58,852 nt of DNA from an uncultured Candidatus Saccharimonadales bacterium. Lineage in GTDB: Bacteria; Patescibacteriota; Saccharimonadia; UBA4664; SCTI01. Within the stretch, counting starts at the first letter, position 1. The number at the start of each line of letters is the position of its first letter. Both the position numbers and the translations under genes were made by a program. Where the stretch lies: assembly GCA_964632435.1 (NCBI GenBank), contig CAZWEJ010000002.1, forward strand, positions 1-58,852, in the 5' to 3' direction. The notes under the pieces were generated by a model that was given only the letters and a program-made list of their open reading frames with translations, searched no databases and had not been told where the DNA came from. Shown one piece after another: positions 1 through 58,852 of the stretch.

Positions 1-79
1 TTTCTTTCGGCAGATGTTCTTTGAGTAGTTTTATAAGTGATGTCTTGCCCGCACTGGCTGGACCAGTAATAAAAATCAT
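1..79 (-). CDS. P-loop NTPase/kinase, N-terminal fragment (gene runs off the window)
   Basis: Reverse complement of 1-79 reads MIFITGPASAGKTSLIKLLKEHLPKE, with a GxxxxGKT Walker A motif. ATG at 79. Confidence 0.5.
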   Translation of the reverse strand, partial: MIFITGPASAGKTSLIKLLKEHLPKE

Positions 80-142
80 GGCCGCCCCAAAGCAATAGGT
101 TTATTCATCATTCTCAAATGATACCAAATAGATAATATAAGT

Positions 143-164
143 ATAAGCTTAAGTGCAATGGCTC
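143..164. repeat. 22-nt repeat copy 1 (ataagcTtaagtgcaatggctc)
   Basis: 21/22 identical to 1760-1781. Both copies lie 50-65 nt upstream of a minus-strand start codon and contain TTGCAC on the minus strand. Confidence 0.6.
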
Positions 165-216
165 TCCATCCGGGACGATTTTCAAACTGTTTAAGCTAGG
201 GTGTTAGAATAATCCT

Positions 217-771
217 ATGATGGAATTTCACGACAAACTCTTAGACCCAAAAACGCCGCTAATGTTTAATGATGGCACGGAAGTTTATAAGGAGCTAGCA
301 AAGAAATATCGAACGCACGATAACGGCTTTTTTATCCTTGCTCCATCGGGTGCCGGTAAAACACACTTTATTAAATCCCAAAAGGAGCTGCATTGGATTG
401 ATGGCGACGATTTGTGGATGGCGACTAATGCTCACCCCGATGGAGCATGGTGGCTTGAAGGAATTGATCGTATTAATGAGATTGACCAGCGATCCGACGT
501 TGTTACTATTGAGGCCAAAAAACTAGGTTTCTGGATACTTGGCGCTTCAAACGCATTCCTTCCGCCTGACGCTATCGTTATCCCTGATTGGGAAACTCAC
601 AAACATTGGATATCTTACCGCGAAAACAACAATTACGATGGTGGGGCTACTAGCGATAAGTTAGATCAAGTCGAAAGCCATCGCGAATGGATCCTACAAT
701 GGGAGAAAAAGGGTGTACCTAAGTTTGAGACGGTAGAGAAAGCTGTTAACTACCTGACTTCTCAGAAATAG
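217..771 (+). CDS. Hypothetical P-loop protein
   Basis: 184-aa ORF with Walker A-like APSGAGKTHF. No further family recognised. Confidence 0.55.
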   Translation: MMEFHDKLLDPKTPLMFNDGTEVYKELAKKYRTHDNGFFILAPSGAGKTHFIKSQKELHWIDGDDLWMATNAHPDGAWWLEGIDRINEIDQRSDVVTIEAKKLGFWILGASNAFLPPDAIVIPDWETHKHWISYRENNNYDGGATSDKLDQVESHREWILQWEKKGVPKFETVEKAVNYLTSQK

Positions 772-1711
772 ATTTTTTCTTTATAGGCACATCATACTCT
801 ACGCCATCAATTGTTGTTTTTGCCTTACCTGAACTATCAATATCTATTGCGATCCCCGCTCCGTAGTCGACCATTAGCTGCTGTTCCTTGCCGACCTCGA
901 ATATATCTCGCTTAACAAAAGGACTAATCGTGTCGTAGTGAGTTGCTGCCCAGATAACTAATCGGCGATCAGGATTTGCACGGTGGTAGGCTTCTGCATA
1001 CCTGGCGAGCGCTCTTATTGTAAATGAGGTTCTATCAGCAATATCGTCTGGGCCCTCAGCGCCCATAGCCTCGCGTACGTCTTTGTGATGATCCTCTTCG
1101 AAAGCAACCCAAAAGTCTAAATTTATGTCGCCATACTCCTTGAGCATAAAATCTAAGAAGTCTGGTGATTCATTGAGCATATTTGGCTCACGCAGCTTTG
1201 GCATAGGTCTCGGGCCACCTTCGCCTCGCGTACGCCCAGTTGTGTTAATGATATTTGTCGAAGGGATTCCATGACGCTCGAATACCTCAAGAGCCGCTTC
1301 CTGAGCTAGTTCGGCTGTTTCACGGCTTCGACGCCCACCCTGGAAATACTGAGTATCACTCGCTACAACTAGTACATCAACTTGGCCTCGCTCAGCTTCT
1401 TGAATACTTTTAAGCAATTCTTCAAAGTAAGCGACTGCGTTGGTTTTTTCGGATTCTGCCGCCTCGGGCGTTAAACTTCCAACATTTTCACTATTGCGGT
1501 CGCGCTCATATTTGCCGTGACGCTGCAATATAATTTCCGTCTCTCCCGGATTAATTGCATGGGGCTTTAGATCAGTTTTTTCTATTCTAGTTGGAAAAGT
1601 TTCATGCTTCTCAAGTTCTACATCAAATGCCTTATACTGATCTGCAGACTTAAAGCCAGTGTCTTCGTTACGACCACCACCTACTTCAGGTTTTATTGGA
1701 TCTTTTGACAT
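746..1711 (-). CDS. Histidine phosphatase superfamily (phosphoglycerate-mutase-like) protein
   Basis: RHG motif in IILQRHGKYERD and a distal His in AATHYDTISPF. 321-aa ORF. Confidence 0.6.
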   Translation of the reverse strand: MSKDPIKPEVGGGRNEDTGFKSADQYKAFDVELEKHETFPTRIEKTDLKPHAINPGETEIILQRHGKYERDRNSENVGSLTPEAAESEKTNAVAYFEELLKSIQEAERGQVDVLVVASDTQYFQGGRRSRETAELAQEAALEVFERHGIPSTNIINTTGRTRGEGGPRPMPKLREPNMLNESPDFLDFMLKEYGDINLDFWVAFEEDHHKDVREAMGAEGPDDIADRTSFTIRALARYAEAYHRANPDRRLVIWAATHYDTISPFVKRDIFEVGKEQQLMVDYGAGIAIDIDSSGKAKTTIDGVEYDVPIKKKSISEKSGS

Positions 1712-1746
1712 AATTTTGTTTTTCCTAGTTGGATGATTTGTTGAGT

Positions 1747-1775
1747 ATTATATCATCAAATAAGCATAAGTGCAA
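1747..1775 (-). promoter_or_regulatory. Sigma70-like promoter for the histidine phosphatase gene
   Basis: Minus strand reads TTGCAC, a 17-nt spacer, then TATAAT. The -10 lies about 35 nt upstream of the ATG at 1711. Confidence 0.45.
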
Positions 1776-1781
1776 TGGCTC
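1760..1781. repeat. 22-nt repeat copy 2 (ataagcAtaagtgcaatggctc)
   Basis: 21/22 identical to 143-164 and overlaps the -35 of the promoter above. Confidence 0.6.
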
Positions 1782-1882
1782 GGTGTGGTGGATGGAGTTA
1801 GAACTTCACCTCGGAGTAGCCGTTATCATTATGAATGTCCCATCAGGACTGAGTTCTGCGATTTCATGGGTTTAGATAAAGT

Positions 1883-2161
1883 TTAACCAACAGCAACTAT
1901 TACACTAGTCACATTTATTATTGAGCATATCCATAATGTTACAGATTGGAAACGATTGAATGTGAAAAAGATAATGATAAAACTCATGATTATCGAGATT
2001 AAGGGTATGTAATCAATTGGGGTTGGCGTCATTCCAAATAGCCCGTCACCATTCAATGCCCCAGATAGGCTCAAGGAAACAAAGGCATATCCCAGTGAGA
2101 ATAAGAACGCGGCAATTGAGAGAATTAGGCTAACTGATTTGAGTATTTTGGTGACATTCAT
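1883..2161 (-). CDS. Small integral membrane protein (hypothetical)
   Basis: 92-aa ORF that is almost entirely hydrophobic (about 3 predicted helices). AT-rich. Confidence 0.4.
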   Translation of the reverse strand: MNVTKILKSVSLILSIAAFLFSLGYAFVSLSLSGALNGDGLFGMTPTPIDYIPLISIIMSFIIIFFTFNRFQSVTLWICSIINVTSVIVAVG

Positions 2162-2210
2162 AACTTACAATATAGCACCCCTACACTGAACTCAGTTAGG
2201 ACTTCACTCG

Positions 2211-2333
2211 CTAAAGCTTATTTATGACGTTTCCCACAACTGATTCTGGTGTCATGCCTGTTGTCTCAACTATCTCAGCATCGTCGATAGACTGAATCTC
2301 AATTGCCAGCTCAAGCCTACCAAAAAAATGTAC
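2211..2333 (-). pseudogene. Possible 3'-terminal gene remnant (C-terminus of a small kinase-like protein)
   Basis: Minus-strand frame reads ...GRLELAIEIQSIDDAEIVETTGMTPESVVGNVINKL*. It is open for only about 40 codons and is cut off by a stop right at the duplicated tRNA-Asn 3' end. Confidence 0.25.
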
Positions 2334-2336
2334 CTA

Positions 2337-2358
2337 ATAATTCCTTGGCTCCCCGTGG
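2337..2358 (-). repeat. Duplicated copy of the tRNA-Asn 3' end plus downstream flank (att-like)
   Basis: ataattccttggctcc (16/16) matches 2871-2886, which is the 3' acceptor end, CCA and 9 flanking nt of tRNA-Asn. It continues as the degenerate c/a-cg-(t)-gg. Confidence 0.55.
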
Positions 2359-2399
2359 TGAACGAAGTTAGAACTTATATAATAAAATTATAGTGGTTT

Positions 2400-2828
2400 T
2401 TAGCTGTAATCTTTGTATGGTTCAACCAGCCAGCCCCTTGAATGCATATTCTTTTTAGGACGCTTATAAACCGGCTTACCGTCTTCATTGATAAGAACCC
2501 GGTCTTTTCCCTCGCTTATACGAGACTTAACTCTTAAGCCAACCGATTCCCCTGGTGCAAGTAAAACTTCGTGTGGGCGAATTTCTTCTTTCGGTGGGAC
2601 AGGCTGACCCTCCAACCTTACATCAGCAAAGTACTCCGTATCTACACTGGCGTTATTCCAGTCTTGTCTGGCCCATAAGTGCTTTTCCGGCACCCAGCCC
2701 CTTTGCTGCTCTGGCGACTCAACCTTTTCTTGAGCGGTGGCATCAATTCCTAGCCCCTCCTCATAGAATTTTCGGAATTCTTGGTTAGAAACTTCTTCAC
2801 TTGATGGACCAGGTATTTCAGCAGACAT
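2400..2828 (-). CDS. Hypothetical protein (orphan, between the tRNA-Asn end and its duplicate)
   Basis: 142-aa ORF, charged and hydrophilic, with no recognisable motif. Confidence 0.45.
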   Translation of the reverse strand: MSAEIPGPSSEEVSNQEFRKFYEEGLGIDATAQEKVESPEQQRGWVPEKHLWARQDWNNASVDTEYFADVRLEGQPVPPKEEIRPHEVLLAPGESVGLRVKSRISEGKDRVLINEDGKPVYKRPKKNMHSRGWLVEPYKDYS

Positions 2829-2879
2829 AAGTCACTCTATTTATGACATGATTATAGCACTTAAGGCGATATAATTCCT

Positions 2880-2954
2880 TGGCTCCACGGACAGGACTCG
2901 AACCTGTAACCTACTGGTTAACAGCCAGTTGCTCTACCATTGAGCTACCGTGGA
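2880..2954 (-). tRNA. tRNA-Asn (anticodon GTT), CCA encoded
   Basis: Hand-folded cloverleaf: acceptor TCCACGG/CCGTGGA, D arm GCTC-AATGGTA-GAGC, anticodon loop CTGTTAA, T arm ACAGG-TTCGAGT-CCTGT, discriminator G plus CCA. Confidence 0.9.
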
Positions 2955-3018
2955 ATATCAAAACCGCTATAGCGGTACTTCGAGATTATACTTCTATTCA
3001 ACAGATATGGTCAATGAC

Positions 3019-3408
3019 CTAAGCGGTTGCTAGCTTCTTCTTTACAAAGGAGACTATCTCGTCAATTGAAGTATCGGACTTAACAAAGTAATCTCTTACG
3101 CCATGAGAAACACATTCGAGTACGCTCTCGCTTGTATCAACGTTGGTCGCAACAAAGACTGGAATATCCTTAGTACGATCTTCCTCGCGAATCCGTTTTA
3201 AGACATCATATCCACTACCGTTGGGCAGCATTAGATCTAGAATTACCGCCGAAGGGGTATTATTATTAACCGCCTCAATTCCCTTTTCACCATCCTCAGC
3301 AATTATCACATCGTAACCCTCTCGCGAAAAGCTATCACCAAGTACCTTACTTAAAGGCTGCTCGTCCTCAACAATCAAGATCAGTTCACTTGCCATTTTG
3401 GTCCTCAA
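3019..3408 (-). CDS. Single-domain response regulator (receiver only)
   Basis: CheY-like motifs: LIVEDEQ acidic pocket, phospho-acceptor D in VILDLMLPNGSG, K in YFVKS. No output domain. The start may be the internal Met at 3396. Confidence 0.85.
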   Translation of the reverse strand: MRTKMASELILIVEDEQPLSKVLGDSFSREGYDVIIAEDGEKGIEAVNNNTPSAVILDLMLPNGSGYDVLKRIREEDRTKDIPVFVATNVDTSESVLECVSHGVRDYFVKSDTSIDEIVSFVKKKLATA

Positions 3409-3805
3409 AAAATGTTCTTACGTCATCAACAATTTGATTTAAGCTGTAGTTGGATTTGGTGTAGTACTTATCGACGCCAAGAGCGAGATAAGACTGATAC
3501 TTTTCTGGGTATGAAGTGTTCGAGATTAAGAAGATTGGGATATGCGCCTGTGAGTGAGTATTCTGCTTAAGGTACATAACAAGATCTAAGCCATTTTCTT
3601 GTCCCTCGAGGTAGTGATCGAGCCAAATCAGATCAATATTGTCGACTTCATTAATATAATCAACTGCCTGCTTTACCGATCTCGAAGTGACTACATCAAA
3701 TCCTTTTGTTCGCAGCTTATCCCTAATGACGTTCAATAATGGCTGTTCATCCTCAACGATGAGGACGGTAGGGAGTCTGTGTTCTTTTGCTACTATTTCT
3801 TCCAT
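3386..3805 (-). CDS. Single-domain response regulator (receiver only)
   Basis: VLIVEDEQ, D in LIWLDHYL, K in YYTKS. No output domain. Its start overlaps the kinase stop (TAATG). Confidence 0.85.
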   Translation of the reverse strand: MEEIVAKEHRLPTVLIVEDEQPLLNVIRDKLRTKGFDVVTSRSVKQAVDYINEVDNIDLIWLDHYLEGQENGLDLVMYLKQNTHSQAHIPIFLISNTSYPEKYQSYLALGVDKYYTKSNYSLNQIVDDVRTFFEDQNGK

Positions 3806-4881
3806 TATTTCTCTTTCTTAAGATTTTTTGGCAACTCAAAGTTAAATGTAGTGCCTTTCATGACCTCGGATTCATAATCTATTGAACCGCCCGCATTCTC
3901 TAAGAATGCCTTTACAATATACAGACCTAAACCGGTCCCATCCGCACTGTGGCGTTTGACATTTTCTGCCCGGAAAAATTTATTGAATAATTTTGGCCTG
4001 TCTTCTTTAGGTATACCATAGCCAGTATCAGAAATTGAGAATCGGATCTTCCCGTCATCTTCCTTTAGGGTGATGTTTATGTGGCCATCCGGGGGTGTGT
4101 ATTTGACCGCGTTCGAGACCAAGTTAGACATAACATTTAGTAGCAGCTGCTCGTCATTTTTAGCTTTCAGCTTATCAGGTACATCTATATCCAGTTTTAT
4201 GTTCTTCTCTAGAATAAAGGCTTTTTGATCCGTTATTGCCTGATCCAGTATCTCCACGACGTTAAGCTCGGTTGGTTGAAGAGCCAATTTACCAAGATCA
4301 ATCCTAGAGAGATTAAGCAGGTCATTAACCAATGCAACCATTCTTTGAGAAGCCTTGTATATTTCGCGAGTGTACTGCTCTTGCTCTACGGTCTGTTTGC
4401 CAATATCCCCACTGAGCAACACTTCTGAATACCAGTTGAGGGTGGAAAGCGGGGTTCTGAGTTGGTGAGACGCAAGCGTAACGAACTCAAGTCTCGTGGC
4501 ATCGAGCTCGCGCATTTTAGTCACATCACGTTCGATGCCGACAAAGTGTATAATTTCGCCTGTTTCATTAAACACCGGAGAAATATGCAATTCTGCTACA
4601 TATTCTTCCCCACTTTTGCGACGATTCCTAATTTCTCCAATGAAGGGCTGCTTTAAGTCTTTTATAACGTGCCAAAGGTTTTTGTAAAACTCCTTTGGCA
4701 TTATTCCACCCCAAAGACTTGGGTTGTTGCCTATCATTTCTTCAATTGTATAACCTGTAGCCAATTCTGCCGACTTATTGGCATATTCAATCTTACCGTC
4801 TGCATCTGTAACAATGATGTGGTCAAACGAATGCGCTGCCGCTATCTTAAATTGTTCTCGTTGTTCCTTGGTCCTATGCAC
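3805..4881 (-). CDS. Cytoplasmic PAS-domain sensor histidine kinase
   Basis: N-terminal PAS-like segment, H-box SHQLRTPLSTL, N-box LVSNAVKYT, G1 DTGYGI, G2 GTGLGL. No transmembrane segment. Confidence 0.9.
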   Translation of the reverse strand: MHRTKEQREQFKIAAAHSFDHIIVTDADGKIEYANKSAELATGYTIEEMIGNNPSLWGGIMPKEFYKNLWHVIKDLKQPFIGEIRNRRKSGEEYVAELHISPVFNETGEIIHFVGIERDVTKMRELDATRLEFVTLASHQLRTPLSTLNWYSEVLLSGDIGKQTVEQEQYTREIYKASQRMVALVNDLLNLSRIDLGKLALQPTELNVVEILDQAITDQKAFILEKNIKLDIDVPDKLKAKNDEQLLLNVMSNLVSNAVKYTPPDGHINITLKEDDGKIRFSISDTGYGIPKEDRPKLFNKFFRAENVKRHSADGTGLGLYIVKAFLENAGGSIDYESEVMKGTTFNFELPKNLKKEK

Positions 4882-4883
4882 CG

Positions 4884-5261
4884 TTAAACCACCTGTCTAA
4901 TCAGTGCCATGAGCTCCCTAAGTGAGATATTTGATTTCACGATGTATTCAGTAATACCTAAATTTCTACCGGTGGCTCGATCATTGTCTCCCTCGAGATT
5001 GCTGATAATTATGACCGGTATGTCGCGGTAACGAAGATCGGAACGAATTCTTTCCAGAAAATCGAACCCATTCATTTTTGGCATGATGACGTCAAGCAGA
5101 ATTAGATTCGGGATATCATGATCTAAGGCCTCCATAGCTTGCTCACCATCTTCAGCAACAAAGGTTTTAAAACCACTTTGATTCAATTTTCGCTTAAGCA
5201 CCTCGCGGACCGAAGTCTCATCTTCGACAAGTAAAATGCTATTGCTAGGAGCTTTGACCAT
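4884..5261 (-). CDS. Single-domain response regulator (receiver only)
   Basis: LLVEDE, D in LILLDVIMPKMNG, K in YIVKS. 125 aa with no output domain. Confidence 0.9.
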   Translation of the reverse strand: MVKAPSNSILLVEDETSVREVLKRKLNQSGFKTFVAEDGEQAMEALDHDIPNLILLDVIMPKMNGFDFLERIRSDLRYRDIPVIIISNLEGDNDRATGRNLGITEYIVKSNISLRELMALIRQVV

Positions 5262-5332
5262 GCGAGGGTCCCCTTTGATTTGAGTCCATTATACACTTAC
5301 GATAAGATTAACATAAGCTTTTTTGCTTTTTT

Positions 5333-6784
5333 ATGAAATTGTTTAACTCTATCGATTCATTCCACCGTCTCGGGATTCTGGCCGTGGTAAGTAACTTGAT
5401 TTACTTGATTTGGCTGGCGTCCCATGTTGAAGGCCCACTGGGGGTTCCCTTTTATGTCTTTGAAGCAATGATATGCCTTGTTGCCCCTTTATTCGTATTT
5501 AACCATTGGAAAAGGCGATTCGATTTTCTTGGCGGCCCCTATTCAATGCGCTCTTCTGTTGATATCTACATTCCGACAGTAAATGAACCGGTGCATATGT
5601 TGCTCAAAACTATTGAGGCGGCGAAAAACATAATCTATGCCCGCAAGAATATCTACGTACTAGACGATGGTAATCGCCCCTCGGTTAAAAAATTGTGCGC
5701 CGAGCTTGGTGTTGAATACATTGCCCGTCAAAATAATAAAGACAAGCGCTACAAGGCAGCGAACCTTAACTACGCCATGAGGCAAACTCATGGAGACTAC
5801 ATTTTAGTAATTGATGCCGATAATATCGTTTCACCAAATATTGTCGATGATCTCCTTGGCCACTTTCAAGATAAGCAAGTGGGGATTGTGGCAACTAGAC
5901 AACGCTTTACTGTAGATAAAGAAGATTTCAATCACGATCACCTTTTTTACATACATATGCAAAGTGGAAAGAATGCCGACCATGCTGCTATCAGTTGTGG
6001 CTCGGGCGTGATTTATAGAAGATCGGCAATCAAGAAGATAGGAGGTTTTAGTGAGTGGAATATTGTTGAAGACCTCCATACAACATATCTTGCCAACGCT
6101 AATAAAATTAAGTCCGTCTACGTTTCGCAATCTTACGTCAGTGGCCATGCGCCAAGGGATATCGGGGCAATATATAAGCAGAGAGGGACATGGGCGGCCG
6201 ACACCTTGAGAATGTTTTTCTGGCAGCAGCCACTCTTTAACATGAAATTGAGCTTTAGACAGCGACTACATTACTTTGAGATGGGCTACACATACCTTGT
6301 AAGTGGGCTGGCTTTAACTGGGGTGTATCTTGTTAACTTTATTGCCCTCTTCGAAAACCAACCGGTCGTTACAGATGGACTGGGGTACTTGATTTTCAGA
6401 GTGCCCGCAATAATATTTACTCTCATGTTCTTTAACGCATTAAGCGAAGGGCAACTTACATCAAGAATATGGGCTGGTCTTTTCCCGGTATACTTTATGG
6501 CCATAATCATTGCACTGACTCACCCTCGCAAAAAACCTGGGTATAAAGTTACCCCGAAAAAAGACGTCGGTAATAGAAACCCTTCCAGAGTTTTGGTTCA
6601 GTTGAGTTTTATAAGTCTTGGCATATTCTCTGCAATCTACCACTACATCTTCTTTGGTCTTAGCCCAATGCTAATCGTTAGTGCAGTTTGGATTACACTT
6701 ATGGCTTACTGGCTTCTACCAATAATCGAAAAGGCCCTCAAGATTGGGACCTTTAAGAACGAACTCAAAACCAAGCAGGCTTAA
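5333..6784 (+). CDS. Processive family-2 glycosyltransferase, cellulose/chitin-synthase-like, membrane-embedded
   Basis: Motifs DDGNRP, DADN, VEDLHT (TED-like) and KQRGTW (variant of QxxRW), plus N- and C-terminal transmembrane helices. No PilZ domain. Confidence 0.75.
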   Translation: MKLFNSIDSFHRLGILAVVSNLIYLIWLASHVEGPLGVPFYVFEAMICLVAPLFVFNHWKRRFDFLGGPYSMRSSVDIYIPTVNEPVHMLLKTIEAAKNIIYARKNIYVLDDGNRPSVKKLCAELGVEYIARQNNKDKRYKAANLNYAMRQTHGDYILVIDADNIVSPNIVDDLLGHFQDKQVGIVATRQRFTVDKEDFNHDHLFYIHMQSGKNADHAAISCGSGVIYRRSAIKKIGGFSEWNIVEDLHTTYLANANKIKSVYVSQSYVSGHAPRDIGAIYKQRGTWAADTLRMFFWQQPLFNMKLSFRQRLHYFEMGYTYLVSGLALTGVYLVNFIALFENQPVVTDGLGYLIFRVPAIIFTLMFFNALSEGQLTSRIWAGLFPVYFMAIIIALTHPRKKPGYKVTPKKDVGNRNPSRVLVQLSFISLGIFSAIYHYIFFGLSPMLIVSAVWITLMAYWLLPIIEKALKIGTFKNELKTKQA

Positions 6785-6921
6785 ATCACATTTACTTGTC
6801 TGAAGAAACTCGCACTGGTATCGGCTCAAAAGTATAAGAGAACAGGTATTTTCTGTACAAACTCCTCAATTTTCTTTTACTCACCTCTTCCCCCTTTCTT
6901 ATTTTGTTTCCGGACTTTTTA

Positions 6922-7542
6922 TTAATATTTTCGTATGACACCTATACAAACCCCCTGTATTTTAATTGGCGTACTTTTTGGAACCATAATTGGATCGTAC
7001 GCATCGTTTGATGGTTGCAAGCGGATATGATCTCTTTCTTTGTAGTAGCGCTTGAGAGTTGCCTCTTCGCCATTCACTAAAGCAACAACCATCTCCCCAT
7101 TTGAAGGAATCTCTTTTTCCTGAATAACCACGTAGTCACCTTCAAAGATGCCCTCGTCTTTCATGGAGTCACCCTTAACCTGAAGAACGTATGAATGACG
7201 GGTTCCGACCATAAATGGAGGAACTTCCAGGGTTTCGGTGTGACCGCTCATTGTTTGAATTGGCTGACCCGCGGCGATCAAACCTAGAATTGGCAGACCA
7301 ACGTAACGGTCTTCTTCGAAATCCTCTGGCTTAACTAGCTGCAAAGATCTAGCAGAATTATCGCTCTTGCTCAGCAAACCCTTGGCGACAAGTGTTTCAA
7401 CATGGTCGGCAACAGTTGCGACCGAGCCCAAGTTGAAAGCCTCGGCAATCTCACGATAACTCGGCGCATAACCATGCACCTCAATGTACTGACTTATGTA
7501 GTCGAGTACCTCTTTTTGTCTTTTAGTTAATGGATCTGCCAT
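6922..7542 (-). CDS. lexA: LexA repressor
   Basis: N-terminal wHTH (LTKRQKEVLDYI...GYAPSYREIAEAF), an Ala-Gly cleavage-site region (LIAAGQP), and a GDSM...K S24 peptidase dyad. Confidence 0.9.
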   Translation of the reverse strand: MADPLTKRQKEVLDYISQYIEVHGYAPSYREIAEAFNLGSVATVADHVETLVAKGLLSKSDNSARSLQLVKPEDFEEDRYVGLPILGLIAAGQPIQTMSGHTETLEVPPFMVGTRHSYVLQVKGDSMKDEGIFEGDYVVIQEKEIPSNGEMVVALVNGEEATLKRYYKERDHIRLQPSNDAYDPIMVPKSTPIKIQGVCIGVIRKY

Positions 7543-7586
7543 ACTTCCTCCTTTTATGAGAGTGCTCTGTTTGGTTTTAGTATGGC

Positions 7587-7601
7587 GAACAAAAAACGAA
7601 C
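7587..7601 (-). promoter_or_regulatory. Candidate LexA operator, direct repeat GTTC-N7-GTTC, inside the lexA promoter
   Basis: Minus strand reads TTGACA-GTTCgttttttGTTC-gcCATACT. The repeat fills the -35/-10 spacer about 45-60 nt upstream of the lexA ATG. Confidence 0.45.
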
Positions 7602-7616
7602 TGTCAATAGTTTTGC

Positions 7617-9083
7617 TTACGTTCCATAGTTGGTCAGTAGCATTGAAAGATCTGTCATGTCTACCTTCCCATCGCGATTGATATCACTACATTCGGTGGT
7701 GGGCTTACCATAGGCAGAAAGTAGTATTGATAGATCAAATACATCTACCAAGCCGTCCTTGTTAACATCACCCTGTTTTGCTGAACAAGTTTGAGGTGGC
7801 GTTGATCCCGTAAAGAACTCATCCGCTCCCGCGTCACAATTAGAACCCTGTGGTCGAGAATTGTTGTCTATATCTCGCGAGCCCACATCGGGCCCCGTAC
7901 AATAATCGGATGCCGTATTTGGCTCCGCTGCATCAATTGCCGGCGACCCAGTGTTGAGCTTTCCTCCAGAACCAAGACCTAGGCTACTCATACTTGACCC
8001 GCTCACTCTAAGGTCTGAGCCACAAGTAAAGGCTGTTGATCTGTAAAAAACATTCTTTATATGAGTACCGCTACAGCCTGGATAAGAACCTATGTTACCT
8101 ACCCACATAGCACTTCCGCCTGTACACTGAAGCAGCATTGGTTGGTAAAAAGTGTTGTACAGATACTGCCAGTTGCACGTCAGAACATTAGTATGCGTTT
8201 GAAGAGCGTAACTGCCATTAACGGGCTCAAAAATATTGTTTATCAACTTTAAGCCATTAGCGGCAGTACTTGATGTATCTGTATTCGTTACAAAAATATG
8301 ACCAGACCCTGCATCCGAACCGGAGAGGAACCAGGAATTCTTAACCGTTAAGTTTTGAGCCCCCTGGACTCTGATCAGCTCAAGGTGAAAAGTATTATCA
8401 AGACCGCAACTTGGATCTGTATTAATTGCTGCTTTCTGTGGATTAAACCTGATTCCATCAAATGTTGCGCCGTTTCCATCAAGCCACACTCCTTGCCCAT
8501 CATACTGATCACATCTGCGTATTCCGCCAGTTGTCCCGTTTTGACCAAACGATCCATCCTTCCACATAAAGTTATTACCGTTAACTGCCATACTTATGAA
8601 CTGTCCGTAAAGACTCACATTTTGAAGTTTAACGTCGTCCGCGTCTATAGATACGTTATATCCATGAGAATTTCCAACATCAATAATAATATTTTCCATA
8701 CTGAAATATTGTGCACGCACATCTAAGCCGGCAATCTTAACCCCATCCTCTCCAATAACCCTACATCCTGGAGATGCCTGGGTCCCAGATATTGAATTTA
8801 TTCTCTGTGATAAATAGGTATTCGCATTGGCTTTAACTACAATCGTTTGGCCGGGAGAACATCTTTGCCATGCCATATCTATACTTACACAAGCTCCCGA
8901 ATCACTATAAGCCCCACCTGAGTTTAGTTGCTGGCTGCAAGTACCTCCGTTGGCATCAACCCAAAAGTTCGCAGTTGTTGGAGCTCCTTGAGCGGGGGAA
9001 AACGACTGAAAAGCGGCAAATATCCCACCCACCAAAATAAGAGCCATAAATGCTAGTGTTTTTGGCTTTTTAAAAACTTTCAT
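7617..9083 (-). CDS. Secreted right-handed beta-helix protein with C-terminal dockerin module
   Basis: Signal peptide (MKVFKKPKTLAFMALILVGG...AQG). Repetitive beta-helix-like middle region. C-terminal pair of EF-hand-like segments, DVNKDGLVDVFDLSILL and DINRDGKVDMTDLSMLL. Confidence 0.75.
   Translation of the reverse strand: MKVFKKPKTLAFMALILVGGIFAAFQSFSPAQGAPTTANFWVDANGGTCSQQLNSGGAYSDSGACVSIDMAWQRCSPGQTIVVKANANTYLSQRINSISGTQASPGCRVIGEDGVKIAGLDVRAQYFSMENIIIDVGNSHGYNVSIDADDVKLQNVSLYGQFISMAVNGNNFMWKDGSFGQNGTTGGIRRCDQYDGQGVWLDGNGATFDGIRFNPQKAAINTDPSCGLDNTFHLELIRVQGAQNLTVKNSWFLSGSDAGSGHIFVTNTDTSSTAANGLKLINNIFEPVNGSYALQTHTNVLTCNWQYLYNTFYQPMLLQCTGGSAMWVGNIGSYPGCSGTHIKNVFYRSTAFTCGSDLRVSGSSMSSLGLGSGGKLNTGSPAIDAAEPNTASDYCTGPDVGSRDIDNNSRPQGSNCDAGADEFFTGSTPPQTCSAKQGDVNKDGLVDVFDLSILLSAYGKPTTECSDINRDGKVDMTDLSMLLTNYGT
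7685..7787. repeat. Near-identical dockerin-coding segment, copy 1
   Basis: About 103 nt that differ at 3 positions from 9199-9301. Confidence 0.85.
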
Positions 9084-9130
9084 CGAATATGCCGTAACTT
9101 GTTAAAAATCATCATATTTAATTATAACTC

Positions 9131-11584
9131 TTATGTTCCATACTTTGTGAGCAGCGAGGATAGGTCAACCATATCTACTTTGCCGTCCCTGTTGATGTCA
9201 CTACATTCGGTGGTGGGCTTACCATAGGCAGAAAGTAGTATTGAAAGATCAAATACGTCTACTAAGCCGTCCTTGTTAACATCACCCTGTTTTGCTGAAC
9301 AGGTTGTAGTTGAATTTAGGTTGGGCGGGGGATTAAGTACCTGCATCTTATCCCATGGGAAGTTTGAGGCGAAGGCAGTGCTATTTCCTGTGCCGATGCC
9401 CGTACCATTCCAAAGAGCAGTACCTCCACGGTTAATTGTATTCTCGCCATAAACACCCAAAGTTCCACCATTGTCCCTGATGATCATTCCATGGTTCTGC
9501 ATGGCTTTTGCTACAGTTTTTTGCCAGGCCGGAAGTGCAGGAGTAATTGCATCAATATTGATACTTGGGTCAAGGCGCATCCAAGTTCCCTCGGGCAAAT
9601 AATTAGCGTTACAATCGGCCATGTAATCCGCAACTGTGCTGTAACCGAGCCCAAGGGCTTGTGCTTCGGCATCGGTTTGATACCAGTAATTACATGTATT
9701 TTGATTATGCAGACCCGGGAATTTGAAAGATGATGAATTGCCTCCTATGGACCTGTGCGAAATTTGAAGTGTTTCGTTAATAACCCCGGCATTAAGATTT
9801 TCTGGGGTTATTAGACCTCGCCTCAATGGTGTGTTTGCAGCATTACCTCCCCATCCTCCTGTGCCTTCATTAACTGCCCCTAAGGGGAACTTAATTGCAG
9901 CCGATGCAGAAGAAATTCTTTGAGTAGTTGAGTCATACTTAGCCTGCCAAAAATCAGTTTCTGTGCCCGCCGCGACATCTCTAACTGTTAAGTGACCATC
10001 TCCTCCTGGATCGGGCTTTGTGCCAAGCGGTATTCTTACAGATATACTACCCCCTTGATCAGTCAGCGGGATTGAATAAGTTGGGTCGCTAGCAGTTGCA
10101 ACTGCAGTTGCAACTGCGTAGCTGTTGATCACAGCATTTGGACTTACTTTGGCATACTTTATCCACTTTGAAATCGCGGTCGCAGAATTTGTGGCAACGG
10201 TTGCATTTCGGGCATCCCACGACCAGTTTGAGAAATTGCTTGCTGTTGACGACTTATACTCATACGCGCCCGCGTCCGCAGCCGATCCTTGAGGACGAGA
10301 AGTTCCGAGAAAATCGTTTGAGGGGTAGTCACTGGGTACGTTATCTATTGCGGCACTTCCAGTCGTCACAAACATGCTGTCTGGGTAAGAATTGCCACCG
10401 GCAAATTTTATTGCTGCTGCGGTTGTATTAGTATCGTTTGTCGAACACCTGCTTCCATCTAATATGTTTTTACTCCAAGTGTCAGAAGATAAGTTTGAGC
10501 AGCCCTGATCTGACCATCCTCCTAAAATAATATTATTCTTCCAGGCCCTGTTTGCTCCACAAGTTCCCGGGCAGTCCCCCTCTTTTACCTGAATTCCTCC
10601 TTTAATTGTGTTATTGCGATATATTCCAGAGGCAGACGCAACGCTAATACTGTAATACCCGCAACCACTAATCCCATTTACAGAACTATCAAAAAAGTTA
10701 TTCTCAAACTCAACTTGAGCAGGGTTAGCATCGTTGTAACGCCAATTTATGCATTCATTATTGTAAAAAAGAGAGTTACGAACATTCATTCCAGTCCATT
10801 TAACTGTCGATGGGACGCCTCCTCCACGCCACATAAATACACCGTCCGGGTGATCAACTGATTGAGTTGCCCTGACACCATGCATATTTATTCCATCCAG
10901 AGTTATGTTGCTTGGAGCCGAAACACTTCCTGAAGATTGTTGAACAATCCCAATACCCCATCCATTACTAAAAGGCGCACTTGTTACTGAAGGGAAGCCA
11001 AGAGGCTGTACAGTATACTTTTCTAGCTTTATATCCTGAGAGTTTGAAATATAAGTCTGATTGTTTGCTTCGAAATTCGATAGCCGAATGTCTTTTGCTT
11101 CCTGAATTGCTGGCCCTCCCGTAACATGAAAGCCATCGAAGTTTACTCCTCCATAAGTATTTGCCGTACTGCTACCAATTGATAGCCCCGCAAGAGTTAC
11201 AGAGCCAGGGCCGCCATCAGCAATAAACTGGATGTTATTATCAAAATTGCTGTCCCTAGTTAGACCATTTCTTGTAACTGACTGTGACCCATAGGTTCCC
11301 GGCAAGACACGTATAGAATCTCCTCCACTCGCAATTCCTAGGGCTGCGCTAAATGACTTACAGAGTGTCACTCCTGAACTATCTGGGCTTACCGTTGGAG
11401 TCGAAAATCTTTTGCAGTTTGAACCGGCATCGTTTCCATTAGAAGCTATCCAAATATTGGCAGTATCACCGTTAGCTGCCAGGCTGCGATAAATCAGATA
11501 AATACCAAAGAGAATAAACAACGCAAGAAACGCTAGCAAATTGCGTTTGCTTAAAGTCTGTTTTTTGAGCAAAGTTGTTGGCAT
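9131..11584 (-). CDS. Secreted beta-helix protein with C-terminal dockerin module (larger paralog)
   Basis: Signal anchor after the probable start MPTTLLKKQ (the ORF extends to 11608). Beta-helix-like repeats and the same dockerin as 7617-9083. Confidence 0.75.
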   Translation of the reverse strand: MPTTLLKKQTLSKRNLLAFLALFILFGIYLIYRSLAANGDTANIWIASNGNDAGSNCKRFSTPTVSPDSSGVTLCKSFSAALGIASGGDSIRVLPGTYGSQSVTRNGLTRDSNFDNNIQFIADGGPGSVTLAGLSIGSSTANTYGGVNFDGFHVTGGPAIQEAKDIRLSNFEANNQTYISNSQDIKLEKYTVQPLGFPSVTSAPFSNGWGIGIVQQSSGSVSAPSNITLDGINMHGVRATQSVDHPDGVFMWRGGGVPSTVKWTGMNVRNSLFYNNECINWRYNDANPAQVEFENNFFDSSVNGISGCGYYSISVASASGIYRNNTIKGGIQVKEGDCPGTCGANRAWKNNIILGGWSDQGCSNLSSDTWSKNILDGSRCSTNDTNTTAAAIKFAGGNSYPDSMFVTTGSAAIDNVPSDYPSNDFLGTSRPQGSAADAGAYEYKSSTASNFSNWSWDARNATVATNSATAISKWIKYAKVSPNAVINSYAVATAVATASDPTYSIPLTDQGGSISVRIPLGTKPDPGGDGHLTVRDVAAGTETDFWQAKYDSTTQRISSASAAIKFPLGAVNEGTGGWGGNAANTPLRRGLITPENLNAGVINETLQISHRSIGGNSSSFKFPGLHNQNTCNYWYQTDAEAQALGLGYSTVADYMADCNANYLPEGTWMRLDPSINIDAITPALPAWQKTVAKAMQNHGMIIRDNGGTLGVYGENTINRGGTALWNGTGIGTGNSTAFASNFPWDKMQVLNPPPNLNSTTTCSAKQGDVNKDGLVDVFDLSILLSAYGKPTTECSDINRDGKVDMVDLSSLLTKYGT
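9199..9301. repeat. Near-identical dockerin-coding segment, copy 2
   Basis: See 7685-7787. Confidence 0.85.
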
Positions 11585-11628
11585 GGTTATACTTATAAGC
11601 ATTACCATTATACCTGGTCGAATCTTAT

Positions 11629-13368
11629 TTAGTTAAATTGAGGCTTATTAGGGAAGTCTTCGCTCGACTTGTAATTCGTATAGAAAGTATCAGTCTTAAC
11701 TACCTGGCCACCAACCACAACGTCCCGGTAGAACACTGTTCTTGATGGTTGCTTTGGATCTGGCCCGCCGCTCAAGAATGTTGGCCCCCTAACGACCCCC
11801 TCTTTCTCCTTGGTTCCATAAAACTGGAACTTCAAAGTCGTTCCCTGCATGATCGTCTGTATATATATGAAGTGTGCTGTGTCGTTCTTAAACTTAAAGT
11901 CTACTTGAGGATAGTAAATTGTGGCATCAACTCCTGGAACCCCGTATGGAGCCGTATAGTAACTGACCGCAAAAGAGTGATTAACGCGCTCTAGAATTGG
12001 GAGACCAGCATTGAGCGCCGCCCGAAAAGCCGTACTCGAAACCTGACACAAACCACCACCGTATTGAAGCTCCTGGCGGTTTCCAAGGATCACCTTCGCT
12101 GGTGCATACCCTGTTTCCGGCCCAACATCACCTAAAATTTTACCGAAAGAAAATACCTCACCTGGCTTAATGATCACGCCATTAAACTTTGATTGCCCTG
12201 CACGAACATTCTGCATTCTCTCTGGCGGTGAACCCGGGAAGTAGCTTACTCCCTCGCTAATCATCTCCTTGATTCCCAATTCGGCTAAAGCATCTTCGCG
12301 AATTGCTGCCTTGGTCACTTTGGTTGGGATCACAACCTTGCGATCTCCATTGGGATTGACCACAACCTCAACTATCTTCTTGGTTGCTGCTGGCGTATCA
12401 ACTTGTAATCCGTCTTGGCTAGCCCGAGCAATTCCTAGCGAACCATTATTCATGGTAAGTTGTGCATCAACTGGCTCACGGTTGATGCTACTTGCAAGCT
12501 GCTGCGCAAAAGCCTCAACCTTGGCTTTGTTTAGCTCAAGCTCAACTGCGCTCTGGGAAGGAGCCGGGTAAAATGACTCGAGTGGAATCAGCGGAAGGTC
12601 TGTCTTGCTACCGAGAACCACGACATCAACCCAGCTCAGAATTTGAGCCTGATCAATCGTCTTATTGAAGCTCCCGGCGGTCACAGTCACAGGACTCGAG
12701 ACATACTCATCAACCTGGTGCTTTGTTTCCTCAAGAGCCGACTCTTTGATGGTTGGATCAAGATTATAAACCGGCGCATTTATGGTTCCTGCTTTGCCAG
12801 CGGCAATCTGCTTCTTGATCGCAAGAACAAGCAGACCGCGATCAAGTCGCTTACCAGGCTGAGACTCAGCAACGGATACTTTGTTGTCGGCGAAGTTAAG
12901 AGAGGCATTTGCAACCGGCTTGTTGAGTTCGGCATCAACTGTCGATACGTACGGGGTGAGCTTTGCGTCGTCGACCTCAAGCTTAGTAATAGTTGTGGGT
13001 CGCCAAAAAAGAGCTCGTAGCCTTGCATGAAGGTTCTCGCTCAGCTCACCACTGCGGCCGTATCGATATGCCTCTTCGTATGCTTCTTCTGGGTATCCAA
13101 CTCCCAGACCTTTTGTAGGGATCTTTATGGTTGTGTTGTTGTATTGAACCGCAATCTCGTAATTCGTATCTTTGGCGGCTTGCTCAAGCTTTTGCTGGGC
13201 TTCTTTTGGCGTTAGACCACCAACGTAAACCCCATTAAGGCTAACCCCGGGGTAGATTTTCCCGGTATTTATTATCGAGAAAAGCCCGATTACCAACACG
13301 GCGGCGGCAAACGTGCCAACCAGCACGTATGTAATCCTTTGTGATGATAATTGCTTTAGCTTTGACAT
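11629..13368 (-). CDS. VanW family protein (membrane anchored)
   Basis: N-terminal TM helix. C-terminal VanW-type segment YGGGLCQVSSTAFRAALNAGLPILERVNHSF. Confidence 0.8.
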   Translation of the reverse strand: MSKLKQLSSQRITYVLVGTFAAAVLVIGLFSIINTGKIYPGVSLNGVYVGGLTPKEAQQKLEQAAKDTNYEIAVQYNNTTIKIPTKGLGVGYPEEAYEEAYRYGRSGELSENLHARLRALFWRPTTITKLEVDDAKLTPYVSTVDAELNKPVANASLNFADNKVSVAESQPGKRLDRGLLVLAIKKQIAAGKAGTINAPVYNLDPTIKESALEETKHQVDEYVSSPVTVTAGSFNKTIDQAQILSWVDVVVLGSKTDLPLIPLESFYPAPSQSAVELELNKAKVEAFAQQLASSINREPVDAQLTMNNGSLGIARASQDGLQVDTPAATKKIVEVVVNPNGDRKVVIPTKVTKAAIREDALAELGIKEMISEGVSYFPGSPPERMQNVRAGQSKFNGVIIKPGEVFSFGKILGDVGPETGYAPAKVILGNRQELQYGGGLCQVSSTAFRAALNAGLPILERVNHSFAVSYYTAPYGVPGVDATIYYPQVDFKFKNDTAHFIYIQTIMQGTTLKFQFYGTKEKEGVVRGPTFLSGGPDPKQPSRTVFYRDVVVGGQVVKTDTFYTNYKSSEDFPNKPQFN

Positions 13369-13395
13369 AGGTATTTTTAGTATACCTAATTTAAG

Positions 13396-14457
13396 CTATT
13401 TTTTGGGATTTCTCGCTTGAATTCGCTTCGCCGCCTCTCCTACAAGCTGGGATTTCTCTTTAGCGCAAACCAATAAGCCGTTTGGACTATCCACCACTAC
13501 GACTCCACTGAGGCCAATCACAACGACAGGTTTATCAGAGCCATGAACCATTACGTCCTCGCTGTCAATTAGCTCGACATCACCATTGAGGGAGTTTGAA
13601 TCTTTGTCCTGAAGAATATTGTGGAGGTCGAAGAACGAACCAATATCCGCCCAATCAAAAGTACCTGCCACTACCTCTAAGTTACTAGCCTTTTCAATCA
13701 ACGCGGTGTCGATGGGTTCGGATGGCAATTCAAGATAGGTATCTTGAATGCCAGTTCCAGCGGACTGTAATTGTTGATAGCGCTGATAAAGCTCCTTTGC
13801 ATCTTGCTGCATCGTGGCTGCGAACACCTGCTCAGGTGCTGCAAAAAGGCCCATATTCCACAGAAAATTACCACTTTCCATGTATTTTCTAGCAGTCGTT
13901 GCTTTAGGTTTTTCTTTAAACTGTTCGGCTTTATGGATCTCGATACCATTACTCTCACCAATCTTTTCGCCAAGCTCAATGTAGCCAAAACCTGTAGCAG
14001 GATAAGTCGGCTTAATACCAATAAGAGTAATGACTTGATGCTCGCGAGAGTTTTCGGCGGCTAAGGTTACTGTCTGTTGAAACGACTCTTCGGCGCTAAT
14101 GTGATGGTCCGCATGAAGAAACACAACCGGAGTATTTGAATTGTGCTTTTGTTTAATACGAGTAAGGGCTAATAGAATACAAGAGGCAGTACCTCTCCTT
14201 GCAGGCTCAACAATAACGTTCTCTTCTTTTAGCTCGGGGAGTTGACGTTGAACTTCTTCAGCGTGAGAAGCCTCAGTCACAACATAAACTTCGTCCGCAA
14301 TCTTAGCAGATCTAGAGAATGTGTTTTGAAGAAGAGATTTTTCGCCAGTCAACTTTAGTAAATGTTTTGGGTAGTTGGATTGTGAAAGCGGCCACAAGCG
14401 AGTGCCTGAGCCGCCGGCAATAATTGTAATGATCATTCCTTGATTATACACAACCAT
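13396..14457 (-). CDS. manC: Mannose-1-phosphate guanylyltransferase
   Basis: IIAGGSGTRLWPLS nucleotidyltransferase signature. The 353-aa size fits the short ManC/CpsB type. An alternative start is at 14436. Confidence 0.85.
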   Translation of the reverse strand: MVVYNQGMIITIIAGGSGTRLWPLSQSNYPKHLLKLTGEKSLLQNTFSRSAKIADEVYVVTEASHAEEVQRQLPELKEENVIVEPARRGTASCILLALTRIKQKHNSNTPVVFLHADHHISAEESFQQTVTLAAENSREHQVITLIGIKPTYPATGFGYIELGEKIGESNGIEIHKAEQFKEKPKATTARKYMESGNFLWNMGLFAAPEQVFAATMQQDAKELYQRYQQLQSAGTGIQDTYLELPSEPIDTALIEKASNLEVVAGTFDWADIGSFFDLHNILQDKDSNSLNGDVELIDSEDVMVHGSDKPVVVIGLSGVVVVDSPNGLLVCAKEKSQLVGEAAKRIQARNPKK

Positions 14458-14508
14458 TACTGGTATAATTTTAACGAACTCGGGGGCGAAAACAGATTGG
14501 CCAAAAAT

Positions 14509-15045
14509 ATGTTCAAAAACAAAAAAGTTCTAATTAGCGCACTTGTACTAGCGTTGGCTTTCGCTGGTGCCGGTTATTACGTGTATTCAAAGGATCAGCA
14601 GCAAAAAGAAGCTCAAAAAACTGACCAGCAGAAACTCCAGGAAGAGGAGCAAAAAGCTGGTGATCGAGATCCAAAAACTGAATCCGAGGCCTACCAGCGC
14701 CAGCAAAACTCAACATCAACTGGCGCGCAGTCTGGAAATTCAAGCTCCAATACGGCTGCCAATCCAACAATCACTCAACTAGGTCAGAGCGGAGATACAA
14801 TTTACGTTAACGCAATTGTTGATGGCCAAAAGAGCGGGACCTGTACTCTTGAAGCGACTAAGGCTGGGTCGGCAACTGTAACGAGGACAGCTCAACTTGG
14901 TCTAGTCACTTCGTATTACGCTTGCCAAGGATTCAATGTCGAACGATCTGCTTTTGGTTCCGCCGGAAACTGGAATGTAGTTGTAAAGTTTAGTAACGGT
15001 TCGGTATCTGGGACGTCAGAATCAAGGAGTTTAACGGTTCAATAA
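14509..15045 (+). CDS. Membrane-anchored hypothetical protein
   Basis: Probable start MFKNKKVLISALVLALAFAGAGYYVY (signal anchor), then a Q/E/S-rich linker and a small C-terminal domain with 2 Cys. Confidence 0.5.
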   Translation: MFKNKKVLISALVLALAFAGAGYYVYSKDQQQKEAQKTDQQKLQEEEQKAGDRDPKTESEAYQRQQNSTSTGAQSGNSSSNTAANPTITQLGQSGDTIYVNAIVDGQKSGTCTLEATKAGSATVTRTAQLGLVTSYYACQGFNVERSAFGSAGNWNVVVKFSNGSVSGTSESRSLTVQ

Positions 15046-15046
15046 T

Positions 15047-17026
15047 ATGAAGATGATTTTTGCTAAAAAACTTCTGCCCTCTGCCCTTTTATTAGCCGGG
15101 TTCTTCGTTTTTGGGAGCAGTAGCGCCCATGCTGCATTTGATGCAGGAAGAATTATTGATGATAGTGTTTTCACAAATAAAAGCGCTATGAGCGTTGGTG
15201 AAATTCAGAATTTTCTGAACTCAAAAGTTCCCGTATGCGACACAAACCACGCTCCGGGATCTGGATCTCAAGGCGAGCAGCCACCATGGGTATGCTTAAA
15301 AGACTTTAGTGAAAATGGGAAATCTGCTGCCCAAATTATCTGGGAGGCGGGTCAAACATACAACATAAACCCGCAAGTTATTTTGGTAACTCTTCAAAAA
15401 GAAAATGGCCTTATAACCGATACTTGGCCATACGACTGGCAATACCGTACCGCCATGGGGATGGGATGCCCAGATGGAGCTGCTTGCGACTCTCAATACT
15501 ATGGCTTTACTAACCAAGTAAACCAGGGTACTAGGCATCTAGCAGGCTTTTATAACCAAAACCCAGGTTGGTATATACCTTATCGACCCGGTTTGAGTTA
15601 TGTTAAATGGCACCCAAATGCTGCATGTGGCGGATCAAATGTTAACATCGTCAATCGAGCGACAGCATCTCTTTACTCGTACACTCCTTATCAACCTAAT
15701 GCAGCGGCATTAGCAAATATGTACGGCACAGGAGATGGATGTAGCTCTTATGGAAACAGAAACTTCTGGAGAGACTTTACAAGTTGGTTTGGTACCACAT
15801 ATACACCAACGTACGGATGGCAATTGGTAGGTCAATATGCTTACACCGACCAAACGATGACTGTTGGTAAAAGCACGACTGGAATGTTTCCAGGCGACAT
15901 GGTCTATGTTGGATTTAAAGCAAAGAACATGGGCTCAACTACTTGGACAAATAATGGATCCATTAAGGTTGGAACAATAGCACCAACTGATAGAAATAGT
16001 CCGTTCTGTAATGCTTGGGCTAATGGCTGTAATCGTCCCGCAATGCTCAAAGAAGCTAGCGTTGCACCTGGAGAGATTGGGACATTTGAGTTCTGGATGA
16101 AGGCACCAAATAATCCAGGAGTATATTTTGAAAGGTTCAGCTTAGTTGCTGAAGGCGTGGGGTGGATGAACGATCAGGGTCTTGGGTTCTATATGACAGT
16201 TGATCAACCAAGGTATACCTGGCAACTTCAAGATCAATACGCGTACACAGATCAGAATAAAACAACCGGAAAAGGTACTACTAATTTGTTGCCGGGAGAT
16301 AGAGTATATATTGGCTTCAAAGCAAAAAATACTGGTAATATGACTTGGAAAAAAACTGGTCCTGGCACTGTAAATGTAGGTATGACCAGGCCCCTCGACA
16401 GAGCAAGTCCATTTTATGAATCATCATGGCTGGGGACCAACAGACCAACCAGAATGATTGAATCTTCTGTCCCGCCCGGAGGCATTGGCACTTTTGAGTT
16501 CTGGATGAAAGCGCCGATTATTCCAGGTACATACTATGAGTATTTCTCATTAGTTGCCGAAGGTATTGCTTGGATGAACGATCCCGGAATGAACTTCTAC
16601 TCTACTGTTAACCAAGCCAAATACTCTTGGCAATTTATGGGTCAGTACGCGTACACAGATCAGAATAAAACAACAGGTAAATCAACAGTCGGTCTTGCGC
16701 CTGGCGAAAGAGTTTACGTCGGCTTTAAAGCAAAAAATACTGGTAATACTACATGGAGAAATACAAACCCTGGAAGCATCAATGTAGGCATGACCAGGCC
16801 CCTCGACAGAGCAAGCCCATTTTATGAATCATCATGGCTGGGGACCAACAGACCAACCAGAATGATTGAATCTTCTGTCCCGCCCGGAGGCATTGGCACT
16901 TTTGAGTTCTGGATGAAAGCGCCGATTATTCCAGGTACATACTATGAGTATTTCTCATTAGTTGCCGAAGGTATTGCTTGGATGAACGATCCCGGAATGA
17001 ACTTCTACTCTACTGTGCATCCATAA
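15047..17026 (+). CDS. Secreted protein: lysozyme-like N-terminal domain plus three ~136-aa Ig-like repeats
   Basis: Signal peptide ending SSAHA. N-terminal domain carries VILVTLQKENGLI, a hydrolase-like motif. Three tandem units each begin with Y(T/S)WQ...YAYTDQ. Confidence 0.7.
   Translation: MKMIFAKKLLPSALLLAGFFVFGSSSAHAAFDAGRIIDDSVFTNKSAMSVGEIQNFLNSKVPVCDTNHAPGSGSQGEQPPWVCLKDFSENGKSAAQIIWEAGQTYNINPQVILVTLQKENGLITDTWPYDWQYRTAMGMGCPDGAACDSQYYGFTNQVNQGTRHLAGFYNQNPGWYIPYRPGLSYVKWHPNAACGGSNVNIVNRATASLYSYTPYQPNAAALANMYGTGDGCSSYGNRNFWRDFTSWFGTTYTPTYGWQLVGQYAYTDQTMTVGKSTTGMFPGDMVYVGFKAKNMGSTTWTNNGSIKVGTIAPTDRNSPFCNAWANGCNRPAMLKEASVAPGEIGTFEFWMKAPNNPGVYFERFSLVAEGVGWMNDQGLGFYMTVDQPRYTWQLQDQYAYTDQNKTTGKGTTNLLPGDRVYIGFKAKNTGNMTWKKTGPGTVNVGMTRPLDRASPFYESSWLGTNRPTRMIESSVPPGGIGTFEFWMKAPIIPGTYYEYFSLVAEGIAWMNDPGMNFYSTVNQAKYSWQFMGQYAYTDQNKTTGKSTVGLAPGERVYVGFKAKNTGNTTWRNTNPGSINVGMTRPLDRASPFYESSWLGTNRPTRMIESSVPPGGIGTFEFWMKAPIIPGTYYEYFSLVAEGIAWMNDPGMNFYSTVHP
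16382..16608 (+). repeat. 227-nt near-identical tandem segment, copy 1 (period 408 nt)
   Basis: 226/227 identical to 16790-17016 by direct comparison. Confidence 0.9.
16790..17016 (+). repeat. 227-nt near-identical tandem segment, copy 2
   Basis: See 16382-16608. Confidence 0.9.
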
Positions 17027-18332
17027 ACGAAATTTGCTTTTCAACAGCCTCCTCAAAATTCATGTAGGTGTCAGACCATAATTGAACCTTATATCCGGCT
17101 TTAATCTTCTTCTCAGCAAGCTTTAATTTGCCCTCATCAAGATAGCTTTTAATAACATCTAGACATTCGGCTGTATCATACGGCGAAAAATATGCTGCCA
17201 AATCGCCAGCAACTTCAGGCATAGACGAAGTTTTACAGGTGATGCATAGTTTTCCATGAACCATGGACTCAGCGATTGGAAGTCCCCAGCCTTCATATAT
17301 TGATGGATAGACCGTAAATAAACAGTTACTATAAAGCCATGCGAGAGCAGCGTCATCAACACTTTTTAGAATTTTTATCTTACCGTCCACCGAAGCGTCA
17401 TTTTCAATTGCATAAACAGTGTCACCAGCGTTCCATCCAGGCCTACCAACAATTACCAACCTGGGTAACTTGATGCCTTTTTCTATAGCTAACTTATAGG
17501 CAGTATATAAAAGAGAATAGTTCTTCCTAATTTCTATAGTGCCAACTGCAAGAATAAATGACTTGGGTTCAAGCCCCTGAACAGGCTCTTGCTCAGGATT
17601 CATCTCTAGTTCATCCCCCAGTCTTATTACATCAACTGGAAGCAGCGGCAGAGACTGCTCTCGACAATACTTAAGGTAATCTTCTCGGCTGTACTTCGAA
17701 TTGGTAATAATCCCGTCGCAGACACTTGCAACATCAAATATATATTTTGTAAACAATTCGAAATGGCCTGGACCAAAAAGATGAGGGTTATGGATTGGGA
17801 TGACATCGTGAATGAAGTGGAAGATTTTGAATTTATTTGTTTGCTTCAAATTATATAGATCATTCAATATCTTGGGCCTAACCCAACCTGCGCCAAGGAT
17901 TATAACCCGATCGTTCTCTTTGAAATCAACAGGAATGAAATGCTTTTTTCTCTTTAGTCCTGCCTGTGTTTGCTTAGCAAGGTGAACCGCATGATGACTT
18001 TTGTGGTAAAAAAACCGAGCTATCGGCTTTAGCTTCGGAGTAATTTTCTGTCTAGACTCATAAGGAATTGAACTATATATAGAAATTGAAGATTTCTTAA
18101 CTCTTTTTTTTAGGTTTTTCTTCCAGCTGCTTTTTGGCGGTGCCTTTGGCGTATTGATAATCGCAAAATCTACCTCCTCAAACACCCTGTGCTTTTCGTC
18201 GTAAACAAAAAACTTCGCATTGTTATGCGCTGCATACTGCTTCGCAATGTTGTAGACAACCCTTTGAATTCCAGTGTGATGGCCGGTCCATATACTAAGA
18301 TCAGTTAGATCTACCCAGTTTGTTGGCTTCAT
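17010..18332 (-). CDS. Glycosyltransferase family 4 (GT-B)
   Basis: C-terminal GT1/GT4 signature (YPSIYEGWGLPIAESM). Probable start MKPTNW at 18332, overlapping the upstream stop as ATGA. Confidence 0.8.
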   Translation of the reverse strand: MKPTNWVDLTDLSIWTGHHTGIQRVVYNIAKQYAAHNNAKFFVYDEKHRVFEEVDFAIINTPKAPPKSSWKKNLKKRVKKSSISIYSSIPYESRQKITPKLKPIARFFYHKSHHAVHLAKQTQAGLKRKKHFIPVDFKENDRVIILGAGWVRPKILNDLYNLKQTNKFKIFHFIHDVIPIHNPHLFGPGHFELFTKYIFDVASVCDGIITNSKYSREDYLKYCREQSLPLLPVDVIRLGDELEMNPEQEPVQGLEPKSFILAVGTIEIRKNYSLLYTAYKLAIEKGIKLPRLVIVGRPGWNAGDTVYAIENDASVDGKIKILKSVDDAALAWLYSNCLFTVYPSIYEGWGLPIAESMVHGKLCITCKTSSMPEVAGDLAAYFSPYDTAECLDVIKSYLDEGKLKLAEKKIKAGYKVQLWSDTYMNFEEAVEKQISFMDAQ

Positions 18333-19534
18333 AATCTCTCCAGCGCGGCTAGTATTGGGTGGAGAGATTTTGACCATTCAAGCTTATTTACACCCTCTTG
18401 TTTATTAGTTGATTCTTTTGAATTATTTTTTAGCATATCAATAATACTATTTCTAAAGTCCTGTTTGTTATCTGATATTTTTACATTCGGTGAATCTATA
18501 AATTCCTCGAATGAGCGGAACGCAAAGGATGTGGCTACAATATTTTTGCGGTTAATAAGTGCTTCGGCCGTCTTTAGATTGGAGCCACCACCACTAATGA
18601 TTGGAAGTATAACTACATCTGCAACTCTTAGCAATCCTGCCAATCTGGAATCAGACACTCTTCCCGCTATATGAACTCTCTCGAAAAAGGTTATATCCGA
18701 TGCAATTTTTGAGCCTTCTAGGACTTTTAATACATACTCCCCCAAAGACCCAGCTATAATAATTTTTGTATCTGGCCTTAGAAAACCCATTTCTTTTCCT
18801 ACCATTTCGATAAATCCATCCCAGTTAGGAGGATGAGCACTGGCAACGTACAATATAATATTTTCTACACCATTCTGATTTTTCCAACGATTCCAGAATT
18901 CCGTATCAGGATTTTTGGACGGAGGATTTGAGCCATTATTTGCTATCACAACGTTTGTAGCCCCAAGCATTTCAAATTGCTTCTCGTCTTCTTGGCTTAC
19001 CGAAATAATTAATTTTGACCGTTTGATCAACTCTTTTTCTGCACTCTCAATCTCATTAAGGATTGAAGATATTGATTCGGGAAAAGCTTCTTTCTTTAAT
19101 TCAGACTCGAAATTGTGAGAACTATAAATGAGATCAATATTTAAATTATTTTCTGACATTAGTTTTCTAAGACCAAGATAAGGATATAGCTGCTCAACCT
19201 GAATGTAATCTGGCTTGTAAGAATCAATCAATTTCATCAATTTTTTACGCACTTTTTCATCATCATAAATTGCTTTACCGCAGATAATGTCTTCTAGGTT
19301 GCGATTATCAATTATTTTAGAGTCAGTCTCCGAGCTAACTCTTATGTCGCTGGGACTCAAGCTAAAATGCGTCGCCTTGCTATATACGCCAACGTATTTA
19401 GAAGTAACGCCTTGTTGCCTGTAAAAATCTGCAATTGCTCTGGCCCGCTTAGGTCCGCCGTGAGAAGCCCCTTTGACTGGGTATATACCAAGCTGAAGAA
19501 TTTTCTTTGTTTTTATATCAGCATGAGCTTTCAT
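18329..19534 (-). CDS. Glycosyltransferase, GT-B fold (family 1/4-like)
   Basis: GT-B-like C-terminal half (VVILPIISGGGSNLKTAEAL). 401 aa. Confidence 0.65.
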   Translation of the reverse strand: MKAHADIKTKKILQLGIYPVKGASHGGPKRARAIADFYRQQGVTSKYVGVYSKATHFSLSPSDIRVSSETDSKIIDNRNLEDIICGKAIYDDEKVRKKLMKLIDSYKPDYIQVEQLYPYLGLRKLMSENNLNIDLIYSSHNFESELKKEAFPESISSILNEIESAEKELIKRSKLIISVSQEDEKQFEMLGATNVVIANNGSNPPSKNPDTEFWNRWKNQNGVENIILYVASAHPPNWDGFIEMVGKEMGFLRPDTKIIIAGSLGEYVLKVLEGSKIASDITFFERVHIAGRVSDSRLAGLLRVADVVILPIISGGGSNLKTAEALINRKNIVATSFAFRSFEEFIDSPNVKISDNKQDFRNSIIDMLKNNSKESTNKQEGVNKLEWSKSLHPILAALERL

Positions 19535-19594
19535 CTTGGATGTATTGTACCATTGTAGTGCTAGCCAATTTATAAGAGATAGAAGTGAGGGGAA

Positions 19595-20320
19595 ATGGGG
19601 TTATTAGAAAAGTTCCTGGATAAAGTAGGTGTAGAGAAGTCGTTAAAAAACAATTTCTTCAGAAACAGAAAGCTTGATGATTTTTATGTAAAATTTGAGG
19701 ACCGATTTAGAGGAACTGAGAAAGAAGTTGAAGAACGCCAAAAAATATATTTACCCAGACTAAAGACGTTGGTTCCATCAAATGCATATCCAATTATTGA
19801 CATTGGTTGTGGTCGAGGAGAGCTGCTTCAGCTTCTTAAGAAAGAGGGGCTTCCGGCGATAGGGATAGACTTAAATAAGGATATGATTTCTAGGGGTAAA
19901 GAAAAAGGCCTAAAAGTCTATGATGCGGACGCGATAAAGTTCTTGATAAAAAGAGAAGCCAACAGTGTAACTGCAATCACTGGTTTTCATATAGTTGAGC
20001 ATATTCCGATTGAAAATTTACTCGATCTATTTGAGTCAGCATTTAAAGCGTTGAAAAGCGGAGGAATTGTTATCTTCGAAACACCAAATCCAGAGAACTT
20101 GATTGTCGGTTCATGCAATTTTTATAATGACCCTTCACACCTTAAGCCTATCCCTCCCGAGGTGTTGAAATTTGTTATAGAAAATTGTGGGTTCATTAAC
20201 GCTGAAATACTCCGCCTACATCCAATCAAGAATATAGAATCTAGCGATCCATTAGTTAAGGAGATAGGAGAGAAGCTATATGGACCACAAGACTATGCAG
20301 TAATCGCGGCTAAGCCTTAG
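19595..20320 (+). CDS. Class I SAM-dependent methyltransferase
   Basis: Motif I IIDIGCGRGELL. Confidence 0.8.
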   Translation: MGLLEKFLDKVGVEKSLKNNFFRNRKLDDFYVKFEDRFRGTEKEVEERQKIYLPRLKTLVPSNAYPIIDIGCGRGELLQLLKKEGLPAIGIDLNKDMISRGKEKGLKVYDADAIKFLIKREANSVTAITGFHIVEHIPIENLLDLFESAFKALKSGGIVIFETPNPENLIVGSCNFYNDPSHLKPIPPEVLKFVIENCGFINAEILRLHPIKNIESSDPLVKEIGEKLYGPQDYAVIAAKP

Positions 20321-21464
20321 CTTTATCCTTAAGAATTTCAATGAGTTCCTCCGAGCCGGCTTCCCATGTGAATTTTTTAGCCCGTTCTTCCCCTTTTTCG
20401 ATTAATGCTTTCCTAGCCTCTTTGTCTTCCACCATTCTCTTCATTGCCCCTGTTATCTCGCGCTCATTGAGGGGGTCTACATAAAACCCAGCATCACCAA
20501 CAACCTCAGGCAACGAAGAGGTATTTGACACAATTACTGGAACGCCACATGACATTGCCTGTATGGGAGAAATGCCGAAACCCTCATAAATAGCCGGATG
20601 TACCAGGCCACAGGAAGCTGAATAAATACTAGGTAGATCAATATCTGTTACATATTCTTCTGGATGGACAATTTTATCCCCCGAACTTATTGCCTTCTTC
20701 ATCTCTTCAAATATCTCGTCGCTTAACCACCCTCCTCCCCCTACAAGTACTAGTGGATGATTTCTTTTTATCTCTCCTGGTAGCTGATGATAAGCCCTTA
20801 TTAGTCTCGCAATGTTCTTACGCGGTTCAATATTGCCTAGATATAGGAAGTAATTTTTTGGTAAACCGTATTTCTTTAGAACCAGATTATATTTTGTCTC
20901 TTCGACGGGCGAGAAGTCATCCTCATCTACCCCATTATGAACAACCAGTATATTGTCTTTATTGACTAAAAGATTCCTTTCGATTTCTGCTTTTGAGCTT
21001 TCCGAAACAGTTGCGATCATCGAGCTCCATCGCACCCATCTATTTATATTTTTTTGAAGCATTTTTTGATTTCGTGGGGCAACATATTGGGGATGAAGCA
21101 AGAAACCTATATCGTGTACCCAGGTAATTGAAAAAGACCAAATAAGTGGCCATGATCTAAAGTTTGGAAATAAGTAAACTCCCTTCCCTAGAAGAATGTC
21201 TAATGGAGGAACTAGCGGGAGTGTCGGAATTCTATTCGCCACTCTATTTGGTATGGGCATCTTTACGTATTTGACATTTTTAAAGCCCCAGGAGGAAAGA
21301 TGCTTATATCCGCTTCTAGTTGTCAATAGCTTAACGTTGTAGTTATTAAGTATGGTTTCGTTCGATGATAATACACTTATTAAACCGTGTAAGCTATGCC
21401 CAACCCCACTAATCCTTTCCGTTGATAAAGGTAGGGCATCTACAAAAAGATTTCTTTTTTTCAT
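20310..21464 (-). CDS. Glycosyltransferase family 4
   Basis: HPAIYEGFGISPIQAMSCGVPVIVSN signature (EX7E region). Confidence 0.85.
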   Translation of the reverse strand: MKKRNLFVDALPLSTERISGVGHSLHGLISVLSSNETILNNYNVKLLTTRSGYKHLSSWGFKNVKYVKMPIPNRVANRIPTLPLVPPLDILLGKGVYLFPNFRSWPLIWSFSITWVHDIGFLLHPQYVAPRNQKMLQKNINRWVRWSSMIATVSESSKAEIERNLLVNKDNILVVHNGVDEDDFSPVEETKYNLVLKKYGLPKNYFLYLGNIEPRKNIARLIRAYHQLPGEIKRNHPLVLVGGGGWLSDEIFEEMKKAISSGDKIVHPEEYVTDIDLPSIYSASCGLVHPAIYEGFGISPIQAMSCGVPVIVSNTSSLPEVVGDAGFYVDPLNEREITGAMKRMVEDKEARKALIEKGEERAKKFTWEAGSEELIEILKDKAKA

Positions 21465-22630
21465 GAAACCTTTACTTTTACATCTGGGTTGACGCTGTAT
21501 GGAAGCTTCTCGTCTTTATTCACCCTAAATGCGCCAGCCCCCTCCCACCAATCATAAACACCCGAACCACTTACATCATGTGCCGAGACATCAACCGTAT
21601 AGTTGCCATCCGAGAGGATGTTTGGGAATGTCCACGTTATTCTCTTTGACTCTCCCTCTCTAACCTCCTTTATTACCTTCTTCTTTATCACTGTATTTGC
21701 CCCAAATACAATCTCTCCGTCTCCCGACCGAATTCCAAATCCAAACACTGGACTATCAACATACTCGGCTGCTTTTAGGTCTAAAATCAAAGAAACTTCT
21801 TTATTGTTCGCCTCAACTTTTACAGATGAATACTTTATTTTTTCATCTCCCCATCTTTGCCCTGTGTTTTTCAGTTCCTCATGACCTGTCTGAGCGAAAA
21901 GTTTTGCATATTCCTCGGCAATCATTTCGGCAGAACCCTCGAACACAACCTTATTTTTATCGATCAAAATTGCCCTATCACAATATTCGCGAACAGCATT
22001 CATGTCATGTGTTACAAAGACGACCGTCGTGCCTGTTTTTTTGAGACTTTTAAAGTAGTCGAAGCACTTTCTTTGAAAATCAGCATCTCCTACGGCAAGA
22101 ACCTCATCGACTAAAAGTATGTCTGCCTTGGCGCGTGTTGCTAAAGAAAATGCTAGCCTTACCTGCATTCCCGAAGAATAATTCTTTAATTTTTGATCCA
22201 TAAATTTTTCTAATTCTGCAAAAGATACTATATCGGGGTACATGTTATCAATTTCACTTTTCGAAAAACCGAGCAGAGCACCATTAAGATATATGTTATC
22301 TCTTCCAGTTAGCTCACCGTTAAACCCAAGACCGAGTTCAATAAATGGTACCAGCCTACCCTCTATCGACACGTCTCCGGAATTGGGTTGATAAATACCT
22401 GCAAGTATCTTAAGTAATGTGCTTTTACCAGAACCGTTCCTACCAACTATCCCAAAAAACTCGCCTTTAGAAACGCTTAAGGAAACATTTTTTAATGCTG
22501 TCTGTACCTCGCTTCCACCACTTCCGCCTTTAAGCAAATTGAGGAAAGCCGTTTTAATAGTTGTAGTCTTCTGGTGTGGTAGTACGAAGCTCTTTGTCAC
22601 ACTATTAACTTTTATTACTGGCTCGCTCAT
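21461..22630 (-). CDS. Polysaccharide/teichoic-acid ABC exporter ATPase (Wzt/TagH-like) with extended C-terminal domain
   Basis: Walker A GRNGSGKST, signature YSSGMQVRL, Walker B LLVDEVLAVGD. About 140 extra C-terminal residues follow the NBD. Confidence 0.9.
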   Translation of the reverse strand: MSEPVIKVNSVTKSFVLPHQKTTTIKTAFLNLLKGGSGGSEVQTALKNVSLSVSKGEFFGIVGRNGSGKSTLLKILAGIYQPNSGDVSIEGRLVPFIELGLGFNGELTGRDNIYLNGALLGFSKSEIDNMYPDIVSFAELEKFMDQKLKNYSSGMQVRLAFSLATRAKADILLVDEVLAVGDADFQRKCFDYFKSLKKTGTTVVFVTHDMNAVREYCDRAILIDKNKVVFEGSAEMIAEEYAKLFAQTGHEELKNTGQRWGDEKIKYSSVKVEANNKEVSLILDLKAAEYVDSPVFGFGIRSGDGEIVFGANTVIKKKVIKEVREGESKRITWTFPNILSDGNYTVDVSAHDVSGSGVYDWWEGAGAFRVNKDEKLPYSVNPDVKVKVS

Positions 22631-22633
22631 TTC

Positions 22634-23449
22634 TTAGACCTCTTCCGCGAAATACATAGTTCTTTTTCTGAAATACCAAAGTGCGACTATCGCAGTTAGT
22701 AAAGTTATTGCAAATGGGATAATTCGATATAATCCACTTCCAAACAACTGCTCAAAAGTAACTGTATCGGGGGTTATGAGCCAGTATCTAAAGTCTTGAA
22801 TAATCTGGGCCATCGGATTCATCAACATTACCTTGGCAACATTTGTCGGTACCATCGATAATGGATATAAAATTGGTGTTGCGTAGAATGCGGCTTGCAA
22901 AACAACTTCCCAAATATAAATAAGATCCCGGAATTTTACATATAGTGCGCTAAGAATCAGCGCAACCGAAAAAGAGAAGACGAACAACTCCACGATTAAG
23001 AAAGCAACTATCAATAAATTTAGCCAACCGGTTTCAACCATGAACCCGGTTAGAAACATAATCACAAGTACCACTATTAAATTAAGTACTAAATTTATAA
23101 GCGCAGAAACTGCTGTCGAAAGAACAATAACGTAGCGAGGAAAGTTAACCTTGCGAATTAATTCATCTTTATCAAGAATTGCTCTCACTCCTTGTGAAGT
23201 TACCTCTGTGAAGTAGGTCCACAAGACAATTCCTAGCAATAGATAAATTGGGAATCCCTCAATGTCAGCGCCAATTTTTAGGAACTTGACGAAAACTAGG
23301 TAGAGGATTCCAAAGAGCGCTAGGGGCTTAATAAGAGACCAGAGATAGCCGAGTACGGACCCCTGGTATCTAAGCTTGAAATCTGTGATTACCATTTGGC
23401 GCAATAGGATAATTGGGTACCTATAGCGACTTTTTATAACGCTTAGCAT
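22634..23449 (-). CDS. ABC-2 type exporter permease (Wzm/TagG-like)
   Basis: 271 aa with about 6 TM helices, immediately upstream of the ATPase. Confidence 0.85.
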   Translation of the reverse strand: MLSVIKSRYRYPIILLRQMVITDFKLRYQGSVLGYLWSLIKPLALFGILYLVFVKFLKIGADIEGFPIYLLLGIVLWTYFTEVTSQGVRAILDKDELIRKVNFPRYVIVLSTAVSALINLVLNLIVVLVIMFLTGFMVETGWLNLLIVAFLIVELFVFSFSVALILSALYVKFRDLIYIWEVVLQAAFYATPILYPLSMVPTNVAKVMLMNPMAQIIQDFRYWLITPDTVTFEQLFGSGLYRIIPFAITLLTAIVALWYFRKRTMYFAEEV

Positions 23450-23484
23450 ATTTTATATACTACCATTTTAGATCTGATAATATA

Positions 23485-24540
23485 CTATTTTCTCGAGGAA
23501 GCAATGGAAATTATCTGTTCCGCCCTATTATGGTAGGTGTGTGATTCAAGAACTTTTTTTCTTCCAGCCTTAATAATTTCTAGACGCTTATCAGGATTTT
23601 TGATGTAATACTCTAGTTTATCAAACCATTCTTTATCATTTTTAGCTATTACGATTTCTTTACCCTCAACAAAATACTTTCTTATGCACTCGATATCGTC
23701 GCAAATTTCAAATCCGTTAAATAGAGGTATCTTAAATGTTCTCTCGTTGCAGTCCCCACCAAACTTTTTTTGATAATCTTCATGAATATTTATTGACACT
23801 TTTGAAGAGGCGTATATTTTGGCCTCGTCTTCAAATTTGAGCTTAGGTTTCTGAAGCGACTTTAAATATGGGACGTTAAACAATTGACCCCCTTTTTGTA
23901 TCAATCCCTTAAACCGGTCAATCGATGTCCAGTCTTGCCCGTAAAGTTTTAGATCGTAACTTTTTTTCAATGGGAAGACTAATCTCTCAAAGGTTTTCCG
24001 CTTATCGGGTAGATTTGTTCCAATGAAAGAAATATCTGCATTAAATTGTGGGTCATAAACGGCATTTTTAGCCAAAGTTTTATCTGCAGCCAGGGGTATA
24101 GTGTGATAATCAGCCCCAAGAGCCTCTTTAAAGCCCTCCATTCTTCCATCTCCCTGCTCAACAACGTGATAATAGGCATCTCCAAGCAGGCCATCCAATA
24201 TCAATTTTACAACCGTAGAGTCATCTTTCATGCTTTTTGCTTCGTTCAGCCTCGTGCTGCTCAGCGGGGAGTTCCAGAAGTCGATCTTGGTCAATACGAA
24301 AAGTCCGTTTTGTCTTAGTTTTTTTAGTGCGTCATAGTTGATGTATTTCCTGTAGAGGAAGTGCGATGAGGTAATTAATATATCGATCTGATGGTGCTCA
24401 ATAAATTCTTCGAGCTTGTCGTTAGGCGTGAGAGTAAAAAAATCATGACCCAAATCCGTAAACGCTAATTCAAAGCCCTTATTGATTGTCCTGTAGGCAT
24501 ATACTGTGTCGGGAAAGGGATTATGGTAGGCGATCTTCAT
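23485..24540 (-). CDS. Putative glycosyltransferase (CgeB/DUF3880-like)
   Basis: Soluble 351-aa protein inside the glycan operon. The resemblance to CgeB-type GT-B proteins is from memory only. Confidence 0.45.
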   Translation of the reverse strand: MKIAYHNPFPDTVYAYRTINKGFELAFTDLGHDFFTLTPNDKLEEFIEHHQIDILITSSHFLYRKYINYDALKKLRQNGLFVLTKIDFWNSPLSSTRLNEAKSMKDDSTVVKLILDGLLGDAYYHVVEQGDGRMEGFKEALGADYHTIPLAADKTLAKNAVYDPQFNADISFIGTNLPDKRKTFERLVFPLKKSYDLKLYGQDWTSIDRFKGLIQKGGQLFNVPYLKSLQKPKLKFEDEAKIYASSKVSINIHEDYQKKFGGDCNERTFKIPLFNGFEICDDIECIRKYFVEGKEIVIAKNDKEWFDKLEYYIKNPDKRLEIIKAGRKKVLESHTYHNRAEQIISIASSRK

Positions 24541-25367
24541 GCTGTATTGCGGATTTTCTTGAATAGAGCAATTTTCAATTTACTTGGGATAAGGAATAAG
24601 GAGACAGCTTGAGCAAGATTAAAAAAAATATCTTTCAGACCAACACGATAACCACTACTGCGATTATTCCATCTTATTTTGAGTGTATTCTTCTCCATTC
24701 TCCTAAGCTGACTATAGGTGGCGGACCCCTCGCTTTCGCGATACTTAATCACAATCTTATCTAAGTTTGCGAACTTACTGATTCGACCTATTCTAAAACT
24801 CATATCTAGATCTTCAGTGGGTGGGTATTTATACTCCCCACACTCATCCAAAATTGATTTCCTTATCATAGCTGCTGGCTGAGCAACAGGTGAATACCTA
24901 TAAATTATCTTTCTTAGTTCTAAATCATTGGTTGGATACTCTCTTCTTCCATGTTCGCCTTTTTCGTCAAAAAAGAGCAAGGCTCCGCCGACAATCCCCA
25001 TATCTTTATTTTTTTCCAATATGTTTACCTGGTTTTCCATCCTGTCGCTGATCGAAATGTCATCGGCGTCCTGCCACATGATGTATTTACCTTTTGCTAG
25101 TGAAACACCTTTATTCCTATTTCCTGCAATTCCAAGATTTTTTTCGTTTTTATATACTCTAACCCTCTTATCTTTTTTTGCGTAAGTTTGTGCAATTTTG
25201 AGCGTTTTATCTGTGCTGCAGTCGTCAATTATTATGTACTCGAATTCTTTATAAGTTTGATTGAGCACACTATCTATGGCTTCGACTATAAATTTTTCTG
25301 CGTTATAAGCTGGAGTAATGACTGTAACTAACGGTTTTTTATTTGCCACTCTTTTCATCCTTTTCAA
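24537..25367 (-). CDS. Glycosyltransferase family 2
   Basis: VTVITPAYNAEKFI, DDCSTD, DADD motifs. Confidence 0.85.
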   Translation of the reverse strand: MKRMKRVANKKPLVTVITPAYNAEKFIVEAIDSVLNQTYKEFEYIIIDDCSTDKTLKIAQTYAKKDKRVRVYKNEKNLGIAGNRNKGVSLAKGKYIMWQDADDISISDRMENQVNILEKNKDMGIVGGALLFFDEKGEHGRREYPTNDLELRKIIYRYSPVAQPAAMIRKSILDECGEYKYPPTEDLDMSFRIGRISKFANLDKIVIKYRESEGSATYSQLRRMEKNTLKIRWNNRSSGYRVGLKDIFFNLAQAVSLFLIPSKLKIALFKKIRNTA

Positions 25368-26283
25368 TTATATAGATTGGCCTATTAGTCACCTCATCAT
25401 AAATGTGAGCAATATATAGTGAAACTAGACCTTGCGACATCAATAGAATACCTACTAAAAAGATAATCATAACCGCTAGACTCGCGCTTCCGGATATATT
25501 TAAGCCCATAGGGTCTCCTAATAAATAGTTTTCTATGAGAATAAATAGACCTATGAGAGTAGCGATTGTTGTGATGAGAATTCCCAAATATCCAGATAAT
25601 TTCAGAGGGAACAGGCTTAGTGAAACAAAGCTGTTCATAGCTAATTTGAGTAATGGCCTAAATGTATAGCCAGCTTCACCGTCTATTCTTGCGTTAGCAT
25701 CGAAATACACATAATCACGCCTGTACCCCATCCAATCTATTAAACCCCTCGTGATTCGATTTCTTTCTGTAAATCGATTGAATTCCTCAATCACTTCTCG
25801 ATCAATCAAGCGAAAATCAGTAGAACCCGGAATGATGTTCACTTTGGCGATTTTTGACATTACCATATAGAAATACTTTGAGCCGGCCCTCTTAACAATA
25901 CCCTCACCACTGTTAGATTTCCTTACTCCAACAACAACTTTATTTCCCTCTTTCCAAAGTTTTATAAACTCGGGGATTTTGTCTGCCGGATGCTGGCCAT
26001 CACAATCCATAATAATTGCGGCGTCACCCGAACAATTATTAATTCCTGCAGTAACTGCGATTTCTTTTCCGAAATTCCTGCTGAAATTTAGTGCAACTAC
26101 ATTCTTATTCGATTTAGTAAGAGATTTTATAACCTCTCGCGTGGCATCAGAGCTGCCATCGTTAATGAATATAATTTCTAAATTCTCCTCTATAGAGGAG
26201 CCCTGCTTTATTAACTGACTGTAAATCTTATCTATATTCTTTTCTTCGTTGAACGCTGGAAGAATAACTGAAAGGGTCTTCAT
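25339..26283 (-). CDS. Glycosyltransferase family 2, polyprenyl-phosphate sugar transferase type (GtrB/DPM1-like)
   Basis: LSVILPAFNEEKNI, NDGSSD, MDCDGQHP motifs plus two C-terminal TM helices. Confidence 0.8.
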   Translation of the reverse strand: MKTLSVILPAFNEEKNIDKIYSQLIKQGSSIEENLEIIFINDGSSDATREVIKSLTKSNKNVVALNFSRNFGKEIAVTAGINNCSGDAAIIMDCDGQHPADKIPEFIKLWKEGNKVVVGVRKSNSGEGIVKRAGSKYFYMVMSKIAKVNIIPGSTDFRLIDREVIEEFNRFTERNRITRGLIDWMGYRRDYVYFDANARIDGEAGYTFRPLLKLAMNSFVSLSLFPLKLSGYLGILITTIATLIGLFILIENYLLGDPMGLNISGSASLAVMIIFLVGILLMSQGLVSLYIAHIYDEVTNRPIYIIEKDEKSGK

Positions 26284-27527
26284 ACTACCTTACCTTTTAA
26301 AAACCTGATGAAACTCAAGAATATTGTAACAGCCAGAAGCGAAACCGATATAACCCAAATTGAATCGACGATAGTTAAGGGCGTTAACTCAACGTTGCCA
26401 GCAAAACTTAAAAAACTATATGCTGCTAAACAAACTAGCACAACTTCTATGTACCTTTTCAAGGAAATTGAGTAAAACAGTATTAAACTGAAGAGTGATA
26501 AAAAGAAGAAGGATGTAGCTAGCTTCCAAAGAAGGCTCGAATATTGAGTAAACTGCACACCAATTACTAGCTCTATAATTTGATGTGGCCAGATGTAATA
26601 TACAAGGCAAATCCCACCCCCAACTAGAGTCGTTAAAATAAACGAGGTCCTAAGGTTCCGCCTACTCTTCGCAATGTCTCCCCTATTTACAGAAGCGAGA
26701 AGTACAGCTGCTAGGGGTGCGCATGCAAAATATACGACCCTTGCTATTGAAGACATTCCTGAGTACAGACCAGCATCATACGGATTTAAGAAGTGCTTTG
26801 CAGCAAATAGGTCACAGATGAATAGGAATGTTAAAGCTAGAGTTGCAATTGCACCAGTAAGTAAAAATGGGATGTAAGGTTTAATCTCTACATATTTTAC
26901 TTTTGCGAAAGTAATAAAAGGCATGAGGCTTGGCAGGTTACTTTTCCTAAATCTTATGAAAACGAGGGCGCAAATCTGCCCAACGACGATTGAACCAACA
27001 GCTCCGGCGACCCCAAACCCAATCCATATCAATCCCACGGCAGCAAGTAACTTCAGACCCGAAGCTACAACATTAAGGTAACTATATCCTACAAAGTCCT
27101 TATTTCCCTGCATGTACGCAAGCCAATAATTTATTGGCACAGATAGAAGTAAGGCAAATACAGTCACCAAGAAAGGAATCATGTCATTAAACTTGAAGAA
27201 CATTTGTACTTGCCCAATGAATAATATCGACAAAATTGAAAGCAGTAAGAAAGAATAGAAAATAAGAAGATTAAATCCTCTTACTATATTGGAGCTATTA
27301 GCCTCCTTATCAGCGATTAGCCTAATAGACGCAACATTGATTGCTGTAAATACAATTGATATCTGGAGATAGATGCTTACCAATACCTGTATCTCTCCGA
27401 ATTGGTCTGGAGATACTAATCTTGCAATAACAGGGTAGTAAGCATAGTTAAGAAAAGCGACCAACATCGATCCAGCAAACATAATAAAGCTATTTGCTAG
27501 AAACGTATTTTGTTTCAGTAATTTCAT
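26280..27527 (-). CDS. Wzx-like oligosaccharide flippase (MOP superfamily)
   Basis: 415 aa with about 12 or more TM helices, in glycan operon context. Confidence 0.65.
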   Translation of the reverse strand: MKLLKQNTFLANSFIMFAGSMLVAFLNYAYYPVIARLVSPDQFGEIQVLVSIYLQISIVFTAINVASIRLIADKEANSSNIVRGFNLLIFYSFLLLSILSILFIGQVQMFFKFNDMIPFLVTVFALLLSVPINYWLAYMQGNKDFVGYSYLNVVASGLKLLAAVGLIWIGFGVAGAVGSIVVGQICALVFIRFRKSNLPSLMPFITFAKVKYVEIKPYIPFLLTGAIATLALTFLFICDLFAAKHFLNPYDAGLYSGMSSIARVVYFACAPLAAVLLASVNRGDIAKSRRNLRTSFILTTLVGGGICLVYYIWPHQIIELVIGVQFTQYSSLLWKLATSFFFLSLFSLILFYSISLKRYIEVVLVCLAAYSFLSFAGNVELTPLTIVDSIWVISVSLLAVTIFLSFIRFLKGKVV

Positions 27528-28450
27528 TCTTTTTTAGCCTCAACTACCAAAATGTAGCCTTTTCCGAATACGTTCAAAATGATATCCATTGGCGAAAGTG
27601 CTACCACAAAAATTGTTTCAATAATTGATGGAAGTTTGATGCTAAGTTTTTGTCTTAAAAAGATTACTATTGAGTAAGAAAATCCAGAGAATCCCGTTGT
27701 CTTAAGTTTTTCTATTTTGAATCCATTTATCTCTAGCATCTTACTTAGAGTTGTCGGCGTAAAATGATATAGGTGCGTGGGTAGCTGTAGACCGCAGAAA
27801 TACTCTTTGAAAAGTTTTCTAGCAGGCGAATCAAAGTTCGGAACCCCAATTACTATTCGTCCACCATTTCTTAATAAAGCATTGCTATACTGTAATGTCT
27901 CATACGGGTTATAGAGATGCTCTAAAACGTGACTAAGTCTTACTAGATCAAAGTCTGACGGCAGCTTTTCTTTAGTGATATCATTTGTAACTAAGGCTTT
28001 TATCCCTTTTGCTTCTAGTCTTGGCTTACTTTTTTCATCTATTTCAGAACCATACAGCTCTTCAAAACCGAGGTCCTTGAGCTCAAGAAGTGCATGCCCG
28101 TCGCCACACCCAATGTCCAGCACCCTGGACTCCCCGTCCGTAGCAAAAACATAAAGATCATTTAGGAGCATTCCTTTGCTCATGTTTTTTGGTAACGACA
28201 GCTTTATGGAGTGAATCAGCTTCTTAATCTTGAAGAAGATATTTGTTTCTGTCTCGTAGGCATAATAATTACTTGAGTAATACCTAGCCATATCATTTTT
28301 TTCGGGTTTATTCGATATTTCCTCTAATCCGCACTCTTTGCACCTCCATACCTCATATACTTTTTTATCTACGTTATAAAGATTGTCCCAATGAGAAATT
28401 GTGAGGGAGTGAGGAGTTGTCTTCCTGCATAAATTACAATTGAATTTCAT
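27524..28450 (-). CDS. SAM-dependent methyltransferase with N-terminal Cys4 zinc ribbon
   Basis: CNLC...CKEC pairs. Motif I VLDIGCGDGHALL. Confidence 0.8.
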   Translation of the reverse strand: MKFNCNLCRKTTPHSLTISHWDNLYNVDKKVYEVWRCKECGLEEISNKPEKNDMARYYSSNYYAYETETNIFFKIKKLIHSIKLSLPKNMSKGMLLNDLYVFATDGESRVLDIGCGDGHALLELKDLGFEELYGSEIDEKSKPRLEAKGIKALVTNDITKEKLPSDFDLVRLSHVLEHLYNPYETLQYSNALLRNGGRIVIGVPNFDSPARKLFKEYFCGLQLPTHLYHFTPTTLSKMLEINGFKIEKLKTTGFSGFSYSIVIFLRQKLSIKLPSIIETIFVVALSPMDIILNVFGKGYILVVEAKKE

Positions 28451-28480
28451 ATACTACCTGATTAATAGCAAAACCGATAT

Positions 28481-30589
28481 ATGTATAATAACTTAAGGGT
28501 AATGAATTTGTTCACTTCTATTAAACCGGCTTACCGGAAATTTTTTCTTCATCTAGTTTCGCTGTCAGTTATTGTTGCATATGCATTAATAGTAACTGCG
28601 CCTGCTTTACAGAATTGCTCAACAACAATTCTGGGGGCTCCGGGCGACGGAACTTCTGGTGGAATATGGAGTATATGGCAATATCACACACTTGACTCTC
28701 CCCCATGGGCAAGCCAAACCCCCTACCTAAGCGCTCCATATGGTGAATCTCTTTGGAACCCTGTTTATGTTTCCTTTATCTTTAACCTGATAGCAATGTG
28801 GTTGCTGGGTACTATGGTAAATGCGGTATGCGCTTGGAACTTATGGGTACTTTTTGGGTTTATACTTTCAGGGTTTATCGCATATGGATTCGGTTATTGG
28901 CTTTTAAGAAAGCACCTATTAGCGTTATTCATTGGTTTTGGGTATGCATTCTCCCCCTACCATATCGAAAAGGCAACCGGACACATAAATTATCTTCATT
29001 CTTGGCCACTCATTCTTTCTTTGTGGGCATTATTTGTTCTCTATAAGAAGCCCTCGACGATAAGAGCAATTCTGTTTGGTGCTAGCGTATCACTCCTTGC
29101 CTACACAGATGGGTACTATATTCTGATAGGGCCGATAATGCTTATATCTGCACTCACCCCAATGATCTACCTAATAATCAAAAGGGGCAAAATTAAGGAA
29201 TACGTTAAGCCAATAATCTTCTCTTTTTTGAGTGCACTGATTTTTGTTCTTCCTTTTGTATATGTATATGCATCTTCAAAATCCGCGACAGAGCAATTTC
29301 TGGGCGCATCTAGGCCTAATATGTACAACCAGCTCATTGTATGGGCAAACAGATTACCGGAAATCGTAATTCCACCGATTCACCATACTTTTCTCGGAGG
29401 CATTGCATCACAATACTGGAAGTATTTTGACCATGGCTCAAATCCCTCAGAACAAACGATATACCTTGGTTTAGTCGTAATTCTTTTGTCAGGTCTATCA
29501 ATCTTTGCACTTCTGAGAAAAAGGATAACTGATATAAGGAAAGAAGGTATATTCATATTTACCTGTATTGCTCTTACGACTTTTGTTATTAGCATACTCC
29601 CCTCAATCGGAATTGATATTAACGGTCGCGCCATATACCCATTTGCAAAAATATTTGGGGTGCAGGAGATATGGAGGGTATTCGCGAGATTTTACTTGGT
29701 ATTTCAGTTTGCATTCTTAGTGTTGGCAGCTTATGGAATTAAGATACTTTCAAAAAAATATCGAGCAAGAGAGCATATTGTGGCCATTGTGGGTTTAATA
29801 ATCCTCGCAATTGAATATCTTATGATTCCAGTTGCATCATGGAATTACAGCCAAGCTCCTAGGGTATATGACTACGTTAAGAACACTCCATCAGACATAG
29901 TAGCCGAATATCCACTCAACACACCCCCAGATGGTTACTCATTAGGTTACATGACATATCAATATATCCATGGTAAAAAGTTATTCAATTCTGGATTGCC
30001 AAATGGCACGAACTCCGATCTATATCCAGTTCTGGACGATCTAACCAATCCCAACACATCTGCAATTCTATCCAGGCTTGGTGTAGATTACATAATTCTT
30101 CATCCGGATATACCAAACACTACGAATACTCATTTTAACGACACCTATCCTGGCCTAGATAAGGTTTATGTCGCAGGGCAAGACATTGTTTACAAAGTTA
30201 ATTCCAGCCAACCAAAAACCATACTTATGGAAACTGATGGCTTCTATAAGCCCGAAAAAGAAAAAGGCGAAGAATTTTCATGGATGGGAGAAGATGGAGA
30301 GCTTAAGATACTTTCATTTTCTGAAGCTTCAGAAAAATATAATGTCACATTTAAAGTTCAATCATTTGGTTTTGAAAGAACGCTTTCCGTTGTTCAAGAC
30401 GGTAAGGTATTGGGGGTTGTAAAGACAAATACCGATACAGACTACGAAAAAATTAGCGTTTCTACCAACTCTAAAAGCCCTATTCATATCTTTACAGACA
30501 AGCCAGCCGTGATGGCGCCCAAGCCGGATTCGAGACTTTTATCTTTAAGGGTTATTGATTTGGCTTTCCAAGCGATTCCCGCTAACTGA
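28481..30589 (+). CDS. Large polytopic membrane protein, possible GT-C type glycosyltransferase/polymerase
   Basis: 702 aa: about 12 or more TM helices followed by a soluble C-terminal domain of about 250 aa. The family assignment is tentative. Confidence 0.5.
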   Translation: MYNNLRVMNLFTSIKPAYRKFFLHLVSLSVIVAYALIVTAPALQNCSTTILGAPGDGTSGGIWSIWQYHTLDSPPWASQTPYLSAPYGESLWNPVYVSFIFNLIAMWLLGTMVNAVCAWNLWVLFGFILSGFIAYGFGYWLLRKHLLALFIGFGYAFSPYHIEKATGHINYLHSWPLILSLWALFVLYKKPSTIRAILFGASVSLLAYTDGYYILIGPIMLISALTPMIYLIIKRGKIKEYVKPIIFSFLSALIFVLPFVYVYASSKSATEQFLGASRPNMYNQLIVWANRLPEIVIPPIHHTFLGGIASQYWKYFDHGSNPSEQTIYLGLVVILLSGLSIFALLRKRITDIRKEGIFIFTCIALTTFVISILPSIGIDINGRAIYPFAKIFGVQEIWRVFARFYLVFQFAFLVLAAYGIKILSKKYRAREHIVAIVGLIILAIEYLMIPVASWNYSQAPRVYDYVKNTPSDIVAEYPLNTPPDGYSLGYMTYQYIHGKKLFNSGLPNGTNSDLYPVLDDLTNPNTSAILSRLGVDYIILHPDIPNTTNTHFNDTYPGLDKVYVAGQDIVYKVNSSQPKTILMETDGFYKPEKEKGEEFSWMGEDGELKILSFSEASEKYNVTFKVQSFGFERTLSVVQDGKVLGVVKTNTDTDYEKISVSTNSKSPIHIFTDKPAVMAPKPDSRLLSLRVIDLAFQAIPAN

Positions 30590-31453
30590 TTCCTCTGTTG
30601 GCGCAAATCCGGAAAATAAGCTTTTCTTTCTGAGCCCGTTATTTATAAGAAAGAAGTCTTGGCATGCAACTTTGCCATTGATCATTAAAGGTCTCCCGAT
30701 TTGACTTATCATAAATCCCTTATCAAGATCATATATTTGCGAAAGTAGTTCTAAATTTGCTGAGTCGCCGCTCCTGCCAATACTTAATTCAAACAATATT
30801 GCCTCGGTTCTCGGGAGTAAATCCTTTGCTCCCTCAAAAACCTCTTTTTCAAACCCCTCAACATCTATTTTAAGCAGCCCTATCCTTGATAAATCCTTGC
30901 CGTATTCATTTAGAGTCACAATACTAATGGGCTTTATTGAAACAGCCGTCTCCTCTGCCCCATCCCAAGGCATGAAAGACGACATTAAAGAAATCTCGTT
31001 AACATAGAATGGCAAAATTCCTTTTTCGGCCCCTACTCCAACATTATTGAGTTCTACATTTTCGAACTGGCTCAAATTTGTTTCTAGGGCTTTGTATACT
31101 ATCGGGTCTGGCTCAAAACAATGCACTATGGCATCTGGCCAAAATATTTTTATCGCACAGGCGAACTGCCCTACATTACTGCCAACATCTATTACGATTT
31201 TACCGTTATAGTCTTCACCCTTAATTACTAACTCCGAATATGTGTCAATGATACTTGACTGAAGTGTGCCGATGTCAGAAAGGTTCCTAGTGTTAAATCG
31301 GACCTTGGCAATGTTTAAATACGACTCTTTTCCAAAAAGATTAGGAATCAAGGCGAGATACTTTGTGGTAATAAAGACAAACTTCCACCAAATTCCTATT
31401 TTCTTAAGCTTAAGAAACCCTACATCAAGTGCGATAGATTTTAGTAACAACAA
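30545..31453 (-). CDS. FkbM family methyltransferase
   Basis: VIDVGSNVGQFA motif. Its 3' end overlaps the convergent gene by 45 nt. Confidence 0.7.
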   Translation of the reverse strand: MLLLKSIALDVGFLKLKKIGIWWKFVFITTKYLALIPNLFGKESYLNIAKVRFNTRNLSDIGTLQSSIIDTYSELVIKGEDYNGKIVIDVGSNVGQFACAIKIFWPDAIVHCFEPDPIVYKALETNLSQFENVELNNVGVGAEKGILPFYVNEISLMSSFMPWDGAEETAVSIKPISIVTLNEYGKDLSRIGLLKIDVEGFEKEVFEGAKDLLPRTEAILFELSIGRSGDSANLELLSQIYDLDKGFMISQIGRPLMINGKVACQDFFLINNGLRKKSLFSGFAPTEESVSGNRLESQINNP

Positions 31454-31500
31454 ATTTCCCCTATTTGTAGTTACTATAAGCTTTTTCGAGTAGAATTAAA

Positions 31501-32622
31501 ATGTCTTTCCAGGAGAAGAATTTGAAGATTGCAATTGATGCCAGAATATTATCGCTCAGCACGGGCAGATATGTTCGACAACTTTTGGAAAAGTTGCAAG
31601 AAGTAGATAAAAAAAATGAATATCTGGTTCTTCTAAAGAGATCAGATATCAATAAGTGGGATTCGAAATCTGATAATTTCTCTAAAGTAGTTTCGGACTA
31701 CTCAATCTACTCCATATCTGAACAGCTAGCTTTTTGTATCCAGCTATATAAGCTCAATGTGGATTTGGTCCACTTCACTATGCCTCAACACCCCATTTTT
31801 TATTTGAGGAAATTTGTTGTGACCATCCACGACCTAACACTACTCACTCATAAGCCACTTCGTAGTTCTAATCCATTAAGTGAATTATATTCAAACTTCG
31901 TAAAACCCGCTGTTTTTAGGCTTGTTTTGAGTTCAGCTATAAAAAAATCAGATTTAATTATTACCCCTTCTCTTTATGTTAAAAACGAAATAATTAAAAG
32001 GTTTGGAACGTATAGCAAAAAAGTAACTGTTACATATGAAGCTGCTGATCGGCTGGGGGTTATAGGCGAGCCTTTTGAGAATCTCGTGCAAGAAAAATAC
32101 ATTTTAGCCGTAGGAAATGCTTACCCCCATAAAAATTTAAAAAAACTAGTTAGAGCGATGGATACAGATTCTTTAAAAATGAAAACTCTTGTTATCTCCG
32201 GTAAGGAAGATTCATTTTATAAACAACTTAGAGATTACGCCAATAGAAAAAGAATTACCAACGTTGTCTTCACTGGCTACGTTTCCGATGGACAGCTTGA
32301 GTGGCTCTACCAAAACGCCTCCCTTTACGTCTTCCCTTCGCTCTCCGAGGGATTTGGCCTACCTGGGCTTGAGGCAATGAGTTATGGCACCCCAGTAGCT
32401 TCATCAAACGCCACTTGTCTCCCTGAAGTCTACGGCGACGCTGCGGTTTATTTCGACCCAACCAGCGTTGAAGATATGGCTCGGGTAATCTCCGAAACAC
32501 TCAGCGATAAAGAGCTCCTAGCAAAGCTCCGAAAAGCAGGGCCAGAACACGCCAAAAAATTCTCTTGGAAGAAAATGGCCGAAGAGACTCTAGAGGTCTA
32601 CCAAAAAGCCCTTAAGCGCTAG
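31501..32622 (+). CDS. Glycosyltransferase family 4
   Basis: FPSLSEGFGLPGLEAMSYGTPVASSN signature. Confidence 0.85.
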   Translation: MSFQEKNLKIAIDARILSLSTGRYVRQLLEKLQEVDKKNEYLVLLKRSDINKWDSKSDNFSKVVSDYSIYSISEQLAFCIQLYKLNVDLVHFTMPQHPIFYLRKFVVTIHDLTLLTHKPLRSSNPLSELYSNFVKPAVFRLVLSSAIKKSDLIITPSLYVKNEIIKRFGTYSKKVTVTYEAADRLGVIGEPFENLVQEKYILAVGNAYPHKNLKKLVRAMDTDSLKMKTLVISGKEDSFYKQLRDYANRKRITNVVFTGYVSDGQLEWLYQNASLYVFPSLSEGFGLPGLEAMSYGTPVASSNATCLPEVYGDAAVYFDPTSVEDMARVISETLSDKELLAKLRKAGPEHAKKFSWKKMAEETLEVYQKALKR

Positions 32623-32695
32623 TCCGCCAACCTTACAAAAATCACAAAAAGTTAAGTGCGAGGTCAGCCGAAGCCAACCCCGCACCATTAACCGA

Positions 32696-33475
32696 CTACT
32701 TTCTGCCCGGCCACTCCGGATTTGCCGGAGCCCAGCCAAGATACTGGCCGAAACTCCTATTAGCATCAGTCACAAAAACCTTCGGTCCGGTCGAAATAAA
32801 TCGCCCATCCCCAAGGCTGAGCATTACATGCCCGGCCCAGTTGTTCAAAAAGAACGCCAGACCACCCGCTGGTACATTTCGATCGCCAACGCGAGCTAGT
32901 CCACGAGCCAGCAGATCCTGCCAGTGGATGTATGCCGTGGCGTAACCGCTGTTGATCATTCCGTAAGCATTCGCAACAAAACGATCACACCAATTGTTCC
33001 ACGGCTTACCGTCAAACTGATGCGACCTACCGACCTGCTGCCAGGCCCAATCAACAGCTCGCTTCTCCCTGTTCCCAGCGACAGCTTGATCACACTGAGG
33101 AATACCAGGCGAAAAACCATTAAAAACCGGGGTAGAAACATAATAATCAGTCACCCAACCACCATCACTGAGACGGTTCCAGATAGTTGTACCCCTAATC
33201 TTCATCCCCGGCTGTTGGCAGGCAATATCGACTTGCGTGCCACGATTGATCCAGCCCAGTCGCCTAAAATTGGTCCCGGGTCCGTTCCTTTTTGCAACGC
33301 GAGCGATGCCGACAATCTTGTAACCGCTAACTGATGACTGAGCCTTCACCACGGTTGCCGCCTTGGCGCCTTCAACCAGCTCAATGCGAGGCAGCTTAAC
33401 TCCAGCCGTGTGCAGCAAAGAGATGATCACAATAACCGCAAACGCCCTAACGGCGATCACATACAGCATGTACAT
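32696..33475 (-). CDS. Secreted SH3b plus NlpC/P60-like putative cell-wall hydrolase
   Basis: Signal anchor. SH3-like segment (RNGPGTNF...GWVTDYYV). Cys in NNWCDRFVANAYG and His in WAGHVMLSLGDG fit the papain-like C/H arrangement. Confidence 0.55.
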   Translation of the reverse strand: MYMLYVIAVRAFAVIVIISLLHTAGVKLPRIELVEGAKAATVVKAQSSVSGYKIVGIARVAKRNGPGTNFRRLGWINRGTQVDIACQQPGMKIRGTTIWNRLSDGGWVTDYYVSTPVFNGFSPGIPQCDQAVAGNREKRAVDWAWQQVGRSHQFDGKPWNNWCDRFVANAYGMINSGYATAYIHWQDLLARGLARVGDRNVPAGGLAFFLNNWAGHVMLSLGDGRFISTGPKVFVTDANRSFGQYLGWAPANPEWPGRK

Positions 33476-33496
33476 AGGTGCACCCCTTAGTTTGAG

Positions 33497-33523
33497 GAAA
33501 CAAAAAGCCCCAAATCAGGGGCT
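33497..33523 (-). terminator. Rho-independent terminator of the rpmH-rnpA-yidC-jag operon
   Basis: Minus strand reads AGCCCC-tgattt-GGGGCT followed by TTTTTGTTTCC, about 75 nt downstream of the jag stop. Confidence 0.65.
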
Positions 33524-33598
33524 TGTTTAAAAACTAACTTGTTGCGATTAAATAAGGATTAACTCGAACTCCAGATCCTGTCAGAACGCCGAAAAACC

Positions 33599-34054
33599 CT
33601 AGCCAGCTTTCTTAATAACCAGACGTCGCTGCCTTCCTTCTCCCCTGCTCTCGGTTTCAACATCTTCTCGCTCCGATAACAAAGCATGAATATGCCTTCT
33701 TTCAGCTGCGTTCATTGGCGGCAAAATAACCTCATGGCCGCTTTCAACAACGCGCTCGGCAATCTGCTCAGCTTTAGCGCCCAATCGCTCCATACGCGCC
33801 TCACGATAACCACCTACATCAATGTGTACATAAACTCGCTCAGTCGTCGCCCGTCGAATCATCATATTGACGATGTGCTGCAGTGATTGAAGAGTCTCGC
33901 CGCGATGTCCGATCAGCCGACCACTTAAATCAGATTCAACCGAAAGCTTAATCGTGTCACCCTCAGAATGAGCCTCAACGGTTGTATTAACTCCAAAAAA
34001 TGTTAGGAGGTCCTCAAGATACTTTTTTGCTTGATCGACGAGTTCTTGATTCAT
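33599..34054 (-). CDS. jag: Jag/KhpB-like RNA-binding protein (KH plus R3H)
   Basis: R3H motif region LPPMNAAERRHIHALL. Conserved position downstream of yidC. Confidence 0.85.
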   Translation of the reverse strand: MNQELVDQAKKYLEDLLTFFGVNTTVEAHSEGDTIKLSVESDLSGRLIGHRGETLQSLQHIVNMMIRRATTERVYVHIDVGGYREARMERLGAKAEQIAERVVESGHEVILPPMNAAERRHIHALLSEREDVETESRGEGRQRRLVIKKAG

Positions 34055-34063
34055 GGTGCCTCC

Positions 34064-34924
34064 CTACTTCTTCTTAGTCTTCTTCTTTGCGCCGCCTTTT
34101 GCTTTTGATCGATTAGCCTTAGACCCACCGGAACCGAGTGCATGAGTTTCAAGCTTCTTGCTGCTTTGAGCAACAACCTCTGCTGCCTCTTCTAGTTCTT
34201 CAGCATCTTGCCTCAAGACCAAGTGCTGCTGCAACGCCGCAATCAAACTAGTAACCATCCAGAAAAGTGCTAAAGCCGAAGGAAGTGTTAAGCCAATTAC
34301 AAACGTTAGAACGGGGAAAACGTAGATCATTCCCGACATCATCCTGGCAACATCAGCTTCCATACCCTGACCAGCTGGCTTATTCTTTGGCTGCATCATT
34401 TTTGCCTGGTAGAACTGAGCAAGTGCCGCTCCAAGCGCCAAAATAACGTTTGGTTGAGTTAGATTAACTACCCCAAAGAGGGTTGGACTAAAGGAAGAAG
34501 GGTTTACTATCGCCTGCTGAACAGCGGGAATGCTTTCAACAAACGGATAAGTAAGCTCCTTGATCATCTCAGGATGAACACTATCTCGAAACGCTATATA
34601 TAGCGCGAAGAATATAGGAAGCTGGATAAGAAGCGGAATAATAGGAGCAAAGGGGCTCGTGCCCTTTTCTTTGTACAGCTCCATGAGCATCTGCGTCTCT
34701 TTTTGACGGTCGCCCTTAGCCTCAGCTCGTACCCGTGCAACTTCCGGCGCCAGTTTTTGCATGGCTCGTTGAGAATGCAGCTGTTTTTTGACCAGCGGCC
34801 ACAACAGAATACGAACCAAGATAGTAAGCATTATTACGGCTACACCAAAGTCATGACCTGGCAGCAACCCGTAAAACAGGAACAAGATATTAAAAAGTGG
34901 TTCAACAAATATTGTCGTAAACAT
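34064..34924 (-). CDS. yidC: Membrane protein insertase YidC
   Basis: Short Gram-positive-type YidC with a lysine-rich C-terminal tail (KAKGGAKKKTKKK). Synteny with rnpA. Confidence 0.9.
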   Translation of the reverse strand: MFTTIFVEPLFNILFLFYGLLPGHDFGVAVIMLTILVRILLWPLVKKQLHSQRAMQKLAPEVARVRAEAKGDRQKETQMLMELYKEKGTSPFAPIIPLLIQLPIFFALYIAFRDSVHPEMIKELTYPFVESIPAVQQAIVNPSSFSPTLFGVVNLTQPNVILALGAALAQFYQAKMMQPKNKPAGQGMEADVARMMSGMIYVFPVLTFVIGLTLPSALALFWMVTSLIAALQQHLVLRQDAEELEEAAEVVAQSSKKLETHALGSGGSKANRSKAKGGAKKKTKKK

Positions 34925-35274
34925 TATTTCTTACCGTGAATTAAACCGGCACGCTCAATTGCCATCAAGACGCTCGACTTTAACTGAGCTGGTGTCAGGT
35001 GACTTACATCCTCGCGTACCGTTACTACTATATCGTATCCGGGCGTAACTGTCTTCCATTCCGCCTCGAGAATTCCGCTTACTCGGCGCCTCAAAGTGTT
35101 ACGCACAACCGCCTTTTTTGAGATTTTCTTACTCACGATTATGACGGCTCGGCTATTTGGCATTCCGTTTGAGGCCGTTTTAACCGAGATCTCTTTTGTT
35201 GATCCCCACTCTCCACGCTTAAAAACCCGCGAAATGTCGCGGGATTTCTTCAAGCGATACTCGGTCGCAAGCAT
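34924..35274 (-). CDS. rnpA: Ribonuclease P protein component
   Basis: Probable start MLATEYRLKKSRDISRVFK (the ORF-track N-terminal extension runs into rpmH). RNR-like motif VVRNTLRRR. Confidence 0.85.
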   Translation of the reverse strand: MLATEYRLKKSRDISRVFKRGEWGSTKEISVKTASNGMPNSRAVIIVSKKISKKAVVRNTLRRRVSGILEAEWKTVTPGYDIVVTVREDVSHLTPAQLKSSVLMAIERAGLIHGKK

Positions 35275-35278
35275 GATC

Positions 35279-35416
35279 TTAAATGGCGACGCGTTTGCGT
35301 CCCTTGAGTCTTCGTCGTTTAAGTACAGCTTGACCAGCACGAGAACTCATTCGCTTTAAAAAGCCATGTACTCGCTGTCGGCGCTTTTTCTTTGGTTGAT
35401 ACGTTCGCTTTGACAT
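35279..35416 (-). CDS. rpmH: 50S ribosomal protein L34 (absent from the ORF track because under 60 aa)
   Basis: Hand translation gives [45 protein letters not shown], the canonical L34 sequence and position. Confidence 0.92.
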
Positions 35417-35536
35417 ACTCGTAGTAGCATAGCCGAAAATCCTTCAAGAGTCAATCTGGTGGGTTTGAGTAAAAAATATGTTTTTCCCCTACTTACACAC
35501 CTTTTTCCACTATTCTGTATCTTATAGTGTTGTACC

Positions 35537-35575
35537 TGTGGACAAAAAAGGATATAAAAATGTAGTTGTGGACAA
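35537..35575 (-). promoter_or_regulatory. Two identical DnaA boxes (TTGTCCACA, 8/9 to TTATCCACA) upstream of dnaA
   Basis: tgtggacaa at 35537-35545 and again at 35567-35575, spaced 30 bp apart. Confidence 0.55.
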
Positions 35576-35631
35576 CCCACGTTCACGGTTATGATTGATA
35601 CAAACGTAGTGGTAAATAACGGTGGAGGTTT

Positions 35632-37014
35632 ATGAACTCGCGAGAGTTGTGGCAAGCTGTCCTTGGTGAGGTTGAAGTTACATCCAGCCCGGCAGTGTTT
35701 AAAACTTGGTTCAAACCGACTTCGGTTCTGTCTCAAGAAGATGGACGAATTGTAATTGCGGTCCCAAGCACCTTTATTCGCGATGGCCTCAAAAAGAGAT
35801 ACCACGACAACATTAAAGAGATTATTGGGCGCATCAGTCCAAACATTAAAGAGATTGAGTATAAGATCTCGACCGATACCCGATTTTCAAACGTTCCCAC
35901 TCAAGAAACACTGGTTTCTCTGGGAGCTCCAACTATTCAGTCGGCCAAGCAGGCACCTACCTATGTAAGTAACCAGCTGGATACCCCCAAAACCACCCTC
36001 AACTCAAAGTACACACTCGATTCTTTTGTGGTTGGTCCAAGCAACGACCTAGCTTTCGCAGCCTGTCAGGCAGTGGCTGCTGCACCGGGCGTAAAATACA
36101 ATCCCCTCTTTATATATGGTGGCGTTGGGCTAGGTAAAACTCACCTAATGCAAGCTGTCGGTAACGCTATCCAAGCCAAAGATCCATCGAAGCAAGTTGC
36201 CTACATCACTAGCGAGCAGTTTACCCGTGAATTCCTAGACAGCATTCAGGCCGGTAAAAAAGGAAAGCAGTTCGCCGAGAAATATCGCAACCTCGACGTG
36301 CTAATAGTTGATGACATCCAGTTCCTCGGCAACAAAGAGCGCACTCAGGAAGAGTTCTTCCACACCTTTAATGCTCTTCACCAGGCCAACAAGCAGGTCA
36401 TTATGTCGAGCGATAAGCCACCAAAGGCAATTCCAAATCTTGAGGATCGCCTGCGTTCCCGCTTTGAATGGGGTATGGTTGCCGATATTCAAAAGCCTGA
36501 TCTAGAGACTCGCGCCGCCATAATCCAACAAAAAGCTAATAGTCGTGGTGTAAATCTTTCGATGGAAGTTGTAGAGTATCTGGCAAGGCAGTATCAAAAC
36601 AATATTCGCGAGCTTGAGGGTGCGCTCACGAGTATTCTGGGTCAGTCAGAGCTTAAGGCTAAGGAGCCTTCACTGGCATTTATTACCAGTCTGCTTGGCG
36701 CAAGTGCTCCTTCAAACCGTCGTAAACTACCTACGCCCAAGCTTATTATCGATAAAACATCGGCCTACTTTGATCTTCAACCTTCTGACATCATTGGACC
36801 GAGGCGCGATAAAGAGATTGTTGTTCCGAGGCAGATTGTAATGTATTTAATGCGTAATGAGCTCAATCTAAGCTATCCTAAGATCGCTCAGCACATTGGT
36901 GGACGAGATCATACAACAGCTATGCACTCTGTGCAAAAAATTGAAAAACTAATCGAGGTGGATGAGGAGATTCGCTACGAAGTGAATCAAGTCAAAGAGC
37001 GGATAACTCTGTGA
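35632..37014 (+). CDS. dnaA: Chromosomal replication initiator DnaA
   Basis: Walker A GGVGLGKTHLM, Walker B LIVDDIQF, and the C-terminal DNA-binding helix HIGGRDHTTAMHS. Confidence 0.97.
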   Translation: MNSRELWQAVLGEVEVTSSPAVFKTWFKPTSVLSQEDGRIVIAVPSTFIRDGLKKRYHDNIKEIIGRISPNIKEIEYKISTDTRFSNVPTQETLVSLGAPTIQSAKQAPTYVSNQLDTPKTTLNSKYTLDSFVVGPSNDLAFAACQAVAAAPGVKYNPLFIYGGVGLGKTHLMQAVGNAIQAKDPSKQVAYITSEQFTREFLDSIQAGKKGKQFAEKYRNLDVLIVDDIQFLGNKERTQEEFFHTFNALHQANKQVIMSSDKPPKAIPNLEDRLRSRFEWGMVADIQKPDLETRAAIIQQKANSRGVNLSMEVVEYLARQYQNNIRELEGALTSILGQSELKAKEPSLAFITSLLGASAPSNRRKLPTPKLIIDKTSAYFDLQPSDIIGPRRDKEIVVPRQIVMYLMRNELNLSYPKIAQHIGGRDHTTAMHSVQKIEKLIEVDEEIRYEVNQVKERITL

Positions 37015-37301
37015 ACAGCCTGTTAATAAGCTGGGGGCGGTATGTTAAAAACATAACCGCTTTTTGTTTTGTTTCCACATGGGTGCAAAAGATACATAAC
37101 AATTTTGAACAGGATTTCCAAAGATTGCACACATATTGTGCACAAGATGATACAATTTTTACCCAGGCTAAATTAGCTGTTTCTTGGCTTAATGAAGCGT
37201 TAATTAAAATTTGTACCCAGTTTCCCCAACGACTATTACTACTGCAACTGAATAAAAAAATTATAAAGTATAATATTTAATACTGTGAGGATGTGGAAAC
37301 A
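37015..37301. other. Candidate oriC segment (dnaA-dnaN spacer) with DnaA-box-like 9-mers and an AT-rich unwinding region
   Basis: gTTTCCACA at 37071-37079 and its inverted copy at 37292-37300. TTGTGCACA at 37136-37144. A very AT-rich tract at about 37200-37285. Confidence 0.5.
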
Positions 37302-38408
37302 ATGAAACTAAGTTCAACTCAGGAAAATCTTTCAAAAGCTCTTAACACGGTTGGAAGAATAGTAAGTACAAGAGCAAGTCTCCCTGTCCTTAGTCATGTG
37401 CTATTGAGCGCCGATAGTAATCGATTACGAATTGCTGCAACTAACTTAGAAATCGGAATTAATTATTGGATCGGCTGCAAGGTTGAGCAAGATGGTGCAG
37501 TTACTGCCCCCGCTCGCTTGTTAAGTGAGTTCGTAACCAACCTTCCTTCAGGCAATCTCAATATTCAAGCTAGCGAAGCAAACCTTACGATTACAGCCAA
37601 GCACTATGAGTCGCATATTAATGGGATTACTGCCGAAGAGTTTCCAATGATCCCCGAAGTTAAATCGGATCCCGTCGTTACCCTCCCCGCCGATACTTTG
37701 CGAGAAGCCATTGCCGAGGTTGTTGTGGCCGCTGCACTTGATGAAACCCGACCAGTTCTCGCTGGAGTATATATGTATATTGAGGAAGGTAATCTGGTTT
37801 TGGTAGCGACTGATAGCTTTAGGCTGGCTGAGCGCTTTATCAAGCTTCCGAAAGGAAACGGTACCGAGTTAAACGCGATTGTGCCAGCTAGAACTATGCA
37901 GGAACTGGTTAGAATTCTTGGTGATAGTACTGGTGATGTAAAGATATATCTCGCGGAAAACCAAGTAATGTTCCAGATGGAAGATATTGAGCTGGTTTCT
38001 AGGCTCATTGAAGGTCAGTTCCCCAATTACCGACCAATCATTCCTGCAACCGATGACACAGTTGCTACTCTTTCGACCGCGGAGTTCACACGAATTACTA
38101 AGATGGCCAATCTTTTTGCACGAGAGAATGGCGGAAGTGTGCGTATTGAGGTTCAGGCCGAGGGAGAGATTCGTATTATGTCATCGGCTTCGCAAGTTGG
38201 TGATAACACCTCAAGTGCCGAATGTGATGTTTCGGGCGACGACAGCAATATTTCTCTTAACGCTAGGTTCTTGAGTGATGCTCTGGCGGTAATCAATACA
38301 AAGCGTGTTTCGTTTAGTACCAGCGGAAAGCTTAATCCGTGTGTTATTCGGCCCGAGGGTGAAAAAGCCGACGACTATCTGCATATCATCATGCCATTGA
38401 GGACCTAG
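37302..38408 (+). CDS. dnaN: DNA polymerase III beta sliding clamp
   Basis: MKLSSTQENLSKALNTVGRIV..., a typical clamp N-terminus. The ORF track starts at GTG 37293, but ATG 37302 has better spacing from GAGG. Confidence 0.95.
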   Translation: MKLSSTQENLSKALNTVGRIVSTRASLPVLSHVLLSADSNRLRIAATNLEIGINYWIGCKVEQDGAVTAPARLLSEFVTNLPSGNLNIQASEANLTITAKHYESHINGITAEEFPMIPEVKSDPVVTLPADTLREAIAEVVVAAALDETRPVLAGVYMYIEEGNLVLVATDSFRLAERFIKLPKGNGTELNAIVPARTMQELVRILGDSTGDVKIYLAENQVMFQMEDIELVSRLIEGQFPNYRPIIPATDDTVATLSTAEFTRITKMANLFARENGGSVRIEVQAEGEIRIMSSASQVGDNTSSAECDVSGDDSNISLNARFLSDALAVINTKRVSFSTSGKLNPCVIRPEGEKADDYLHIIMPLRT

Positions 38409-38434
38409 GCTCTCCCCCGAGAGTTTGACCGGAT

Positions 38435-39490
38435 ATGATCAGCCGGATTTCTTTAACTAATTTTCGCTCGTATAAGGATCAAGTATTCGACTTGGATCCT
38501 AATATCACGGTGGTTGTTGGTCCAAATGCGACCGGTAAAACCAATCTACTTGAATCTATTTTTGTTTTGGCGACAACAAAATCGTTTAGAGCTAAAGATC
38601 AAGAGCTTATCAATCATGATGCGCACTATTACCGAATTGTTGGTAAGAGCGATGATTCCGAATTGGCTCTGGGTTTTCAGGTTAGTCATCAAGGTAAGGA
38701 AAAGAGGGCTCAACGTGATGGTGCAAAACAGACATTAGTTCAACATATCGCCCACATTCAAACGGTTTTGTTTGAGCCAAATGATTTACAGTTAATCTTA
38801 GGTAGCCCGGATCGCAGGCGTAGGTATTTAGATTTTATTCTGACCCAAACTCAACCGCAGTATCTTTCAACTATGCATCGATATCGCAGGGTGTTGCAGC
38901 AGCGTAATTCCTTACTGTCTGATTGGCAGGGTCAAACCCAAGAACTGTTTGCTTGGAACGTTAAATTGACTGAGCTTGCGACCGATATTGATACCGCTCG
39001 TCGAGATTTAATTAAGCACATCAATGGAATCGCTAAGGATCTGTATAAAGACATTGCCGGAGCACCAGAAGATCTTGAGTTGACCTATATTGGTTCGGCA
39101 GACCCTAAAGATTACGCGAGCGATTTTCTTGCTAGCCTGGAGAGAAATATTGGGCGAGATGTTGGAGCCGGTTTTACCACAATTGGTCCACATCGCGACG
39201 ACTTTGATATCCGTTTTAAACGCTCTGATGTAACGGCTGTTGCCTCTCGTGGCGAGATGAGGACTATTGTGCTGGTATTGAAGCTTTCGGAGCTTAAATA
39301 TGTTGAGCAAAAAACTCAACGCTCCCCTATTTTGTTGCTCGATGATGTCTTTAGTGAGCTAGATGATAGCCGCCGTGAATATTTAATTGGGACTCTAAAT
39401 AAGTACCAGACTGTTATTACTACCACCGATGGTGACGTCGCCAGGCGACTTGGTAGTTCGCATGTTATTGAAACATCGGGGCTGGGTTAG
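38435..39490 (+). CDS. recF: DNA replication/repair protein RecF
   Basis: Walker A GPNATGKTNLLESI, signature region, Walker B ILLLDDVFSELD. Confidence 0.92.
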   Translation: MISRISLTNFRSYKDQVFDLDPNITVVVGPNATGKTNLLESIFVLATTKSFRAKDQELINHDAHYYRIVGKSDDSELALGFQVSHQGKEKRAQRDGAKQTLVQHIAHIQTVLFEPNDLQLILGSPDRRRRYLDFILTQTQPQYLSTMHRYRRVLQQRNSLLSDWQGQTQELFAWNVKLTELATDIDTARRDLIKHINGIAKDLYKDIAGAPEDLELTYIGSADPKDYASDFLASLERNIGRDVGAGFTTIGPHRDDFDIRFKRSDVTAVASRGEMRTIVLVLKLSELKYVEQKTQRSPILLLDDVFSELDDSRREYLIGTLNKYQTVITTTDGDVARRLGSSHVIETSGLG

Positions 39491-39493
39491 AGT

Positions 39494-39742
39494 ATGCTTG
39501 AGCGGCCTAATGATTATCTCAAGAAGCGCGCAGATGAGCTTGGCCTTGATCGAGCTGATAAGTTGGCGGAAATTCAAGCTTACTTGGATGAGAAATATCC
39601 CGGAATGTGTCGAGCAGTTAGTTTGAATGATGGTGTATTGCGGATTGCGACTTCAAATTCAAGTGTTGCTAGCGAATTAAGATATAATAAACCACATTTT
39701 TTATATGTTCGATCAATAAAAATATCTATTACAAAGACTTAA
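39494..39742 (+). CDS. DUF721/DciA-like protein
   Basis: 82 aa, in the position immediately after recF. The VSLNDGVLRIATSNSSVASELR pattern is typical of DUF721. Confidence 0.55.
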   Translation: MLERPNDYLKKRADELGLDRADKLAEIQAYLDEKYPGMCRAVSLNDGVLRIATSNSSVASELRYNKPHFLYVRSIKISITKT

Positions 39743-41127
39743 TCAGTTTCATAGTCTTGATACTCTATAGGTATATTTGATGTATTAATACCAGTCTCCT
39801 TCAAAACATTATGAGCTTCTTGTCTATTTTTTTGAGTAAAGTTTGTATCTGGGCTTTCAGGTACCCGTATTATTATTTTTGTCGTACCGAAGTTATATAG
39901 TTCTATTTTGAAATTATCTTCATATAAAGGAAGAATCTTTATTAGGTTTGAAACATTAGAAGGTATCTGTACTTCGCCTTCTTTTTGAACTTTATAAAAA
40001 GCCGATTGATTGTCATCCGATGTTGAAAAGTAAATATTTTTAGCGTCGCTAGTCGTTGAGGTTATGGAGGCATTAAGAGGTGCATTAGTTATGAGGTAAG
40101 AATAATTTTTTAATGAATCGTAAATCCATAATTCTGAACCCTTTACGTAGGAAAGTTCATTTTCACTTATCCAATTAAGGTATTTAATATCTGGAGGAAG
40201 GTTCTTCTTCTTATTCAATTTGTTATCGGTGATAAACGCCTCATTTTCTGTTGTTATGGCAATCTTTGTTGAAGAAGGGTTAATTGATTTTTCAATTGCA
40301 GAGTATTCTTTTTCGAACTTAGTATTGTTTTCGAGGTTTGTCAGTATGGTTTTGTGCTTAAAATTAGAAATGCTTTCTTCTGATGAAGGCGGGACGCTTG
40401 ATATCAATAATATCTTATCCGAAGCAGAAACTGTCGGAGAATCTATTATGGTTTCAGTAACTTTTTTCCACCCTCCATTTGTATAGGACAATATTTCTTT
40501 ACCTGACGAAACAAATATATCCCCGACATTATTTATCGCTGCTGCATTTACAACCCTTCCACCTGTATCATATTGTCTGTACTGTCCATTGGTCATAGAT
40601 GAAAGTACGGTGTCACCATTTCGGTCACCCAGAAATATCCCATGGTTAGAATCTGCCCAATTGTAAAAATATATTCTTCCAAGATTGAGGTTTATTGTGG
40701 ATGGTTGGGTTGATTTTTCAGATAACGACATCAGGTAATCACTGTTATTGTCGACATACTGAAATGTATCCTTGTATTTGTTTATTCCTCTAGCTTCTAT
40801 ATTGAATAGTATTAAACTCTGCTCGGATTTAAGTTCTGGTATTTTAATTTCTTCTTTGCTACTTGCCTTTATATCTAAAACTTTTTCGAATTGCGATGTT
40901 GCAGTGCTTGCAGATACCGTATACGAACTGGGCTTGAGTCTAGTACTAAAAGACCCTCTTTTGTTAAGTATTTCGCTATTATCTTTGTTATTGATTATTC
41001 TAACGTCTGTTTCATTGGAGGCGGTGACTTGTAAAGTACCTTTTGACAATAGATTGAACGCAATAAAAACAAATATGCCAACTATAACAATCGTAACAAT
41101 TACATAAATGTACCTTTTACTTATCAT
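39739..41127 (-). CDS. Membrane-anchored extracytoplasmic protein, last gene of the T4SS-like operon (hypothetical)
   Basis: N-terminal TM helix (YVIVTIVIVGIFVFIAF). S/N/T-rich ectodomain. Markedly AT-rich. Its start overlaps the upstream stop. Confidence 0.6.
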   Translation of the reverse strand: MISKRYIYVIVTIVIVGIFVFIAFNLLSKGTLQVTASNETDVRIINNKDNSEILNKRGSFSTRLKPSSYTVSASTATSQFEKVLDIKASSKEEIKIPELKSEQSLILFNIEARGINKYKDTFQYVDNNSDYLMSLSEKSTQPSTINLNLGRIYFYNWADSNHGIFLGDRNGDTVLSSMTNGQYRQYDTGGRVVNAAAINNVGDIFVSSGKEILSYTNGGWKKVTETIIDSPTVSASDKILLISSVPPSSEESISNFKHKTILTNLENNTKFEKEYSAIEKSINPSSTKIAITTENEAFITDNKLNKKKNLPPDIKYLNWISENELSYVKGSELWIYDSLKNYSYLITNAPLNASITSTTSDAKNIYFSTSDDNQSAFYKVQKEGEVQIPSNVSNLIKILPLYEDNFKIELYNFGTTKIIIRVPESPDTNFTQKNRQEAHNVLKETGINTSNIPIEYQDYETD

Positions 41128-42383
41128 CGATCGGGTAAATTCTTATAAGCTTCATTAATTGCGGGCATAGGGTCAATAAGATTGGCATTAGCTGCTGGTC
41201 CTGGACGGGCAAAGTAACTATCCTGTCCTTTCTTTGTAACGTCAAAATGTACATGAGGGATGGTATTTTCAGCACATTGAACTGGCCCAATAGTTGCTAT
41301 GATGTCCCCTGCTTTAACTTTATCACCAACTTTTACTTTTAGGGACCCGGGTTTTAGATGTGCATAATAGAACCAATTGCCCTCATCTCCTTCGATGTGT
41401 ATTGCTGGAAACCCTCCGGGTCCTCCTGTACAGGGCTTCTCATTAACTTTTCTTACTGTGCCTTCTTTTGCAGATACGACTTTGTAACCCTCCTTAGGAC
41501 CTAAATCGGCGGCAAAATAATCATGATGACAGCTAGATGAATTGCCAGAATTTTTACAAGTCGGTTTTGTTAGGCCGCTTGGATAAGAGCTACCATAATC
41601 TTTTTTTGTTGCAACTACTGGAAATGCGAAACCGTCTGCGGTTAAGCCAATTCCACCATTTGAACCCGCACAGCTATCCCCAACACTACCGTTTACAGAT
41701 GATTGGTCTCCAGTTTTGAAGTATTTATATGCTTTAATAATTGAATTAACGTAGTCTTGGCTGTGGTTATAATCGTACGCTGCTGCTCTCAGTTCATTCT
41801 CATTTGCTCCCACTTTTCCCCCTACTGCTGCCAGATACTTTGCGGCACCATAAGCACCATCAACCAAGTCTTGAGCATCTGCTTTCCCATCGCCATTCCC
41901 GTCAACCTTGTAAGTTGCCCATGTACTTGGAATGAACTGGAAGGCGCCCATAGTACCGAATTGGTTCGTCGGCCAGTCAGCTCCATTACCATATGGTCTT
42001 GCGGGATCTCTCCATTTGCCATCACCGGTTGTTGGTGGTGGTTGGGCGGAGTCGGCATTATTAGTTGAATCACCAGTCCTTGAGTTTTCAGCATAGTAAA
42101 ATGCAGCCAAAAAGTTTGGATCTACATTGAATTTCTTCCCAGCGGCAACAAAAATCTTTTGTAATTTCTCCTGAGTAGCTTTCCTTAAGCCCTTTCCAAC
42201 AGTAGGAGAAATTGATCCACTCGCAACCACTTCGCCACCATTATTACATGCAAAGTCCTTATCATATTGCGTTGTATCAAGATTGACTCGCTGCCTATCA
42301 TTTTGAGAAATTGCGTAGGTTCGATTGATACTTATCGAGGAAAGAATAATTGCGAAAACAATGGGGATAATCAACTTTTTCAT
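41124..42383 (-). CDS. Secreted bifunctional peptidoglycan hydrolase: lytic transglycosylase (SLT-like) plus M23 (LytM) endopeptidase
   Basis: Signal peptide. SLT motifs AENS, GAFQFIPSTW and YDYNHS. M23 C-terminus YYAHL...G..V..GD.I...G....PHVHFD. Confidence 0.8.
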   Translation of the reverse strand: MKKLIIPIVFAIILSSISINRTYAISQNDRQRVNLDTTQYDKDFACNNGGEVVASGSISPTVGKGLRKATQEKLQKIFVAAGKKFNVDPNFLAAFYYAENSRTGDSTNNADSAQPPPTTGDGKWRDPARPYGNGADWPTNQFGTMGAFQFIPSTWATYKVDGNGDGKADAQDLVDGAYGAAKYLAAVGGKVGANENELRAAAYDYNHSQDYVNSIIKAYKYFKTGDQSSVNGSVGDSCAGSNGGIGLTADGFAFPVVATKKDYGSSYPSGLTKPTCKNSGNSSSCHHDYFAADLGPKEGYKVVSAKEGTVRKVNEKPCTGGPGGFPAIHIEGDEGNWFYYAHLKPGSLKVKVGDKVKAGDIIATIGPVQCAENTIPHVHFDVTKKGQDSYFARPGPAANANLIDPMPAINEAYKNLPDR

Positions 42384-45193
42384 TTAACTGGGAAGTCGTA
42401 ATGCCAGTGGCTATAGCCGGCATCACACCTTTCTCCATTATCGTGACCATTATATTTTTCAGCAGTGTTATCCAGGACAGAACCTGAAATAGCTGGTTGA
42501 CAGTTCAAGTCTACTGCTATCCCTCGGTAGTGATTAGAAGTGCTGCTGTGATCTTTGTCAGTGAGTGCGTTAACCATTATTGGGTGATCCCTAGCTACAT
42601 CTAATATGAACCTTAAAACATTAGGGTTTAAGTCAACTTCCCTATTCTGAACAGCAAAAGGATCCATTGATGTAGTATAAGCTTTTTTACCTTCAGACAT
42701 CGCAACAACCACGTCCCGGGTATTTACTCCATTATTTGTCCAATACGTTATTTTCGAATTTGCCAGCATTCTCTTCGCAAGCTCTTGAAGGTCGCCACTA
42801 ATTCTTCCGCCTGTTGACGAGTCTTCTTCTGCTCCCGAATCTACGAAACCCACTGAGGCACATTCTTCGTCATCGCTATACATGCAAGACATACTGTTTG
42901 CCACAGCTTCATCCATTAAGCACAAGCTGCTTGGTGGATCTTGGCCTTTTCCTACAGCGTTGTTAAAGACTTCAATCTCTTGGTCACACTCGGATTTAGA
43001 TTGGCTATTATAAGGTTCACTATTTAAATCGTCTTCTGAGAATCCGTATCTTTTTACTCCATACAGATTATCATCCTGTTGTTGAGCAAAAGCTGGGCCA
43101 GTAGTAATCCTTGAAATAATATTAGGCATTGATGCGAGAAAGTTGGTTATGCCTCTTGGAGATATTGTGCTGATTGCTTTAGTACTTTGCCCTAACAAAC
43201 CCTGATAATTTGAGGGTGTAGCCATAACTAATCTAGAAAACAATGAGTTTGGATTTTCGAGGGAAGTAAGTTTTTCTACCGTGGTTTTATCAATATCTTT
43301 TTCATATCTTGCAATACTTGCATCTTGGTTTAGCTTTGAAACCTGTGAATCTGTCAGTGGTCCTCCTCCCATTGTTTGCGTGAGCGATTCGGCAACCACC
43401 GCTCCTCCTGCATCTACGCAGTTCATCATTCGTCCACCAGACTCCTCCCCCGAGCAAACAGGGGAGCCACCAAGGTATTCAACAATTTTAGTCACGAAGC
43501 TTTGAAACATCTGGTTTAAATCTACGCCTGTAATTTTTCCAAACAGCCAAATACCCGCATTTGAAGCTTCACCGACTATAGAATTTATGGCACCCATTAC
43601 TGCTGAAATAATTCGATCAACAATCGAACCGTTGTACCAATCAAAGAATTTTGAAGCAACTTTACCAAGGCTTTTTTGATATACTTCAGAAATATTTGCA
43701 GCTCTGGAGTTGTCTGAATACACCTTCATCGCATCGGTGACCTGATCGTAATCATCCTGAGAATCATTTTGCGCGTATGCTTTCCCTATTATTCCAGGGG
43801 ATTCATCTACACCCGCTATTTCCTTATAAGCATCGCTTTTTTCAATACCGTCGGTCATCTTCATGAATGAGTTTACTTCCTCTGAAGAAACCTTCTCACC
43901 TTCTTTAAGGTGATCAGTAACTGTTCCGAAGGTGAAGTAAGAAGAAGCGTATTCTGCAGCTCTCATAACTGCAATCAGCTTTACTAGCCCCATTGTGTCA
44001 GCGCCTAGTAGGTAGTCAATTTGTTTGGCGGTGTCAACATAACTCGCGGCATTTGCTATCGGAATTGCCCTTTGTACTATTTTGCTGGCAAATATCCTCG
44101 AAATTTTTCCAGCAGGCTTTCTTCCGCCTCCATCTGGCTCACTCGTACCTGCCCTTGATTCTTCAGAGCTTTGGTCTAAATCCGATTCTAGGTCGGGATC
44201 AATACTTTCATTTGCAAAACTGTTTCTATCATCGTTTGGGTTTGATGTTTCAGGACAGTCTTTGGCCTCAAAAACGCATCTATTGAAACGTCCACTCAGT
44301 AATGGTTTCGCCACCGCTTTAGACCACCTTTTTTTTACGGCGTCGTCTGTTTTATCCCTTGTGTTTTCAAAGAACCGCCACTTAGTTATGCCAAGGCGTT
44401 CGTATCCCCACTTACGAAGGTTATATCGCTTAATAACCTGCCAACTTTTAGTGTTCTCTTTTATGGCAGCATTAAAAGCTCTTCTTCCAGCTTTGTTAGA
44501 TTCAAACCTATCTTCAACAAGTCTCTCAAATTGGGTAGTATCATCTAGGCTGATATTCTTGAAATCAATATCTTCGCCTCTTACTCTGAGTGTTACCAGT
44601 CTATCTTTACCTATGCCGTCGGATTCTCGTATGAATCTAATGCCTTGTTTCTTTTCTAGATCCTCAAAAAATTTATCAGTTCGGATGTCTTTATACCATT
44701 GAGTGAAAGGATTTGGGGCGTTATACCAACCCTTTGCTTCGAAGTATCGATTCTTGCCATCCTTCTCCCCTGCTACCTCAGCCTTCATTAAGGTAACAAG
44801 AAACCTATCGCTCCTTTGGTCCATAAAATACATAAGTCGAGCCATTCTTTTTGCATCTACGTTCTCTTTCATAAAAGAAAGCTTGAAAGGTGCTAAGAAA
44901 GCAAAAAATACCGCAAGAAGAGCTGTAGAAAATCCTATAATTGCTGCCCCGATAATATAAGTTCGGCGCAGTCTTAACACTGCCCTTACACCACCAGCAG
45001 AACTATTATCTTGAGTTTTTCTTGTTACTCTTTGAGGAGAATCGTCTTCGCCTGATGATTTTCTAGATGCCAGCGCATCATTTGATACTCCTCCTGGTAG
45101 ATCTTTAGGGCTAGTTTTTTGACCAGAAGACTCTGGCTTTTCAGCCCCCATCTTTTCTTTATCATCGAGCTTTTCGTAATCTTCCGGTCGCAT
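42380..45193 (-). CDS. Large membrane-anchored protein with C-terminal LAS/M15 (VanY-like) metallopeptidase domain
   Basis: Disordered N-terminus, a single TM helix (IIGAAIIGFSTALLAVFFAFLAPF) and an ectodomain of about 800 aa. SxHxxGxAxD motif in STSNHYRGIAVDL, and a terminal HWH. Confidence 0.7.
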   Translation of the reverse strand: MRPEDYEKLDDKEKMGAEKPESSGQKTSPKDLPGGVSNDALASRKSSGEDDSPQRVTRKTQDNSSAGGVRAVLRLRRTYIIGAAIIGFSTALLAVFFAFLAPFKLSFMKENVDAKRMARLMYFMDQRSDRFLVTLMKAEVAGEKDGKNRYFEAKGWYNAPNPFTQWYKDIRTDKFFEDLEKKQGIRFIRESDGIGKDRLVTLRVRGEDIDFKNISLDDTTQFERLVEDRFESNKAGRRAFNAAIKENTKSWQVIKRYNLRKWGYERLGITKWRFFENTRDKTDDAVKKRWSKAVAKPLLSGRFNRCVFEAKDCPETSNPNDDRNSFANESIDPDLESDLDQSSEESRAGTSEPDGGGRKPAGKISRIFASKIVQRAIPIANAASYVDTAKQIDYLLGADTMGLVKLIAVMRAAEYASSYFTFGTVTDHLKEGEKVSSEEVNSFMKMTDGIEKSDAYKEIAGVDESPGIIGKAYAQNDSQDDYDQVTDAMKVYSDNSRAANISEVYQKSLGKVASKFFDWYNGSIVDRIISAVMGAINSIVGEASNAGIWLFGKITGVDLNQMFQSFVTKIVEYLGGSPVCSGEESGGRMMNCVDAGGAVVAESLTQTMGGGPLTDSQVSKLNQDASIARYEKDIDKTTVEKLTSLENPNSLFSRLVMATPSNYQGLLGQSTKAISTISPRGITNFLASMPNIISRITTGPAFAQQQDDNLYGVKRYGFSEDDLNSEPYNSQSKSECDQEIEVFNNAVGKGQDPPSSLCLMDEAVANSMSCMYSDDEECASVGFVDSGAEEDSSTGGRISGDLQELAKRMLANSKITYWTNNGVNTRDVVVAMSEGKKAYTTSMDPFAVQNREVDLNPNVLRFILDVARDHPIMVNALTDKDHSSTSNHYRGIAVDLNCQPAISGSVLDNTAEKYNGHDNGERCDAGYSHWHYDFPVK

Positions 45194-45199
45194 AAAATA

Positions 45200-47074
45200 T
45201 TACGCTCCGGCAGGACCTACCTGACCCTGCGCTTCCTGTTGATACTCTGTTGCCGCCTGCTGCTGGGCTATCTGCTGAGGACTAGTGCTAATAAGTTGAT
45301 GCTCAGTTTGAGAAGCTATTATTCGCATTACAACATGGTTGAGTCCTGCAAAAAATAGACCCTCTCCTACTGGAAATGTAGAAAGTCTCGCCTTTTCTTC
45401 GCTAGTTAATTTGAACGTCTCACCAACAATATCCACTGAGCTCGGCGCCTGCTTCAATAACAGCTGCAATGATGAGTTGGACACTACTGCCCGCCCCATT
45501 CTTGAACTCAAGAAGTCATCCACATCTTGAGAGATAGTGGTCAGCCCCAGAAGATACTTTCTCGCCCTCTTCGCAATACTGAACATAAAGTTGGCTGAGT
45601 CTTCGTATTTCATTAGCTGCCAGGCTTCGTCCACAACCAATATACGGCGCCTTTTGTCGGCCTTAACCTTGTTCCATATGTAATTAAGGATGATGTACAT
45701 TCCAACAGGTCTTAGTTCTTCTTCAAGATCGCGGATATTAAAGACAACGAATTTGTTATAGAGATCGACATTCGACTGCTCGCTAAAGATTCCTGCGAAA
45801 GTTCCACTGGTGTACTTACGCAGTCTTTGCGCCAAAGCTGGTCCATTACCACTCATCTCGGCAAGGGTTTTATATAGGTCGTTCATGGTAGGCGGAGTCG
45901 CGTTATGTGTTAAAGGATCATTCGTTATGCCCGCCTTGGCATACGTGTTGATTATAGCTACATCCAAGTCTGCATCTTCTGCAGGGGTAAGTGGCGCGGA
46001 TGTTGACCCCATCATTAATCGTAGAAGCCCATGCAAGGTAATTATGTTAGCCCTTAAGGCATTATCCGCATCCTCGCTGTCTAGAACGTGCGGTAGATCG
46101 AATGGGTTAAGTCGATTCTGAGACGCCAGACTAAGTCGTAAGTAGCTGCCTCCAACTGCATCTGCAAGTCCTCTATATTCATCCTCTGGGTCGATACAAA
46201 TAACTTCGGTACCAAGCATCAAGCTACGAAGAGCCTCAAGCTTAACCGCGAAACTTTTACCAGCACCAGACTTTGCGAATACAACCATGTTGGCGTTTTC
46301 AAGACTGAAGCGGTCGAACAAAACCAGTCCATTATTATGGCGGTTGATTCCATATAGAACTCCCTCATTTCGACTAAGCTCAGCAGATGTGAATGGAAAG
46401 CTGGTTGAAAGAGCGCCCGTGTTCATGTTCCTCGCGACACCAAGTTGATCAGCTGCCAAAGGCAGTGTTGAATTGAATGCCGGCTCCATCTGCATGGTAG
46501 CGGGCTTAGTATAGACCAGCGACTGACCCATGATGCCTTCAACTTTTCGTTGGATGTCCTTGAGATCATCTAAGCTGTCACCGTAAAGGGTTACATATAG
46601 ACCAAACCGGAAAAATCTCTCTTCTCCTACTTGTAGCTTATCCCTAAGTTCCTCTGCGTCAGAGATTGCTGCTTCTAGTCCCGGATCACGCACCCTGCCC
46701 TTCTCTTGGTTGATAGCGTAACTAGCTTCAAGCTGACCTACTTTTCTACGTAGATTATTAAGTACGACTTGACTTTCAACCGGATATATAAAGAGGCTCA
46801 TATCTATTACCTCATCAAGATTGATGATCGGGCTAAGCCAACCGGTGAAAATTTGGCGAGGATAACCGTAAACGTAGAGCGTACGAGCGAATCGAGTTCC
46901 AATCCTGATGTGGTCTCCCGCGATTTCAATTGAAGGTGGCGCAATTAGGTCCCGAAGACTTACAATTCCCTGTCGGTAGATCGCTTCGGCTTCCATCTGC
47001 TCACGCATACGCTGTTGCTGGGCAAGAGTAATGGGGTCGTTGGCCGCCTGTTTTTTACCTCCGAACATAGCCAC
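45200..47074 (-). CDS. virB4: VirB4/TrsE-family type IV secretion ATPase
   Basis: Walker A FAKSGAGKSF, Walker B RRILVVDEAWQL. N-terminal segment RTLYVYGYPRQIFTGWL is typical of VirB4-like proteins. Confidence 0.9.
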   Translation of the reverse strand: MAMFGGKKQAANDPITLAQQQRMREQMEAEAIYRQGIVSLRDLIAPPSIEIAGDHIRIGTRFARTLYVYGYPRQIFTGWLSPIINLDEVIDMSLFIYPVESQVVLNNLRRKVGQLEASYAINQEKGRVRDPGLEAAISDAEELRDKLQVGEERFFRFGLYVTLYGDSLDDLKDIQRKVEGIMGQSLVYTKPATMQMEPAFNSTLPLAADQLGVARNMNTGALSTSFPFTSAELSRNEGVLYGINRHNNGLVLFDRFSLENANMVVFAKSGAGKSFAVKLEALRSLMLGTEVICIDPEDEYRGLADAVGGSYLRLSLASQNRLNPFDLPHVLDSEDADNALRANIITLHGLLRLMMGSTSAPLTPAEDADLDVAIINTYAKAGITNDPLTHNATPPTMNDLYKTLAEMSGNGPALAQRLRKYTSGTFAGIFSEQSNVDLYNKFVVFNIRDLEEELRPVGMYIILNYIWNKVKADKRRRILVVDEAWQLMKYEDSANFMFSIAKRARKYLLGLTTISQDVDDFLSSRMGRAVVSNSSLQLLLKQAPSSVDIVGETFKLTSEEKARLSTFPVGEGLFFAGLNHVVMRIIASQTEHQLISTSPQQIAQQQAATEYQQEAQGQVGPAGA

Positions 47075-47820
47075 TAGAACGGTCCTCCTTGTGCCAACTG
47101 GGTCGGAGTTTGACCCTCGCCTTTTGTGACGGCCGCTGTCTGAATTTGACCGGCATCAACTAGCTTCTGATTGGCTGCTACATCTGGGTTGTAAGAGTTG
47201 TAGTAAAGATCAATCAACTCCTGGGTGTTTAGCGGAATATTCCGAATTCCCATTTGACTTAGCCCAGAAGCAACCAACTGTACACGTTGTGCAAGTTCAT
47301 CTTTAAATGCTTTAAAGTCTGCTTCACTCAAAGTTGTTACTAACTGTTTTTTAAATACTCCTGCAAGCCCACTGGCAATGTTCTTTTTCTTTAAAGTCGC
47401 CATCGCAGGTGGAAAAAAAGGAACGACGACATAGAACTGCTTATCCATTATGTTAACTTCATTGACGAGTGCCTGAATATTGGCAATGTAATCGTCCATC
47501 AACATTCCGAGAAGCTCGTTATCTTGATTAGTGCGTAGGTTTTGAAGCTTGGCTATATATCCCTCGAGATCAATTTTTTGAGACCTTATCATTATCTGTA
47601 TTGGGAAATGGAGCGAGTTTAAGAAGCTTTGGTATGCGTACTCAACAGCATCCCTTTCACTTGGGCTCATTAGGTCGAAGTTAATAGCGCTACCCATTAT
47701 TACTGCTCGCAAACTACCGTCGCGCATAACAACAATCCCATCCCTTATCTCAGATATGAGCAGGGTGTCTTGTGTGCTTGGACGTGGTGTTTTTTGTTGT
47801 GGTTGATTTTGTGTTGCCAT
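47074..47820 (-). CDS. T4SS-associated soluble protein, possibly a detached VirB4 N-terminal domain
   Basis: 248 aa. Its stop overlaps the virB4 start by 1 nt. The segment DGIVVMRDGSLRAVIMGSAINFDLMSPSERDAVEYAYQSFLNSLHFPIQIMIRS resembles N-termini of long Gram-positive VirB4 proteins (from memory). Confidence 0.55.
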   Translation of the reverse strand: MATQNQPQQKTPRPSTQDTLLISEIRDGIVVMRDGSLRAVIMGSAINFDLMSPSERDAVEYAYQSFLNSLHFPIQIMIRSQKIDLEGYIAKLQNLRTNQDNELLGMLMDDYIANIQALVNEVNIMDKQFYVVVPFFPPAMATLKKKNIASGLAGVFKKQLVTTLSEADFKAFKDELAQRVQLVASGLSQMGIRNIPLNTQELIDLYYNSYNPDVAANQKLVDAGQIQTAAVTKGEGQTPTQLAQGGPF

Positions 47821-48719
47821 TAACGAACCTGTACCGTTTGACCTTCCGACATTGTTTGCACACGCTGCGCTTGGGCAGCAATTTGTGCGACCGTTAAATC
47901 TCCGCCCTCATTAGCTAGCTTAAGTATATCACCAGATGTGGGGGCTGTCATTTCGCTTGTGTTTGAGGTGGCCGCAGTCTTTTTTGCTTTGCTCGATCTT
48001 ATAGTTGATCCCGGCGTCGGAGTTGGCGATGAAGGAACGCTTTTCATTTTCTCCATCGCTTCCTCTCGCACACTTTTTACAGTATTTTCTATCAATACGT
48101 TTAATTCTTGTGCAGACTGGGAGTTATTATTAAGAATATCGTCTTCATTTGTGACCGAAGGATAAATTTGTTGACTTTGGGGCTGAGGAGAAATTAGCTC
48201 AGCAGGAGTTACTGGTATCGGTGCCTGGCTCAATACTTCGGCGCCAATTCTTCCCTGCAGGTCTACAACCGGTACGACCTCAGGTTCTTGCACCTCTGGC
48301 TCTTTTGCTGACCAGCCTCGAGTATCAACAAGTTCAGCTAGCTGTTGCAGCTGGCTTCTGACTTCACCCGGGTCCCTTTGCATTATTTCTTGCTTTGGAG
48401 GCGGCGGTTCGACTCGAAATACTTCGGCAATCGGCTCCTTTTCCCAAAACCTAATTCGGGGTCGAGTAAAATACGACGCTACGGCAATTACGTATGTTTC
48501 TAGAGGTTGATCCTCTTTTTGATAAAGTCCAAGTGCCAGCAAGAAGAGGGCCGGTGGTATTCCTATGATCACCCATAGAAATATAACCTGTTGAAGGAGC
48601 GCAAAGGTAATAAAGCCATATCCAATCCCAATGAGAGCATATATGAACTGTTTGAGCGAAAGAGGTCCGAGGATTTTATCCTCTGACTCAACATTCTGTG
48701 GAACCTTATAGGTGCCCAT
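47820..48719 (-). CDS. PrgI/VirB3-like membrane protein with long P/Q/S/T-rich C-terminal extension
   Basis: Starts MGTYKVPQNVESEDKILGPLSLKQFIYALIG, followed by two TM helices (PrgI-family pattern). AGGAGG sits just upstream of the ATG at 48719. Confidence 0.6.
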   Translation of the reverse strand: MGTYKVPQNVESEDKILGPLSLKQFIYALIGIGYGFITFALLQQVIFLWVIIGIPPALFLLALGLYQKEDQPLETYVIAVASYFTRPRIRFWEKEPIAEVFRVEPPPPKQEIMQRDPGEVRSQLQQLAELVDTRGWSAKEPEVQEPEVVPVVDLQGRIGAEVLSQAPIPVTPAELISPQPQSQQIYPSVTNEDDILNNNSQSAQELNVLIENTVKSVREEAMEKMKSVPSSPTPTPGSTIRSSKAKKTAATSNTSEMTAPTSGDILKLANEGGDLTVAQIAAQAQRVQTMSEGQTVQVR

Positions 48720-48775
48720 CACCCTCCTCAATTCTTATGCTTATTTTACAGTGATATCTTCCCAGATGCCACCAT

Positions 48776-50980
48776 CTAAAGGCCCAATCGATATTCAATG
48801 TCCGCCCAGTCATCCTCCTGCTCCAGTAGGTGAATCGCGTCTCTATGGGATGCAATATTTGCATTTACCATTGCCATAATCTCGTTGAACTTGCGCTGAC
48901 CCTCTGCTGTATCGGTAAACGATGCTTTATTACGCGCCATCGCTTTAAGAAGTGCCGCTCTTTTATCCGCCCCCATAAAGTTCCTTCTGTCGGCTGGGTC
49001 AAAGTTGTCTTCAATTGAGTGTGGAAGGTATTCGCCTAGAACTTGAGCCCACTGTGCCGAAACTCGCTTAGCGGTTGGCGAACTATTAGGAGTATTATCT
49101 GCAGCAATGTTAAAGTTATCGATTTTGAAATCGTCACCTGCAACCTTAAATGGTGTGAGCCCGGAAAGGAAGCTCTTTGCCATACCTGAATTTACATCTC
49201 CCATAATTGTTGGGTCTCCTGTTAAAGGATTTACCTTAGTCGGTATGTCGCTATCAAACCGAGCAAACTGTCCTGGAGATTTAGGAAGATTCTTGCCATT
49301 TTCTTTAAGGACCATCTTAAAGTCTTCGGGGTGGCCAAAACCTTGAACAGCGTTAGAAACCTCTGTGCCGAGCAAGTTATTTTCCGCCAATCTCCTTACC
49401 ATGGCCTGCCTTCCCTCAAATGTTCTCGTGTATCCAAGGAGTGATTCGCCGCCATTTGCCTTGAGTCCACTTAAGGCTTCCTTTTTCTGAGTCGAATCTC
49501 CGTAATAGCTCATAAGCGCACGGCGCTGATTCATCATGTCGGCTTCTTTCATATCGCCAAGTTCGTCGGAGTACTTTTTAACAAGCTTTGAAGCATCGCG
49601 TTGTCTTGCGAGGGAGCTACCACTATGGCCCGCAAGAAGTAACGTACCCGCGTGATACATGCCCTTTCCTGCAGTGCTCACTACCTTATTGTCGCTACCT
49701 GTCAAACTACTTAATTTATCTCCCACCTTGCCTACACGCTTGAGTTGTCGGCTCTTGGTTTTGTTTTTGGCATCCTCGTACATCTGGCTGTCTTTGATCT
49801 TTCCACGACCCTTCTTCCCAAGATCATCAATTGCGGAACCAGCTGCACTCATAAATCCACCGGCCCATCTGAAAGATTGAGTAACAGCGCCAAATGCTGC
49901 CACAAGTATCAATATTTTTATGAGAGATGTTGCAATATTCTGAGACACACTCCCCCCAGCTCCTCCAGATTCTGCTGTAAGTGGAATTAGCGAACCGACA
50001 TTAGCCGCTACCGCAAGCAACCCTATGATTATCGGGTACATTAAAGAAATCTTCACAAATGATTTTAGCCACTGATTAAAGTACTTTTCTGTATTTGGCA
50101 GTACCCATGCTGCAAAAGCTAAAGGCGAAACAACTATAAATAACCCGATCAAAAAGTAGCGCATCGCCAAAGTAAAGATGAAAGCTGCTACCGAAACAAC
50201 CACCATAAGCGCGATCGGAACAGCTAGAGGAGCTGCGAGTAATAGCAAAACAGACAATGTGACAATTCCGAATACAGTCGCAACATTTTCAATTATCATC
50301 CCCGAGTTAAAGGCATCGGGTGATGTGCCGCCTCCAACAACAGAATTTATTATTGCACCAACGCCCTGGCCAAGGATATTGCCTATATCAACAATGATTG
50401 CCGAGACTAAGTATGAGGCTTGAACAAATATTGCTGCAGCAACAAGCTTTGGCAGAATACTCTTAAAGTTGTATGAATCCAAGTTGCTCGGAATAATATA
50501 CGAAAAAATCATTACCATAAAAATAATCACAAATGAAATGTTTGCGAGAGTCCTCACAGCATTCCATGTTTCGTAAATTGGGCCCTCAAATTTTAACGGC
50601 TCAACTTCTAAGAATTGATGCATCATGTCCGTTACTGCATCAGACATAATGTTTGCAACGTTGTCTAGGATGGGACACATCATAAAAGCAAGTCGACCGT
50701 TTTGTTCACTACAGGTTTCGTAATTATCTTTTACCTGGTCTTTGAGGTCTTGTTTGTTTTGAGGCTTATTGCTCCCCGGAGCCTCAACAAGTGGAGGTGC
50801 CTCGGTGTTTGGTATGGTTGTTTCTGGTGGGGTCTCTCCAAGTGGTGCTTGAGCAAAGGCATACCCACCGGTAAATACCGATGCCTCATGTGAAGCGGCA
50901 CTGTGGCTAAAAATATGGCCGATTGATGGTTGAATCAAGACCAAAAAAATAGCTAGCGCCCAGGTTTGAATCAGCCGCAT
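48776..50980 (-). CDS. Extended VirB6/TrbL-like polytopic channel protein, paralog 1
   Basis: Signal peptide, small ectodomain, about 6-7 TM helices and a hydrophilic C-terminal tail of about 330 aa. Shares blocks with 51050-53509 (for example ILPKLVAAAIFVQASY vs ILPKLIVAAILIQMSY). Confidence 0.65.
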   Translation of the reverse strand: MRLIQTWALAIFLVLIQPSIGHIFSHSAASHEASVFTGGYAFAQAPLGETPPETTIPNTEAPPLVEAPGSNKPQNKQDLKDQVKDNYETCSEQNGRLAFMMCPILDNVANIMSDAVTDMMHQFLEVEPLKFEGPIYETWNAVRTLANISFVIIFMVMIFSYIIPSNLDSYNFKSILPKLVAAAIFVQASYLVSAIIVDIGNILGQGVGAIINSVVGGGTSPDAFNSGMIIENVATVFGIVTLSVLLLLAAPLAVPIALMVVVSVAAFIFTLAMRYFLIGLFIVVSPLAFAAWVLPNTEKYFNQWLKSFVKISLMYPIIIGLLAVAANVGSLIPLTAESGGAGGSVSQNIATSLIKILILVAAFGAVTQSFRWAGGFMSAAGSAIDDLGKKGRGKIKDSQMYEDAKNKTKSRQLKRVGKVGDKLSSLTGSDNKVVSTAGKGMYHAGTLLLAGHSGSSLARQRDASKLVKKYSDELGDMKEADMMNQRRALMSYYGDSTQKKEALSGLKANGGESLLGYTRTFEGRQAMVRRLAENNLLGTEVSNAVQGFGHPEDFKMVLKENGKNLPKSPGQFARFDSDIPTKVNPLTGDPTIMGDVNSGMAKSFLSGLTPFKVAGDDFKIDNFNIAADNTPNSSPTAKRVSAQWAQVLGEYLPHSIEDNFDPADRRNFMGADKRAALLKAMARNKASFTDTAEGQRKFNEIMAMVNANIASHRDAIHLLEQEDDWADIEYRLGL

Positions 50981-51049
50981 TAAGATGCTATTACCTCATT
51001 AAGACGAATAGATAATAGTACCTTATCTGTTGGACAGATTCAAGGAGAG

Positions 51050-53509
51050 CTACGAAGTGAAGGTTACTGTGCCGCCGCTGGTATTTGAGCCGGGTCTTGT
51101 TGGTCCTGATCCGGAACCAGGAGCGGTTGGGGCTCCGGTGATGTAGGCATCTGGTCGCTTATACTCTACCCCTGCTTGATCACGGCGAGTAGATGGATCC
51201 GCGTGTGCAGGCAATGCTGAGGACCCACTCACATATTGCATATGTCCTGCTATATGACTACTGTGTTGTCCTAGTTCACCCCTGTCCGCAAGCTCTTTTA
51301 ATGTTCCTAGTGCTCTACGATTGAAATTGCTTCTTAAGCCAGGGCTTGAAGAGATAGAATCGAATATTGCACCTATATTAGCGTGTCTTTGCTCAAGTGT
51401 TTCTCCGCTCCCCATATTATCCCCTCGAGCATATCTTTCTATAGTAGTAGGGTCTAGATCTCCAAAGTCACCTGGCTTTATAGAACTCAATGCTTCGAAT
51501 CCACCGCTGCCCCTTGTGATATCGGGAGCAGCGCTATCAATATCCCCATAGGCACTGTTGACTGCATCTCCGTACAACTGCTGCCCACCTGGTGCTGCAA
51601 GCATACTTCTTATGGTTTCATAGTCTCTGTATTGTGCTAATTTCTTAATTGCGAATTTTCTCGAAGCTGCATCTGCTCTGTAGCCCTTAGCTGTTCCACT
51701 TGCAATGGCAGTAAGGAGGCTCTTTTTCTGTGGAAAACTACTTCTTGCGGTGTCGTTTTCGAACTGCCTCTCAACGGCTTTCTGATCTTGATCAAATAGT
51801 TTGTTTTGAGCAGTCCCCACTCGGTTTCTGGCCTTAGCGGAATTCCATAAAAAGCCTCCTCCCGCAATTTTATTTTGCCATCTAGCTTTTGGACTGAAGC
51901 CAGTGATATTGGGATTGTAAGCTCTAAGAGCCCGATTTTTTCTGTCTTCGATTCGATCTTTATTCCAATCGCTTCCCTGGATACCTTTACTAGCTTTTGA
52001 ACCAGCTTTAGTGGTAACCTCCCCAATCTTTTTCATCATTCCTCCTGCCCATGAAAATGTGAATGGAACGGCAAGCAGCGGAAGTGCCAAACATAGCATT
52101 GCAACAATTGGACCTATAGACTGAACAACCACTGTCGAATTAACGCTTAATGCAGATATTGCTGCAATTCGGCCCGCTGCAAAAAGAAGAATAATTAGTG
52201 GATACATCAAGAGTAGCCTAATAAAGAGGTCCATCCATTTTCTAAACAAGTTTTCGGTATTTGGTAGTGCCATTGCTGCAATAGCTATAGGGGCGCTCAA
52301 AACCAGTAAAACTAAGAGTACCTGCCTTAAAACAAGTGTTAACATCACCGCCGCTATACCTATAACCATCGGCAGAGCCGCCGCAAAAACACCAACAGCG
52401 GCAATTTGTGCGGTAAGCGCAATAGTTATTAATGTTGCCGCACCGAACATTACAAAACCGCCGATAATCTTCGCTTCTCCAGCTGCCTCATATCTAATAT
52501 TGGGCATTATTTCGACCACGATATCACGCAAGCCCTTGCCCAGAATATTTGTGACATCAATTGCAGCTGCCATTAAGACATATGACATCTGAATCAATAT
52601 TGCCGCCACGATTAATTTCGGTAATATCTTCTTTGCGTTGTAGGCTTGTATGGAAAACAGGTTTCCAAAAATTACCACCATAAATACGATTACAAAGAAT
52701 ACGTTTGCTAGACTTCTCATCACATTCCAAGCTGCATATTGAGGGTTATCGCTAGAGCTTGTATTGAAGGAAAGCGGATCCACTTCAAACATAGGGGCAA
52801 TTAGTTTTGTCTCAACAAAGCCTACAAACTCTGAGAAAACCTTTATTAATCCACAGACGACCCAGCCGAATCCTCCTTCCGTTGTACAGGCATTTTGAGC
52901 TTCTTCCTCAGGGGATGCTCCGGAGTCATTTGAGTCATTAGAGTCATTACTGTTTCTTTGGCCTACCCTTGCTTTAAATCTATCTAGTACATCTCCCTTA
53001 GTAGCGTTTAATATTTGGATATTTTTTTCCCCGCCACGACCGCTAAGGCCATCAGGGGCACAATTTCGACCAATTGCAGTTAGCGTAGAAGCAACAATTT
53101 TTCCTGTAAATTTCTCCTTAGAATCAAAATTCTCACTTAGTTGGATGTCTACGTCGAACCAATGAGTCTCCATTATCTGATCCGACTCATCGCCTGAACC
53201 ATAACAATTTATTTCACCGCGATATTTAGCAATCTTGGTATTCTTGTTATAACCTTCAGAACCGTTTGCTAGTAAAAAGTCATATTTTTGACCCTGTTTT
53301 CCCCACCCGACGGCGTGGATTGTGGCGTTTCTTAATCCAGCTGGATTTCCAGATCTTATGGCCTCTTTAATTATTCCTGCTTGATCTTTGTCATAGGCAA
53401 AGATGTACATTTCCTCAGCTTGAGCCTGAGTTGCAAGCTGAGGGATAAGTAAGAATGCAATTGCACCAATGAGTGCAAAAACGGTTCTTTTTATAAGGCC
53501 CACCTTCAT
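51050..53509 (-). CDS. Extended VirB6/TrbL-like polytopic channel protein, paralog 2
   Basis: Probable start MKVGLIKRTVFALIGAIAFLLIP (the ORF extends to 53566). Ectodomain of about 200 aa, a TM bundle and a hydrophilic tail of about 320 aa. Confidence 0.65.
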   Translation of the reverse strand: MKVGLIKRTVFALIGAIAFLLIPQLATQAQAEEMYIFAYDKDQAGIIKEAIRSGNPAGLRNATIHAVGWGKQGQKYDFLLANGSEGYNKNTKIAKYRGEINCYGSGDESDQIMETHWFDVDIQLSENFDSKEKFTGKIVASTLTAIGRNCAPDGLSGRGGEKNIQILNATKGDVLDRFKARVGQRNSNDSNDSNDSGASPEEEAQNACTTEGGFGWVVCGLIKVFSEFVGFVETKLIAPMFEVDPLSFNTSSSDNPQYAAWNVMRSLANVFFVIVFMVVIFGNLFSIQAYNAKKILPKLIVAAILIQMSYVLMAAAIDVTNILGKGLRDIVVEIMPNIRYEAAGEAKIIGGFVMFGAATLITIALTAQIAAVGVFAAALPMVIGIAAVMLTLVLRQVLLVLLVLSAPIAIAAMALPNTENLFRKWMDLFIRLLLMYPLIILLFAAGRIAAISALSVNSTVVVQSIGPIVAMLCLALPLLAVPFTFSWAGGMMKKIGEVTTKAGSKASKGIQGSDWNKDRIEDRKNRALRAYNPNITGFSPKARWQNKIAGGGFLWNSAKARNRVGTAQNKLFDQDQKAVERQFENDTARSSFPQKKSLLTAIASGTAKGYRADAASRKFAIKKLAQYRDYETIRSMLAAPGGQQLYGDAVNSAYGDIDSAAPDITRGSGGFEALSSIKPGDFGDLDPTTIERYARGDNMGSGETLEQRHANIGAIFDSISSSPGLRSNFNRRALGTLKELADRGELGQHSSHIAGHMQYVSGSSALPAHADPSTRRDQAGVEYKRPDAYITGAPTAPGSGSGPTRPGSNTSGGTVTFTS

Positions 53510-53587
53510 AAGCATAAGTGTAATAGATTTTTTGATGGAATGCATCTGGTGTGTAAAAAAGGTCAAATCTGTAATAGAATAAGCGCA

Positions 53588-54034
53588 ATGAAAAAAATAA
53601 TACTTTTTGCAATAGTAGTGCTCTTTACAGCACTAAATACTGCGCCAGTTAAAGCCTTTTCTTATGGTGTGCAATCCGAAAACGGATTTAAGCTATCCGC
53701 ACTTACTGCTAAGCAGTGTAGAGAAAAAGGTGGTGTGCCAGTCAGTGGAGTGTTTGGTCCAGATACAAACTGTATTGGTAGCGGAAGCCAGAATCCTATT
53801 TTTGCTATGATCTCAATTTTTCTGCAATTCGCAATTGCTATGTTCGCCCTGAGTTTAGTTGCAATACTTGTTTTCGCGGGCATTAGATATATTGCGTCCG
53901 GAGGGAACCCCGATGATGTAAAGGAAGCAAAAAATCTAATCAAGGCAGTTCTTACCGCCTTAGTTCTATTTGCTATCATGTTTGCAGTTCTTAGGTTGAT
54001 AATACCCGAAGGCGTTGGAGTATTTCGTACATGA
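53588..54034 (+). CDS. VirB2/TrbC-like T4SS pilin paralog 1
   Basis: Signal peptide MKKIILFAIVVLFTALNTAPVKA, 2 Cys, then TM-GIRYIASGGNPDDVKEAK-TM. Confidence 0.75.
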   Translation: MKKIILFAIVVLFTALNTAPVKAFSYGVQSENGFKLSALTAKQCREKGGVPVSGVFGPDTNCIGSGSQNPIFAMISIFLQFAIAMFALSLVAILVFAGIRYIASGGNPDDVKEAKNLIKAVLTALVLFAIMFAVLRLIIPEGVGVFRT

Positions 54035-54321
54035 AGTTAGCACAGGTGGTACCAAGTTTATATCGGGGTGTAGACAAATTCGATAGCATTAATGACTTCC
54101 TAATAATTCTTGCCAACCTTATTCAAATAGGCCTCTTCTTATCAGGAGTTCTTGCTGTGATATTTATTTCATGGTCAGGAATACAGTACATTACGTCTCA
54201 GGGTGATCCAGGAAGAGTTCAATCTGCAAAAAGTGGTATGCGTAATGCCGTCGTTGGCCTTGTGCTCGCGGCCGGGTCCTACCTATTAGTAAATTTCTTT
54301 GCAAGGCAGCTTTTAGGATGA
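54031..54321 (+). CDS. VirB2/TrbC-like pilin paralog 2 (short, no obvious signal peptide, no Cys)
   Basis: TM-GIQYITSQGDPGRVQSAK-TM. ATGA overlap with paralog 1. Confidence 0.7.
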   Translation: MKLAQVVPSLYRGVDKFDSINDFLIILANLIQIGLFLSGVLAVIFISWSGIQYITSQGDPGRVQSAKSGMRNAVVGLVLAAGSYLLVNFFARQLLG

Positions 54322-54695
54322 AAAAGATATCACTAGGCTTTATGGGGCTTGCATACTTTATTTTTGTGCCTGCAGCAAGAGCGGCTGACAAGTGCTATGA
54401 CTCGAGCGGTAAATTACAGGACTACTGTAAGCTAGACAAGGCGGAAACACTTGGGTTTGTGGACCAATCATTTACCACTGTTGCCACAAATATAGTTAAT
54501 ATACTAGGGATCATAGCTGGTGTACTCTCAGTGCTTTTCTTGATCATTGGCGGAATCAGCTACATTACTTCCGAGGGAGATCCGGCAAAGCTTAAGGGGG
54601 CAAAAAGTACCGTGCTTTATGCCGTGATTGGTTTGGCGGTTTCAATTTTAGCCCCGCTTATAGTAGGTTATGTGTTAGAATTCAGTCCCAAGTAG
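54318..54695 (+). CDS. VirB2/TrbC-like pilin paralog 3
   Basis: Signal peptide, a CYDSSGKLQDYC loop, then TM-GISYITSEGDPAKLKGAK-TM. Confidence 0.75.
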   Translation: MKKISLGFMGLAYFIFVPAARAADKCYDSSGKLQDYCKLDKAETLGFVDQSFTTVATNIVNILGIIAGVLSVLFLIIGGISYITSEGDPAKLKGAKSTVLYAVIGLAVSILAPLIVGYVLEFSPK

Positions 54696-54732
54696 CTTTA
54701 CACCACAGATTGCAACAGATACAATTTTGGTA

Positions 54733-55194
54733 ATGGTTAACTTTTTTAAAAGATATATATTTATATCAATATTTGCTTTAGGGTGTATTTCGTTAATTCC
54801 GGCAGTTGCCTCTGCCGAGAACGCCATCAATACAAGCATTTGTAAAAGCTTTTATGATGCTCAAAAGAATCTGGATCCAGGCGAAAAGAAAGCCAATCCG
54901 CCAGCTGGTTGTGAAGGTCAGAATCCGGGTGGGCAGCTTCTTGATAAAGTTCAAGGGGATCCAAGTGGAGCCGGGTATATAAAAACTCTATTAAATGGGT
55001 TTATTTACGCCGCCGGAATCGTTTGTCTTATTTTCCTTCTCCTTGGCAGCATTCGGTACCTCACATCAAGCGGCAACTCTGCTCGAATTCAACAGGCAAA
55101 AGATACCGTGTTATACTCAATTATCGGATTAGTAATTGTTGCGTTAGCAATCCCAATATCCGATTATGTAATAGGTATATTTCGGCAACCATGA
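54733..55194 (+). CDS. VirB2/TrbC-like pilin paralog 4
   Basis: Signal peptide, 2 Cys (SICKS...PAGCEG), then TM-SIRYLTSSGNSARIQQAK-TM. The ORF track begins at TTG 54727. Confidence 0.75.
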   Translation: MVNFFKRYIFISIFALGCISLIPAVASAENAINTSICKSFYDAQKNLDPGEKKANPPAGCEGQNPGGQLLDKVQGDPSGAGYIKTLLNGFIYAAGIVCLIFLLLGSIRYLTSSGNSARIQQAKDTVLYSIIGLVIVALAIPISDYVIGIFRQP

Positions 55195-55541
55195 AAACCA
55201 AACTTTTATACTCAGCAGCACTAATTCAAACCTTAATTCCTGCATCAGCCCTTGCAGTTGATACAGACTCTCAGTGTGAGGGTGCCCAGGCGGTTGGTGG
55301 AGCTTGCACTAAGGCTGGGCTCGATGCCTCACTAGAAAGGATCCTCTCAACGCTTTTCTTTATAATTGGATCTATAGCAGTTATTTTTCTGTTGATCGGG
55401 GCCATTCGTTATATTACCTCTACTGGAGACGCCACAAGAATAAAGCAAGCTAAAGATACTATTTTTTACGCCATAGCTGGGCTTATTGTTGCTATCGTGG
55501 CACAGGCGCTAGTAAGCTTTGTAATATCGAGGCTGAGTTAA
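55191..55541 (+). CDS. VirB2/TrbC-like pilin paralog 5
   Basis: In-frame start MKTKLLYSAALIQTLIPASALA at 55191 (ATGA overlap). A CEGAQAVGGAC loop, then TM-AIRYITSTGDATRIKQAK-TM. Confidence 0.75.
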   Translation: MKTKLLYSAALIQTLIPASALAVDTDSQCEGAQAVGGACTKAGLDASLERILSTLFFIIGSIAVIFLLIGAIRYITSTGDATRIKQAKDTIFYAIAGLIVAIVAQALVSFVISRLS

Positions 55542-55951
55542 TGAAGAAACTTTTATCTGTTTTATTGACGCTAACATTCACAGCTACTCTCTTCTCGCCA
55601 GTGTCCAGTCTTGCTGCTTTAACTGCTACCGAAAAACAATTGTGCACAGGGAGCAATAATCAAGTTGTTGGAACGGGACCAGATGAAAAGTGTGTACCTA
55701 AAACCGGAAAAACACTTACTGGCGCAGATAGTTATCTGACGGATATTATTAATTTACTTCTATTTCTAGCGGGAGCTATAGCTGTTATCGTCATTATTAT
55801 AGGTGGCATTAGGTATATAACCTCCACTGGCGATGCAATGAGAATTAAACAGGCCAAAGATACTATTTTGTACGGTATTGTTGGGTTGATCATCGCAATT
55901 TTCGCTTACGCAATCGTAAATAGCCTTGTGTGGCAATTAACAGGAACCTAA
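55541..55951 (+). CDS. VirB2/TrbC-like pilin paralog 6
   Basis: Signal peptide, a C...C loop of 20 residues, then TM-GIRYITSTGDAMRIKQAK-TM. Confidence 0.75.
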   Translation: MKKLLSVLLTLTFTATLFSPVSSLAALTATEKQLCTGSNNQVVGTGPDEKCVPKTGKTLTGADSYLTDIINLLLFLAGAIAVIVIIIGGIRYITSTGDAMRIKQAKDTILYGIVGLIIAIFAYAIVNSLVWQLTGT

Positions 55952-56304
55952 TGAGAAAAACCAAATTTGTGATTTATAGCTTGTTATTATTTCCCTCTTT
56001 TGCCCTTGCCCAATTAGGCGAAGGCGTTGACTCAACGAAACCACCGGTAAATGCGGAAGGAAAAGAAGTTGTGCCAACAAATCTATGGCAAGAGATTGAT
56101 ACAATAACCAACCTTTTACTTTTTTTAGCAGGTGCAGTAGCAGTAATAGTGATAATTTTTGGTGGATTTAGGTATATTACCTCTACGGGAGATCCGGCAA
56201 GAGTTAAGCAGGCAAAGGATACAATAGTCTATGGCATCATTGGGTTGATAGTAGCAATCCTTGCCTACGCTATTGTGCGTTTTATAACCACCCAACTCAA
56301 ATAA
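55951..56304 (+). CDS. VirB2/TrbC-like pilin paralog 7 (no Cys)
   Basis: Start MRKTKFVIYSLLLFPSFALA at 55951 (TAATG overlap). TM-GFRYITSTGDPARVKQAK-TM. Confidence 0.75.
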   Translation: MRKTKFVIYSLLLFPSFALAQLGEGVDSTKPPVNAEGKEVVPTNLWQEIDTITNLLLFLAGAVAVIVIIFGGFRYITSTGDPARVKQAKDTIVYGIIGLIVAILAYAIVRFITTQLK

Positions 56305-56316
56305 AGCATAACAGGT

Positions 56317-56344
56317 TTGATTTTAATCTGGAGCGTGGTATACT
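56317..56344 (+). promoter_or_regulatory. Sigma70-like promoter for pilin paralog 8
   Basis: TTGATT, a 16-nt spacer, then TGG-TATACT (extended -10), about 40 nt upstream of ATG 56383. Confidence 0.4.
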
Positions 56345-56382
56345 CGGCTCAAAGATAGGAATTAACCATAAAAAGGAAAAAA

Positions 56383-56799
56383 ATGAATTTATCAGTATCA
56401 TCAGCTATAGAAAAAGCCGGAAAAGGAGCTATCTATCTAGGTACTTTTATGCCGGTTGCGGCTCTAGCTCAAACAGAACCAACCTGTAACCCTCAAACAG
56501 GAGGAGCAACAGGTGGCGCAGATTGCGCGAAGGCAACATCACAACCTGAATCATTGTTCGCAACGGGAGGAGTCTTCCAGACAGTTTCAAACGTTCTCAT
56601 TTTCTTGGTGGGAGCGGTTGCTGTTATCATGCTCATCTGGGGTGGATTACAATATGTCATATCTGCCGGCGATTCGAAGAGGGTCGAAAGTGCAAAAAGT
56701 ACCATTCTCTATTCCATAATAGGAATTGTAGTTGCACTTCTTGCATTTGCGATTGTAAACTTTGTTACCACGCAGTTAAGTGCAACTCCAACAACTTAG
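56383..56799 (+). CDS. VirB2/TrbC-like pilin paralog 8
   Basis: Signal peptide, a CNPQTGGATGGADC loop, then TM-GLQYVISAGDSKRVESAK-TM. Confidence 0.75.
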   Translation: MNLSVSSAIEKAGKGAIYLGTFMPVAALAQTEPTCNPQTGGATGGADCAKATSQPESLFATGGVFQTVSNVLIFLVGAVAVIMLIWGGLQYVISAGDSKRVESAKSTILYSIIGIVVALLAFAIVNFVTTQLSATPTT

Positions 56800-56823
56800 A
56801 AAACTCACTCTATTTTAAAGACT

Positions 56824-56847
56824 ACCCGCTTCGGCGGGTTTCTTTTT
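56824..56847 (+). terminator. Rho-independent terminator ending the pilin array
   Basis: ACCCGC-ttcg-GCGGGT followed by TTCTTTTT. Confidence 0.75.
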
Positions 56848-56893
56848 GCTCCATTGTCAACTTCCAACGCCTCCAACCAACTTCCTCCACCAC

Positions 56894-56914
56894 TAAAGAA
56901 GCCCCTTACGGGGC
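56894..56914 (-). terminator. Rho-independent terminator of hsp20
   Basis: Minus strand reads GCCCC-gtaa-GGGGC followed by TTCTTT, about 30 nt after the hsp20 stop. Confidence 0.55.
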
Positions 56915-56941
56915 CGCTTTAGTACTTGAACAAAAACTAAC

Positions 56942-57379
56942 TTAACTGGCTACTACTCGGATCTTCTTGACCTTATCCTGAATGATCTTTGGTATAGCGA
57001 TGCTCAACACACCATTCTTGAGGCTAGCCTCTGCCTTATCGGCATTTACGCTAACTGGCATGATGATTGATCGGCTAAATGCTCCCCAGTAGCACTCTTG
57101 TACGTAGTAGTTCTCGCGCTCAACAACGCTCTCCTCTACTCGCTCGCCGCGAATAGTAACTACGTCCTCAGCGATAGCAACCTCAAGGTTCTTGGGATCA
57201 ACACCCGCGATAGGAGCCTTAATAACTACGCTTTCCTTCGTCTGATAGACATCTACTGCTAGCTGGCCTTCAACCTCGGCATCTCCTGCCTCTTCGTTTA
57301 GCCAGTCTCCGTTTACTTCTTCGTCGTTCAGAAATTCATCCTGTAAGACGCTTTCATCGTTGGTCTTCTTTGCCACCAC
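56942..57379 (-). CDS. Hsp20/alpha-crystallin family small heat-shock protein
   Basis: Alpha-crystallin core (AVDVYQTKESVVIKAPIAGV...GVLSIAIPK). GTG start. Confidence 0.9.
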   Translation of the reverse strand: MVAKKTNDESVLQDEFLNDEEVNGDWLNEEAGDAEVEGQLAVDVYQTKESVVIKAPIAGVDPKNLEVAIAEDVVTIRGERVEESVVERENYYVQECYWGAFSRSIIMPVSVNADKAEASLKNGVLSIAIPKIIQDKVKKIRVVAS

Positions 57380-57573
57380 AGTTCTCCCTTACTTATGCGG
57401 GCGAGGTCGATACCCTCTATGCGTCTCCACCCGTCTTGAGCATATTATATGCACATCTCATATAGGAGCGCAACAGCACAGCCGTTTTGACGAAATAAAT
57501 AGTTCAATTTTAATGATTTTTTAATTAATTGACGCGTAATCATTAATTAATGTGGCTCAGTTAGGCTAAATGC

Positions 57574-58227
57574 ATGTTGAGCAAATTGGCCAGACTTATC
57601 GCTCACCCGCTCTGCGTTGGTTGCAATCGCGAAGGCATTGAGTTGTGCGCAGCCTGCGTTGGAAAAATTGAGCCACCGCTACCGCGATGCACCTATTGTA
57701 AAAAGCACAATAAAAAGTTGGTGTGCAACGAGTGCAAACTAACAACCGGCGTGCATGAAATTTACGTGGCAGGACTATACACCGGCATATTGAGAGACGT
57801 TGTTGGTGGCATCAAATTTACTCATCAGAAATACATGCTTGCGCCAGCTGCTAAGCTATTGGCAGAACGAATTAATTCCAAAGCCGACGATTTTGACATA
57901 ATTGTTCCGGTTCCCACTTCCCCTTCACGCATTAGGCAACGAGGTTTTGATCATACAAAAGAATTAGCCAAGTGTATGTCGAAGCTGCTCAATATTGAAT
58001 CTAGTAGCATTCTATATAGACTTAACTCTAATCGCCAAGTTGGTCAAAATCGTGAAAAAAGGCTTTCGCAAGCCAAAAAACAATTCAATTTTTCTCAACA
58101 TGCACCTGGGAGCGTTTTATTGGTGGACGACGTTATAACTACGGGAGCTACTATCGCCGCATGCGCTTCCCTACTTAGAGCAGCCGGCGCAAAAGAAGTA
58201 ACTGTTGCGGCATTGGCTCAAGATTAA
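57574..58227 (+). CDS. comF: ComF family protein (phosphoribosyltransferase domain plus N-terminal Cys-rich zinc finger)
   Basis: CVGC...CAAC...CTYC...CNEC pairs. PRTase motif VLLVDDVITTGATI. Confidence 0.8.
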   Translation: MLSKLARLIAHPLCVGCNREGIELCAACVGKIEPPLPRCTYCKKHNKKLVCNECKLTTGVHEIYVAGLYTGILRDVVGGIKFTHQKYMLAPAAKLLAERINSKADDFDIIVPVPTSPSRIRQRGFDHTKELAKCMSKLLNIESSSILYRLNSNRQVGQNREKRLSQAKKQFNFSQHAPGSVLLVDDVITTGATIAACASLLRAAGAKEVTVAALAQD

Positions 58228-58235
58228 ATAATTGC

Positions 58236-58328
58236 TGGCGGAGAGGGAGAGATTCGAACTCTCGCGGGGGATTGCTCCCCCCTACAGGTTTAGCAAACCC
58301 GCCCCTTCAGCCACTTGGGTACCTCTCC
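58236..58328 (-). tRNA. tRNA-Ser (anticodon GCT), class II, CCA encoded
   Basis: Acceptor GGAGAGG/CCTCTCC, anticodon loop TTGCTAA, long variable arm, T arm GAGAG-TTCGAAT-CTCTC, G plus CCA. Confidence 0.9.
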
Positions 58329-58391
58329 ATGTTGTGGCTACAGATGAGATCATACAGGAATGAGCCTTTCTGATCAATGCAAAAGAAGTGT

Positions 58392-58420
58392 TTGACATAA
58401 TCATTTTGAAGAAGGATACT
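58392..58420 (+). promoter_or_regulatory. Possible sigma70-like promoter for the inter-tRNA small-ORF module
   Basis: TTGACA, a 17-nt spacer, then GATACT. Confidence 0.3.
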
Positions 58421-58460
58421 GTGCTTGTAAGAGTCGTTGCCCAAACAAGGAGACGACTAA

Positions 58461-58502
58461 ATGTACCTAAAGGATGGCGAGGTTTCCATGATGCCGAGGT
58501 AG
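58461..58502 (+). CDS. Possible 13-codon leader ORF (MYLKDGEVSMMPR)
   Basis: AAGGAG sits 8 nt upstream of the ATG. The ORF ends inside the loop of the hairpin whose 3' arm abuts the next Shine-Dalgarno sequence. Confidence 0.2.
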   Translation: MYLKDGEVSMMPR

Positions 58503-58526
58503 CAATCATGGAAAGGAGTAGGCCTC

Positions 58527-58724
58527 TTGGCCATCACCAACTTCGCTGATCCCCCAAACGACCGTAATGAGCTTGAGCTGGCTTTCAGTGATCCTCCTCG
58601 TGGGATTGCCGTTCACACCAGTTACTACCGCGACGACGAGTGTTGCGTCCGCTTCACCTTCATTGCACCTATCGAGCTCACCGCCTTCGTTCCCGCACCG
58701 CCCGACCCCTGCCGTACGCAGTAA
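58527..58724 (+). CDS. Small GC-rich hypothetical protein (65 codons, TTG start)
   Basis: AAGGAG sits 8 nt upstream of the TTG. Third codon positions are strongly pyrimidine-biased (mostly C), unlike neighbouring genes. A hairpin lies 30 nt downstream. Confidence 0.35.
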   Translation: MAITNFADPPNDRNELELAFSDPPRGIAVHTSYYRDDECCVRFTFIAPIELTAFVPAPPDPCRTQ

Positions 58725-58750
58725 GTAAACGGACCGCTGGATCGTGCAGT

Positions 58751-58783
58751 AAAAGCGCCCCAAAGCATGATGCTGAGGGGCGC
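58751..58783. terminator. GC-rich hairpin, terminator-like on the minus strand (after the upstream tRNA-Ser) and possibly also on the plus strand
   Basis: GCGCCCC-aa-AGCA-tga-TGCT-ga-GGGGCGC. The minus strand follows with TTTT, and the plus strand follows with TCCTTAATTATT. Confidence 0.55.
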
Positions 58784-58797
58784 TCCTTAATTATTGC

Positions 58798-58852
58798 TGG
58801 CGGAGAGGGTGGGATTCGAACCCACGATACCGTTTCCGGTATACCGCTTTTC
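58798..58852 (-). tRNA. Class II tRNA, probably tRNA-Ser, 3' portion only (runs off the window)
   Basis: CCA, discriminator G, acceptor CCTCTCC, T arm GTGGG-TTCGAAT-CCCAC and a long variable-arm stem. The anticodon lies outside the window. Confidence 0.7.

Follow-up and report, generated by a model that had tools for sequence, protein, structure and literature searches.

The type IV secretion/pilus gene cluster in the 58,852-nt stretch of DNA analysed here (the window) is real and chromosomal, and the DNA was confirmed to come from a Saccharibacteria (CPR) bacterium, a possibility that an earlier reading made from the letters alone (the sequence-only reading) had raised. We consider it likely that this Patescibacteria-type T4SS arose from monoderm MPF-FATA, CD1110-like conjugation machinery, has been passed on vertically in the chromosome, has ceased to conjugate DNA and serves epibiotic host interaction in Saccharibacteria.

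The host-interaction reading is correct but not novel, the system, its dnaA-side position and its non-conjugative interpretation having been published between 2023 and 2025. Wang et al. 2023 found the orthologous, identically ordered Southlakia epibionticum locus SEML1_0004-0019 essential for epibiotic growth (PMC10633639), Quinonero-Coronel et al. 2025 described the clade, its missing relaxase, pilin arrays and dnaA proximity (PMC12102498), and the same non-conjugative host-interaction conclusion is stated in both and in PMC12857230. Small additions made here are the contrast in conservation between cytoplasmic and wall-exposed parts and the likeness of the pilins to Mbov_0395-type proteins.

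Organisation and components of the locus

The minus-strand operon occupies positions 39739-53566 in the ORF list of the window, directly past dnaA-dnaN-recF-DciA, and is divergent from eight VirB2-like pilin genes (53540-56799, plus strand). The ORF check bore out the coordinates and strands of the sequence-only reading and its description of genes that overlap or abut; along the minus strand the successive spacings are overlaps of 4 and 4 bp, a 6-bp gap, overlaps of 1 and 1 bp, and gaps of 44 and 69 bp. The convergent DciA/DUF721 gene shares 4 bp (39739-39742) with the 3' end of the operon, and pilin 1 overlaps the 838-aa gene only if longest-ORF starts are used. All ORFs of the locus are intact and its GC content is unremarkable. 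Upstream of dnaA, rpmH-rnpA-yidC-jag lie on the minus strand, with two TTGTCCACA DnaA-box-like sites in the rpmH-dnaA spacer; the locus is chromosomal and sits in this neighbourhood. A flanking tRNA had been denied; tRNA-Ser(GCT) is in fact present at 58236-58328, 1.4 kb beyond the last pilin gene, and is syntenic with S. epibionticum SEML1_0022.

Table 1. Features of the secretion/pilus locus and its immediate context.
Feature	Position	Strand	Evidence or remark
dnaA, dnaN, recF, DciA	35632..39742	+	Context, outside the machine; convergent with operon
462-aa membrane-anchored protein	39739..41127	-	Last operon gene; N-terminal TM helix, PEGA/prealbumin-like domain, then beta-propeller
419-aa secreted peptidoglycan hydrolase	41124..42383	-	SLT + M23 metallopeptidase domains (VirB1-like role)
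937-aa protein	42380..45193	-	Disordered N-terminus, TM helix 80-98, body, C-terminal LAS domain
VirB4 ATPase, 624 aa	45200..47074	-	CD1110/MPF-FATA type, without usual N-terminal domain
TrsD-like protein, 248 aa	47074..47820	-	Detached N-terminal domain of VirB4
PrgI/VirB3-like protein, 303 aa	47820..48731	-	Two TM helices, then long Pro/Gln/Ser-rich tail
Extended VirB6/TrbL-like polytopic membrane protein, 734 aa	48776..50980	-	~350-aa C-terminal hydrophilic domain
Second extended VirB6/TrbL-like paralog, 838 aa (longest ORF)	51050..53566	-	Extra N-terminal exported domain
VirB2-like pilin 1	53540..54034	+	PF18895 4e-5, below cutoff; NF045849 9e-5
VirB2-like pilin 2	54031..54321	+	PF18895 8e-10
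VirB2-like pilin 3	54318..54695	+	PF18895 7e-14; TrbC 2e-5
VirB2-like pilin 4	54727..55194	+	PF18895 3e-10
VirB2-like pilin 5, 116 aa	55191..55541	+	PF18895 7e-10; source also 116 aa
VirB2-like pilin 6	55541..55951	+	PF18895 3e-10; TrbC 1.4e-6
VirB2-like pilin 7	55930..56304	+	PF18895 4e-15; source start 55951
VirB2-like pilin 8	56383..56799	+	PF18895 7e-12
Terminator-like hairpin ending pilin operon	56824..56839	+	Consensus match only
Second terminator-like hairpin, for hsp20	56915-56900		Opposite the first hairpin; consensus match only

The VirB4 assignment holds: the protein matches NCBIfam NF045971 (CD1110 family) at 363 bits against a cutoff of 325, covering model positions 172-731 of 752, and PF19044 at 1.5e-26, and the Walker A (AKSGAGKS) and Walker B (ILVVDEAW) motifs are intact as read from the sequence. 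The 248-aa protein, whose gene adjoins virB4 in 77 of 80 loci, matches the NCBIfam TrsD model (1.4e-9), aligns near the N-terminus of two VirB4 models (positions 128-233 of 894 and 11-101 of 752) and has a precomputed Pfam match to PF26593 (TraC-like). The PrgI/VirB3-like protein was likewise identified correctly (PF12666, 6e-13; TM segments 28-46 and 49-67). The 734-aa protein and the 838-aa protein are paralogous to each other, with 34% identity across 333 aa (E 6e-37). Five or six TM segments are predicted behind the signal in the former and TM segments also in the latter, which the source annotation gives as 831 aa with its start at 53545. Their designation as VirB6-like, made in the sequence-only reading, is supported by precomputed PF19590 (TrbL_3) matches to both, our fresh Pfam scan of the 734-aa protein having given only a weak, below-threshold PF04610 TrbL match in the TM core (E 0.007).

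Each of the eight pilin-like genes matches PF18895 (T4SS_pilin), pilin 1 alone falling below the cutoff, and all eight also match NF045849, the family of Mbov_0395-type pilin-like proteins of Mycoplasma ICEs (39.9 bits for pilin 7, cutoff 40); they resemble monoderm pilins of that type. Pilin 1 has a probable start at 53588 (MKKIILF...) and comprises a signal peptide and a two-helix hairpin. The start of pilin 5 is most likely 55191 rather than 55023, the longest ORF overlapping pilin 4. The cores of pilins 6 and 7 are 75% identical.

The 462-aa protein has one hydrophobic segment (residues 9-27) and no match of its own in the Pfam scan; its family, in which 172 representatives were counted at E<=1e-3, each of ~450-480 aa, includes members with PD40, WD40, PEGA and CarboxypepD_reg matches, and a profile of 41 members matches WD40/TolB/PQQ propellers in the PDB. 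Positional orthologs occur in three other loci (L004, L032 and L077), and the protein is comparable to S. epibionticum SEML1_0004/0005 (prealbumin-like + PEGA). The 419-aa protein is, as described before, an SLT+M23 hydrolase (PF13406 SLT_2, 6e-9; PF01551 Peptidase_M23, 3e-14) with an N-terminal hydrophobic signal. In the 937-aa protein, a conserved and mostly helical body of ~650 aa precedes a C-terminal domain with the LAS (Hedgehog/DD-peptidase, M15-like) zinc-peptidase fold. The M15 domain proposed for it stands as regards the motif SxHxxGxAxD...HxH, which is conserved with the body in an alignment of 11 homologs, and the modelled fold; it does not stand as a Pfam assignment, PF13539 (M15_4) being sub-threshold at E 0.031. 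The C-terminal part, modelled at pLDDT 85 (against 50 for a poor model of the whole protein), finds Hedgehog/DD-peptidase (LAS) folds as best Foldseek matches at marginal E values of 0.009-0.3, with Shh-N, MepA, 1lbu, ChiX, VldE and VanY at the top, and the orthologous protein SEML1_0007 is annotated Hedgehog/DD-peptidase. Both the 937-aa and the 462-aa protein have one N-terminal hydrophobic segment, which supports their description as anchored. The HMM searches and structure prediction gave all eight operon proteins at least a fold-level assignment, so that the earlier statement that most components lack a clear family was too strong.

Transfer genes and inheritance

Gram-positive conjugative T4SSs normally include a coupling protein and a relaxase. 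No relaxase, coupling ATPase (T4CP) or integrase family was found in the scanned window ORFs or in the genes called over the next 10 kb on either side (~79 kb), to which locus and flanks the statement that there is no coupling protein refers; a VirD4-like gene may be encoded elsewhere in the genome. The sequence-only reading, which had reported the same for the locus, had named a relaxase and coupling protein just outside the window as evidence against its interpretation; neither was found among the genes called in the 10-kb flanks. On the Embleya plasmid NZ_CP108778, which represents the monoderm MPF-FATA group in our comparison and whose virB4 (41% identity) is among the nearest plasmid-borne ones, a T4CP and a replication-relaxation gene lie immediately downstream of virB4, and such genes are therefore visible where they exist. 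No VirB8-like (NTF2) protein, VirB5 or VirB11 was detected here, so diderm models cannot serve as a direct template for the assembly pathway.

That the locus is what remains of an integrated conjugative element, decaying or domesticated, with its transfer genes recently lost or lying just outside the region examined, is very improbable. In favour of this reading, VirB4 belongs to the CD1110 conjugative family, a tRNA-Ser cluster lies 1.4 kb past the pilins, and the source contig runs ~45 kb past the ~79 kb scanned. However, recF follows virB4 at 2.1-8.6 kb in 52 of the 55 species-level Saccharimonadia genomes with enough flank, and the three exceptions are also chromosomal, among housekeeping genes (ValRS, TsaD, Mur ligase, GroEL). 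The tRNA-Ser is itself syntenic in S. epibionticum, and neither att-like repeats nor an att-like duplicate of this tRNA were found in the window and 10 kb either side. Plasmid-borne VirB4s are all below 60% identity to that of the window, the best reaching 41%. Conserved position, intact ORFs, ordinary GC content, stronger constraint on VirB4 than on DnaA, no integrase or att repeat in the ~79 kb and distant plasmid VirB4s largely refute the remnant reading.

Vertical inheritance is further indicated by the co-divergence of VirB4 with neighbouring core genes (Spearman rho ~0.5, p ~1e-4, against DnaN or RecF identity). VirB4 identity is 65-97% across the 80 best-matching GTDB species loci, and pilin arrays were found in 38 of 44 genomes. 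Conservation of the cytoplasmic T4SS parts exceeds that of DnaA, DnaN or RecF: in the same loci the median identity is 67% for VirB4, 51% for DnaA, 46% for DnaN and 41% for RecF, evidence of stronger constraint on VirB4 than on DnaA. In contrast, the wall-side genes evolve extremely fast, their exposed parts being nearly unalignable between close relatives, and LAS, M23, S11/beta-lactamase-like and GDSL domains are swapped among positions and genomes.

Relation to known systems and proposed function

The closest counterpart is S. epibionticum ML1, in which SEML1_0004-0019 has the same gene order and orientation from recF to tRNA-Ser; the shared order is recF, 0004-0007, VirB4, 0009, PrgI, VirB6, VirB6, six pilins, Hsp20, ComFC and tRNA-Ser. 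Common to ML1, the Patescibacteria-clade T4SS (PMC12102498) and the window are wall-side genes, VirB4, a TrsD-like protein, PrgI, two VirB6-like proteins, divergent pilins, Hsp20 and ComFC, beside dnaA and with no relaxase or T4CP in the locus. The window differs in having eight pilins rather than six, no gene between the VirB6 paralogs, where ML1 has the non-essential NTF2-like SEML1_0012, and one 462-aa PEGA+propeller protein in the place of a pair of smaller ML1 genes (0004, 0005). For its second hydrolase the window has the domains SLT+M23, whereas SEML1_0006 has lysozyme+lysozyme+cysteine-peptidase, and the wall-side genes of the two are essentially unrelated in primary sequence.

Monoderm MPF-FATA systems (C. 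difficile CTn2/CD1110 type, pCF10 Prg/Pcf, pGO1 Trs) share the CD1110-family VirB4, the TrsD, PrgI and VirB6 core and a multi-domain peptidoglycan hydrolase after virB4. Unlike the window, they have a T4CP and relaxase adjoining virB4, reside on plasmids or ICEs, and generally carry adhesins instead of pili. On the Pontibacillus sp. ALD_SL1 megaplasmid NZ_CP062975 the same order recurs: a tandem pair of pilin-like genes comes first, followed by genes for a large polytopic and a small membrane protein, a TrsD-like protein (E 2.7e-31 to that of the window), VirB4 (only 39% identity) and a ~1050-aa peptidoglycan metallopeptidase. There too the annotation shows no T4CP or relaxase within 12 kb. 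In contrast to the window, there are only two pilins, on the same strand as virB4, and the locus lies beside flagellar genes on a megaplasmid. Helicobacter ComB (DNA uptake), Bordetella Ptl and Brucella VirB (protein export) likewise combine a VirB4-driven channel with VirB2-type subunits and lack relaxase and coupling protein; they differ in being MPF-T systems of diderms, built on a VirB7/9/10 outer-membrane core, have no specific sequence affinity to the window locus and are not known to be essential for growth.

Two other functions without conjugation have to be weighed. ComB and the Ced system of Sulfolobales are T4SS-derived uptake systems that work without a relaxase, and the VirB4-powered channel and pilus might take up host nucleic acids, nucleotides, lipids or other nutrients, a reading we think unlikely. 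It would fit the lack of relaxase and T4CP in the ~79 kb, the syntenic comF and tRNA genes, and the dependence of Saccharibacteria, which cannot make nucleotides, amino acids or lipids de novo, on an essential T4SS (PMC10633639); uptake via the pilus is also a speculation of a review (PMC12857230), and a 2026 preprint reports RNA feeding and, in the cultivated parasitic bacterium OT8, tubular structures that 'may be' T4SS pili. Deletion of comEC in S. epibionticum, however, ends competence and not viability, so T4SS essentiality does not operate via classical DNA uptake; ComFC (SEML1_0021) is non-essential in the Tn-seq data (PMC10633639), VirB4 scores only 40 bits against CedB (cutoff 700), and the locus showed neither a nuclease nor a component for substrate binding.

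The second is that the machine delivers proteins into the host bacterium or onto its surface, be they toxins, hydrolases or effectors that manipulate the host; this has parallels in the coupling-protein-independent Ptl and Brucella VirB systems and in Xanthomonas-type bacteria-killing T4SSs. The domain swapping of the fast-evolving wall-side genes is a pattern typical of host-directed factors, and Wang et al. favoured protein export or an alternative capacity (PMC10633639). This reading is nevertheless doubtful: neither an effector nor an immunity pair nor a secretion-signal family could be recognised, the known T4CP-less systems are diderm and draw their substrates from the periplasm, and the hydrolases bear the usual Sec signals or anchors, similar multi-domain enzymes (PrgK/TraG-type) being needed by Gram-positive conjugative T4SSs just for their own wall.

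In Agrobacterium, T-pilus assembly needs the VirB proteins and not VirD4; a T4SS that has no coupling protein can therefore still build a pilus. For the conjugation-derived host-interaction machine that we prefer, PrgI/VirB3 and the two extended VirB6 paralogs would form a membrane platform on which the split VirB4 ATPase (TrsD-like N-domain protein and 624-aa ATPase) docks. VirB4 would then pull Sec-inserted pilins from the membrane into a conjugative-type pilus or tube, the eight paralogs perhaps serving as alternative or mixed subunits, while the SLT+M23 hydrolase, the LAS-peptidase protein and the PEGA/propeller protein may open and organise passage through peptidoglycan; the hydrolases could act on the host wall instead of the cell's own. 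The dedicated host-interaction apparatus proposed in the sequence-only reading gains support from Tn-seq of S. epibionticum during growth on its host, in which SEML1_0004 to 0020 were essential, 0012 excepted (PMC10633639), and the filament may touch or penetrate the host envelope.

Layout and chromosomal setting

The window is chromosomal DNA of a member of the Saccharimonadia (Saccharibacteria/TM7, Patescibacteria), and its source contig is a metagenomic scaffold of 122 kb. The T4SS operon consists of eight closely packed minus-strand genes, the last of which overlaps the 3′ end of the DciA gene by 4 bp, and it is divergent from eight pilin genes. The TrsD-like and PrgI/VirB3 genes adjoin virB4 on its upstream side, with 1-bp overlaps. 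The ORFs found here agree with those mapped at this locus in the sequence-only reading.

Features of the window
Feature	Position	Strand
PAS histidine kinase and receiver-domain cluster	3019–5261	
Dockerin/VanW cluster	7617–13368	
659-aa protein with Ig-like repeats	15047–17026	
Surface-glycan synthesis island	17010–32622	
Wzm/Wzt ABC exporter (glycan island)	21461–23449	
702-aa ORF (glycan island)	28481–30589	
rpmH, rnpA, yidC, KH/R3H (jag) gene	up to 35.5 kb	minus
dnaA	35632–37014	plus
dnaN, recF, DciA/DUF721	as far as 39742	plus
T4SS operon	53566 down to 39739	minus
Region between VirB6 and pilin operons	53509–53588	
Eight pilin genes	53540–56799	plus
Terminator-like hairpin, end of pilin operon	56824	
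Long direct repeat	58227–58264 and 58789–58826	
End of window, at scaffold gap	58789–58852	

The start codons of the VirB6 and pilin operons are very close together. Plausible starts are separated by no more than ∼40–80 bp, and overlap even arises if the longest ORFs are taken, so that a very short region must serve both promoters; no convincing match to a sigma-70 promoter is seen within it. Promoter and terminator scans gave counts no higher than chance. GC skew across the window tracks gene strand and gives no origin position, and the two DnaA-box-like 9-mers in the rpmH–dnaA spacer are accompanied by no enrichment over the whole window (13 found against 15 expected); the description of the locus as origin-adjacent is therefore based on gene neighbourhood. 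Rfam matches in the window are confined to two tRNAs.

Beyond the T4SS and the origin-side housekeeping genes, Pfam matches in the window identify a two-component cluster, LexA, dockerin proteins, VanW and a large glycan-synthesis island. The two-component cluster is compact: on either side of a PAS histidine kinase lie receiver-domain proteins, three in all, which stand alone and have no output domains. Two large proteins (488 and 825 aa) have a C-terminal type I dockerin and no further recognisable domain, and are adjoined by a VanW/PG_binding_4 protein; these are possibly surface or adhesion proteins. The 659-aa protein has N_BRCA1_IG Ig-like repeats and a weak C1q-like match, and a 201-aa ORF just upstream of it gives a weak SpoIIIAH-like match. 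The glycan island, of ∼15 kb, has a GC content of 0.37–0.41 compared with 0.42–0.49 in its flanks. It comprises multiple GT1, GT2 and GT4 glycosyltransferases, the Wzm/Wzt exporter, a flippase-like gene, three methyltransferases and a 702-aa ORF that matches no family.

Components of the machine

VirB4 matches the NCBIfam CD1110 family (NF045971) with 363 bits against a cutoff of 325, and is thus of the MPF-FATA/CD1110 type. Its alignment is confined to model positions 172–731. The 248-aa protein encoded upstream matches TrsD (1.4e-9), has a stored Pfam annotation as TraC-like, and also matches the N-terminal positions of VirB4 models; a sequence search with it against the PDB gave nothing significant. 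Because the two proteins align to complementary parts in this way, the VirB4 ATPase is split into an N-domain protein (248 aa) and the ATPase itself. A split VirB4 ATPase has been described for Patescibacteria (PMC12102498).

Assignment of PrgI/VirB3 is straightforward (6e-13). The 734-aa and 838-aa VirB6-like proteins are paralogs (E 6e-37), and both have a precomputed match to PF19590 (TrbL_3). Our own Pfam scan of the full-length proteins gave no matches and did not reproduce TrbL_3, and a scan of their TM core gave TrbL alone, below threshold (E 0.007), so that the VirB6/TrbL identity leans partly on the stored annotation. No VirB8-like protein (NTF2-fold; PrgL/TraM type) is recognised by family match, although such a fold might be present in the exported N-domain of the 838-aa paralog or in the 937-aa protein's body. 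The position occupied in Ca. Southlakia epibionticum ML1 by the NTF2-like SEML1_0012 corresponds here to a gap of ∼70 bp with no gene.

All eight pilin genes have matches to PF18895 (T4SS_pilin), and their core identity averages 44%, with a maximum of 75%. All eight also match NF045849, the NCBIfam Mycoplasma-ICE family of Mbov_0395-type pilin-like proteins. A locus of similar layout is found on a Bacillota megaplasmid, that of Pontibacillus sp. ALD_SL1 (NZ_CP062975, 351801–361354), where two NF045849-type pilins and a polytopic protein are accompanied by VirB4, a TrsD-like protein (E 2.7e-31) and a peptidoglycan peptidase of 1050 aa. Flagellar genes adjoin, and the annotation lists neither a T4CP nor a relaxase within 12 kb. 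The NF045849 resemblance, taken with the layout of the megaplasmid locus, suggests that the pilins may be native, or ancestral, to a monoderm FATA sub-lineage and not borrowed from diderm systems.

Peptidoglycan hydrolases are encoded directly downstream of virB4. One, an SLT+M23 protein, has a straightforward domain assignment. The other, of 937 aa, has a single TM helix, a conserved helical body common to 11 homologs, and a C-terminal domain that keeps the zinc motif SxHxxGxAxD...HxH. Sequence searches of the PDB with this protein and with its C-terminus gave nothing significant. The model of the C-terminal domain has a pLDDT of 85, and its first Foldseek matches are Sonic hedgehog-N, MepA, Streptomyces DD-peptidase, ChiX, VldE and VanY, with marginal E-values (0.009–0.3); the domain is predicted from this model to have the LAS fold. 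The M15 label originally given to this protein thus holds at the level of the fold, whereas membership of the Pfam family is not borne out (E 0.031). The full-length AlphaFold model, built from 12 sequences, was discarded (pLDDT 50; only meaningless coiled-coil or axoneme matches in Foldseek), leaving the C-terminal domain as the usable model.

The 462-aa protein at first appeared to be an orphan, since a word-indexed search found just its own fragment; an exhaustive search revealed that it belongs to a family, constant in length, with 172 or more cluster representatives and with PEGA/prealbumin-like and β-propeller signatures. Hydrolase domains (LAS, M23, SLT, S11-like and GDSL) shift from genome to genome between the first gene downstream of virB4 and the second. 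In homologs of the 937-aa protein, the LAS domain is preceded by additional or substitute enzymatic modules, namely an S11/β-lactamase-like module in P0001, an M74 MepA-like module in P0002 and a GDSL esterase in P0007, and this modular architecture looks like that of a swappable ‘warhead’.

Inheritance and mobility

VirB4 has relatives in 571 or more species-level genomes of GTDB, and the best 80 are all from Saccharimonadia/Patescibacteria MAGs, with 65–97% identity. The setting of the gene is strongly conserved. Sequence extends 9 kb or more downstream of virB4 in 55 species genomes; recF lies convergent with it, 2.1–8.6 kb away, in 52 of these, and the interval typically holds three genes, of ∼900–1300, 400–750 and 200–540 aa. 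Between two and eight pilin matches are seen in 38 of the 44 genomes with enough upstream sequence. One of the three exceptions to the recF placement merely has a longer operon; in the other two, virB4–TrsD–PrgI lies amid ValRS, TsaD, Mur ligase and GroEL genes. In two Saccharibacteria MAGs (L029 and L034), a minority arrangement, the PrgI/TrsD-like/VirB4 triad stands by itself, with a Mur ligase gene on one side, a DDAH-like gene on the other, and ValRS, TsaD and GroEL in the vicinity, so the core is separable from the VirB6 and pilin genes; pilin-like genes in L029 lie ∼11 kb off, on the opposite side of the triad.

VirB4 identity is correlated with DnaN and RecF identity. Comparison with the closest complete locus (L001) reveals divergence that is graded from the inside of the cell to the outside. 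VirB4 (87% identity) and the TrsD-like protein (78%) are more conserved than DnaN (71%), RecF (67%) and DnaA (64%); PrgI has 59% identity. The pilins (35–56%), the VirB6 paralogs (43% for the 734-aa and 26% for the 838-aa protein) and the three wall-side proteins, in which there is next to no alignable similarity, diverge far above the rate of the genome.

Pfam scans of the window ORFs, together with the called genes in 10-kb flanks, ∼79 kb in all, gave no relaxase, VirD4/TcpA or integrase, and the earlier statement that the locus has no relaxase, coupling ATPase or integrase is upheld over that distance. Called genes in the flanks are of housekeeping type (ValRS, TsaB-like, FemAB, MsrA/B, UbiA and ABC transporters). 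An oriT is not definable without a relaxase. No att-like direct repeats are present in the window. The sole long direct repeat found was considered as an att site and rejected, as it is the 3′ end that two tRNA-Ser genes have in common. The sequence-only reading had reported no flanking tRNA; a tRNA-Ser in fact sits 1.4 kb beyond the pilins. S. epibionticum has the same Hsp20–ComFC–tRNA-Ser tail after the pilins, and the tRNA-Ser therefore represents synteny, not an integration scar. Four clustered tRNA genes, for Ser(GCT), Ser(CGA), Arg(GCG) and Ser(TGA), come after the T4SS–hsp20–comF block. A scaffold gap lies just beyond the end of the window, with the 5′ part of tRNA-Ser(CGA) on both sides of the Ns (also L081, 11216–11434); this duplication flanking the Ns of the source contig is an assembly artefact.

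An ICE or plasmid origin is contradicted by the lack of an integrase in the ∼79 kb and of att-like repeats in the window, by a position that is fixed across species, and by the plasmid-borne VirB4s, which are all less than 60% identical (best 41%). We conclude that conjugative or ICE origin can, in effect, be ruled out.

Known systems and the role of the machine

Conjugative MPF-FATA systems of plasmids and ICEs are expected to have a relaxase, a coupling ATPase and carriage on a mobile element, whereas none of the three is seen in the ∼79 kb. An Embleya plasmid, among those with the nearest plasmid VirB4s, has a T4CP and a replication-relaxation gene directly after virB4, which the window lacks; this is the contrast expected of a real conjugative system. 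Distant, non-essential t4cp homologs have been reported in some Patescibacteria (PMC12102498). Specific homology to the ComB and Ced DNA import systems is not seen: the match to CedB has 40 bits, where the cutoff is 700, and that to CedD 17 bits. Published results on deletion of comEC show that competence is separable from the essential role of the T4SS (PMC12857230).

The locus agrees instead with the T4SS of S. epibionticum ML1 and the Patescibacteria clade, in its CD1110-type VirB4, TrsD-like protein, PrgI and VirB6/TrbL-like proteins, and in its pilin array, the hydrolases downstream of virB4, the absence of a relaxase or coupling protein, and the proximity to dnaA. Wang et al. (2023) described SEML1_0006–0019 as an unusual T4SS, with Gram-positive conjugative systems nearest and pilins that are essential, in which neither a coupling protein nor a relaxase could be recognised (PMC10633639). 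Tn-seq identified this T4SS as essential (PMC10633639), the S. epibionticum orthologs being needed for epibiotic growth on the host (PMC10633639). The gene order from recF to tRNA-Ser in their tables is identical to that in the window (PMC10633639). Quinonero-Coronel et al. (2025) placed the Patescibacteria VirB4 clade next to MPF-FATA, with TrsD, PrgI and VirB6 close to virB4, pilin arrays of 2–11 genes, relaxases in 103 genomes only, and the T4SS near dnaA and dnaN (PMC12102498). A December 2025 review restates the findings on the Patescibacteria T4SS and speculates on pilus-mediated uptake (PMC12857230). The proposal that the locus is a non-conjugative apparatus for host interaction is therefore correct, and was already in print (PMC10633639, PMC12102498).

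The best-supported interpretation is that the locus would encode a VirB4-driven machine for pilus and channel assembly that serves host interaction. Import, export and pure contact are all candidate roles. An unlikely version of the import role has a hollow multi-pilin filament drawing in host cytoplasmic material (RNA, nucleotides, lipids), with the pilin paralogs and a hypervariable wall-side module of swapping domains (937-aa LAS protein, SLT+M23 hydrolase and PEGA/propeller protein) acting on the host envelope and setting host range; were such a conduit real, it would be the first T4SS-type machine used for feeding.

The significance of the system is already recognised and under active study, so the window adds one more well-preserved example, not a discovery. 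The inside-to-outside divergence, the shuffling of hydrolase domains and the resemblance to Mbov_0395-type pilins are perhaps useful to specialists. The Patescibacteria T4SS is the first T4SS reported to be essential to its own bearer (PMC12857230), and it may be an instance of a monoderm T4SS that bears a pilus. The CPR/Patescibacteria make up a large share of bacterial diversity, and this T4SS is among the few molecular entry points to their life on other bacteria.

Follow-up and report, generated by a model that had tools for sequence, protein, structure and literature searches.

What do eight small, related membrane-protein genes do next to a T4SS, and are they variants of one protein or parts of one structure? 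The window, the whole 58,852-nucleotide stretch analysed here, comes from an uncultured Ca. Saccharimonadia bacterium, so that the original prediction had guessed correctly when it proposed a host-dependent lineage. As it had also described, positions 53588-56799 of the + strand hold eight intact ORFs of 96-153 aa that encode small VirB2-like pilins, here P1 to P8. We consider it probable that they are the pilin set of a chromosomal, origin-proximal, monoderm-type T4SS conserved across Ca. Saccharimonadia, and that they assemble a heteromeric extracellular polymer. The genes and nearby signals are as follows.

53588..54034, + strand: P1, 148 aa; signal peptide; long tip with Cys44/Cys62
54031..54321, + strand: P2, 96 aa; leaderless, Cys-less, pilin-like; PF18895 39 bits; ATGA overlap with P1
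54318..54695, + strand: P3, 125 aa; signal peptide; Cys26/Cys37; ATGA overlap with P2
54697..54725, + strand: promoter-like TTTACA-17-TACAAT in the P3/P4 gap; 10/12 matches
54733..55194, + strand: P4, 153 aa; longest tip, with Cys37/Cys60; PF18895 40.3 bits
55191..55541, + strand: P5, 116 aa; Cys29/Cys39; ATGA overlap with P4; PF18895 40.6 bits
55541..55951, + strand: P6, 136 aa; Cys35/Cys51; TAATG overlap with P5; PF18895 40.4 bits
55951..56304, + strand: P7, 117 aa; signal peptide; Cys-less; TAATG overlap with P6
56317..56344, + strand: promoter-like TTGATT-16-TATACT, TG before it, in the P7/P8 gap
56383..56799, + strand: P8, 138 aa; last pilin gene; Cys35/Cys48; PF18895 45.7 bits
56824..56849, + strand: terminator-like hairpin and T-run after P8, ending the pilin operon

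The eight genes make up a single + strand operon: five junctions are start/stop overlaps, two internal gaps are promoter-like and conserved, and one terminator closes it. The overlaps (three ATGA and two TAATG) agree in number with the earlier count, and the gaps measure 37 nt (P3/P4) and 78 nt (P7/P8). Across related arrays -4 or -1 overlaps occur at 62 of 206 junctions. Since most genes here are joined by such overlaps, co-expression is favoured. Two other species, L091 and L001, keep both hexamers of the P3/P4 site; the P7/P8 site is kept in L091, while L001 keeps the -10 hexamer and downstream bases. In 33 of 40 arrays at least 40 nt separate the last pilin gene from the one before it; in S. 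epibionticum the distance is 83 nt. Promoter-like sites are no more frequent in the region than by chance (7 found, 8.5 expected from shuffling), and it is therefore conservation in other species that speaks for the two gap sites. The claim that P8 has its own promoter survives in part: the P7/P8 site is promoter-like and conserved, but with the regional count at chance level its function is putative, read from sequence. The P3/P4 gap, overlooked earlier, holds the better promoter-like site.

The eight genes are one family. Pfam model PF18895 (T4SS_pilin) matches all of them, seven above the gathering score of 26.6 bits; P3 reaches 52.1 bits and P7 56 bits, and P1, the most divergent of the eight and the closest to the adjoining VirB6-like gene, falls short at 24.2 bits. 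The cutoff of PF04956 (TrbC/VirB2), 27.9 bits, is passed by P6 (28.9 bits), with P3 (25.1 bits) and P7 close to it. All eight also align over nearly the whole 80-residue model of the pilin-like family of the Mycoplasma ICE, Mbov_0395 (NF045849; E 2e-10 to 9e-5, the last for P1), whose cutoff only P7 reaches (40.1 vs 40 bits). Matches to the three models are consistent and span the whole hairpin. The 80 positions of NF045849 align to the hairpin alone, so that the model has no counterpart of the long Cys-paired ectodomain. We know of no tandem arrays of the Mbov_0395 family protein.

Each protein is predicted to fold into two long helices with an invariant Y-x-x-S-x-G...A-K loop of net charge 0 to +2 between them; Y, S, G, A and K do not vary among the paralogs. 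AlphaFold2 models P7 as a helical hairpin (helices 45-76 and 82-116, pLDDT >90). The loop motif originally proposed matches six of the eight as written, because P1 has A and P2 has S at the leading G-x position; without that G-x it matches all eight. Hairpin identity between paralogs is 19-71%. The N-terminal parts give 12-34% over few alignable positions, which bears out the view that they are unalignable. Hydrophobic segments and charges agree with the proposed pilin topology, and seven of the eight begin with a signal peptide ending at an AxA-type site, that of P8 having a long n-region and weak h-region; the N-terminus of P2 shows no signal-peptide likeness. A Foldseek search of the PDB gave a best E of 0.7, with generic helical hairpins on top, a PDB sequence search found no pilin, and hhalign gave no significant match to R388 TrwL or F TraA; it is thus the Pfam and NCBIfam models that carry homology to canonical VirB2. 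These fold results are also what would be expected of unrelated small membrane proteins, such as holin-like ones, that merely adjoin a T4SS, a reading to which we give next to no credence: it is contradicted by the consistent whole-hairpin matches to PF18895, PF04956 and NF045849, by a PHROGs search without any match, hence no holin family, and by the strict synteny with VirB4 and VirB6 that 44 of 51 loci show. Three lines of evidence support VirB2-like pilins with a conserved hairpin and divergent tips: HMM matches, the predicted topology and the gene context.

Cysteines mark the divergent N-terminal tips. As predicted, exactly two occur in the tips of six of the eight, 10-23 residues apart, none in P7, and P2 lacks both Cys and signal peptide; P4 has two more beyond the tip pair, one in its signal peptide and one in TM1. 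Among 262 pilins the tip count is even in 258, where about 115 odd counts would be expected under independent scatter, and a second, independent homologue set has even counts in 100 of 113. Of the tip residues 4.1% are Cys, against 0.08% in the hairpins. This parity is the pattern expected of disulfides and suggests that the tip loops proposed earlier are likely real. No disulfide-forming enzyme was found among the larger window ORFs scanned against protein-family libraries.

The neighbouring T4SS genes are encoded on the strand opposite to the array; among their products are VirB4, TrsD, PrgI, an SLT+M23 hydrolase and two VirB6-like proteins.

51050..53566, - strand: VirB6/TrbL-like polytopic membrane protein, divergent from the array; precomputed PF19590 (TrbL_3) match
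48776..50980, - strand: second VirB6/TrbL-like membrane protein, 734 aa; precomputed PF19590 match
47820..48731, - strand: PrgI (VirB3-like); PF12666 49.5 bits
47074..47820, - strand: TrsD/TraD-like, resembling the VirB4 N-terminal domain; NF041427 E 1.4e-9, far under the model cutoff
45200..47074, - strand: VirB4-like ATPase, monoderm CD1110 type; NF045971 363 bits (cutoff 325); PF19044 match
42380..45193, - strand: 937-aa protein inside the T4SS cluster, in the place of SEML1_0007; no family match
41124..42383, - strand: cell-wall hydrolase, SLT transglycosylase and M23 peptidase, VirB1/PrgK role, from domain and family matches
39739..41127, - strand: 462-aa protein at the cluster end closest to the replication origin; no family match

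Gene callers place the start of the first of these at 53545, giving 831 aa; separate Pfam scans gave no match for it. The VirB4 scores 243 bits with the Mycoplasma ICE VirB4 model. The scanned ORFs yielded no VirB7, VirB9, VirB10 or VirB11. The genes dnaA, dnaN and recF lie just upstream of the cluster, and beyond the array come Hsp20, a ComF-like gene and tRNA-Ser. SEML1_0001-0022 of S. epibionticum have the matching order: dnaA-dnaN-recF, hydrolase, large unknown protein, VirB4, TrsD-like, PrgI, VirB6-like proteins (the ORF at 51050..53566 here takes the place of SEML1_0013), divergent pilin operon, Hsp20 on the opposite strand, ComF-like gene and tRNA-Ser. The six pilin genes there (SEML1_0014-0019) all match PF18895, and each array has one short member of ~100 aa. 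SEML1_0019, annotated 'pilin', resembles P8 in its 138 aa, last position and preceding gap of ~80 nt. The two loci differ in that the array has six genes rather than eight, the short gene (103 aa) is third whereas the short leaderless one here is second, the non-essential SEML1_0012 has no counterpart here, and the tRNA-Ser is on the opposite strand. From this gene order, by which likeness was judged, the array here appears to correspond to the S. epibionticum array, which in strain ML1 scored as essential by Tn-seq on a single host (Wang 2023, Cell, PMC10633639). All six genes were called GD/ES/ES, their 11-15 insertions in input DNA falling to 0-2 after outgrowth (PMC10633639), and polar effects of transposon insertions could account for the essentiality of the upstream ones.

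The proteins here share with canonical VirB2/TrbC/TraA of diderm T4SSs (PF04956) the signal peptide, the pair of hydrophobic helices, the short basic loop and a genetic neighbourhood that includes VirB4 and VirB6. Canonical systems have one pilin, whereas here there are eight paralogs with monoderm-type machinery and a long, Cys-paired N-terminal ectodomain, and no significant match to TrwL, TraA or a solved pilin. Pili are generally said to be absent from monoderm T4SSs (PMC10633639, PMC12857230), and a filament has never been shown for any Patescibacteria T4SS, being called a possibility only in reviews (PMC12857230). The proteins might stay in the membrane, for example as a gate, or as a VirB2-like ring or platform seated on the VirB6-like proteins, without ever polymerising outside the cell. 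The two VirB6-like neighbours are unusually large, and all eight proteins match the family of wall-less Mycoplasma ICEs, for which the literature searched describes no pilus. We nevertheless think this unlikely: the exported, Cys-paired, fast-evolving ectodomains with paralog-specific motifs resemble exposed surfaces, eight distinct types seem more than a simple membrane platform needs, and both the name and the model of the family are those of pilins, although this is annotation rather than a test.

A divergent pilin array, strictly syntenic with VirB4 and VirB6, is present in 44 of 51 related species-level loci, counting only those in which 8 kb or more lies upstream of VirB4; a complete array comprises 3-9 genes (mode 6). 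P1 to P8 are ancient paralogs, and each has a positional orthologue of its own in other species. They have 1:1 positional orthologues in L091 and L001, down to the Cys-less P7, the leaderless P2 and paralog-specific tip motifs, such as the conserved PP(A)GC of P4. P1 is the best match to the first gene of 22 related arrays, and among P1 best matches this type is always first. The P2 type is always second among its best matches and at index 2 or 3 in nearly every related array; there is about one short, leaderless, Cys-less member per array. The strongest cross-species matches come from P8 (e.g. 140 bits to L001). Paralog DNA similarity is at most 72%, which argues against recent gene conversion. 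One functional copy among decaying duplicates might be suspected from P1, under the Pfam cutoff, and from P2, without signal peptide and Cys. That reading is contradicted, and we hold it very improbable: all eight genes are intact in every contig covering them, all have intact orthologues in L091 and L001, hairpins are still 80% identical to L091 although dS is saturated, and the P1 and P2 types are kept across dozens of species.

Between species dN is 0.15 for hairpins, 0.44 for tips and 0.55 for signal peptides. The proposed comparison of tip and hairpin thus gave a divided answer, tips evolving about 3 times as fast as hairpins, yet no faster than signal peptides. Tips earlier called hypervariable are so between paralogs, but vary only moderately between orthologues (49% identity to the sister species). 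The proteins could be interchangeable surface variants, one or a few used at a time, for different host strains or to evade phage or host defence, as for Anaplasma and Bartonella VirB2. Unalignable tips, their rate relative to hairpins and the chance of differential expression through two internal promoter-like gaps suit this idea, which is also suggested in PMC12102498. We regard it as improbable, and the antigenic or phage-receptor diversification put forward originally as a poor fit. The array is 99.8-100% identical across 10 contigs of the species from several samples; the position, Cys pattern and tip motifs of each paralog are kept across species; a tip dN not above that of signal peptides is expected from relaxed constraint alone; most genes are coupled by overlaps; no repeats or recombination substrates were found within the array; and all six S. 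epibionticum genes score as essential on one host. Taken together, these comparisons speak for co-expressed, non-redundant subunits rather than for antigenic variants or decaying duplicates, and of the three functions offered originally, the heteropolymeric filament fits best.

Such arrays are not new for the group, being already published and reported essential in a cultivated relative. Proliferation of virB2 is not otherwise confined to Rickettsiales, as had been assumed: Patescibacteria arrays appear in PMC10633639, PMC12102498 and a 2025 FEMS review (PMC12857230). Quiñonero-Coronel 2025 (Microb Genom, PMC12102498) describes 441 tandem arrays of 2-11 PF18895/PF04956 genes near virB4 in Patescibacteria; Saccharimonadia and Microgenomatia are richest in them, and members of one array are on average 25% identical. 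The present window fits that description. That study also draws the comparison with intracellular pathogens (Anaplasma/Bartonella) and leans to host-range versatility, which our comparisons do not favour; the part of it consulted does not report the even-Cys pattern, positional orthology, universal leaderless member or conserved internal gaps. Rickettsiales and Bartonella VirB2 families (rvh, Anaplasma virB2) likewise have multiple divergent copies in a host-dependent bacterium, and are of diderm VirB/D4 type and discussed as antigenic variants (PMC2653234, PMC3556328), whereas here a monoderm-type system has stable positional orthologues joined by start/stop overlaps.

For the heteromeric polymer we propose the following course. 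Sec or YidC would insert the pilins into the membrane so that the two termini face outward and the basic loop lies in the cytoplasm; signal peptidase I would cut seven of the eight, and a disulfide would close the tip loop. The VirB4/VirB6 machine may then pull them out of the membrane and polymerise them outside the cell into a single heteromeric pilus or short wall-spanning conduit. As in solved conjugative pili, the conserved loop would face its lumen, and the tips that differ between paralogs would form its outer surface. P8, which has a promoter-like gap to itself, is a candidate major subunit and may form the bulk, and P1 to P7, including the leaderless P2 type, may be present in small amounts and act in initiation, as adaptors or at the tip, assignments made from sequence features. 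The polymer would serve contact or exchange with the host bacterium.

The original prediction of eight tandem VirB2-like pilin ORFs on the plus strand over 53588-56799 is real and was accurately described. The genes, P1 to P8, are as follows.

Genes of the pilin array
53588-54034, plus strand, P1, 148 aa
54031-54321, plus strand, P2, 96 aa
54318-54695, plus strand, P3, 125 aa
54733-55194, plus strand, P4, 153 aa
55191-55541, plus strand, P5, 116 aa
55541-55951, plus strand, P6, 136 aa
55951-56304, plus strand, P7, 117 aa
56383-56799, plus strand, P8, 138 aa

About 70 C-terminal residues, the two-helix part that we call the hairpin, align readily across all eight proteins, with Y, S, G, A and K invariant in the inter-helix loop. 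The motif proposed for this loop occurs as written in six of the eight, and in all of them once its first two positions are dropped. Hairpin identity among paralog pairs is 19-71%, P6/P7 being the closest pair; over its full length P1 is 17-24% identical to the other seven. The tip, the divergent segment between signal peptide and first helix, is essentially unalignable between paralogs, as had been claimed. Likewise as described, cysteine pairs spaced 10-23 residues apart are found in P1, P3, P4, P5, P6 and P8, and P2 and P7 have none; P4 has two additional cysteines, one in the signal peptide and one in the first membrane helix. Hydropathy and start-site analysis agree that the P2 N-terminus is not signal-peptide-like. 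Five junctions overlap (three ATGA, two TAATG), and the remaining two are gaps of 37 nt (P3/P4) and 78 nt (P7/P8).

Family models place these proteins among the T4SS pilins. PF18895 (T4SS_pilin) matches all eight, P2 to P8 at 39-56 bits, above the gathering score of 26.6, and P1 slightly under it at 24.2 bits (E 3.7e-5); in 22 arrays the pilin-like gene at the first position is its positional orthologue. The TrbC/VirB2 model PF04956 (gathering score 27.9 bits) is passed by P6 (28.9) and scores below the cutoff with P7 (25.8), P3 (25.1), P8 (18.1) and P2 (14.5); P1, P4 and P5 gave no match to it. All eight also match NF045849, the Mbov_0395 pilin-like conjugal transfer protein of Mycoplasma ICEs, P7 at 40.1 bits against an equivalog cutoff of 40 and the other seven at 22-35 bits; judging from these scores they are relatives of that family and not equivalogs. 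The topology expected of VirB2/TrbC, namely signal peptide, two membrane helices and a short basic loop, is predicted for every member except P2, which lacks the signal peptide; net loop charge is 0 to +2.

Comparisons with canonical pilins were less telling, a two-helix hairpin being too simple for Foldseek, PDB profile search or hhalign to discriminate. An AlphaFold2 model of P7, made with 65 homologues, has helices at 45-76 and 82-116 with pLDDT >90 and a low-confidence N-terminal part. Foldseek matched it in the PDB to generic helical hairpins alone (ATP synthase subunit c, HtrII; best E 0.74), which for that reason decides neither way on a pilin fold. A profile search of PDB sequences found no pilin; its sole hit, to transmembrane segments of MacB, is a chance one, and hhalign of the pilin profile gave E 0.052, not significant, with the single sequence of R388 TrwL and no match with that of F TraA. 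The family HMMs, the predicted topology and the gene context are thus what the term VirB2-like stands on, and at that level, without a structural match, the identification is supported. The alternative that these are unrelated small membrane proteins, for example holins, fits poorly: a PHROGs scan of the pilins returned zero matches, and thus nothing holin-like.

The gene context is a monoderm-type T4SS that is transcribed divergently, on the minus strand.

Neighbourhood of the array
51050-53566, minus strand, VirB6/TrbL-like membrane protein (precomputed TrbL_3 match)
48776-50980, minus strand, second VirB6/TrbL-like membrane protein (precomputed TrbL_3 match)
47820-48731, minus strand, PrgI (VirB3-like)
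47074-47820, minus strand, TrsD-like protein
45200-47074, minus strand, VirB4, CD1110-type (363 bits)
T4SS cluster, minus strand, 937-aa protein, no family assigned
41124-42383, minus strand, wall hydrolase (SLT+M23)
T4SS cluster, minus strand, 462-aa protein, no family assigned
38435-39490, plus strand, recF
37293-38408, plus strand, dnaN
35632-37014, plus strand, dnaA
past dnaA, minus strand, rnpA and yidC (with dnaA-dnaN-recF, block 34064-39490)
3′ of the array, minus strand, Hsp20
3′ of the array, ComF-like phosphoribosyltransferase, then tRNA-Ser

The VirB6-like call combines the precomputed TrbL_3 matches with the published structure-based annotation of the counterparts in Southlakia epibionticum ML1, a cultivated relative. 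For these two large membrane proteins (48776-53566) current Pfam-A gives no significant match and the precomputed annotation gives PF19590 TrbL_3 for both, a discrepancy that probably comes from differing Pfam releases. Pfam scans of the large or unassigned neighbours returned nothing for four of five and otherwise weak sub-threshold matches only. No ORF scanned in the window matched the VirB8 to VirB11 families.

Since recF, dnaN and dnaA lie directly beyond it, the T4SS locus abuts the replication origin. The chromosomal origin region itself falls inside the window at about 35.35-35.63 kb, between yidC/rnpA on the minus strand and dnaA-dnaN-recF on the plus strand, and the T4SS locus begins 250 nt past recF, as it also does in ML1. 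VirB4 is 87-97% identical to VirB4 of uncultured Ca. Saccharimonadia/Saccharimonadales MAGs, and P7 homologues bear Saccharimonadia or Patescibacteria names. Elsewhere in the window, 17010-32622 has low GC (0.37-0.40 vs 0.42-0.49 in the remainder) and holds a surface-polysaccharide cluster with several GT1, GT2 and GT4 glycosyltransferases, a Wzm/Wzt-type ABC exporter, a flippase-like protein and methyltransferases. At 7617-13368 a VanW + PG_binding_4 protein is adjoined by two large proteins that carry dockerin domains at their C-termini; for S. epibionticum, the essential envelope proteins listed by Wang 2023 include one with a dockerin domain (PMC10633639).

The arrangement has been published. 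Wang et al. 2023 reported that ML1 has an essential T4SS, SEML1_0006-0019, and their Table S1 gives the order dnaA, dnaN, recF ... VirB4 (0008), 0009, PrgI (0010), 0011, 0013, six plus-strand pilin genes (0014-0019), Hsp20 (0020), K02242/ComFC (0021) and tRNA-Ser (0022) (PMC10633639), so that the window shares both chromosomal position and gene order with the ML1 locus. Their Table S2 assigns the pilin genes to PF18895; in Tn-seq each of the six was GD/ES/ES, insertions falling from 11-15 in the input DNA to 0-2 once the cells had been outgrown (PMC10633639). Quiñonero-Coronel et al. 2025 counted 441 VirB2 arrays, each 2-11 genes long, across 383 Patescibacteria assemblies; the arrays were concentrated in Saccharimonadia and Microgenomatia, and members of one array were on average 25% identical (PMC12102498). 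The window fits that set, having tandem PF18895/PF04956 genes of low identity, 6.5-9.7 kb from VirB4, in a member of Saccharimonadia. The original prediction named Rickettsiales as the other known case of such proliferation, a premise that published work has overtaken (PMC10633639, PMC12102498, PMC12857230), and a convergent solution is already in print, the Patescibacteria arrays having been likened to those of Bartonella and Anaplasma (PMC12102498). The likeness to Rickettsiales rvh and Anaplasma virB2 families is an analogy and not membership: those belong to diderm VirB/D4 (MPF-T) systems with VirB7-VirB11, whereas the window has PrgI, TrsD, a CD1110-type VirB4 and an SLT+M23 hydrolase.

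We built an HMM from P1 to P8 together with 120 homologues and searched with it 80 loci, each anchored on VirB4 and taken from a species-representative genome. Of the 51 loci that extend 8 kb or more upstream of VirB4, 44 have a divergent pilin array. A complete array comprises 3-9 genes, most often six, so that eight is at the high end. Two of the loci, L091 from a sister species and L001 from a more distant relative (VirB4 87% identical), each have eight genes that are one-to-one positional orthologues of P1 to P8. Both keep the leaderless, Cys-less P2, the Cys-less P7 and the odd P8 N-terminus, as well as several tip motifs, among them AKQCR[DE]KGGVP (P1), PP(A)GC (P4) and GKTLTG.DSYLT (P6). 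More widely, genes whose best window match is P1 are always first in their array (22 arrays) and those whose best match is P2 always second (11 arrays). About one short (~100 aa), leaderless, Cys-less pilin-like member occurs at position 2 or 3 of almost every Saccharimonadia array (loci L001-L077); in 39 arrays of at least five genes such members were at index 2 in 13 cases and at index 3 in 28.

Tips evolve faster than hairpins. Between the window and L091, identity is 80% for hairpins, 49% for tips and 42% for signal peptides, with dN of 0.15, 0.44 and 0.55, respectively. The proposed comparison of tip and hairpin dN/dS is limited to dN; the ratio itself is unusable because dS is saturated against both L091 and L001, and same-species strains are too alike for it. 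In ten same-species contigs from several samples the array is 99.8-100% identical, one poly-A artefact aside. The exception, the metagenome contig L084, has nine mismatches within 11 nt of P3 (54591-54601), all to A, and looks like an assembly artefact rather than true P3 variation. Recent duplication or gene conversion is ruled out by the best inter-paralog DNA repeat, 158 nt at only 68-72% identity; on this comparison the copies are old and not undergoing homogenisation. Decay of superfluous duplicates, another reading of the array, fits poorly.

Tip cysteines come in even numbers. Among 262 pilins the counts were 0 (46), 1 (3), 2 (166), 3 (1), 4 (20), 6 (16), 8 (6), 10 (3) and 16 (1). Of these, 258 are even and four odd, where independent scatter predicts about 115 odd. 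Cysteine content is 4.1% in the tips and 0.08% in the hairpins, and an independent homologue set had even tip counts in 100 of 113. An even-number bias in exported proteins is a classical genomic signature of disulfide bonding. Parity thus strengthens the suggestion of a likely tip disulfide and supports extending it, as a prediction, to the whole pilin family. Our literature search on these pilins found no mention of the pattern.

As for the claim that P8 has its own promoter, the P7/P8 gap contains TTGATT-16-TATACT. A better promoter-like site, TTTACA-17-TACAAT (54697-54725), had been missed in the P3/P4 gap. Promoter-like sites are no more numerous in the region than shuffled expectation, and it is cross-species conservation that supports these two putative ones: L091 and L001 have the two hexamers of the P3/P4 site unchanged, and the P7/P8 site is kept in L091 and, for its −10 hexamer and downstream bases, in L001. 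In 33 of 40 arrays the last gene is set apart from the one before it by 40 nt or more, a distance that is 83 nt in S. epibionticum. A terminator-like hairpin lies 3′ of P8.

These comparative details speak for an assembly that is fixed, heteromeric and disulfide-containing rather than for a variant repertoire. Antigenic or host-range variation, suggested by the divergent tips, fits poorly: the positional orthologues are fixed, arrays have about one leaderless member each, tip cysteine counts are even and the last gene has a putative promoter of its own, all of which argues against it, and the tips, though fast, are no faster than the signal peptide and therefore carry no sign of diversifying selection. 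In the assembly we favour, the pilins would span the membrane with both termini extracellular and the basic loop cytoplasmic, cleavage after an AxA-type site would process seven of them, and the tip loop would be closed by a disulfide. The VirB4/VirB6 machine would then build one heteromeric surface polymer, a pilus or a short wall-spanning conduit, in which, by analogy with solved conjugative pili, the conserved loop would face the lumen and the paralog-specific tips would face outward. The candidate bulk subunit is P8, which has a promoter-like gap of its own, and P1 to P7 would be specialised subunits. The main live rival is that the pilins form a T4SS platform and never leave the membrane. 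For such arrays a 2025 FEMS review discusses a pilus in a monoderm as a possibility, and no pilus has so far been reported for a Patescibacteria T4SS (PMC12857230).

VirB2-like hairpin proteins have been treated as absent from MPF-FATA systems (PMC12102498). All eight pilins match NF045849, and the window VirB4 (45200-47074) scores 243 bits with NF045975, the VirB4 model for Mycoplasma ICEs, a hint that the hairpin may be native to monoderm (MPF-FATA-like) T4SSs and not borrowed from diderms. This is a tentative proposal that we think rather unlikely, and so is a second one, in which the array encodes an ordered, disulfide-stabilised heteropolymer: the P8 type as bulk subunit would be joined by about seven specialised subunits of fixed identity, one of them a leaderless member that seeds or caps assembly. 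In that case the Saccharimonadia T4SS filament would be a 'major plus minor pilin' system, like type IV pili and type II secretion pseudopili; we know of no such arrangement for VirB2 pili.

The novelty of the array is low because the arrangement is already known and is reported essential in a syntenic relative; as one more case of it, the window leaves the existing picture unchanged. The added value is in the comparative details and not in the array itself. Few machines have been shown to be necessary for Saccharibacteria to live as epibionts, and the T4SS with its pilin genes is one of them; orthology, the leaderless member, Cys parity and the putative promoter of the last gene narrow the hypotheses on what the array does and supply concrete genetic targets in cultivable relatives.
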